Assembly (NCBI GenBank): GCA_900617105.1
Contig: UYFQ01000163.1
Location: 62,001-112,421 of the forward strand
Length of the DNA stretch: 50,421 nt
From: Hydrurus foetidus
Lineage: Eukaryota
Direction: 5' to 3'
Part shown: in pieces, positions 1 through 50,421 of the stretch
Layout of the letters: the number at the start of each line of letters is the position of its first letter
Numbering within the stretch: position 1 is the stretch's first letter
The notes under the pieces: model-generated
Seen by the model: only the letters and a program-made list of their open reading frames with translations
Databases searched by the model: none
What the model was told of the DNA's origin: nothing
Position numbers and translations under genes: made by a program

Positions 1-145
1 TGTGTCTCGCACTCCAAGGCACCACCCGGTGTGGCGGCTCTCCTGTAGTGCGATTGCGATTAGAATGACGCATGAGTGGAATAGGGAGACACATGTGTGT
101 CTTCAATAGCAGTAGCACCAACTGCAGTGAGTGGCATAGCACTTA

Positions 146-2284
146 TTATGATAGTAGTACAAGGTGATGCTCGAAATGTATGGACACATGGCAAAGCGAA
201 TGCCATGAAGATGAACGTGACAGCGCCCACCTCATGCTCATGCGCTGCATGTTCGGATCGGGTCCATTGCCCATCGCAAAAGGCAGCCGCTCAATGTACG
301 CAGGCTGATCTCTCGGTCTGTCGATAGTGACAGTGCTCTGCTGTGCCCCTTCAGTGCGCTTCATGTTCATGTCCGTGCTGTCCCCGGAGGGATCGAACTC
401 GAGATCCCTACAGGGACGCACGCACTGACTGCGCGGTGACACACTGCCTGTATAGGAATTGCCTACTTTGATGTCATTTTTGCTCCCTCGTAATGATCTC
501 ATGAATGCTATCTCGTCTTGCGTCTCTTTTTCTTTCGCTTCTTCCTTTCTTTTTCTATCTGCAAATATTTGTTCATCTAAAGCTCTTTGGTAATCCAAGG
601 CAGAAGACTTCTTTGCAGCTTTGTGTCCGTCATATTTACCCCCTCTACTCTCTAACGCTGCCACCGCGTGCATGCCGCTGCCCGCTGGAGACTTTCCGTG
701 TCTAGTGCCAGCTGACTGTGGGGTTATCGGGGCTTTTCTGGGGGTCATTATTATCTCCCCACCCCTGCCCCGACTCCCTCCTCCGTTCCTTGGGGTAATC
801 TCCCCTTGATGGGGTGTGAGGTTTCTATTTTTATTTGACACTACAGCTTTACTTTTTGAATTCCGATTATGCCGAGCCAGAGCATCCTCTGAGAACTTTT
901 CTAAATTTATAAAATATTGTTGTGGCAGTAATTTGATGAGTGATACGACAGCTCATTCATTTTTTACGAATCTGAAGTGTCACAAAGCATCTAACAGATG
1001 CACGAATGCAACAGAATATCTGACAGTAGAAATGAAGATATTCTCACCTTGACTTGTGTTCCTAGCGGCATCTTTCTTCATAGCGATTCTGAGAGCATCT
1101 CTGGCGACCCTCTCTCTTTCCCGATCATCTTCATGCTGCCTTATCATTCTCTGCATCGCTTTGTCATCGCTCTGACGATCTTTTTCTTTCTCCAGTTCTT
1201 TTCTTCTCCTATCCTGAGCTATTTGATCATCTAGGGCTTTTTTATGTTCTAACGCTGCTAGTCTCTTTCTGTCCAGTTCATCACCCTGTCCCATGACACT
1301 CGGTTTCCATCCAGAAGGCGTTATCTGAGAATCCACTATGACTGATGAAACGCCGTACATGTCATTGACAAGTCTCAGTCTAGCTTGTGTTGGGGATGAC
1401 TTCGATACTGTGGGATTTTCGTAGTTGTCATTATATGATTGTTGAGCTTGAGGTTGAGGAGGAGGCTGATATTCATAACGGTCAGAAGAGCCATAATCAC
1501 TGCTATAAGAATTGTACTGCGGGGGATTTTGATCGTATTGCTGAGGATTGGGATTATATTGCGGTGGATTATATTGAGAAGGATTAGAGTATTGCTGTTG
1601 TGAACCAGCATTATGTTGAGACTGATTCGGGTTGGAGTACTGAGGATTCAGATCGTACGCAGCAGGGTGGTGATTATATTCTTGTCTGCTAAAACTTGGG
1701 CGATGCCCTCCTTGCACTGCGTCCTCTTGACTTTGTCCTCGTTCGCTGGGAATGGGTTGGTTCCCCCTTTCCCTTTCCCTTTCCCTTTCAGATCCAGTAT
1801 AGCTATTGTTATTGTAGTCACTTCGGTCACTTCCAAGTCTCTTCTCAGGCGATTGACTTCTGTTTTGCATTCTACCATTTGCGTCCTTTGTATTATTCCC
1901 GAATGAATCAAGCTGTCTTTTGTATTCAACTTGCTTCGCCCTTTTAAGAGCACGTTCGGTTGCAGGATCTGCTCCAAAACAGCTCTGCAGTTCAGAAGGT
2001 TGTGAAATATGCTGACCATTGTGATAGGCGTTACTGTTGGCACTTGTACTTCCTCTTTCACTCATATGATCATGATAACTTTTCTGTGAGTTGGGTGAAT
2101 TATTAGAAATCATAGATTTCAGCTCGTGGCGGTTCATCTCATCTCTAACTGCTGAGTCGAAATCCTTGATCCTTCCACCTCTCGGTTTATTTGTAGGTGC
2201 ATGAAAGTTGTGACCATTCTTGTAATCAAGAACGTTCTGTCTTGAGTGTGGCCGCAGCACTTTTGATGCTGGCATCATTTTCAT
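146..2284 (-). CDS. Hypothetical coiled-coil, low-complexity protein with repeated (Y/H)xxxLDxQI-type charged motifs (CSPP1/CCDC66-like); at least 2 exons, 3' end unresolved
   Basis: ORFs 980-2302 and 146-841 join in frame through a GT-AG intron at 901-1047 (SQ-E-KFSEDALARH). The motif occurs three times: KQVEYKRQLD, EHKKALDDQIAQDRRRKE, DYQRALDEQIFADRKRKE. A Q/Y/N/P-rich spacer is present. A possible further donor near 230 means the gene may continue past the window start. The family resemblance is from memory. Confidence 0.6.
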
Positions 2285-2586
2285 CTTGCAATAGAATGAC
2301 ACGGACCTCGTTACTGATGCGAGAAGCTTCCTCTACTAGTCGACCGGGATAAGTGGGTTCATCCTGAGACAGTAACATGTAATCCTCATTGCTCTTCAAT
2401 TACTGAGGTACTTCTCTCCGTGATTCCAGCAAAGATTCTAAGATGATTCCTGCAAACGATGTGATGGTTGATGTCGTCTCCTCATCTTTTGAAACGTGTG
2501 CGATATTATCAGCTAGTATACCGAAACGAAACCGTCATTTTGACCGATTGATTTTATTTCCTCGAAAACTGAAATGCTTCGCTGTA

Positions 2587-3033
2587 CCCGTGGAGTGCCA
2601 TATGTTTTGTAATGCAGTGGTATTACAGCGAAAAAGCCTCCGAAATATTGAGGCTCTGGATTTATTTGAAGACACCTGAAAACGTCTCCATCAATATTGC
2701 TTCTAATGACAAACTGATCGAAGATTCGGATTCAGGGAGATTATTTTAGTCTGGTTGTCGATTCTGAAGTCTTCTAGGGATTTTGTCGTTAGCTAAATTT
2801 CCAACCCCCGGTACTGAGATTGACCGAATCATGACTTTAGATGACAAGATGACTGTAAAGAACTTCTGAGATGTTCATGACATCACATAGTTTCTTGTCT
2901 GAAATGTCCAGATTACCTTAGATTCGTCATTCGATTAAGAGGGGCATCATAACAGCTAAAGAGCTTTATAAAATATGTTCAAATGTGCATGTTTTCGTGA
3001 AAACTGGAATACAAAACATATGGCACTCGACGG
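2587..3033. mobile_element. Putative MITE / non-autonomous Tc1-mariner-type element
   Basis: Perfect 19-bp inverted repeat GAGTGCCATATGTTTTGTA (2593-2611) / TACAAAACATATGGCACTC (3010-3028). It extends imperfectly to the termini CCCGTG / GACGG, with TA immediately outside each end (2585-2586, 3034-3035). No convincing ORF inside. Confidence 0.5.
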
Positions 3034-3720
3034 TAGTTCCATCTGATTGTGATCGATGATTGATCCCATCTGTTGGGGCATGCTATTCTGCGGGAGATTT
3101 TCAGCTGCAAATTGAAGCAGACGTCGATAAAGTCGACAGATCACCAGCAGTGAGACCTTTGGAGTTTTGATGACCGAAAAAATAATTCAACTCACGTTGA
3201 AGGAAGTGAAGCATGGACGGAGTACAGATTTTCGCTGGTATAGGATGTGTAGGGAGCGGTATTCTAATAGATTTCTCCCACTTTTATAAAAAGGCATGGA
3301 GAAGAATTAGGACTGACTTCTTTCAACGATAGAATAAGCAATTAACCATGATTCAGAGTGTCGCCACCATCAAAGTTATGTATCGTCTATGCTATCAAGA
3401 TCTTTATTTGTGTCGTGGCTGTCTCCCCTGAAGCCTTTTCAATAGACTCCGATTGGCAAACTCTCGTTGCTAAAATTTGAATCAGATCCTTTCTATGAAT
3501 ATTGATCGTCTAATCGCAATCAATAGTACCCCAACATCGTAAATTAAGAAAGTCCTCTGTCATGTCCGCGTATGTACACATTGCATATTGCTGTACGTGC
3601 TGCACGCAATTAGCAACAGATGTGATTTCTATAAAACACTTCACTTCAGCCACCAACAACCAGAAATCTGCTCACAAATCACAGTCGGCGTTCTCGGCTG
3701 AGCTACACGCTACATTAAAA

Positions 3721-4287
3721 ATGAATCGTTCAATGTTTGTCGCCGCGAGGGCCGTAAAAAATATGTCGTCAGTGCAGAGAACTTTTAACATGTGTACAGT
3801 AGCTTCCAAAACCATCCAGCTGACATTTGTTGATGTAGATGTGAGTACTTAGTAAAAATCGAAGCACTAGTGTCTTCGAATTGTTTTGTCAATTTTTCTT
3901 TTATTGGAATTTTTCATCCAGGGCAATCGAGCAACAGTACCTGCGAGGATCGGTCAAACATTAATGGAAGCCGCTTTGCAGCATAAAATCGACATAGAGG
4001 GCCCTTGTGGTGGAGGTGGAGCGCCGACTCAAAGTCGTCGCACAGAATCATGGGTAGAGACAACTTGGGGTGAGGGCCCCTCGTGCTTCTTTTGCCACGT
4101 GCAGATTGCATCAAAATATAACAGCGTTCTGCCAGAAATTTTCGAGCACGAGAGGAAGGGAATTGCAGATATATGGGATGACGAGTACACTAGAAACTCA
4201 AGACTTGCTTGCAAAATTAGGCTGGACGCTCGACACGATGGCATGGTTGTTTACGTCCCTGATTCTCCAGTTGCCGACTGCATCTGA
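3721..4287 (+). CDS. Mitochondrial adrenodoxin-like [2Fe-2S] ferredoxin-fold protein
   Basis: Exons 3721-3840 and 3922-4287 (intron GTGAGT...CAG, 3841-3921). Basic, acid-free N-terminal presequence. Adrenodoxin-type motifs: LTFVDVDG, GQTLMEAA, IEGPCGG, CFFCHV, NSRLACKI, DGMVVYVP. Confidence 0.85.
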
Positions 4288-5499
4288 AGTAGCTCTCAGA
4301 ATACAAGGACTGTTACAACACCATTCGTTCTTGATAAATTTCACTTATGTTGACTATTGCCGGTGTCACCTTTAAGTGGAGAAGCAAGCCATGGTATGAT
4401 GTATATGATTTGGACTCGAACGGTCACAAACTTGTGATTTCATCTTAACCTGTTACAGTTTTACCTTGAGGTCAGTCAGTCCTATAATTTGTACATAGAT
4501 CTTCACTCCCGAACTCAGTCGGATCTTATTTCTTTGGTCGCAATCTGCCCGTCAAATTGACACAAATTGGAATCCTTTGTAATCAAAGCTACGCTAGTCC
4601 ATAAAACTTGGTCAGGATCCACTCAGTCGATGTCACGAGCGGAGTTGCACATCTCACTTCTGAGATACAATCAGTTCATCAAACGCTCATCGTGATATTG
4701 GGATGGGTACACAGTTCACTGATTACCCAATCAGAAATATGAGGATCACTCTACGCTAAAAGCTTCATGTGTACTGTCAGTCTCATAACATACTTACGCA
4801 CGAGGATCTTCATAACATCCTCGAATATGCGATGAATAATAAATACACAATAAATTTTTCTCTGCATTACTACTCGATTAGGTATTCGGATAGACTTCAG
4901 AGGTCTGGAGGTACGCCATTACAGAGGGAAATCCCCCAGATTCGAACTCGATTCATCGACCCAATCAATTAATCAAAAATCTTTCCCACAACCTATCAGC
5001 TATCCATTATTTATCCACTACCTGAATTCGCTTTACTACCAAACTCTGAGCGACGCAGCAATTTTTCTGCACTATTCTTTCACCTGAATTAACGGGCATG
5101 ATGATTTCAGTGATAAGAACCACTGAGAGCTTTTCTGGTGTCTCCTGACTCGAGAGATTTGCAACGTTTGATGCTCCCGTATATTATAACTCCCGTATAT
5201 TATGACAGATAAACTCAAAGTTTTAGCGAGCTACTGCTGCGACGCAGGGTAGAGCATCTTTTTCAATTTTATTTTCTACTTTTGGTGGAGGTATCATATC
5301 ATTGATAATTGATTGATAGCGACTTATTCTGATGCTGATAATAATAATTTAGATGAACCGGACACCTCCTCCAACGAGCAGGCAAGGTACCGGGTATTTA
5401 CCGGTATTCTTTACTATTATTTGTCGAGTCAATTCTACCTGATGCTACTTGCTACTGTCATGTGACAGCAGATTCTTAGACGCCTTGAATCGGCCAGTA

Positions 5500-7128
5500 A
5501 TGTTTTGTGCCTTTATTTTTGTGCTAATCTCCTCTTTCGCGACATGTCTGGGTTTGCTTTTACAGGAGAGAACCAAAGTCGGGGATGAGTTCGTTCCAAA
5601 CTATTCAGAGTTCTACAACTACAAGAATGTATCCGATAAAATGCAAGAAACGTTGTCAATCAGCTATTGCACGTTGTACGATCATGACAGCATCTATAAC
5701 TCTCGCGCTGAATCGGATTCTGATTTGCAGATTCGGGTCATTCCTCCACCGGCATCAGTCATAACACGCTGGGGCACTGAGAGACATGAGATATTCAACG
5801 TCCAAAAGATTTACATACGATCAACTGAGAATCTATGTCGCTCGAAACCATTCATAAAATACAAAAGAGGTGGTGTGCTCTACTCAAAGGGCTGCCTGAA
5901 AATGTTCAAGACTGATCGTTCAGGCGAGAGGGTGAAGGTCATCAACCGTTACGCTGCGACCCTTCATCCAGAACACGTTCGATGTGATGTTAAAGAAGCA
6001 GAAAATCAGTGCATAGTGGCCGCAGAGCATGCGTTGCAGGTGCCTGATCACATGCGCACCTTGAATTCCTATCCCTTCTTGATCACAACCAAGAACGCAC
6101 TCATATCACGGAGCGGGTTCCTTGCATTGCCATGTGGTCCCTTTGGACTGTTTGCATCTTGTGAGGCCGTGAAGTATGGGGTACCATCTGCCAATGCTCT
6201 CGTAAGTAGCGCTCAGGGTTGTCGCGATTCTAATGCAATACCAGGAGCTGATGGAAACAGCAGTTGTCCTTTCGTAACACATGATCGAGTTTTTGTGATG
6301 ACGCAGTATGACGACACACAAATAGGCCAATTCATATTAGAAGATCTTCCTAAACTAGTGTACCACCTGGATTTCTTGCTCGCCAATCCTGATGTGAAGA
6401 TTCATTACGGGTTCACGAAAAGGGCGTCAATTCCTACATTCGTCCTCCCGCATAATATCTTCAACTGGCTGGGACTTGGTGATAGACTAGTGAAAGGTTC
6501 GATCTATGGAAAAGAAATCTACGTTCCGAGAGAAGGAGGTTGTCAGGATGCAGGATATAACGCTTGGGAAGTAGTGACGGCCCGAGATACCTTCCTACGT
6601 TTAGCTGGGGTAGACCAAAATGAAGAAACGCCTAGACGCTCCATTTTGATAATCAAAAGGACAAATAGCGAATATGTGGCCAACAATGGCGACTATAAAC
6701 AACGGAGATGGCCGGCTCAAATATATGATACCCTGCTGAGAGAACTGGAAACGTCTTTTCCGAATCACAGAATTGACATATTCTCAGATTCAGATAAAAA
6801 GTTGATGAAATGTCGGGAATGTCAAATAAAACTGTTTCACAATTCCGATATAACGATAGCAATCCATGGGGCAGGATTGACAAACACCATGTTCATGAAG
6901 CCTGGAGGTGTTGTTGTAGAGGTGATTCCTGTTTTTGATACTCGACATGCCCCCTTAACGGGGATATTTCCCAGACTATCAAGTATAATTGGTCTGAGCC
7001 ATTACACGTACTACACATCCCAAGATATCAACAATTTGAATGCGGTAGAACTAGTTAAAAGCACTCTAGCTTTTGCGCTAGAGGTTGGTTTGAAACTGAA
7101 ACCCGATTTTTTATACCCTACACCGTAA
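5500..7128 (+). CDS. Glycosyltransferase family 61 (DUF563) protein, secretory pathway
   Basis: Single long ORF. First ATG (5500) is followed by a hydrophobic signal/anchor (MFCAFIFVLISSFATCLGLLL). GT61 signature QIKLFHNSDITIAIHGAGLTNTMFMKPGGVVVEVIP. Confidence 0.85.
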   Translation: MFCAFIFVLISSFATCLGLLLQERTKVGDEFVPNYSEFYNYKNVSDKMQETLSISYCTLYDHDSIYNSRAESDSDLQIRVIPPPASVITRWGTERHEIFNVQKIYIRSTENLCRSKPFIKYKRGGVLYSKGCLKMFKTDRSGERVKVINRYAATLHPEHVRCDVKEAENQCIVAAEHALQVPDHMRTLNSYPFLITTKNALISRSGFLALPCGPFGLFASCEAVKYGVPSANALVSSAQGCRDSNAIPGADGNSSCPFVTHDRVFVMTQYDDTQIGQFILEDLPKLVYHLDFLLANPDVKIHYGFTKRASIPTFVLPHNIFNWLGLGDRLVKGSIYGKEIYVPREGGCQDAGYNAWEVVTARDTFLRLAGVDQNEETPRRSILIIKRTNSEYVANNGDYKQRRWPAQIYDTLLRELETSFPNHRIDIFSDSDKKLMKCRECQIKLFHNSDITIAIHGAGLTNTMFMKPGGVVVEVIPVFDTRHAPLTGIFPRLSSIIGLSHYTYYTSQDINNLNAVELVKSTLAFALEVGLKLKPDFLYPTP

Positions 7129-7748
7129 AAGTGTTTTAGTTTCAAGCGTACATCATCGCTATTTACATGATTCAAGTTACACCTTGTTACTGCTTTACAT
7201 TGCTGTGCCTATTGCTACTATCCTTCACTGTACTAAAACAGAGCGAGCTTTACCGGAAGATTTTCTTTGATATAGCAAACAATTGCTTCGTGATAATGGT
7301 CATATTATTCCTCGATAAATGTTATGCAGCTTAACGATGAATCTTAAAATAGATAGGAATATTATTAGTTTGAGTGAAATTATCTTGTGATTCTGAACAT
7401 TAGACAAACATCTTTTCATGTTTTATTTAGTGCCGTTTATGTAGGGACTAAGATAAATTCAAAAAACACTCAATGTGTGAATTAATCTGAGCCATCACAG
7501 CATTGGATCATGATGGGGATCATGCGATGCTGTCATATTTGCACGCAGCGTTTGGAAGATTTGCTGAAATCAGGGGGACACCCTAACCATTCCCGAAACA
7601 CAACTGTAGAATCTGAGAAGACGTGATCTCCTGACCTCAATCACTTGTGTCCGCCATCTTGTAGCACTCTCGACAATGACGACAAATATTGCAGCCTTGG
7701 TACGAAATTAATACTGCTAATCTATTTAAGACTTTCATAATTATATCC

Positions 7749-10700
7749 CTACTCCGTTTCGCTTGTTGTAAATCCGTAGGAGTAGGGGTCTTGCGACCAA
7801 CCCACTGCGCTATTCCCCGGATCATCTGATGCAGGATCTGAAATACCGTTCTTCTGGATTTCAATTGGTGTGACATCGTTTGCGCCACCGCCTACTAAGC
7901 TATGTTCCACCTTAATTCCATCAATACCACTGCATCCTATCGGCAGCAACCCCAATTTACTATACGGTGTGATTCTATTAAGTGCTATAAACTGACCAGT
8001 CCCTGACCCAGGCGTCTTGAAGTCGCTTTCTGGGGTGAAGTTCATGAACGGTGAGAAAGAAATATTTTCAAGAAGAGAGCTGCTTCGGAGGGGGGTATTG
8101 TCACTTTTGCCTGTAAGGATCCCGCACAACTCCTCCGCCTCCACATACGTCTCTATTTCCATCTCTATCTCCATATCCATCCCTGCCTTAGTATTGACCT
8201 CCCCTGTGCTACTCTCCGTCCTCGATAACTCTGAACTCTCGTACGTGCGCCTCATAACTTCTTCGGGCATGCGCAGCGCAGTTAGGCATGGGTAAGGGCC
8301 ATAGTTACTGTCCATGCCACGTGTCGCTGTGGGAGTCGAAGAGTGAACAGGAGTCGCTAGCAGGCAGGCCCGATGGAGGTGTTCTAGCTTGACAGAAGGG
8401 GGAACTGCGACAGGCAGCAGCTTGGCAACATTGTCAGAGGATGCGCTTGATCGCTGTATATCAGCCCTACTGTCCTCATGCATCTTCATGCCACTGCTGC
8501 TGCTACTTGTTCTACAGGAATTAGTCGGAGCATTGTCTCTGCAGTTTACATCGCACGTTAGACGAAACAAGAGGCGGAAAGTATTCCCGTCAATCGAAGA
8601 TGGTATATTAGATAAAATGGGGAGAGGGATAGATCACCTGTCTTGGCCATCAAGCCCAGATGAAGTGCTTTGGATCCGACCGATTCCTTGAAAAAGTTCT
8701 GCGCACGTATTGAAGATGTCGTTTTTTTCAATCCTCCCACTTTGATGGAATTCATAAGGCCACGATCGGGTAGGAAAAATCACATTGTTGACGGCAGCTA
8801 ATGCTTCAGGGGGTATAAAGGGGTCGTGACGCAGGGTGTAGAAATCTTCGAATTTCTGATGCGGATTAAATATTTTTAAGCAGGACTGATCTCGATTTCT
8901 CGTCCTTTCAACCATTCGATCTCCCGTCAAAACCTCTTGGGAGGAATAGACATCTTCCCGGTTAGATTTTATCAGTCCCAGATCTCTATAGAGTGATCTG
9001 TTGGTGCACTCCGCATGTTCCTCCTGCAGTATGATCAATGTATCATCACTCATAACACGTTGCACATCTTCGTCTTCGGCCCTGTCTGCTTGGAAAGATG
9101 ATCCATCAGTGCTTCGACCTGTAAGGATGCCTCTACTTATCCCGCCAATACCATTATTGTCATCGCTATCGTCAACAACATACTCAGCAGTCGCGATGGC
9201 TTCACTCTCTTCTCTTCCTTCATCGCCACAATCATTACCCTCCATTCCCGTGCTGTTGAGGTGCAAACTATCTTGATCCTTTCTATCCATGAGAGAGCTT
9301 GAGTCGCATGTTACTGTTCTCACCCTACGGCCGCTTCTGTTGCCCTCCTCCACATCCGCTTGAAGTGCTGCCCATGACACCCACCCCTGAGACGTTTCCT
9401 GACTATTGGTGTCTACTGCACATGGGGCAGCGTCTTTGTGAGTCAGTGCATAAGTGATGACAACAGTTATGACATCAGGCTTGGAGTGTGGATAAATTAG
9501 AGTGGCTTCTGAGTAAGTCAAACAATACAATGTTACTTTATCACCTTCATAGCCGCGAGCTTTGTTGCTATCACCACCATCTGCAGTCAACGCTGGCTGC
9601 TCCTTGACTCGTTGGCCCTGTGCGACACTTTCATACTGCGCTTCTAATTTGGCTTTCCTGGCGGATATTGATGCTGGATGTTTGCGGTATCTTTTTTTGC
9701 TTACTCCTGGCAGTCCTAAACCTAAACTCCCAAGAACACTTGCACCTACACTACTACTAGCACCCTCATACAATTCTTTCAAAGTGAGTGCTTTAGGATG
9801 ATAATTCATAGACTGTTGTAGAAAAAAAGGACCAGTCTGCTCATTAAGTCCATCTCCAATCAGAATGTTGCTCGAAAGAAATCCCTCCAGGGGTCCTATG
9901 TTATAGTCAACATGCGATGACGTCACTATGTCTCCTGCCAAGATGTCCTGCAGACTATTTCGACCCCTTTTAATCCTCCCTTTGCTCCCCGCTCCAATAT
10001 CTTGTTCCACGTCTTGGTCTGAGTCTAATGTACGATTTTGATACCTCGAGGGTCTCCCTCTCTGTAACTTTTTTAAGGACACTGTTTTGTAATCACAGTT
10101 AGGCTGAGAACTTTGGGGGATTGGTTGGCGATGCGGTGCGCAAGCAGAGCTGTAATCCTGCAGTGTGATGGGGTCTCTTTGTAACCCTGCAAATATCCGG
10201 GCTGGAGTAGTGCTCGGTATTGAGTTATCTGCATATTCCTCATCCGATCTTACATCACAACTGTTGACGTTGGTACTCACGCCGACAAATAGGCAGCCTA
10301 AAGTCCCATCAGATACCCTCGAAGTGCAAAAATAGTCAACTTGCGCAGAAGGCAGTGGAAGTGATGAAGTGCGCTCGATAGGCAATTGATTGTAGCTCGC
10401 AGAGATGTATCGCAGTGCGGGTGATGTTGGTGTGGGAGTGGAGAGGAAAGGGAACATCTCCTTGTTGGCGTTGATATCGCACACTATTGTCGGGTTCGCC
10501 AGACCTGATGATGACGTACCAAATTCATAATCGTCATCACAATTTCCTGTCTGCTGATCATAGAAGCGGGACCGGTCCCAATCGTCTGCTGACATGAAAT
10601 AATGCTCTATGTCGTCAACAGAACCGTGATCACCCCGCAACTTCCCCACTGGGTGCTCCGGGTTCCCAACTCCGCCACTAATAAGGTAAGGTTCTTCAGT

Positions 10701-11401
10701 ATTGTCACGGTCATAGAGGTGTCGACTACTCATGTCTATAGAGCTGTGCTCAAGTGCAGTGGCAATCACAGGCGTATTGCCATGTGCAGAGGATGTTACG
10801 GGAATTTGTGGATCGCTTCTCTGGAATGGATGTACTGCATTGCTTCCCAGTAGATTCAGTACATTTAAGGGCGATGGAGTGCATACTCCGAAGTTCATTC
10901 CGCCAGGTCTGGTTGTGGGACACTTCTTGTAGCAATGGAACTGTCAAAATTGGAGATCGTTCAGCAATCGGAGTACATTTTACTACGATAACACTAAATT
11001 TACTGACCTGCCGAGTGCAACCAATGGATTTGTTTCGTCCGCAGCAGCACTGCTCCTTGCACTAGATGTGTTAAGTTAATTGATTTAAAAAAATGTGTCT
11101 AAAAAAAATACTGAGATATGTATTGAGATGTGTAAAAAGTACTGTCTGCATTTCACCTAAATCTTACCACGGGACAACCGTTGATGAAGATGTAGGGCCC
11201 ATGCTCCGAGACTAATTTATCAGTACATCGATTACAGAACACTTGCGGACACACTGGACATTTATGTAGATTTTTCCTTATGTTTCCGCATCTATGACAA
11301 CTTGTTCTATGATCGACAATAAAATTTGGGGTAACGTCGATGTTCCGGTTCATGCCGTCTTCGAAAATCCGACGCCCATTAGGCAGTGATACCGTCACCA
11401 T
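7749..11401 (-). CDS. Nuclear protein with N-terminal zf-4CXXC_R1-like Cys-rich finger and long disordered tail
   Basis: Exons 11401-11168, 11061-11008, 10940-8638, 8538-7749, joined in frame by GT-AG introns. Spliced finger: SCHRCGNIRKNLHKCPVCPQVFCNRC...GCPVC-KEQCCCGRNKSIGCTRQFHCYKKC. Also an RGRP AT-hook-like core and basic NLS-like stretches. Start codon uncertain. Confidence 0.7.
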
Positions 11402-11944
11402 ATATGAACATTACCAATCTCTGCTGCTAGCGTCGCGTATCCTACAATTACAAAGCACAATCCAATAAGATGAGACTGAAATAGTTTGTGAACTTTCTTC
11501 GTCGTGTCGTTTCATGCGGCCTGAAAATAATTTCATGCCTAACGCAAACCCTATGGGGACACAAAGAAATGATTTCTGAAAGTGACCCACTGATTGAAAT
11601 CTGTACGTACATACAGGACGTAACACGTCTGAAACAGAAGTGATCAGCAACCAATCAGCATTATTCAGAGATAAAATATTAGCCAGAATAATATTGAATG
11701 GTCGAGGCGGGCGCTTTGTTGCGTAGGAGCTATGTACCGCAGATACTGCTGAGTGTTCTGATCTGATTTGATCTGCAGTAGCTTTGTAAGAATCTTCTCA
11801 TTAGATACGGCTTTCTCATTTAATTACTGTGCTGTAGAACATAAAAAAAGGAATAGCGACCTACATAGGTAAGTAGGTTGTACACAGTGCGTGGAATGAA
11901 CATGAATTACAAATAAAAGTTCGCTGTCACGACACTGAATTACT

Positions 11945-14900
11945 TTAATCATATGCATTCTCAGTGGAATTTTTCGAAACTTTTGATCCAGGGCCCTTGC
12001 CTTTTTTTTTGAGCGGTGCGGCACTTTCCTCTTCAGCGGCCTCGATGGCGGGCTGGATGGGCCGGTTTTTACCTCCCACAACAGTGCGTGTAACAGCTGA
12101 CACTCCATCAACAAATCTTGTTCTGAATATTACATTTGCATTGTTGAACATTCCTTCTTTCAAACTCACAACGATGAACTGACTCGCTGAGAAGTGCGTA
12201 CGCAACATCATTCCAATGTTCTGTGTGTGCGACAGATCTAGTGCAGCATCCACTTCATCCAAGATATACATCGGTGCGGGCTTGAACAGAAGAAGAGAAA
12301 GGATCAGGGAGAGAGCCAAAAGAGATCTTTGCCCTCCGGACAATTCTGTGAGTGAATCTTTCCATACCCCATTAAATGCCACTTTGACCTCCAATCCATC
12401 CATAACTCCTCCCCCTTCTGGTGGCTCTAATTTAGCTAGTGTACCAGGCAAGAGCATGGTGAATATTGAGCCGAAATCTCTGTTTACTTTTATCCACGTG
12501 GTTTGGAGCGCCTGGGCCTTCTTCTTGTCCAGTTCCTCTATCACAGCTTCAATCTTCACTTTGTCATTCAGAATTATCTGATAATTTTGAGAAGGAAATA
12601 GTAGAAAGTACAAATATAAGGTCGAGTTTTCGAGTGTAGCGTACAAATTTTATGAATTAAGATACGAATGTGACAGTAACAAGACTTAAATATTTTACAG
12701 AAGATGTACTTGAAGCTTAAATCATAGAACATAATATAGCTCTCATTATATAATTCAAAATAAATATAACATAAGTGCAAGGGATACCTGTTTTTTCTTG
12801 TTTAATTCAACGTACTCATTTTCAGCGCTTTCTAGTCTGCTCATGACTGTGGGGTTTACTTTGTTCTTTAGTTTGTCCTACAATGAAAGTAAGAGGAAAA
12901 AATATCAAATCAAAATATGTTCTAGTGTATTAATAATTATGGGGTAAGAAGTGTCGAGAGGATATAGGGAAAGATCAGCGTCTAGTATGGTAGACTAAAA
13001 GACAGTATAAGATTTGTCGAAGTCAACCTTAGCTGCCCCTATGTGCTATGTACTCTACCATATTATAGGCGGGATACTGTTCGTTGCAGGAGAGCGACAT
13101 CAAAGCAGACGAGAGATATGGAGAAGATGGAGAGGAGTGTAGATGAGAGTGGATTGTGGATAAGAGGAGGGCAAGGAGGAGTGGAGAGATGTGTTTCCTA
13201 ACTGACTCACCTGTTCTTCAGCGAGCTTCTTCAGTCTTAATTTGCTCTCATTAACATCCCTACTCTCAAAGTCAAAATCGCTGTCTTTCAATCCGAAAAA
13301 AGATTTCTCAGACAAAATCCACGGATTTTCTTTTTCAAGGATCTGTAGACTGGTTTTGGCATCTTTGCCACGCTTTGCCCAAGAGGCTAATTTGCCACTC
13401 ATCTTCGTGATTTCAATGGAGACTTGATCGAATATTTTGTCGCATTTCGCCTTGACAGCGGACAGTTGCTTGACCTCCGAAGAACAAGCTGACATCTCTG
13501 CTTCTTTCTCAATTCTGCATGTTTTGGATTCTTCGTATTTTTCTTTCACCACTACCATCTACAGAATACATAAATACGAGGAGGAGAAAAAATTGGATTG
13601 TTTTGATAATTTAATATCACTAGTGATGCTGCTGAATATTACAGTTTATAGTATAACATTAGTGAAAACTAAACAAGATTTTCGTCGTACCTGACTTGAC
13701 AATGTCTCAATCTCTCCATCGAATCTCTTCAAGCCCCCCACACAGATGTTCTGCTGCTCTGTCAGTGCAACCAGCTCCTTCTGGAGACCCTCCACTTCAG
13801 CCAATAGACCATCTCTTTTATTAAATATCTTAGTGAGTTCGTCACGAATCGATGCTGCAGTTTTTTGAGATTTTTTCACTTGACTTTCAAGCTCTTTCAT
13901 GGCGTTTTGTCGGTGATTCTTGAAGTCTTTTTCTGCCTCTTTCAGTCTCTTCAACTCATCAGTGGCCTTTGTGTTAGTGGACTTCAACACTATCGCCTCC
14001 TGTACGTAAATAAATAAATAAATAAATAAATAGATAAAATTACAATGAGATACAGATTCGTTTCTGGGTGATGCACAGTGAAAGAAAGAAATGAAACCAA
14101 GTGTAGTGATAAATAACCCCTCGCGTCACAAGAAATAAAGTCAAACAAAATACCGTCAAACAAAATAAAATGAAATCGAACCTCTTCGAGATCTCCAAGG
14201 GATTTCTCCAAATCACTGACGTCATTCGAAATCTGAGTGTAGCTACTCTCAGCCAATTTGCCCTCACACATTTTTAGTGCGTGTTTCTTGAGATCGAGAT
14301 CTCGTTCAACCCCTCTGACTGCCGCCCCCTGGGACTCGAACCTCTGCAACATCGACTCCGCACCGGCCAACTCCTTCAACTGCATCTCCAACTCTACGGT
14401 AGCCCCGGCTAGATCCGTCATTTTTTGCAGGAGGGACCCGATGGAGTTTCGGGATCCCCCGGTCATTACCCCTGAGGGATCGAAACTATCCCCTTCCAGT
14501 GTGACTGTTCGGTTCCGCACCCTCTTATCAAATGCGATCTCTTTGGCCACTTCGGAGTTGTCGCATATGATGACGTTGCCGAATGTGTACTCCATCGCCC
14601 TTCTCACTTCTTCCTCGAACCCCACCAATTCTAGTGCTAAATTAGCATGAGACCCTTTAGAAGCCGCGAGATCGCGTGCGTACTCTACTTTCGCAGGGTC
14701 CGTGCATCTCGAGCTTATCCGGTTTAGAGGCAGAATAGTTACACGGCTTCTCAGCGCTCCTTTCTGCAACAGCAATTTGCCCGTCTGCTCTGTATCCACC
14801 ACGACTTGGAAGAGTTTATTGCCCGCAGCAACTTCAAGGGCAGTGGCGTTGAAAGCATTTGTCACCTTGACCAGTCTAGCCACCAAACCCTTCACACGTG

Positions 14901-16605
14901 TTCTGTCAAACCCCCTCTCTGGATCTTTGAAATCAAAGTTCAACCTAGCTTCAAGTTGGGCTGTAAGTCGTTCAACATCGTCCTTTAGGGCAGATGTTGA
15001 TCTTTGCAAAGAAGAGCATTTTGTTCTCAAAGCTTCTTCCTCCTTGGCATTTGATGATCCACTTGATAGTTTTTGTTCACACACACTGATAGCTGCTCGT
15101 AATGTCTCCGCTTCTTTCACGTCATTTCCATGGGCGCTTAATTGATTCTTAGCAGAGGACCTTAGTTCCTTCAGTTTCGTTTTCGCGTATTCTATTTTCT
15201 GCGATCCTTGCTGCATGGAGCTGAGGGCTTCTCTGGCTTTCTTCTCCAATATGGCCACTTGTTCTGGGAGAGAAAGCAACTCTGCGCTGCTTGCATCTGC
15301 AACACCTGCGAGAGCATTAGTGTGCCTTTCACGCATTAATACCACGTCCTTCTCGGCTGCTTCGGACTCTTTTTCTTTCGCAGACACTTCTTTTTCCGTG
15401 TTTTTAAGTTCTGTTTCTTTGGACAGTAGACTGTCCTTCGCAGCAGCAACTTGTCCCTCCAGGCTGGATGCTACCTCCTTCTCTGACGTCATACTCTCTG
15501 TCTGGTTCTTGAGCAACGTCTTCAACTTAACCAGTTTCTTACTGAAGTCGTCTTCTTTTTCTTTCAGCGCAGCGAACTGTTCTTTCATGCCTTCCTTCAA
15601 ATTAGAATTAATCTCGTCAATTTTGGTTCCACATTCATCAGACTCGCGCTTCTTTTGAGTTTTCGTAGCCTCATAAGCAGCTAATTCATCCACAATTGCT
15701 TGTTTGCCGGACTCATTTTCATCGATTTTCTCTTGGAGCTCCTGGAAATCGCTAGCGATGCAGAATCGTTCCAAACGAGCAAGCTCAGTGGCATTCGATG
15801 TGTAGATTGTAAATTGCTGTAACTTCTCTCGTAACCCCTCCATCTCAGGCCCTATCCGATCATCCATGCATTTACTCAAATCATCAACTTTCTGCTGTTT
15901 TTTCTCGATTGTTTTCAGCGCTGCTTCCTTCTTGGTCTGGAACATTCTTGTCCCGGCCGCTTCCTCAATCATCGAGAGAATCTCAACTGGCTTCATATTT
16001 AATACCTTTGTTATTCGCCCTTGCATAATCAGAAAGTGAGGGTTGTTGACGTTCAGCTGGACGCTGTGGAACATATCCTTTATCTCACTAGGTTGAACTG
16101 TTTTCCCATTGATCATGTACTTATTTTTTCCTCCAATAACAACCTAGAGAATTTTGTAGAAGGTGCATGAGCTTTTGGATGGTGCTAGGTGCTACATCTG
16201 AGGTGGAATACCTGCCGCGTGACAGTGATCTGCTTCGACATAGCATAATTAATTGGACTGCTTGCTTCGTCGGAGTTATTGAATACAATTGTGACCGACG
16301 CCTTCGTAACACCGGCTTGGCCTTGCTTGTAGACCAGTTCTTGAAGATTACCGGCACGGACCTACGCCAACAAGAATATCAAATTGAAATCATGTGTCAT
16401 CGAAAAAGTTCTAGGGGTCGAAGTTTTATCGCGTTACCTCTGAGAGGTTTGTTATTCCTAATACGAAGCAAATAGAGTCCAATATGTTGCTCTTCCCAGT
16501 TCCATTGAGACCAGTGATGGCATTAAATTGAGGATCAAATCCCGATATGACAGTTCTTTTGGCATAACTTTTAAAGCCATCGATGATGATTTCATGGATG
16601 TGCAT
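11945..16605 (-). CDS. SMC2: Structural maintenance of chromosomes protein 2 (condensin subunit)
   Basis: Exons 16605-16438, 16361-16212, 16143-14182, 13999-13691, 13558-13211, 12877-12788, 12577-11945. N-terminus [14 protein letters not shown]...[16 protein letters not shown] (Walker A); hinge [15 protein letters not shown]-terminal [13 protein letters not shown]...[18 protein letters not shown], typical of SMC2. Confidence 0.97.
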
Positions 16606-16788
16606 CTCTCAAGTCGATGAAATTTAAAATGAAAAGCTCTTTCTGGCAGATTTCCGAAACACGATGCGGGTAGGATGGTACCGATGCCGCGATGATCCCG
16701 CCAATAGAGCAGCTCCAGTGAGAAGAAGCTCAAGGGTCAAAGAGAAGTGGATAACAGAATTCGACGGTTGACAACTTCGCATGACTTC

Positions 16789-16822
16789 GAACTCAGAACT
16801 CAGAACTCAGAACTCAAACTCA
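16789..16822. repeat. (GAACTCA)4 heptamer tandem repeat plus a degenerate copy
   Basis: Read directly from the sequence. Confidence 0.9.
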
Positions 16823-16967
16823 ACTCCACAGAGAGACGCGTACGGTATAACGGATAGTTTCGCTCCCCACCCCTGGGGGCCATTTCACACTTATGCGCTG
16901 TACCGTACGCCGCAACACAAACATTAGTACGTAGCGCTGGTTATAGGCTTCGAATGTTCCAACATCC

Positions 16968-17001
16968 AACAATCAACAATCACCAATCAACAATCAACAA
17001 T
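16968..17001. repeat. (AACAATC)~5 heptamer tandem repeat
   Basis: Read directly from the sequence; one copy is ACCAATC (contains CCAAT). Confidence 0.9.
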
Positions 17002-17182
17002 GCATGCAAATATTTTTCGTTGGCGCTCAGCGTTCGGTGGTGAAATTTTTCAATGGCAGCTGTAGGCTAGATTCGCGTCAAACGACAAGAAAAGTGCATT
17101 ACTGGATGGAAGGAAAACATCGGTATCAGAAATCACTTCTGCGGTTGTAACTTGAATAAGAGCCAGCAACGACTGATCTACC

Positions 17183-20100
17183 ATGAATTCAATATCAGAG
17201 TATGACAATGGACTCGATGACCTTGATTACAACTGGGATAACAAATCTGACAGAAGCGATGAATCGGTCGACTACGATGTCCCACCAATAAAGAAGCCAC
17301 GAGCAGAATCAAAAGTAATCATAAAAAAAAACACAACTACAGCTTCTGTGACCGATTCAAAAGTGGTGGTCAAGAAGAAGATTGTAGCAGCAGCAGTGGC
17401 CGATTCAAAAATGGTGGTCAAAAAGAAGGTTGCAGCAGCAGCAGTGGCCGATTCAAAAGTGGTGGTCAAGAAGAAAGTTGCAGCAACAGCAGCGGTTCAG
17501 TCAACGGAGTATACATCTGATAAACCAGCTGCACCCTCTAAAGCTCCAAAGAAACCGTCATCCTCTAATGGGCACGAGCTTATACGTAGCACGTCTGCCT
17601 CGCAGGCCGCAATTACTGATCGTCTTCCAGTTATGAGCGACAATAATCCGCTTCAGATGAACAAAACTGAAAACACCGGCGAAGATTCTTTTTCTCTGGA
17701 TCAGTTTTCTCTATCGGACTCTACTGTAGAACACCTGAACGCCCGCGGGATAGCGAGTCTCTTTCCTATCCAAGCACAAACTTTCTGGCCAATTAGGCGG
17801 GGAAAAGATTTAATTGGTAGAGCTCGCACTGGACAAGGTAATGATCTCCTCATTACGTCAGTTATTTCAAAATATCGCTCCAGAAGTAGACTTATGAATC
17901 ACTTTTCACTACATGGAAATTTCAAATTACTATTGCCAACTGCTGTATTCTGATTGTTACTCATCCACATTCAGGTAAAACATTGGCGTTTTGTCTGCCA
18001 ATACTGGAGCAACTTATCTCCAATAAGATCAACACAAAATTGGTTGGTGCACATCCACAAGTACTGATAATGTCGCCTACTAGAGAACTAGCCAGGCAAA
18101 TATCTGATGAGTTCAAGACAATAAGTGCTAGCATGGGATTGAGAATAGAAGCGATTTATGGCGGGACTAGTTTGGATGGGAACTACAGACTACTAAAAGA
18201 TGGAGTGGATGTAATCGTGGGCACACCTGGAAGGATTAAGGACCTACTGGACAAGAAGTGGTTGAATGTAAACTCCGTCAAACATGTTGTGCTTGATGAA
18301 GCTGATCAGATGCTCAGCATGGGCTTTCAAGAAGAAATTCAAGCAATATTTGATGCCCTGCAACTTTCTGGTGACTCAAATAACGCCACTGAGGATTTGA
18401 CAACAAAAAAACAAGTCCTTCTATTCTCTGCAACCATGCCAACTTGGGTGCACAATCTTGCGACCAAGTATTTATCAGCTGATAAAGAGACCGTGGACCT
18501 TGTTTCTGGAATCGATGCGGTTGTAACAACTACTATACAACATGTAGCTATTCCTGCGCACTGGGCTGTACTTGGATCTGTGATAAACGATCTAATTTCA
18601 ATACATGCAGGAAAAAACGGCAAAGTGATGATATTTTCATGTTCCAAACTTGACTGCGACACTATTGCGGTTGACAAGAATATCAAACACCAGTGCAGAG
18701 TTCTACACGGAGATATTCCCCAGGCAAAAAGAGAATCCACTCTTGCAGCTTTTAAAAATGGAGACTTTCGTGTTTTAGTGTGCACTGATGTGGCTGCTAG
18801 AGGATTAGATCTGTCCGTTGAACTCGTCATTCAGTCGAAACCGCCATGCAAACCAAACGGAAAGACGGATGTCGAAACGTACGTACATCGGTCGGGACGT
18901 ACGGGAAGAGCCGGGAAGACCGGTATTTGTATAACGTAAGTACTTACTGCTGAATTTGTATTTGAATTGATGTCAAGTATTATACGGTTGCAGATTTTGA
19001 ATTTACCCAATTGAACTATTCTGTCTCATTCCGTTAATTTCCTGCACTTTTCTAATTTTTTCCGTTATCAGATTATACACTTTTAAGAATCGATATGCGA
19101 TGGAAGAAATAGAAAGTCAATTAAAATTAAAGGTGGAGTGGAAAGGAGCCCCACAGCCAATAGTTTCAATGAAGTGCGCCGCCACTGTGTGTGCAGACGA
19201 ATTAGAAAGCTCCGTAAATCCTGCAGTGTTCTCTTATTTTGAAGACGCTGCTAGGAATCTAATACTAAAAATGGGGGCAGAGAGAGCGTTGTGTGCCGCC
19301 TTGGCCAAGATCACAGGTCAGTTTTGCGACAGCGTTTGTCAATGCAATGTGCGATGTTCTATGATGTGCTATTTTGAAGCGTTATTGTTATTAACTTGTG
19401 TCTATGTAAAGGAAGATACTACTCTCTCAGGACTTTGAAGTGGAGTGACAGTCACACATACATACATACATACATGACTTGTGAAATATGCATGTGTGAT
19501 ATGTACGTGATGTAGTTGTACTGACAATATCACCGTTTACACTGTGTAATGTAGGATTCACGGAGGTGCCCCAGACCAGATCTCTGCTGGGGTGCAGTGA
19601 CGGATTCGTCACTCTTCAGTTCCTGAGCGCTAGAGACATCCCCTCTGCAACTTACATATTCGGTAATTATTGAAGCACTTGTATTCTTGGTTTTAACGAT
19701 GCATGAGTTCTTCGTATTTATCAATTATTACTCAATAATTAATGTCATTCTATGTCCATGTGATGTTAACTACAACTGCGCCATGGTGTTTTTTTGGATT
19801 GAACTAAGTTATTATTTGCAAGCCAACCACCCACCCATGGAGCCACCGACTATTTCGCTCGCAGTGTTCTATTATGTGTGACAGTAAAGGTCAACATACG
19901 CGAAGGATCGCCATGCCATGTACTGCACTAAAATAAAGACAAATAACGCATACTGAGGGCATTTTTTCCAACGATATCTTAAATTCTTCAATTCCCATCC
20001 CCACCACTTCTTAGTTTTTCTTTCTGTATTTTTTTATTTTTCATTTTTACATTTTTACATCTTGAACAGGTGCGCTCTCGAAGCATCTATCATCCGCTGT

Positions 20101-20569
20101 ATCGGACAGTGTTATGGGTCTAAAGATATCTCGAGATAGAACCAGCGCTTGCTTTGACATTCCCAGCCACCATATGCCTGCTGTTGAAGCGCTCATTGAA
20201 GAAATGGAGGGATTTCAGTGGCTTCAAATATGCACTGAGTTGCCCTCATTTTTAGAGGAAAGTAGCAAATTCAGTAAATTCGGTGCATCTGCGAATACTT
20301 TTGGAAGCAAGAATAGTGGAGACAAGCCAGGTGCTGCAGTGTCCATGTCTTCAGGGACAGGTGGAAGGGGTGGTGGTTACTCACCAAGTGCAGGAGGGGG
20401 CGGAAGAGGGAGGGGGAGAGGAGGTGGCGGAAGAGGAGGAGGTGGTAGAGGAGGAGGTGGACGTGAAGATTACTGGGCGGGTAGGGGTAGTAGTGGGGGG
20501 AGAGGACGGGGCGGGGAGGGGCGTGGCAGCTCCAGTAGTGGTGATTTTAAAAGAAAAAGAGAGAACTAG
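17183..20569 (+). CDS. DDX21: Nucleolar DEAD-box RNA helicase, DDX21/RH7-like, with GUCT-like region and RGG tail
   Basis: Exons 17183-17837, 17975-18935, 19072-19316, 19555-19662, 20070-20569. Motifs: LFPIQ (Q), ARTGQGKT (spliced Walker A), PTRELA, TPGR, DEAD, SAT, LHGDIPQAKRE, TDVAARGLD, YVHRSGRTGRAG. RSLL precedes the GUCT-like segment; C-terminal RGG repeats. Confidence 0.88.
17348..17491 (+). repeat. Three 48-bp coding repeats (V(T/A)DSKVVVKKKxAAAA) in the helicase N-terminus
   Basis: Units start at 17348, 17396 and 17444. Confidence 0.85.
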
Positions 20570-21401
20570 TGATTAGATTGTGAATTAAATCAAGCCACGA
20601 TGTTAACTCTAATTTCTGAGACCCCACAGATTTTTAATTCGAGCACACGGGTATTCGTATAGAGCCTATCTCGTCTCATTCGAATGAAAGAATTCAATTC
20701 ATTTCTGTCGATCTTCGACCAATGAGTCACAAGGTATAGTAAACCTGTGCGGTGGATGATGTCACGGTTGACATTTTTGAGAGGAGCAAGGGCCGGGCCA
20801 CATCATTCCACAAGACACACGCACTAGACTGTTTTGTCGGCCTTAAGCAGCCAAGTCTATCGGACAACGTAATATGCGAGCATATGAAACGAGTTACAGT
20901 TATATTGCATTTCGAGTCAGAAGTGAAACACTGTCGATCCAATTTATCCATTCTACGACATAAGGTGTTCTATCATGGCAAAATGTCACGTTGCAGACTG
21001 AAAGCAATCGTCTAAGGATGTCATCCTACAATATCATCCTATATATGCAAGAAGGTCTACAGTCTAAATGGCATAATATATAATATGGCACCCAACAATT
21101 CATGAAGAAATATAGTGCTCAGAACTATTAGCCACAAGTACTAGCTGACACCCCGAACGTTTTCTTTTTTCAAAAACCTATCAGCCAGCCCTGACGTCCC
21201 CATCCATCCCGCTGGGTCCAACTCGACTGATACTACAGTAAAATGGTTCCTGCCAACAACCAATACATTCTCAGATATTTTCAGCTGCCCGTGGAAGTTG
21301 TGGCGGGTATTCCTCTCAACTTGGTGAAGAGAGCGCTTGCACTGTCAAGATCAGCGAGTCGTTGTTGATATCTGATAGTCACTGCAGTCGTTGCAAGTAA
21401 T

Positions 21402-21809
21402 ATGGAGCCGAAACCCATTATTGTTGTTACCTCGTCGAAGTCTGTTTCGAAGAGGCGTGCATTGAAAGCGATTGACTTGTTCTTAGAGTTGCATGAGGAG
21501 GAGAAAACCATTTCGACAGATGTTACAGTGGAACGATACCGCATATCTGCCATACCAGAGGATGTCATAATGAGTCTTGTGAAAGTTAAAACTTTTTTGA
21601 TCGAAGACGTAACTCAGTCTTCAAGTTCAGCGATGAAAATCGAAGCGCCTAAAGGCATTAAAAGTGTTGAGAAACTAGGAGGATCCCCAGTCATCTCAGG
21701 AACCAAAATCAAACGAGAGGACGAGGAGGCGCCAGTCACTAAGAAATCGAGGAAGACAGTTGCAAACGATGACCATACAATTCAGAAAAAGAAGAAGGCT
21801 CGATTATAG
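21402..21809 (+). CDS. Hypothetical small basic protein with Lys-rich C-terminus (possible nuclear/nucleolar)
   Basis: 135-aa ATG ORF with protein-like composition ending QKKKKARL; no recognised domain. Confidence 0.55.
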   Translation: MEPKPIIVVTSSKSVSKRRALKAIDLFLELHEEEKTISTDVTVERYRISAIPEDVIMSLVKVKTFLIEDVTQSSSSAMKIEAPKGIKSVEKLGGSPVISGTKIKREDEEAPVTKKSRKTVANDDHTIQKKKKARL

Positions 21810-22057
21810 ATCATCATCAGTCTAGCTGACGAGTTGAGATGATCAAAGATGTGTATTCACCATCGATTAGAGTTTCATCGACTCCTTCGCAGAAAAGCCA
21901 GAGCAATTATTGTTGTAGTTGTACATAACCGATTGTACATATATTTGTTGAAACTTTACAATCTAAGAATTACATTCTATATTCAAAAATAGAGGTCGTT
22001 GCCACGGAATCGCTGAAAATCATGTCATGGAAATCTATCGTGAATTCGTCAGAGGAA

Positions 22058-22765
22058 CTAATGATGAATGTCATTTTCATGATTATCAAAAGCACACTCG
22101 GTTCCTTGTGGATCGCAGCTTTCCTCGAATAATTCCAAATCTTGGCGCTCCATGATCTTGTCCAACTCTAAGCAGGTGCACAAATTGATTCTGATGCTAC
22201 GGGAATCACCATCCATGCCCACGGAATGTCCGACCGTAAAATAAGATTTCCTGGGTGTGCGCCCCCGATTGCAGGAAACAATGTGGAATTTGTCAGCGTC
22301 CCTGACTGAACGGTCCTCTTCTGAACGATTCTCGGTTTCAGAATCTGCATGTAACATCTCGGTACTATTACCCAGAGAGACACATTTCCTGAATTGTTCA
22401 TACCCTTCAGTTTCTTCTCCTGTAGTATCATAGAAATGCCCACTCAGGACACCTAAACGGACGAAGTCCCCGTCCTCATGCATCAGACGTAGCCATCGAT
22501 CAGCAGCAGCGCACTGTTGGCTCGTAAGACCTTTGCCTTCATCAGTGATATTGCGAGTGGCGTTTCTAACATGCAAATATTTTTCTGAACATCCAAACCC
22601 TATTAATTTTTTGGCGTTTGTTGGGCCGAAAACGTTCCCGCAAACGGAAATAAGTGGTGCAGCGTGGTGCTCTAAGTCCTCTTTCGTGAAAACTAGAAAT
22701 GGATGCTGCGCGCCCGCAAAATGCAGAAGAAAATTTCCAAATGTGAGTATGTAAATCAATCTCAT
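22058..22765 (-). CDS. Divergent neuferricin (CYB5D2)-like MAPR / cytochrome b5-like secreted protein
   Basis: Signal peptide MRLIYILTFGNFLLHFAGA. VFTKEDL..ISVCGNVF, RNATR, W, LGVLSGHFYDTTGEET, PRK...CTC and C-terminal E..C.P....C are collinear with neuferricin motifs as I recall them. Confidence 0.6.
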   Translation of the reverse strand: MRLIYILTFGNFLLHFAGAQHPFLVFTKEDLEHHAAPLISVCGNVFGPTNAKKLIGFGCSEKYLHVRNATRNITDEGKGLTSQQCAAADRWLRLMHEDGDFVRLGVLSGHFYDTTGEETEGYEQFRKCVSLGNSTEMLHADSETENRSEEDRSVRDADKFHIVSCNRGRTPRKSYFTVGHSVGMDGDSRSIRINLCTCLELDKIMERQDLELFEESCDPQGTECAFDNHENDIHH

Positions 22766-23536
22766 TAGACAAAGTCCACAATGTGTCACAAGACTGGTGA
22801 TTTTAATGAAATCAGAAATGAGCGCATTTCAATATTTCGTTCAATAAGAGCGATAGTCCTCGTCTAAATTAAGAAATATGACGATCAGGCTACACTTCAT
22901 ATCATCAACTTCTTATCACATGGTGAAATGGGATTAGGTGACCTCGTAAATTGCGTTTTCCCCTAGATTCACGGGATTAGGGTTACAGAAACCTTCCCCA
23001 GATCAAAAAATCTAGACACCCCCACCCCCCTGTCTAAATTCTGGGTCACATAATCTTAAAAAAACTTAAAACAGTGATTTTTACCGTCAGCTCGAAAAAA
23101 AACAGTGGTTAATCAAAGGGGTCAGCTTGGATCTAGGATTGTGAAAAAGTTCCCGTTTCGAGTTAATGCTGCATAAAAGTTCCGCAGATTTGTAGGTTCC
23201 GGGGTGAGTTTCGCATCTACGACGTCATCCATTCTATATCAGTGAATCGGATTAAAATTTATCATATTTTGTTGAACTCCTTTGTTTTCTAATCTAATTA
23301 CTAATTTCACATTGATCTGTGGATTCGATTATTGAATGGCAAATCCAATTCATCTGCATCTAATTAAATTTATCGGTGTCTGATTAAAAATATCTGAGAG
23401 TATGTAAATAGTGGTTATGTGGAATTACTTTTCTAGGGAACCCTACAAGATTGGTACATTACTATTGACAGTTTATACACATTTTGAGAAATAATTGTTC
23501 GGTAGTTCAGCATGCAATTTATAAGAGTGAGCTGCA

Positions 23537-26500
23537 TTATAACGCGGAAGATGGAGTTGAGTCGGAGTAACATTTTTCAAGTGCACTTTTTGAGGAGAGT
23601 ATAGAATCAACTTTCCGTCTTTAAAGGGGAAATAACTCGCGAGCATGTCGACCAGTTGCGATATTCATGTGTGGCTCACCACTACGTATCAGCCATTGGA
23701 AAACTACATGTACCTTGGATTCTTCTTCCTGTTGTTCTTGCAGACTGTTAGACAGAAGCAGTAGAGGAGTACAGCGAGGAACAGTGAAAAAGCTCCAACT
23801 ATAGTAAACACTATTATGGATAATTCTCTATTCAGGCCAGCAACGCCGCCTCTCTCCTTCACGAGAGGGATGTTCGCTGCCGTACTGTTCACAGGAGCAC
23901 CAGTAGGAGAGAAGGAAATATTTGAAGGTCTCAACGTCGGAGCAAAAGTAGGCTGCGATGATTTCACTGCCGTACTGTTCACAGTAGGAAGAGATGTAGG
24001 AGAGAAGGAAATATTTGAAGGTCTCAACGTCGGAGCAAAAGTAGGCTGCGATGATTTCACTGCCGTACTGTTCACAGTAGGAAGAGATGTAGGAGAGAAG
24101 GAAATATTAGAAGGTCTCAACGTCGGAGCAAAAGTAGGCTGCGATGATTTCACTGCCGTACCGTTCACAGGAGAGATAGTAGGCAACAAAGTCGGTTCAA
24201 TAATAGGAACCAGCGTAGGCCGCAAAGTATTCACTGGTGACAGAGGAGATGGCGCAAGCGTGGGCTCCGTAGGCGTCAGTGTCGGTTCAACAGTAGGACC
24301 CGACGGTGCTGTAGGCTGCGATGGTGATGGTGATGATGACGCTGATGGTGACGCTGGTGACAGAGGAGATGGCGCAAGCGTGGGCTCCGTAGGCGTCAGT
24401 GTCGGTTCAACAGTAGGACCCGACGGTGCTGTAGGCTGCGACGGTGATGGTGATGATGACGCTGATGGTGACGCTGGTGACAGAGGAGATGGCGCAAGCG
24501 TGGGCTCCGTAGGCGTCAGTGTCGGTTCAACAGTAGGACCCGACGGTGCTGTAGGCTGCGATGGTGATGGTGATGATGACGCTGGTGACAGAGGAGATGG
24601 CGCAAGCGTGGGCTCCGTAGGCGTCAGTGTCGGTTCAACAGTAGGACCCGACGGTGCTGTAGGCTGTGATGGTGATGGTGATGATGACGCTGATGGTGAC
24701 GCTGGTGACAGAGGAGATGGCGCAAGCGTGGGCTCCGTAGGCGTCAGTGTCGGTTCAACAGTAGGACCCGACGGTGCTGTAGGCTGCGACGGTGATGGTG
24801 ATGATGACGCTGATGGTGACGCTGGTGACAGAGGAGATGGCGCAAGCGTGGGCTCCGTAGGCGTCAGTGTCGGTTCAACAGTAGGACCCGACGGTGCTGT
24901 AGGCTGCGATGGTGATGGTGATGATGACGCTGGTGACAGAGGAGATGGCGCAAGCGTGGGCTCCGTAGGCGTCAGTGTCGGTTCAACAGTAGGACCCGAC
25001 GGTGCTGTAGGCTGCGATGGTGATGGTGATGATGACGCTGATGGTGACGCTGGTGACAGAGGAGATGGCGCAAGCGTGGGCTCCGTAGGCGTCAGTGTCG
25101 GTTCAACAGTAGGACCCGACGGTGCTGTAGGCTGCGATGGTGATGGTGATGATGACGCTGATGGTGACGCTGGTGACAGAGGAGATGGCGCAAGCGTGGG
25201 CTCCGTAGGCGTCAGTGTCGGTTCAACAGTAGGACCCGACGGTGCTGTAGGCTGCGATGGTGATGGTGATGGTGATGATGACGCTGATGGTGACGCTGGT
25301 GACAGAGGAGATGGCGCAAGCGTGGGCTCCGTAGGCGTCAGTGTCGGTTCAACAGTAGGACCCGACGGTGCTGTAGGCTGCGATGGTGATGGTGATGATG
25401 ACGCTGATGGTGACGCTGGTGACAGAGGAGATGGCGCAAGCGTGGGCTCCGTAGGCGTCAGTGTCGGTTCAACAGTAGGACCCGACGGTGCTGTAGGCTG
25501 CGATGGTGATGGTGATGATGGCGCTGATGGTGACGCTGGTGACAGAGGAGATGGCGCAAGCGTGGGCTCCGTAGGCGTCAGTGTCGGTTCAACAGTAGGA
25601 CCCGACGGTGCTGTAGGCTGCGATGGTGATGGTGATGATGACGCTGATGGTGACGCTGGTGACAGAGGAGATGGCGCAAGCGTGGGCTCCGTAGGCGTCA
25701 GTGTCGGTTCAACAGTAGGACCCGACGGTGCTGTAGGCTGCGATGGTGATGGTGATGATGACGCTGATGGTGACGCTGGTGACAGAGGAGATGGCGCAAG
25801 CGTGGGCTCCGTAGGCGTCAGTGTCGGTTCAACAGTAGGACCCGACGGTGCTGTAGGCTGTGATGGTGATGGTGATGATGACGCTAATGGTGACGCTGGT
25901 GACAGAGGAGATGGCGCAAGCGTGGGCTCCGTAGGCGTCAGTGTCGGTTCAACAGTAGGACCCGACGGTGCTGTAGGCTGCGATGGTGATGGTGATGATG
26001 ACGCTGGTGACAGAGGAGATGGCGCAAGCGTGGGCTCCGTAGGCGTCAGTGTCGGTTCAACAGTAGGACCCGACGGTGCTGTAGGCTGCGATGGTGATGG
26101 TGATGATGACGCTGATGGTGACGCTGGTGACAGAGGAGATGGCGCAAGCGTGGGCTCCGTAGGCGTCAGTGTCGGTTCAACAGTAGGACCCGACGGTGCT
26201 GTAGGCTGTGATGGTGATGGTGATGATGACGCTGATGGTGACGCTGGTGACAGAGGAGATGGCGCAAGCGTGGGCTCCGTAGGCGTCAGTGTCGGTTCAA
26301 CAGTCGGACCCGACGGTGCTGTAGGCTGCGATGGTGATGGTGATGATGACGCTGATGGTGACGCTGGTGACAGAGGAGATGGCGCAAGCGTGGGCTCCGT
26401 AGGCGTCAGTGTCGGTTCAACAGTAGGACCCGACGGTGCTGTAGGCTGCGATGGTGATGGTGATGATGACGCTGATGGTGACGCTGGTGACAGAGGAGAT

Positions 26501-29500
26501 GGCGCAAGCGTGGGCTCCGTAGGCGTCAGTGTCGGTTCAACAGTAGGACCCGACGGTGCTGTAGGCTGCGATGGTGATGGTGATGATGACGCTGGTGACA
26601 GAGGAGATGGCGCAAGCGTGGGCTCCGTAGGCGTCAGTGTCGGTTCAACAGTAGGACCCGACGGTGCTGTAGGCTGCGATGGTGATGGTGATGATGACGC
26701 TGATGGTGACGCTGGTGACAGAGGAGATGGCGCAAGCGTGGGCTCCGTAGGCGTCAGTGTCGGTTCAACAGTAGGACCCGACGGTGCTGTAGGCTGCGAT
26801 GGTGATGGTGATGATGACGCTGATGGTGACGCTGGTGACAGAGGAGATGGCGCAAGCGTGGGCTCCGTAGGCGTCAGTGTCGGTTCAACAGTAGGACCCG
26901 ACGGTGCTGTAGGCTGCGATGGTGATGGTGATGATGACGCTGGTGACAGAGGAGATGGCGCAAGCGTGGGCTCCGTAGGCGTCAGTGTCGGTTCAACAGT
27001 GGGACCCGACGGTGCTGTAGGCTGCGATGGTGATGGTGATGATGACGCTGATGGTGACGCTGGTGACAGAGGAGATGGCGCAAGCGTGGGCTCCGTAGGC
27101 GTCAGTGTCGGTTCAACAGTAGGACCCGACGGTGCTGTAGGCTGTGGTGATGGTGATGATGACGCTAATGGTGACGCTGGTGACAGAGGAGATGGCGCAA
27201 GCGTGGGCTCCGTAGGCGTCAGTGTCGGTTCAACAGTAGGACCCGACGGTGCTGTAGGCTGCGATGGTGATGGTGATGATGACGCTGATGGTGACGCTGG
27301 TGACAGAGGAGATGGCGCAAGCGTGGGCTCCGTAGGCGTCAGTGTCGGTTCAACAGTAGGACCCGACGGTGCTGTAGGCTGCGATGGTGATGGTGATGGT
27401 GATGATGACGCTGATGGTGACGCTGGTGACAGAGGAGATGGCGCAAGCGTGGGCTCCGTAGGCGTCAGTGTCGGTTCAACAGTGGGACCCGACGGTGCTG
27501 TAGGCTGCGATGGTGATGGTGATGATGACGCTGATGGTGACGCTGGTGACAGAGGAGATGGCGCAAGCGTGGGCTCCGTAGGCGTCAGTGTCGGTTCAAC
27601 AGTAGGACCCGACGGTGCTGTAGGCTGCGATGGTGATGGTGATGATGACGCTGATGGTGACGCTGGTGACAGAGGAGATGGCGCAAGCGTGGGCTCCGTA
27701 GGCGTCAGTGTCGGTTCAACAGTGGGACCCGACGGTGCTGTAGGCTGCGATGGTGATGGTGATGATGACGCTGATGGTGACGCTGGTGACAGAGGAGATG
27801 GCGCAAGCGTTGGCTCCGTAGGCGTCAGTGTCGGTTCAACAGTAGGACCCGACGGTGCTGTAGGCTGCGATGGTGATGGTGATGATGACGCTGGTGACAG
27901 AGGAGATGGCGCAAGCGTGGGCTCCGTAGGCGTCAGTGTCGGTTCAACAGTAGGACCCGACGGTGCTGTAGGCTGCGATGGTGATGGTGATGATGACGCT
28001 GATGGTGACGCTGGTGACAGAGGAGATGGCGCAAGCGTGGGCTCCGTAGGCGTCAGTGTCGGTTCAACAGTAGGACCCGACGGTGCTGTAGGCTGCGATG
28101 GTGATGGTGATGATGACGCTGATGGTGACGCTGGTGACAGAGGAGATGGCGCAAGCGTGGGCTCCGTAGGCGTCAGTGTCGGTTCAACAGTAGGACCCGA
28201 CGGTGCTGTAGGCTGCGATGGTGATGGTGATGATGACGCTGATGGTGACGCTGGTGACAGAGGAGATGGCGCAAGCGTGGGCTCCGTAGGCGTCAGTGTC
28301 GGTTCAACAGTAGGACCCGACGGTGCTGTAGGCTGCGATGGTGATGGTGATGATGACGCTGATGGTGACGCTGGTGACAGAGGAGATGGCGCAAGCGTGG
28401 GCTCCGTAGGCGTCAGTGTCGGTTCAACAGTAGGACCGACGGTGCTGTAGGCTGCGATGGTGATGGTGATGATGACGCTGATGGTGACGCTGGTGACAGA
28501 GGAGATGGCGCAAGCGTGGGCTCCGTAGGCGTCAGTGTCGGTTCAACAGTAGGACCAGACGGTGCTGTAGGCTGCGATGGTGATGGTGATGATGACGCTG
28601 ATGGTGACGCTGGTGACAGAGGAGATGGCGCAAGCGTGGGCTCCGTAGGCGTCAGTGTCGGTTCAACAGTAGGACCCGACGGTGCTGTAGGCTGCGATGG
28701 TGATGGTGATGATGACGCTGGTGACAGAGGAGATGGCGCAAGCGTGGGCTCCGTAGGCGTCAGTGTCGGTTCAACAGTAGGACCCGACGGTGCTGTAGGC
28801 TGCGATGGTGATGGTGATGATGACGCTGGTGACAGAGGAGATGGCGCAAGCGTGGGCTCCGTAGGCGTCAGTGTCGGTTCAACAGTAGGACCCGACGGTG
28901 TTGTAGGCTGCGATGGTGATGGTGATGATGACGCTGATGGTGACGCTGGTGACAGAGGAGATGGCGCAAGCGTGGGCTCCGTAGGCGTCAGTGTCGGTTC
29001 AACAGTAGGACCCGACGGTGCTGTAGGCTGCGATGGTGATGGTGATGATGACGCTGATGGTGACGCTGGTGACAGAGGAGATGGCGCAAGCGTGGGCTCC
29101 GTAGGCGTCAGTGTCGGTTCAACAGTAGGACCCGACGGTGCTGTAGGCTGCGATGGTGATGGTGATGGTGATGATGACGCTGATGGTGACGCTGGTGACA
29201 GAGGAGATGGCGCAAGCGTGGGCTCCGTAGGCGTCAGTGTCGGTTCAACAGTAGGACCCGACGGTGCTGTAGGCTGCGATGGTGATGGTGATGGTGATGA
29301 CGCTGATGGTGACGCTGGTGACAGAGGAGATGGCGCAAGCGGTGGCTCCGTAGGCGTCAGTGTGGTGTCAACAGTAGGACCGCACTGCTGTAGGCTGCGA
29401 TGGTGATGGTGATGATGACGCTGATGGTGACGCTGGTGACAGAGGAGATGGCGCAAGCGTGGGCTCCGTAGGCGTCAGTGTCGGTTCAACAGTAGGACCC

Positions 29501-32500
29501 GACGGTGCTGTAGGCTGCGATGGTGATGGTGATGATGACCCTGATGGTGACGCTGGTGACAGAGGAGATGGCGCAAGCGTGGGCTCCGTAGGCGTCAGTG
29601 TCGGTTCAGCAGTCGGACCCGACGGTGCTGTAGGCAGCGACGGTGATGAAGATAAAAAAGCTGATGGTGTCACAGTTGGCACCGCACTCGCACTAGGTGT
29701 CGATGACGGTGATAGTGTCACAGTTGGTACCGCACTCGCACTAGGTGTCGATGACGGTGATGGTGTCACAGTTGGTACCGCACTCGCACTAGGTGTCGAT
29801 GACGGTGATGGTGATGGTGTCACAGTTGGTACCGCACTCGCACTAGGTGTCGATGACGGTGATGGTGTCACAGTTGGTACCGCACTCGCACTAGGTGTCG
29901 ATGACGGTGATGGTGTCACAGTTGGTACCGCACTCGCACTAGGTGTCGATGACGGTGATGGTGATGGTGTCACAGTTGGTACCGCACCATCGCAGGTGTC
30001 GATGACGGTGATGGTGTCACAGTTGGTACCGCACTCGCACTAGGTGTCGATGACGGTGATGGTGTCACAGTTGGTACCGCACTCGCACTAGGTGTCGATG
30101 ACGGTGATGGTGTCACAGTTGGTACCGCACTCGCACTAGGTGTCGATGACGGTGATGGTGTCACAGTTGGTACCGCACTCGCACTAGGTGTCGATGACGG
30201 TGATGGTGTCACAGTTGGTACCGCACTCGCACTAGGTGTCGATGACGGTGATGGTGATGGTGTCACAGTTGGTACCGCACTCGCACTAGGTGTCGATGAC
30301 GGTGATGGTGTCACAGTTGGTACCGCACTCGCACTAGGTGTCGATGACGGTGATGGTGATGGTGTCACAGTTGGTACCGCACTCGCACTAGGTGTCGATG
30401 ACGGTGATGGTGTCACAGTTGGTACCGCACTCGCACTAGGTGTCGGTGATGGTGATGGTGATGGTGTCACAGTTGGTACCGCACTCGCACTAGGTGTCGA
30501 TGACGGTGATGGTGTCACAGTTGGTACCGCACTCGCACTAGGTGTCGATGACGGTGATGGTGTCACAGTTGGTACCGCACTCGCACTAGGTGTCGATGAC
30601 GGTGATGGTGATGGTGTCTCAGTTGGTACCGCACTCGCACTAGGTGTCGATGACGGTGATGGTGTCACAGTTGGTACCGCACTCGCACTAGGTGTCGATG
30701 ACGGTGATGGTGATGGTGTCACAGTTGGTACCGCACTCGCACTAGGTGTCGATGACGGTGATGGTGATGGTGTCACAGTTGGTACCGCACTCGCACTAGG
30801 TGTCGATGACGGTGATGGTGTCACAGTTGGTACCGCACTCGCACTAGGTGTCGATGACGGTGATGGTGTCACAGTTGGTACCGCACTCGCACTAGGTGTC
30901 GATGACGGTGATGGTGTCACAGTTGGTACCGCACTCGCACTAGGTGTCGATGACGGTGATGGTGTCACAGTTGGTACCGCACTCGCACTAGGTGTCGATG
31001 ACGGTGATGGTGTCACAGTTGGTACCGCACTCGCACTAGGTGTCGATGACGGTGATGGTGTCACAGTTGGTACCGCACTCGCACTAGGTGTCGATGACGG
31101 TGATGGTGTCACAGTTGGTACCGCACTCGCACTAGGTGTCGATGACGGTGATGGTGTCACAGTTGGTACCGCACTCGCACTAGGTGTCGATGACGGTGAT
31201 GGTGTCACAGTTGGTACCGCACTCGCACTAGGTGTCGATGACGGTGATGGTGTCACAGTTGGTACCGCACTCGCACTAGGTGTCGATGACGGTGATGATG
31301 ATGGTGTCACAGTTGGTACCGCACTCGCACTAGGTGTCGATGACGGTGATGGTGTCACAGTTGGTACCGCACTCGCACTAGGTGTCGATGACGGTGATGG
31401 TGTCACAGTTGGTACCGCACTCGCACTAGGTGTCGATGACGGTGATGGTGTCACAGTTGGTACCGCACTCGCACTAGGTGTCGATGACGGTGATGGTGTC
31501 ACAGTTGGTACCGCACTCGCACTAGGTGTCGATGACGGTGATGGTGTCACAGTTGGTACCGCACTCGCACTAGGTGTCGATGACGGTGATGGTGTCACAG
31601 TTGGTACCGCACTCGCACTAGGTGTCGATGACGGTGATGGTGTCACAGTTGGTACCGCACTCGCACTAGGTGTCGATGACGGTGATGGTGTCTCAGTTGG
31701 TACCGCACTCGCACTAGGTGTCGATGACGGTGATGGTGTCACAGTTGGTACCGCACTCGCACTAGGTGTCGATGACGGTGATGGTGATCACAGTTGGTAC
31801 CGCACTCGCACTAGGTGTCGATGACGGTGATGGTGTCACAGTTGGTACCGCACTCGCACTAGGTGTCGATGACGGTGATGGTGTCACAGTTGGTACCGCA
31901 CTCGCACTAGGTGTCGATGACGGTGATGGTGTCACAGTTGGTACCGCACTCGCACTAGGTGTCGATGACGGTGATGGTGTCACAGTTGGTACCGCACTCG
32001 CACTAGGTGTCGATGACGGTGATGGTGTCACAGTTGGTACCGCACTCGCACTAGGTGTCGATGACGGTGATGGTGTCACAGTTGGTACCGCACTCGCACT
32101 AGGTGTCGATGACGGTGATGGTGTCACAGTTGGTACCGCACTCGCACTAGGTGTCGATGACGGTGATGGTGTCACAGTTGGTACCGCACTCGCACTAGGT
32201 GTCGATGACGGTGATGGTGTCACAGTTGGTACCGCACTCGCACTAGGTGTCGATGACGGTGATGGTGACTCAGTTGGTACCGCACTCGCACTGGTGTCGA
32301 TGACGGTGATGGTGTCACAGTTGGTACCGCACTAGGTGTCGATGACGGTGATGGTGTCACAGTTGGTACCGCACTCGCACTAGGTGTCGATGACGGTGAT
32401 GGTGTCACAGTTGGTACCGCACTCGCACTAGGTGTCGATGACGGTGATGGTGTCACAGTTGGTACCGCACTCGCACTAGGTGTCGATGACGGTGATGGTG

Positions 32501-35500
32501 TCACAGTTGGTACCGCACTCGCACTAGGTGTCGATGACGGTGATGGTGTCACAGTTGGTACCGCACTCGCACTAGGTGTCGATGACGGTGATGGTGTCAC
32601 AGTTGGTACCGCACTCGCACTAGGTGTCGATGACGGTGATGGTGTCACAGTTGGTACCGCACTCGCACTAGGTGTCGATGACGGTGATGGTGTCACAGTT
32701 GGTACCGCACTCGCACTAGGTGTCGATGACGGTGATGGTGTCACAGTTGGTACCGCACTCGCACTAGGTGTCGATGACGGTGATGGTGTCACAGTTGGTA
32801 CCGCACTCGCACTAGGTGTCGATGACGGTGATGGTGTCACAGTTGGTACCGCACTCGCACTAGGTGTCGATGACGGTGATGGTGTCACAGTTGGTACCGC
32901 ACTCGCACTAGGTGTCGATGACGGTGATGGTGTCACAGTTGGTACCGCACTCGCACTAGGTGTCGATGACGGTGATGGTGTCACAGTTGGTACCGCACTC
33001 GCACTAGGTGTCGATGACGGTGATGGTGTCACAGTTGGTACCGCACTCGCACTAGGTGTCGATGACGGTGATGGTGTCACAGTTGGTACCGCACTCGCAC
33101 TAGGTGTCGATGACGGTGATGGTGTCACAGTTGGTACCGCACTCGCACTAGGTGTCGATGACGGTGATGGTGTCACAGTTGGTACCGCACTCGCACTAGG
33201 TGTCGATGACGGTGATGGTGTCACAGTTGGTACCGCACTCGCACTAGGTGTCGATGACGGTGATGGTGTCACAGTTGGTACCGCACTCGCACTAGGTGTC
33301 GATGACGGTGATGGTGTCACAGTTGGTACCGCACTCGCACTAGGTGTCGATGACGGTGATGGTGTCACAGTTGGTACCGCACTCGCACTAGGTGTCGATG
33401 ACGGTGATGGTGTCACAGTTGGTACCGCACTCGCACTAGGTGTCGATGACGGTGATGGTGTCACAGTTGGTACCGCACTCGCACTAGGTGTCGATGACGG
33501 TGATGGTGTCACAGTTGGTACCGCACTCGCACTAGGTGTCGATGACGGTGATGGTGTCACAGTTGGTACCGCACTCGCACTAGGTGTCGATGACGGTGAT
33601 GGTGTCACAGTTGGTACCGCACTCGCACTAGGTGTCGATGACGGTGATGGTGTCACAGTTGGTACCGCACTCGCACTAGGTGTCGATGACGGTGATGGTG
33701 TCACAGTTGGTACCGCACTCGCACTAGGTGTCGATGACGGTGATGGTGTCACAGTTGGTACCGCACTCGCACTAGGTGTCGATGACGGTGATGGTGTCAC
33801 AGTTGGTACCGCACTCGCACTAGGTGTCGATGACGGTGATGGTGTCACAGTTGGTACCGCACTCGCACTAGGTGTCGATGACGGTGATGGTGTCACAGTT
33901 GGTACCGCACTCGCACTAGGTGTCGATGACGGTGATGGTGTCACAGTTGGTACCGCACTCGCACTAGGTGTCGATGACGGTGATGGTGTCACAGTTGGTA
34001 CCGCACTCGCACTAGGTGTCGATGACGGTGATGGTGTCACAGTTGGTACCGCACTCGCACTAGGTGTCGATGACGGTGATGGTGTCACAGTTGGTACCGC
34101 ACTCGCACTAGGTGTCGATGACGGTGATGGTGTCACAGTTGGTACCGCACTCGCACTAGGTGTCGATGACGGTGATGGTGTCACAGTTGGTACCGCACTC
34201 GCACTAGGTGTCGATGACGGTGATGGTGTCACAGTTGGTACCGCACTCGCACTAGGTGTCGATGACGGTGATGGTGTCACAGTTGGTACCGCACTCGCAC
34301 TAGGTGTCGATGACGGTGATGGTGTCACAGTTGGTACCGCACTCGCACTAGGTGTCGATGACGGTGATGGTGTCACAGTTGGTACCGCACTCGCACTAGG
34401 TGTCGATGACGGTGATGGTGTCACAGTTGGTACCGCACTCGCACTAGGTGTCGATGACGGTGATGGTGTCACAGTTGGTACCGCACTCGCACTAGGTGTC
34501 GATGACGGTGATGGTGTCACAGTTGGTACCGCACTCGCACTAGGTGTCGATGACGGTGATGGTGTCACAGTTGGTACCGCACTCGCACTAGGTGTCGATG
34601 ACGGTGATGGTGTCACAGTTGGTACCGCACTCGCACTAGGTGTCGATGACGGTGATGGTGTCACAGTTGGTACCGCACTCGCACTAGGTGTCGATGACGG
34701 TGATGGTGTCACAGTTGGTACCGCACTCGCACTAGGTGTCGATGACGGTGATGGTGTCACAGTTGGTACCGCACTCGCACTAGGTGTCGATGACGGTGAT
34801 GGTGTCACAGTTGGTACCGCACTCGCACTAGGTGTCGATGACGGTGATGGTGTCACAGTTGGTACCGCACTCGCACTAGGTGTCGATGACGGTGATGGTG
34901 TCACAGTTGGTACCGCACTCGCACTAGGTGTCGATGACGGTGATGGTGTCACAGTTGGTACCGCACTCGCACTAGGTGTCGATGACGGTGATGGTGTCAC
35001 AGTTGGTACCGCACTCGCACTAGGTGTCGATGACGGTGATGGTGTCACAGTTGGTACCGCACTCGCACTAGGTGTCGATGACGGTGATGGTGTCACAGTT
35101 GGTACCGCACTCGCACTAGGTGTCGATGACGGTGATGGTGTCACAGTTGGTACCGCACTCGCACTAGGTGTCGATGACGGTGATGGTGTCACAGTTGGTA
35201 CCGCACTCGCACTAGGTGTCGATGACGGTGATGGTGTCACAGTTGGTACCGCACTCGCACTAGGTGTCGATGACGGTGATGGTGTCACAGTTGGTACCGC
35301 ACTCGCACTAGGTGTCGATGACGGTGATGGTGTCACAGTTGGTACCGCACTCGCACTAGGTGTCGATGACGGTGATGGTGTCACAGTTGGTACCGCACTC
35401 GCACTAGGTGTCGATGACGGTGATGGTGTCACAGTTGGTACCGCACTCGCACTAGGTGTCGATGACGGTGATGGTGTCACAGTTGGTACCGCACTCGCAC

Positions 35501-38500
35501 CAGGTGTCGATGACGGTGATGGTGTCACAGTTGGTACCGCACTCGCACTAGGTGTCGATGACGGTGATGGTGTCACAGTTGGTACCGCACTCGCACTAGG
35601 TGTCGATGACGGTGATGGTGTCACAGTTGGTACCGCACTCGCACTAGGTGTCGATGACGGTGATGGTGTCACAGTTGGTACCGCACTCGCACTAGGTGTC
35701 GATGACGGTGATGGTGTCACAGTTGGTACCGCACTCGCACTAGGTGTCGATGACGGTGATGGTGTCACAGTTGGTACCGCACTCGCACTAGGTGTCGATG
35801 ACGGTGATGGTGTCACAGTTGGTACCGCACTCGCACTAGGTGTCGATGACGGTGATGGTGTCACAGTTGGTACCGCACTCGCACTAGGTGTCGATGACGG
35901 TGATGGTGTCACAGTTGGTACCGCACTCGCACTAGGTGTCGATGACGGTGATGGTGTCACAGTTGGTACCGCACTCGCACTAGGTGTCGATGACGGTGAT
36001 GGTGTCACAGTTGGTACCGCACTCGCACTAGGTGTCGATGACGGTGATGGTGTCACAGTTGGTACCGCACTCGCACTAGGTGTCGATGACGGTGATGGTG
36101 TCACAGTTGGTACCGCACTCGCACTAGGTGTCGATGACGGTGATGGTGTCACAGTTGGTACCGCACTCGCACTAGGTGTCGATGACGGTGATGGTGTCAC
36201 AGTTGGTACCGCACTCGCACTAGGTGTCGATGACGGTGATGGTGTCACAGTTGGTACCGCACTCGCACTAGGTGTCGATGACGGTGATGGTGTCACAGTT
36301 GGTACCGCACTCGCACTAGGTGTCGATGACGGTGATGGTGTCACAGTTGGTACCGCACTCGCACTAGGTGTCGATGACGGTGATGGTGTCACAGTTGGTA
36401 CCGCACTCGCACTAGGTGTCGATGACGGTGATGGTGTCACAGTTGGTACCGCACTCGCACTAGGTGTCGATGACGGTGATGGTGTCACAGTTGGTACCGC
36501 ACTCGCACTAGGTGTCGATGACGGTGATGGTGTCACAGTTGGTACCGCACTCGCACTAGGTGTCGATGACGGTGATGGTGTCACAGTTGGTACCGCACTC
36601 GCACTAGGTGTCGATGACGGTGATGGTGTCACAGTTGGTACCGCACTCGCACTAGGTGTCGATGACGGTGATGGTGTCACAGTTGGTACCGCACTCGCAC
36701 TAGGTGTCGATGACGGTGATGGTGTCACAGTTGGTACCGCACTCGCACTAGGTGTCGATGACGGTGATGGTGTCACAGTTGGTACCGCACTCGCACTAGG
36801 TGTCGATGACGGTGATGGTGTCACAGTTGGTACCGCACTCGCACTAGGTGTCGATGACGGTGATGGTGTCACAGTTGGTACCGCACTCGCACTAGGTGTC
36901 GATGACGGTGATGGTGTCACAGTTGGTACCGCACTCGCACTAGGTGTCGATGACGGTGATGGTGTCACAGTTGGTACCGCACTCGCACTAGGTGTCGATG
37001 ACGGTGATGGTGTCACAGTTGGTACCGCACTCGCACTAGGTGTCGATGACGGTGATGGTGTCACAGTTGGTACCGCACTCGCACTAGGTGTCGATGACGG
37101 TGATGGTGTCACAGTTGGTACCGCACTCGCACTAGGTGTCGATGACGGTGATGGTGTCACAGTTGGTACCGCACTCGCACTAGGTGTCGATGACGGTGAT
37201 GGTGTCACAGTTGGTACCGCACTCGCACTAGGTGTCGATGACGGTGATGGTGTCACAGTTGGTACCGCACTCGCACTAGGTGTCGATGACGGTGATGGTG
37301 TCACAGTTGGTACCGCACTCGCACTAGGTGTCGATGACGGTGATGGTGTCACAGTTGGTACCGCACTCGCACTAGGTGTCGATGACGGTGATGGTGTCAC
37401 AGTTGGTACCGCACTCGCACTAGGTGTCGATGACGGTGATGGTGTCACAGTTGGTACCGCACTCGCACTAGGTGTCGATGACGGTGATGGTGTCACAGTT
37501 GGTACCGCACTCGCACTAGGTGTCGATGACGGTGATGGTGTCACAGTTGGTACCGCACTCGCACCAGGTGTCGATGACGGTGATGGTGTCACAGTTGGTA
37601 CCGCACTCGCACTAGGTGTCGATGACGGTGATGGTGTCACAGTTGGTACCGCACTCGCACTAGGTGTCGATGACGGTGATGGTGTCACAGTTGGTACCGC
37701 ACTCGCACTAGGTGTCGATGACGGTGATGGTGTCACAGTTGGTACCGCACTCGCACTAGGTGTCGATGACGGTGATGGTGTCACAGTTGGTACCGCACTC
37801 GCACTAGGTGTCGATGACGGTGATGGTGTCACAGTTGGTACCGCACTCGCACTAGGTGTCGATGACGGTGATGGTGTCACAGTTGGTACCGCACTCGCAC
37901 TAGGTGTCGATGACGGTGATGGTGTCACAGTTGGTACCGCACTCGCACTAGGTGTCGATGACGGTGATGGTGTCACAGTTGGTACCGCACTCGCACTAGG
38001 TGTCGATGACGGTGATGGTGTCACAGTTGGTACCGCACTCGCACTAGGTGTCGATGACGGTGATGGTGTCACAGTTGGTACCGCACTCGCACTAGGTGTC
38101 GATGACGGTGATGGTGTCACAGTTGGTACCGCACTCGCACTAGGTGTCGATGACGGTGATGGTGTCACAGTTGGTACCGCACTCGCACTAGGTGTCGATG
38201 ACGGTGATGGTGTCACAGTTGGTACCGCACTCGCACTAGGTGTCGATGACGGTGATGGTGTCACAGTTGGTACCGCACTCGCACTAGGTGTCGATGACGG
38301 TGATGGTGTCACAGTTGGTACCGCACTCGCACTAGGTGTCGATGACGGTGATGGTGTCACAGTTGGTACCGCACTCGCACTAGGTGTCGATGACGGTGAT
38401 GGTGTCACAGTTGGTACCGCACTCGCACTAGGTGTCGATGACGGTGATGGTGTCACAGTTGGTACCGCACTCGCACTAGGTGTCGATGACGGTGATGGTG

Positions 38501-41500
38501 TCACAGTTGGTACCGCACTCGCACTAGGTGTCGATGACGGTGATGGTGTCACAGTTGGTACCGCACTCGCACTAGGTGTCGATGACGGTGATGGTGTCAC
38601 AGTTGGTACCGCACTCGCACTAGGTGTCGATGACGGTGATGGTGTCACAGTTGGTACCGCACTCGCACCAGGTGTCGATGACGGTGATGGTGTCACAGTT
38701 GGTACCGCACTCGCACTAGGTGTCGATGACGGTGATGGTGTCACAGTTGGTACCGCACTCGCACTAGGTGTCGATGACGGTGATGGTGTCACAGTTGGTA
38801 CCGCACTCGCACTAGGTGTCGATGACGGTGATGGTGTCACAGTTGGTACCGCACTCGCACCAGGTGTCGATGACGGTGATGGTGTCACAGTTGGTACCGC
38901 ACTCGCACTAGGTGTCGATGACGGTGATGGTGTCACAGTTGGTACCGCACTCGCACTAGGTGTCGATGACGGTGATGGTGTCACAGTTGGTACCGCACTC
39001 GCACTAGGTGTCGATGACGGTGATGGTGTCACAGTTGGTACCGCACTCGCACTAGGTGTCGATGACGGTGATGGTGTCACAGTTGGTACCGCACTCGCAC
39101 CAGGTGTCGATGACGGTGATGGTGTCACAGTTGGTACCAACTGTGCACTAGGTCATCGACACTAGTGCGATGCGGTGATGGTGTCACAGTTGGTACCGCA
39201 CTCGCACCAGGTGTCGATGACGGTGATGGTGTCACAGTTGGTACCGCACTCGCACTAGGTGTCGATGACGGTGATGGTGTCACAGTTGGTACCGCACTCG
39301 CACCAGGTCGATGACGATGGTGTCACAGTTGGTACCGCACTCGCACTAGGTGTCGATGACGGTGATGGTGTCACAGTTGGTACCGCACTCGCACTAGGTG
39401 TCGATGACGGTGATGGTGTCACAGTTGGTACCGCACTAGGTGTCGATGTAGAATCATTTGGTACCGCACTCGCACTAGGTGTCGATGACGGTGATGGTGT
39501 CACAGTTGGTACCGCACTCGCACTAGGTGTCGATGACGGTGATGGTGTCACAGTTGGTACCGCACTCGCACTAGGTGTCGATGACGGTGATGGTGTCACA
39601 GTTGGTACCGCACTCGCACTAGGTGTCGATGACGGTGATGGTGTCACAGTTGGTACCGCACTCGCACTAGGTGTCGATGACGGTGATGGTGTCACAGTTG
39701 GTACCGCACTCGCACTAGGTGTCGATGACGGTGATGGTGTCACAGTTGGTACCGCACTCGCACTAGGTGTCGATGACGGTGATGGTGTCACAGTTGGTAC
39801 CGCACTCGCACTAGGTGTCGATGACGGTGATGGTGTCACAGTTGGTACCGCACTCGCACTAGGTGTCGATGACGGTGATGGTGTCACAGTTGGTACCGCA
39901 CTCGCACTAGGTGTCGATGACGGTGATGGTGTCACAGTTGGTACCGCACTCGCACTAGGTGTCGATGACGGTGATGGTGTCACAGTTGGTACCGCACTCG
40001 CACTAGGTGTCGATGACGGTGATGGTGTCACAGTTGGTACCGCACTCGCACTAGGTGTCGATGACGGTGATGGTGTCACAGTTGGTACCGCACTCGCACT
40101 AGGTGTCGATGACGGTGATGGTGTCACAGTTGGTACCGCACTCGCACTAGGTGTCGATGACGGTGATGGTGTCACAGTTGGTACCGCACTCGCACTAGGT
40201 GTCGATGACGGTGATGGTGTCACAGTTGGTACCGCACTCGCACTAGGTGTCGATGACGGTGATGGTGTCACAGTTGGTACCGCACTCGCACTAGGTGTCG
40301 ATGACGGTGATGGTGTCACAGTTGGTACCGCACTCGCACCAGGTGTCGATGACGGTGATGGTGTCACAGTTGGTACCGCACTCGCACTAGGTGTCGATGA
40401 CGGTGATGGTGTCACAGTTGGTACCGCACTCGCACTAGGTGTCGATGACGGTGATGGTGTCACAGTTGGTACCGCACTCGCACTAGGTGTCGATGACGGT
40501 GATGGTGTCACAGTTGGTACCGCACTCGCACTAGGTGTCGATGACGGTGATGGTGTCACAGTTGGTACCGCACTCGCACTAGGTGTCGATGACGGTGATG
40601 GTGTCACAGTTGGTACCGCACTCGCACTAGGTGTCGATGACGGTGATGGTGTCACAGTTGGTACCGCACTCGCACTAGGTGTCGATGACGGTGATGGTGT
40701 CACAGTTGGTACCGCACTCGCACTAGGTGTCGATGACGGTGATGGTGTCACAGTTGGTACCGCACTCGCACCAGGTGTCGATGACGGTGATGGTGTCACA
40801 GTTGGTACCGCACTCGCACTAGGTGTCGATGACGGTGATGGTGTCACAGTTGGTACCGCACTCGCACTAGGTGTCGATGACGGTGATGGTGTCACAGTTG
40901 GTACCGCACTCGCACTAGGTGTCGATGACGGTGATGGTGTCACAGTTGGTACCGCACTCGCACTAGGTGTCGATGACGGTGATGGTGTCACAGTTGGTAC
41001 CGCACTCGCACTAGGTGTCGATGACGGTGATGGTGTCACAGTTGGTACCGCACTCGCACCAGGTGTCGATGACGGTGATGGTGTCTCAGTTGGTACCGCA
41101 CTCGCACTAGGTGTCGATGACGGTGATGGTGTCACAGTTGGTACCGCACTCGCACTAGGTGTCGATGACGGTGATGGTGTCACAGTTGGTACCGCACTCG
41201 CACTAGGTGTCGATGACGGTGATGGTGTCACAGTTGGTACCGCACTCGCACTAGGTGTCGATGACGGTGATGGTGTCACAGTTGGTACCGCACTCGCACT
41301 AGGTGTCGATGACGGTGATGGTGTCACAGTTGGTACCGCACTCGCACTAGGTGTCGATGACGGTGATGGTGTCACAGTTGGTACCGCACTCGCACTAGGT
41401 GTCGATGACGGTGATGGTGTCACAGTTGGTACCGCAGTAGGTGTCGATGGTGTCACAGTTGGTACCGCACTCGCACTAGGTGTCGATGACGGTGATGGTG

Positions 41501-44500
41501 TCACAGTTGGTACCGCACTCGCACTAGGTGTCGATGACGGTGATGGTGTCACAGTTGGTACCGCACTCGCACTAGGTGTCGATGACGGTGATGGTGTCAC
41601 AGTTGGTACCGCACTCGCACTAGGTGTCGATGACGGTGATGGTGTCACAGTTGGTACCGCACTCGCACTAGGTGTCGATGACGGTGATGGTGTCACAGTT
41701 GGTACCGCACTCGCACTAGGTGTCGATGGTGTCACAGTTGGTACCGCACTCGCACTAGGTGTCGATGACGGTGATGGTGTCACAGTTGGTACCGCACTCG
41801 CACTAGGTGTCGATGACGGTGATGGTGTCACAGTTGGTACCGCACTCGCACTAGGTGTCGATGACGGTGATGGTGTCACAGTTGGTACCGCACTCGCACT
41901 AGGTGTCGATGACGGTGATGGTGTCACAGTTGGTACCGCACTCGCACTAGGTGTCGATGACGGTGATGGTGTCACAGTTGGTACCGCACTCGCACTAGGT
42001 GTCGATGACGGTGATGGTGTCACAGTTGGTACCGCACTCGCACTAGGTGTCGATGACGGTGATGGTGTCACAGTTGGTACCGCACTCGCACTAGGTGTCG
42101 ATGACGGTGATGGTGTCACAGTTGGTACCGCACTCGCACTAGGTGTCGATGACGGTGATGGTGTCACAGTTGGTACCGCACTCGCACTAGGTGTCGATGA
42201 CGGTGATGGTGTCACAGTTGGTACCGCACTCGCACTAGGTGTCGATGACGGTGATGGTGTCTCAGTTGGTACCGCACTCGCACTAGGTGTCGATGACGGT
42301 GATGGTGTCTCAGTTGGTACCGCACTCGCACTAGGTGTCGATGACGGTGATGGTGTCACAGTTGGTACCGCACTCGCACTAGGTGTCGATGACGGTGATG
42401 GTGTCACAGTTGGTACCGCACTCGCACTAGGTGTCGATGACGGTGATGGTGTCACAGTTGGTACCGCACTCGCACTAGGTGTCGATGACGGTGATGGTGT
42501 CACAGTTGGTACCGCACTCGCACTAGGTGTCGATGACGGTGATGGTGTCACAGTTGGTACCGCACTCGCACTAGGTGTCGATGACGGTGATGGTGTCACA
42601 GTTGGTACCGCACTCGCACTAGGTGTCGATGACGGTGATGGTGTCACAGTTGGTACCGCACTCGCACTAGGTGTCGATGACGGTGATGGTGTCACAGTTG
42701 GTACCGCACTCGCACTAGGTGTCGATGACGGTGATGGTGTCACAGTTGGTACCGCACTCGCACTAGGTGTCGATGACGGTGATGGTGTCTCAGTTGGTAC
42801 CGCACTCGCACTAGGTGTCGATGACGGTGATGGTGTCACAGTTGGTACCGCACTCGCACTAGGTGTCGATGACGGTGATGGTGTCACAGTTGGTACCGCA
42901 CTCGCACTAGGTGTCGATGACGGTGATGGTGTCACAGTTGGTACCGCACTCGCACTAGGTGTCGATGACGGTGATGGTGTCACAGTTGGTACCGCACTCG
43001 CACTAGGTGTCGATGACGGTGATGGTGTCACAGTTGGTACCGCACTCGCACTAGGTGTCGATGACGGTGATGGTGTCACAGTTGGTACCGCACTCGCACT
43101 AGGTGTCGATGACGGTGATGGTGTCACAGTTGGTACCGCACTCGCACTAGGTGTCGATGACGGTGATGGTGTCACAGTTGGTACCGCACTCGCACTAGGT
43201 GTCGATGACGGTGATGGTGTCACAGTTGGTACCGCACTCGCACTAGGTGTCGATGACGGTGATGGTGTCACAGTTGGTACCGCACTCGCACTAGGTGTCG
43301 ATGACGGTGATGGTGTCACAGTTGGTACCGCACTCGCACTAGGTGTCGATGACGGTGATGGTGTCACAGTTGGTACCGCACTCGCACTAGGTGTCGATGA
43401 CGGTGATGGTGTCTCAGTTGGTACCGCACTCGCACTAGGTGTCGATGACGGTGATGGTGTCACAGTTGGTACCGCACTCGCACTAGGTGTCGATGACGGT
43501 GATGGTGTCACAGTTGGTACCGCACTCGCACTAGGTGTCGATGACGGTGATGGTGTCACAGTTGGTACCGCACTCGCACTAGGTGTCGATGACGGTGATG
43601 GTGTCACAGTTGGTACCGCACTCGCACTAGGTGTCGGTGATGGTGTCACAGTTGGTACCGCACTCGCACTAGGTGTCGATGACGGTGATGGTGTCACAGT
43701 TGGTACCGCACTCGCACTAGGTGTCGATGACGGTGATGGTGTCACAGTTGGTACCGCACTCGCACTAGGTGTCGATGACGGTGATGGTGTCACAGTTGGT
43801 ACCGCACTCGCACTAGGTGTCGATGACGGTGATGGTGTCACAGTTGGTACCGCACTCGCACTAGGTGTCGATGACGGTGATGGTGTCACAGTTGGTACCG
43901 CACTCGCACTAGGTGTCGATGACGGTGATGGTGTCACAGTTGGTACCGCACTCGCACTAGGTGTCGATGACGGTGATGGTGTCACAGTTGGTACCGCACT
44001 CGCACTAGGTGTCGATGACGGTGATGGTGTCACAGTTGGTACCGCACTCGCACTAGGTGTCGATGACGGTGATGGTGTCACAGTTGGTACCGCACTCGCA
44101 CTAGGTGTCGATGACGGTGATGGTGTCACAGTTGGTACCGCACTCGCACTAGGTGTCGATGACGGTGATGGTGTCACAGTTGGTACCGCACTAGGTGTCG
44201 ATGACGGTGATGGTGTCACAGTTGGTACCGCACTCGCACCAGGTGTCGATGACGGTGATGGTGTCACAGTTGGTACCGCACTCGCACTAGGTGTCGATGA
44301 CGGTGATGGTGTCACAGTTGGTACCGCACTCGCACTAGGTGTCGATGACGGTGATGGTGTCACAGTTGGTACCGCACTCGCACTAGGTGTCGATGACGGT
44401 GATGGTGTCACAGTTGGTACCGCACTCGCACTAGGTGTCGATGACGGTGATGGTGTCACAGTTGGTACCGCACTCGCACTAGGTGTCGATGACGGTGATG

Positions 44501-47500
44501 GTGTCACAGTTGGTACCGCACTCGCACCAGGTGTCGATGACGGTGATGGTGTCACAGTTGGTACCGCACTCGCACTAGGTGTCGATGACGGTGATGGTGT
44601 CACAGTTGGTACCGCACTCGCAATAGGTGTCGATGACGGTGATGGTGTCATGGTTGGTACCGCACTCGCACCAGGTGTCGATGACGGTGATGGTGTCACA
44701 GTTGGTACCGCACTCGCAATAGGTGTCGATGACGGTGATGGTGTCACAGTTGGTACCGCACTCGCACTAGGTGTCGATGACGGTGATGGTGTCACAGTTG
44801 GTACCGCACTAGGTTTCGATGGTATCACAGTTGGTACCGCACTCGCACTAGGTGTCGATGACGGTGATGGTGTCACAGTTGGTACCGCACTCGCACTAGG
44901 TGTCGATGACGGTGATGGTGTCACAGTTGGTACCGCACTCGCACCAGGTGTCGATGACGGTGATGGTGTCTCAGTTGGTACCGCACTCGCACTAGGTGTC
45001 GATGACGGTGATGGTGTCACAGTTGGTACCGCACTCGCACTAGGTGTCGATGACGGTGATGGTGTCACAGTTGGTACCGCACTCGCACCAGGTGTCGATG
45101 ACGGTGATGGTGTCACAGTTGGTACCGCACTCGCACTAGGTGTCGATGACGGTGATGGTGTCACAGTTGGTACCGCACTCGCACTAGGTGTCGATGACGG
45201 TGATGGTGTCTCAGTTGGTACCGCACTCGCACTAGGTGTCGATGACGGTGATGGTGTCACAGTTGGTACCGCACTCGCACTAGGTGTCGATGACGGTGAT
45301 GGTGTCACAGTTGGTACCGCACTCGCACTAGGTGTCGATGACGGTGATGGTGTCACAGTTGGTACCGCACTCGCACTAGGTGTCGATGACGGTGATGGTG
45401 TCACAGTTGGTACCGTTATAGGTTTTTCTGTTGTGGGCTTTTGATTGCTGGGTTGTTTGGTGGGTCCGGAGGGCTGAGGGGTGGGAGCAATGGAAGCTGG
45501 AAGATTTTATATAGTAAATAGTAGTAAGTTATTGATGTGAAGCCAATTACTTCACAGCTTTCAAAGTTGATATTCAATGATCTCACTTACGAGAATTATT
45601 GATTTCGGAGAAAAATCTGATGATTACTCGACCATCTCCGCCTGGATCTCCACCAATATTAGGATTCAGCGGATCGTTGTTACCGATTCCACCCATACCA
45701 ACAGGCAGCGAGTAACCGATCTACGGCAAGAAGACGGTTTACGTAATGAATGAATGAGCAATTCTTGTTGTATTTTATCAGCACATGTCATTTATATTTA
45801 CATAGAGATGACGTCGTTTTTCAGTCGAAGTTAGAGGTTTGAGGTGAAATTAACCTTGTCTCTGCCACCAGGTAAACCTAGGATAGGTATGCCTCCTGTG
45901 CCTGTTTCCTCATCGCTACTAGTATACCTCCCTCTTGTTCCTGGAGGAGAATAGAATAAGCAAATAATGGTGATAATATCTTGACATTTGGAGTGTTCAA
46001 AGTACACACTGCACTGTGCAATTTAGGGAGCGAAAGAATAATTCTTTTGCCTGCAATTATAATGTCGTACACATCCGAATACTTCTATTTTCTTCTAGGA
46101 AATGATCCTATTATAGTCTTGATAAAAATTTGCGATCAGGCGAAGGTTCGATGATTCGATTTGATGATTACCCGGGAGGGCCACGTAGGTGTTGGGGATG
46201 CAGCCTGGACCACTGCTGGACCCTCCACCTCCTCCTCCGTTAGTGCCTCTTGAGGCACTCCTATCTCACAAGAAACGCAGGAAGTGTATCCGATTAGAGG
46301 CATTATGTCGCGTATCTTGACTGATAACATTGTTCCTATCGAACTGCTAAGGGATACGTCACTCGTAACAGATTCGCATTTCTGCGCAGCAAATACGAAT
46401 TCGATCGGTAATACATACCCGCCACCTCCTCCGAAATACCCGCCCCCACCTCCGCCAGTCGTCTCTCTGTATTTGCCTACACAACCAGCTCCGCCTTTAC
46501 CGAAGAAGACATATATTTCGTGTCAGAAATTTGGCGTCGAAAATGGTAAAAGTAAAAGAGTAGCTAAGATGTTAAGAATGTTGATTTGTGAAATACCGTT
46601 GACTCCGTTTCCAGGGGAGCCTTCGCAGAGATCGTTGTCGGGAACCCCTTGAGCGCCAACAGTAGTATCTAGTAAAGGCGCATTCAAGATGAGGGGAATT
46701 AGGTGCTGATGGAGTTGAAAGATATTGAACTTGATTGTGATGTCAGGGTGTAGAGTTCATGGTTGCACGTCAATGGATGACGTGACACGACGCAGATAAC
46801 TCACTTGTTCCGGGCTTTCCGCTTCGGTTAGCTCCGATTTGAGTTACGGCTATTTGTTTTGCCCCACCCCCTGAATAGATAGAACGCATCGTTAGAAACC
46901 GTTTCATGATCAAAGCGAGAAACAATTTAGCAGTTTCAGTTAATTACCTCCACCACCGCAGATACTTAAACAGTCTGCGCCACCTCCTCCACCACCCGCC
47001 GCTATCACATCCTTCCCGGCGCGAGAAAATTGTATCGCGGATCGTCCGCCACCACCTGCCATTTGCAGATACTATAATCATCGACTTTTCTGCAATCTTG
47101 CTATATGCAATTTTTTTGTAAGACTCACCTCCAGCGACATTTCTTGGACCTTGTCCGCCATTACCACCGCCACCAAAACCTGACGAATTTGAGAAGGTGA
47201 TTATCTGTTCTAGCAACGCACAATTACCGATTGCCACAATATTGAAGTCATGCAACATCTGATCGGCACAAAAGTCCGTGAGGAGTCTATTAGGAAAATT
47301 TGCATATCTCACCGCCCCTCCCTCTGATATCAAGACCCTTCCCTCCACCAGCTACTAAATAGTAGAGGGTACTTTTCGGTACGACTGTTATGTTACATGA
47401 TGCAAAACCTCCTCCACCTCCAGGTGCAGTACGGAATTCTTCACCAATATTGTCTCCCGCGCTGTCGCCTCCTCCACCTCCACCCCATAGACTAACATGT

Positions 47501-47754
47501 ATCTTTGTTACTCCCTCTGGGATAAAAAAACTGTATGATCCTGGTACAGAGTATGAAAAAGCGGTGTTGCAAAACGTCGAAGCAGTTGCAATAGACCATG
47601 TTGCGTTAGGACAGCTGATGCATTGACTCCCATCCGATCCGTAAGATCCAATAGGACATGGTAAACACTTATTTTGTTCACAGTAATATCCTGCAGCAAC
47701 TGACTGACCGAAGCGACAAATGCTGTCGACGGCGGAGCATATTGGCGAAGCCAT
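23537..47754 (-). CDS. Giant (~7,600 aa) type-I membrane mucin-like protein: Cys-rich module + ALK/LTK-like glycine-rich head + Pro/Ser/Thr tandem-repeat stalk + TM + short tail (frame interrupted by probable assembly errors)
   Basis: Phase-consistent GT-AG exons 47754-47313, 47179-47129, 47055-46948, 46870-46805, 46668-46597, 46494-46419, 46260-46172, 45940-45855, 45720-45591, then giant exon 45496-23714 and a probable last exon 23618-23537. TM segment LSIIVFTIVGAFSLFLAVLLYCFCLTV is followed by KNNRKKNPR. No signal peptide found in the window. Confidence 0.8.
23876..24170 (-). repeat. 93-bp coding repeat, ~3 copies (PTFAPTLRPSNISFSPTSLPTVNSTAVKSSQ)
   Basis: Anchor CGTACYGTTCACAG at 23881, 23971, 24064 and 24157. 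Confidence 0.9.
24234..29648 (-). repeat. 120-bp coding minisatellite, ~45 copies (PTVEPTLTPTEPTLAPSPLSPASPSASSSPSPSQPTAPSG)
   Basis: Read directly; recurrent 108-bp (-12) and 126-bp (+6) length variants. Copy number estimated from length. Confidence 0.95.
29663..45415 (-). repeat. 48-bp coding minisatellite, ~330 copies (VPTVTPSPSSTPSASA)
   Basis: Plus-strand unit GGTGTCACAGTTGGTACCGCACTCGCACTAGGTGTCGATGACGGTGAT over ~15.75 kb, largely identical copies. Copy number estimated as length/48. Confidence 0.97.
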
Positions 47755-48076
47755 CGTCACTTATGGTATGTGATTGCAGTTCTCAGAATGAGATTCACAG
47801 TCACGGTATTGCGGTATACTGTATACAGTATGAAGTTGTTCCATAAGGGTGGCATCGTGAAGGAGCACTGGCAACTGGCAACTGGCACCGTGTGCGTGGG
47901 AGCGGAAGGGGGAAGGCCGTATCTGAGTCTCTTTTGAATTAAAATTATAATTTCAAACGGTGATCTGAAAATTTGATTTGATGTGTGAGAGGGTTGTGTT
48001 TTTTGTTTTTTTATCGTCATCATAATATAGATCTGGGATCCCCCCCGGTCATCCCTCCCTTCGGATCGTTACCCTA

Positions 48077-48148
48077 TGTTGGATATATCTGAGTTCATGA
48101 CACGAACACATTATGTGTACTTATGCATTCGTACAGCCGTACGGATTA

Positions 48149-48184
<36 letters not shown>

Positions 48185-48325
48185 CGCGTGCGAAGATGTA
48201 TGGACCCAAGCGGGACGCTGTACTTCAAGTGTAGTGTAGGTTTGAATTGTTGTTGCGTTGAAAGGGACTCGGGGACTTCAGCAGGGATGAAGCACAGTCA
48301 AATTAACAAGTGATTATTGACAACA
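48077..48325 (+). repeat. Candidate 5' LTR (TGTTG...CAACA, 249 bp) containing a (TG)16 microsatellite at 48151-48182
   Basis: 5-bp inverted termini just upstream of the gag ATG. The 3' LTR lies outside the window, so the boundaries are unverified; no clear PBS recognised. Confidence 0.5.
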
Positions 48326-48443
48326 AGCGTCTCATTTCACAAGCCTTGGTAATCGAACCTCCAGACCGAAGGTCCACGTTCCGAACTCGGGTGATCAGAA
48401 CCAAAAGGTTTTCCAACATAATTTGACTGGTACCGGCATTGAC

Positions 48444-50421
48444 ATGCCTCCCAAACGCGCGGTTGAAGCTTTGAAAAGCACTGAGGAGTGCATCCTTCAA
48501 TATGGCAAATTCAACAACACTATAAAGTGGAGAGAGAGTATGCAGACTATAGTCACAGAACTATACGGCATAGTCGGTATGTTCTTCACGACTGATGTGA
48601 GATACGAACTACCAAGGACAATCCTCCACTACCCAGATGCATCGTCGTCAGAAGATTCGACGTCCGAATCTAAGCATGACGCCCTAGCGGACGAAGATGA
48701 GGAACCCGCAGCCGAACCTACAGCTGCCGAGACAGTAGCAACCCTAGCATACGCCGCGGGGAAACCGGCAAGAGCCGCCGCGAGGGAGGTTCGAAACGGA
48801 AGACGCCGAAAAGCGGCAGAACGCTCACGAGCGAAATATAGAGAAGAGGACTACATCCAGAGGCAGAGAGACCTCAAAGCCCAGAAGGAGAACGAACGTA
48901 CCGTTTACCCGATGATGTGGAAGAGGATGTCGCCTAGCTCACAGAACAGAGTGAAAGAAGAAGAGGAATTCAGAACAGCGTACATGACGCTGGACTGCGT
49001 ACTACTGTGGACACTCATTCGAAAGACACACCTTACCCACATGTACGGTGACTCAGACCCGATGAAAGAAGTTAACAGGCACGAACAAGAGAGTAAGTAC
49101 GGTGCGATGAAACAAGGTGAGAGAGAGCTCATTAACACCTTTAAAGCAAGATTCGACGAGCAGGTGCTAGCCAACGACGCAGTCGGAGCCGCCAAGGTCA
49201 CTGAGGCAAGGCGCGCACTAGACTTCCTCGGAAAGCTAGATCCCAAGCGCTACCGCAGAATGACTCAAGACATGAACAACGACGCCGTGAGACACAAGGC
49301 CGACGCCTACCCCACCACACTCGCAAGGGCATACGGCATAGCCTCACGTTATCAAGGGATTGACGGTGGATCACTGAAGGAGCCGTTACAGACACCCTCA
49401 GGGGCAGCACTCGTAACCGAAGAAGTCCACGTCACCCTGACCAAAGACACCGAGAAGGTAGCCGGGAAAACCGGAGGGACCAAGAAGAAGTCGCTGACCG
49501 AAGCGGAGTGTTATGCCTGCGAAGAAAAAGGCCACTACGCAAGAAATTGTCCCAACAGAAAGTCGAAAGGAGAGAAAGTCCACGTGTCGAAGGCTGAACC
49601 TGACGACGACGGCGGCGAAGGGGAGTGGGGTATTGCCCTGGTAACATCAAGTGAAAGATGCATGTTCACACAATACGATGTCCTGCTCGACAATGAAGCC
49701 TCACTAAACATTTTCCACAACAAGAATCTACTCACTGGACTACGCAAGGCAGAACATTCAATCAAAGTCAGCGGCATTCAAGTAGGAGAAGGAATCACAG
49801 TGGACAGTGAAGGAGAGTTCGGAGAATTCGGGACTGTATTCTACAGCGATGATGCATCCGCCAATGTCCTATCGTTCGCATCTCAGGTGGACGCAGGGGC
49901 GACCATCCGCTACGATCACGAGGACGACGTCTTCACGTTACAGCCGATAGACAGCAGGAACGTCTACAAGTTCGGTCGTAAAACCATACCTGGTAGCGGT
50001 GGAAGATTCTACTCCTGCGACTGGAGGACGGTAGAAGCGGAGATGGCAATGGTGACCACAGTGAATCAGAACCTAAAAGCCTTCACGAAGAGGGAAATCG
50101 ACTGTGCGAGATCAGCAAGAGAGCTAATGGGCAGGATGGGATTCCCTACCGTAGGGACAGCGATGTCGATTGTGAACTCTGGGAGCAATTTTGACACCTC
50201 ATCGAGGGACTTCGAGATCGCAGAAGCCATCTGGGGAAAGGACATGGCCTCTATCAAAGGGAAGACTACGAAACACGCTACTCCTACTGCTGATATCTCG
50301 GTCAAAGCGAAAACAGTCCAAAAGGATCAGGTGTTAGCGATCGATATTATGTTTATTGACAAAATCGCTATTCTAATCGGTCTAACGACTCCTCTAGGAC
50401 TAACTATAGCATATAGTCTAA
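48444..50421 (+). CDS. Copia gag-pol polyprotein (partial, open to window end)
   Basis: Absent from the ORF track because it has no stop. My translation from ATG 48444 (MPPKRAVEALKS...) stays open for 659 codons: KQGERE gag motif, CYACEEKGHYARNC knuckle (49509-49550), VLLDNEASLNIFHNKNLL protease (Asp 49689), FTKREI..AREL...G.P, IWGKDMASIKGKT, and LAIDIMFID (first integrase Asp). Confidence 0.92.
   Translation, partial: MPPKRAVEALKSTEECILQYGKFNNTIKWRESMQTIVTELYGIVGMFFTTDVRYELPRTILHYPDASSSEDSTSESKHDALADEDEEPAAEPTAAETVATLAYAAGKPARAAAREVRNGRRRKAAERSRAKYREEDYIQRQRDLKAQKENERTVYPMMWKRMSPSSQNRVKEEEEFRTAYMTLDCVLLWTLIRKTHLTHMYGDSDPMKEVNRHEQESKYGAMKQGERELINTFKARFDEQVLANDAVGAAKVTEARRALDFLGKLDPKRYRRMTQDMNNDAVRHKADAYPTTLARAYGIASRYQGIDGGSLKEPLQTPSGAALVTEEVHVTLTKDTEKVAGKTGGTKKKSLTEAECYACEEKGHYARNCPNRKSKGEKVHVSKAEPDDDGGEGEWGIALVTSSERCMFTQYDVLLDNEASLNIFHNKNLLTGLRKAEHSIKVSGIQVGEGITVDSEGEFGEFGTVFYSDDASANVLSFASQVDAGATIRYDHEDDVFTLQPIDSRNVYKFGRKTIPGSGGRFYSCDWRTVEAEMAMVTTVNQNLKAFTKREIDCARSARELMGRMGFPTVGTAMSIVNSGSNFDTSSRDFEIAEAIWGKDMASIKGKTTKHATPTADISVKAKTVQKDQVLAIDIMFIDKIAILIGLTTPLGLTIAYSL

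What the first reader, a model, noticed from the sequence alone, without database searches (positions are those of the whole stretch)
23537..47754. A ~7,600-aa membrane-tethered filament: polyglycine head on a potentially micron-long Pro/Ser/Thr stalk
Seen: the scattered ORF fragments form one gene. Nine small exons splice in phase into a ~370-aa Cys-rich + glycine-rich head. This splices into one 21.8-kb exon (45496-23714) of ~7,200 almost purely P/S/T/A/V residues, ending in a TM helix, juxtamembrane Cys (YCFCLTVC) and a basic stop-transfer. No enzymatic intracellular domain. Inference: if extended like O-glycosylated mucin or PPII helix (roughly 0.2-0.3 nm/residue), the stalk would hold the head ~1.5-2 micrometres from the membrane. 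That suits a prey-capture, adhesion, mucilage/stalk or hair-like structure, or a virus decoy. I do not recognise this architecture as a described family, and automated annotation would probably mask it as satellite DNA.
Basis: partly seen in the sequence, partly recalled or inferred. Interest (0 to 1): 0.88.

Follow-up and report, generated by a model that had tools for sequence, protein, structure and literature searches.

The report
Giant algal stalk with phage-like tip
A freshwater golden alga has a transcribed 24-kb gene that would encode a roughly 7,600-residue membrane-anchored protein whose likely sugar-coated stalk, at most about two micrometres long, would hold out a glycine-rich tip predicted to fold like phage tail-fibre tips and the human ALK receptor, although no export signal was found at its start.

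Summary
The gene model is real: nine GT-AG exons (373 aa) join a 21,793-nt exon holding about 328 16-aa and 46 40-aa Pro/Ser/Thr repeats, a transmembrane helix and a short basic tail. RNA contigs splice the head to the stalk exon, and stranded poly(A) reads cover both arrays in sense. A neighbouring gene places the host with Hydrurales golden algae. The head is not new: it is an Eph/TNFR-type cysteine module plus a Gly_rich_2 domain, whose stand-in model matches cyanophage Pam3 fibre tips and the ALK glycine-rich domain. It belongs to an unnamed family (40 hits at E<=1e-10). Two problems remain: seven single-copy frameshifts in the arrays (probably consensus errors, untested) and no signal peptide, here or after the matching Met of most relatives. 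Best reading: a mucin-like surface glycofibril presenting a binding tip up to about 2.2 micrometres away; glycosylation, topology and ligand are inferred. Giant algal Pro/Ser/Thr proteins are known (diatom CaTrailin4, Chlamydomonas MST3, TLP-4 candidates), so this is a new variant. Earlier scan notes describe Thr/Pro stalks with an ALK-like tip in phages, on other DNA.

The parts
47313..47754 (-). Exon 1 (147 aa): start Met without signal peptide, Eph/TNFR-type module with 8 Cys (aa 1-65), first strands of the glycine-rich domain
   Evidence: Pfam Gly_rich_2 33.3 bits (cut-off 24.3), Ephrin_rec_like and TNFR_ELAPOR1 below cut-off; model pLDDT 84, 92-97 over aa 1-60; fold matches EphB2, class C GPCR, MST1, TNFR modules
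45591..47179 (-). Exons 2-9: rest of the glycine-rich (polyglycine) domain, ending in the closing strand GGDGRVIIRF
   Evidence: In-phase GT-AG model; exon 9 matches Gly_rich_2 profile positions 195-225 of 226, E 0.012; intron 8 spliced in an RNA contig
45497..45590 (-). Intron 9, joining head to the stalk exon
   Evidence: Spliced exactly in two RNA contigs of run X7, one of a variant allele; an unspliced contig also present
29662..45496 (-). Stalk array A: short linker, then about 328 copies of a 16-aa unit (VPTVTPSPSSTPSASA); 5 frame-breaking units as assembled
   Evidence: sense poly(A) reads and high-depth RNA contig
24234..29669 (-). Stalk array B: 46 copies of a 40-aa Pro/Ser/Thr unit; 2 frame-breaking units as assembled
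   Evidence: sense poly(A) reads and RNA contig
23860..24233 (-). Membrane-proximal region: 31-aa unit x3, seven N-x-S/T sequons
23704..23830 (-). Transmembrane helix, juxtamembrane cysteines, basic tail, stop
23378..23703 (-). 3' untranslated region (at least to 23378)
   Evidence: RNA contigs of X7 at depth 4-5
48076..50421 (+). LTR-retrotransposon-like element (gag zinc knuckle) about 320 bp upstream of the start codon, pointing away; may hide a further 5' exon beyond the window
   Evidence: zf-CCHC; very high depth and loose ends from about 48075; the X1 contig leaves the window sequence at 48073

Best explanation
This is a transcribed gene of a likely Hydrurales golden alga that would encode a mucin-like surface protein of about 7,600 residues, predicted to be anchored by its C-terminal helix, with a likely O-glycosylated Pro/Ser/Thr stalk that would hold a cysteine module and an ALK/phage-fibre-type glycine-rich binding tip up to about 2 micrometres from the cell. 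Shown: exon model, splicing of head to stalk exon, sense transcription of both arrays, domain families, composition. Inferred: the seven frameshifts are consensus errors in an unpolishable array; the head faces outward; prolines are hydroxylated and, with Ser/Thr, glycosylated so that the stalk stiffens into a glycofibril; the tip binds a surface or partner (rock biofilm matrix, neighbouring cells, bacteria) through variable loops as in Pam3 gp24. The export route is open: an unseen 5' signal exon or a non-classical route are about equally likely.
For: Splicing of introns 8 and 9 in X7 RNA contigs. Poly(A) reads on both arrays lie on one strand only (mean depth 9.0 and 18.4 versus 0 and 0 on array A; 12.2 and 17.5 versus 0 and 0 on array B), opposite to the reads of the plus-strand DEAD-box gene in the same runs, i.e. 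sense. In X7 the head (depth 3.6-8.6), arrays (contigs at 1,227 and 268) and 3' UTR (4-5) are covered while 18300-23374 is almost bare, so it is unlikely to be DNA, and the depths fit arrays kept in the RNA. 29 of 36 length-variant units keep the frame; all 4 recurrent length variants do; all 7 frame-breakers are single copies, 2 garbled; an independent DNA run shows no gap in the head exons. The cysteine module resembles only extracellular disulfide modules; C33, C45, C48, C62, C120 are invariant and a C-N-x-S/T sequon stands in 22 of 28 aligned rows; basic residues follow the helix. A stand-in Gly_rich_2 model ranks Pam3 fibre (Z 7.3, rmsd 3.7, 121 aligned), Bxb1 tail tip (Z 6.1) and ALK GRD (Z 4.9-5.2) in the top six.
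Against: No signal peptide at ATG 47754 (best 9-residue window is ICSAVDSIC; the segment folds as part of the cysteine module); 17 of 27 relatives have a Met within 10 residues before the first cysteine and no hydrophobic stretch after it; an X7 contig runs unspliced over 47579-47824; no good signal exon between the gene and the retroelement. No run gave a molecule spanning head to anchor. X22/X23 (one sample, 6% read) have no reads on the head and almost none on the helix or 3' UTR (low depth overall). Array reads could come from paralogues with the same unit. The frameshifts were not tested on reads. Array units contain 6-nt sub-repeats, so in-frame slippage is favoured even without selection. 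The stand-in model has mean pLDDT 49.9 and Z under 8. No protein, glycan, location or ligand data exist.
Confidence: 0.55

Rival explanations
1. Tail-anchored protein facing the cytosol: with no signal peptide, the C-terminal helix is inserted after translation and head and stalk act inside the cell as a long tether or spacer.
For: No signal peptide here or after the matching Met of most relatives; single helix about 10 residues from the C-terminus is the textbook tail-anchor layout (established knowledge).
Against: The cysteine module matches only extracellular disulfide folds; conserved sequon in 22 of 28 rows (hits were chosen by likeness to the query); seven sequons before the helix and basic residues after it; related cysteine + glycine-rich proteins such as P0182 begin with a hydrophobic stretch.
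Confidence: 0.12
2. Shed or secreted matrix fibril: the protein is exported as in the best reading but is cut near the membrane, or the frameshifted alleles make anchor-less forms, and it serves as bulk mucilage or trail material rather than a tethered probe.
Against: The helix, cysteines and basic tail are intact; no cleavage motif was identified; frameshifts look like errors.
Confidence: 0.2
3. Decaying or mis-sized allele: the frameshifts are real and the upstream retroelement removed the signal exon or promoter, so this copy makes no working protein; or the assembler inflated the arrays.
For: Seven frame-breaks; retroelement 320 bp upstream; long runs of identical units could be mis-assembled.
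Against: Head exons and tail are intact; near-identical exon-1 proteins from other samples (99%, 93%) and a 74% relative exist; RNA is spliced and sense; the relatives also lack a signal after Met, so its absence is not caused by the insertion; summed DNA depth in X1 is about 8 times higher on array A than on array B against 7.1 in the window (hand estimate, not a copy number).
Confidence: 0.13

Closest known systems
Diatom adhesive-trail proteins CaTrailin4 (894 kDa) and CaFAP1 of Craspedostauros australis (10.1101/2023.03.06.531300; passages read)
   Same: Stramenopile; very large; mostly PTS repeats (about 70% in CaTrailin4); folded domain of likely bacterial kinship; repeat region hard to assemble.
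   Different: Those have predicted signal peptides and CAA domains; this has a Gly_rich_2 head, a C-terminal helix and no signal peptide.
Chlamydomonas MST3/Mstax (PMC11015965; passages read)
   Same: One 8,572-aa chain, membrane-anchored at the C-terminal end, whose glycosylated PPII repeats span about 800 nm; its signal-bearing N-terminus was missed in one annotation version.
   Different: Poly-proline runs, PKD-like channel domain, C-type lectins and an MST1 sheath; none of these was found here.
TLP-4 and related orphan freshwater glycofibrils (PMC11725842, parts 1-2 of 5; 10.1101/2025.09.30.679562, parts 1-3 of 5)
   Same: Linear Pro-Ser/Thr core, 12.4 A per four residues, over 600 nm; candidates in ochrophytes up to 6,077 aa. 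Here 1,736 of 1,851 prolines are followed by Ser/Thr.
   Different: TLP-4 needs a strict tetrapeptide period; here proline spacing is 4, 2, 6 and 3, with at most 4 tetrapeptides in a row.
Cyanophage Pam3 tail fibre gp24, mycobacteriophage Bxb1 tail tip and ALK/LTK glycine-rich domain (PDB 7ypx, 9d93, 7ls0; PMC9608196, passages)
   Same: TNF-like sandwich with an inserted glycine-rich lattice; top matches of a stand-in Gly_rich_2 model. In Pam3 the variable distal loops are proposed to bind the host.
   Different: Here the domain is split over nine exons of an alga, follows a cysteine module and sits on a 7,200-aa stalk; no kinase, no trimer shaft; oligomer state untested.
Animal transmembrane mucins (recalled, not looked up)
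   Same: One huge tandem-repeat exon, PTS stalk, single helix, short tail.
   Different: No signal peptide found; Pfam scan of the last 200 residues found no SEA domain; unrelated head.

Membership tests
Gly_rich_2 (PF21722) / ALK-LTK-type glycine-rich domain | Profile match of the opening strands above the curated cut-off | tested here: met
   Exon 1 aa 71-140 to profile 3-70, 33.3 bits against 24.3; Atlas cluster of a relative carries PF21722 86%, PF12810 17%
Gly_rich_2 (PF21722) / ALK-LTK-type glycine-rich domain | Closing strand at the domain end | tested here: inconclusive
   Exon 9 matches profile 195-225 of 226 at E 0.012, below cut-off on its own
Gly_rich_2 (PF21722) / ALK-LTK-type glycine-rich domain | Whole spliced domain scores against the family | not tested
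   The planned profile test failed when the script machine was lost; only a local phmmer against four homologues was run (best E 5e-7 in a four-sequence search)
Gly_rich_2 (PF21722) / ALK-LTK-type glycine-rich domain | TNF-like sandwich with polyglycine-II lattice | tested here: inconclusive
   Stand-in model (bacterial P0004 domain, pLDDT 49.9) ranks Pam3 fibre, Bxb1 tip and ALK GRD first, Z 4.9-7.3; the alga's own exon-1 model meets Pam3 at Z 3.1 only
ALK/LTK receptor tyrosine kinases | Intracellular kinase domain | tested here: not met
   Stop about 10 residues after the helix
Type I transmembrane mucin-like glycoproteins | N-terminal signal peptide | tested here: not met
   None at ATG 47754 by hydropathy; no convincing upstream exon in the window; no dedicated predictor was available; an exon beyond the window is not excluded
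Type I transmembrane mucin-like glycoproteins | Long PTS tandem-repeat stalk | tested here: met
   72.7% P+S+T over 7,102 residues
Type I transmembrane mucin-like glycoproteins | Single C-terminal helix with basic cytoplasmic tail | tested here: met
Type I transmembrane mucin-like glycoproteins | Dense O-glycosylation | not testable with these tools
   Needs glycoproteomics
TLP-4-type glycofibril core | Long run of consecutive P[ST]xx or [ST]Pxx tetrapeptides | tested here: not met
   Longest runs 4 and 3
TLP-4-type glycofibril core | Dihydroxyproline and adjacent Ser/Thr glycans | not testable with these tools
   94% of prolines are followed by Ser/Thr, modification unknown
MST3/Mstax mastigoneme axis | Poly-proline repeat motif and PKD-like channel domain | tested here: not met
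   No proline runs in the repeat units, single helix only
Diatom trailins | CAA (pAdhesive_15) domain | tested here: not met
   Pfam scans of 6 of 9 head exons and the tail found none; the three unscanned exons are 17-24 aa

The most novel reading that the evidence does not exclude
A widespread, undescribed family of golden-algal surface fibrils that carry a phage-fibre-like receptor-binding tip on a micrometre-scale single-chain glycofibril and are exported without any cleavable signal peptide, i.e. a 7,600-residue N-terminal ectodomain crosses the membrane by an unknown route; such genes would also be a source of the orphan glycofibrils seen by cryo-EM in fresh water.
Probability: 0.2. Interest if true: 0.85.

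Novelty: new variant of a known kind. Interest (0 to 1): 0.6.

Why it matters
It gives a nearly full-length gene for a class of protein that short-read assembly and proteomics miss (12 Lys/Arg in 7,102 stalk residues). It puts the binding fold of phage fibre tips and of ALK on an algal surface, in a family known so far only as unnamed exon fragments. It offers a candidate for how stream golden algae hold on to rocks, each other or bacteria, and a testable source for freshwater glycofibrils whose makers are unknown. If the missing signal peptide is real, it points to an export route not covered by the usual rules.

Tried and rejected
Related loci for exon 1 were not found in JGI metagenome contigs or viral contigs; no tblastn match in GenBank phages; no solved structure by sequence; Foldseek gave no match at E<=0.001 for the exon-1 model. 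Pairwise comparison of single short exons with P0182 was uninformative. The long Gly/Asp/Val frames on the plus strand were rejected as the coding strand because RNA is minus-strand. Satellite DNA rejected for the same reason and because of the spliced junction into the array exon. Signal-exon candidates upstream were enumerated (288 splice options, those outside the retroelement); the more hydrophobic ones lie antisense in the retroelement or cross indels of another strain, and the best local one (ATG 47855, donor 47819, acceptor 47703) is weak and not seen in RNA. A bacterial promoter scan is not relevant. Ice binding was considered (cold streams, glycine-rich snow-flea antifreeze proteins) and dropped: no evidence. 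No complex prediction was run, as the whole head could not be submitted.

Full report
Observation. The window is eukaryotic, with small GT-AG introns. On the minus strand nine exons from ATG 47754 give an open 373-aa head and splice in phase into a 21,793-nt exon (45496-23704); the spliced length is 22,913 nt. The exon holds 328.5 copies of a 48-nt unit, 46 of a 120-nt unit and 3.2 of a 93-nt unit, then a hydrophobic helix, YCFCLTVC and a basic tail.

Frameshifts. Seven of the 371 repeat units parsed break the frame and the literal product stops at residue 2,453. Of 36 length-variant units 29 keep the frame; the 4 variant types seen more than once all keep it; the 7 frame-breakers are all single copies and two carry several errors in a few dozen bases. 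An independent short-read DNA run shows no gap in the head exons or in 18300-20519, so unique sequence looks clean while the array does not. This pattern is what unpolished long-read consensus gives (inference). Against: the units contain 6-nt sub-repeats that favour in-frame slippage anyway, and a 1-in-328 variant is below what the read tool lists, so the breaks were not tested. An earlier scan note says other pieces of this assembly are Brevundimonas-like, which suggests a mixed assembly (not checked).

Transcription. In the freshwater metatranscriptome X7, contigs skip intron 8 and intron 9 exactly, the latter joining head to stalk exon; introns 7 and 9 are also seen retained. X7 covers head (depth 3.6-8.6), both arrays (contigs at 1,227 and 268) and the 3' UTR (4-5) but almost nothing in 18300-23374. 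By hand, array-to-unique ratios are about 140-340 and 30-75, against 328 and 46 copies; the tool warns that such depths are no copy number. In two poly(A) runs of one sample (6% read) the array reads lie on one strand only, opposite to those of the plus-strand DEAD-box gene, hence sense. These runs have no reads on the head and almost none on helix or 3' UTR, but depth on the control gene is also about 1 or less. No molecule spans the gene, and paralogues with the same unit are not excluded.

Host. The neighbouring SMC2 has named relatives in chrysophytes and groups with Hydrurales sp. CCMP1899 at SH-aLRT 99 in a quick tree of 43 rows chosen from 120 hits. The best-matching environmental runs are labelled sediment, biofilm and fresh water. 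Hydrurus-type algae form mucilage colonies on stream stones and have cells a few micrometres wide (PMC13280783, passages).

Head. Exon 1 passes the Pfam cut-off for Gly_rich_2 and exon 9 matches the end of that profile weakly; residues 24-60 resemble Ephrin_rec_like and TNFR-like repeats. A model from 28 sequences (mean pLDDT 84) has a confident cysteine module over residues 1-65 whose nearest folds are all extracellular: EphB2 (Z 5.8, rmsd 1.7, 49 aligned), class C GPCRs, Chlamydomonas MST1, TNF receptors. The spliced glycine-rich domain could not be submitted, so a bacterial homologue stood in: its low-confidence model ranks Pam3 fibre, Bxb1 tail tip and four ALK structures above all else. 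The Pam3 paper itself notes the likeness to ALK and proposes the variable distal loops as the receptor site (PMC9608196, passages). By eye the order of glycine motifs in the head follows that of P0182, which passes the ALK_LTK_GRD cut-off. Atlas look-alikes of the stand-in are mostly viral.

Family. Exon 1 finds 493 proteins at E<=0.001 and 40 at E<=1e-10 among 1.84 billion representatives. I aligned 27 of the 40 that cover both modules: most end or lose likeness near intron 1, share five invariant cysteines and look like first exons called in unnamed metagenome contigs. An Atlas cluster of 127 such proteins has no recorded taxon. Whether the relatives carry stalks and anchors is unknown.

The signal problem. 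ATG 47754 is followed by no hydrophobic stretch. Met stands at the same place in three clusters under 60% identity, and 17 of 27 relatives have a Met within 10 residues before the first cysteine (my count; gene callers also write GTG and TTG starts as Met). Three relatives have hydrophobic-looking sequence further up that could be intron or signal. A possible acceptor at 47759 would give a cleavage-like T-M-A/S-P, but no good upstream exon lies before the retroelement at about 48076, and X7 is unspliced over 47579-47824. Yet cysteines, a sequon in 22 of 28 rows, seven sequons before the helix and the basic tail all point to head-out topology. I leave the route open and give the cytosol-facing reading 0.12.

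Mechanism. Most likely the stalk is hydroxylated and O-glycosylated, as for diatom trail proteins and TLP-4, and extends at up to 3.1 A per residue (PMC11725842; 10.1101/2023.11.25.568672, parts 1-2 of 4), giving at most about 2.2 micrometres, less if it coils. It would present the tip beyond the mucilage for adhesion or recognition. All of this is inference from composition and fold.

Comparison. It works like CaTrailin4, MST3 and transmembrane mucins but is a member of none: no CAA domain, no PKD domain, no strict tetrapeptide period, no signal peptide. Size is not a record: 8,572 aa for MST3 and 19,853 aa for an Amoebophrya TLP-12 candidate (10.1101/2025.09.30.679562). New is the pairing with a phage-fibre/ALK-type tip in an alga and the signal-less family; ten searches found no description, with the limits given above. 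PMC13243192 (passages) confirms Bxb1 and ALK as glycine-rich bundles. Earlier AI notes report the same stalk-plus-ALK-like-tip design in phages, not checked here.

Verdict. Real, transcribed, probably protein-coding; a new variant of giant algal mucin-like glycoproteins; function inferred. Interest 0.6.

Noticed in passing
window 48076-50421 (+): LTR-retrotransposon-like element with a 700-codon gag-type frame (CCHC knuckle), starting TGTTG about 320 bp upstream of the gene; the contig of run X1 leaves the window sequence at 48073, so the insertion may be polymorphic.
   Followed up: partly
window 5443-7125 (+): Glycosyltransferase family 61 gene with an N-terminal hydrophobic anchor, 16 kb from the stalk gene; no link shown.
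   Followed up: no
window 11948-16143 (-), 17177-20570 (+), 3871-4284 (+), 983-2332 (-): Ordinary neighbours: SMC2-like, DEAD-box helicase with GUCT domain, 2Fe-2S ferredoxin, CCDC66-like fragment.
   Followed up: partly
window 7752-10943 (-): Long Ser/Asp-rich frames (769 and 294 codons) with no Pfam match.
   Followed up: no
window 22770-23190: Short dispersed repeat (depth up to about 2,000 in X1 with several loose ends) just downstream of the gene; no inverted repeat found at 14 nt or more.
   Followed up: partly
window 22061-22828 (-): 256-codon frame without Pfam match, many strain differences in X1 and few reads on both strands.
   Followed up: no
P0146, P0144, P0149: Family members whose Pro/Thr-rich stretch begins right at the called Met, before the cysteine module, still without a signal peptide.
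   Followed up: no
P0165, P0182: Eukaryote-like proteins with tandem cysteine-repeat plus glycine-rich units, showing the two-module head is reused in other architectures.
   Followed up: partly
X7 contigs at window 24300-24358: Low-depth RNA contigs share part of the 40-aa unit but run into other sequence, suggesting further Pro/Ser/Thr repeat genes in this alga or a relative.
   Followed up: no
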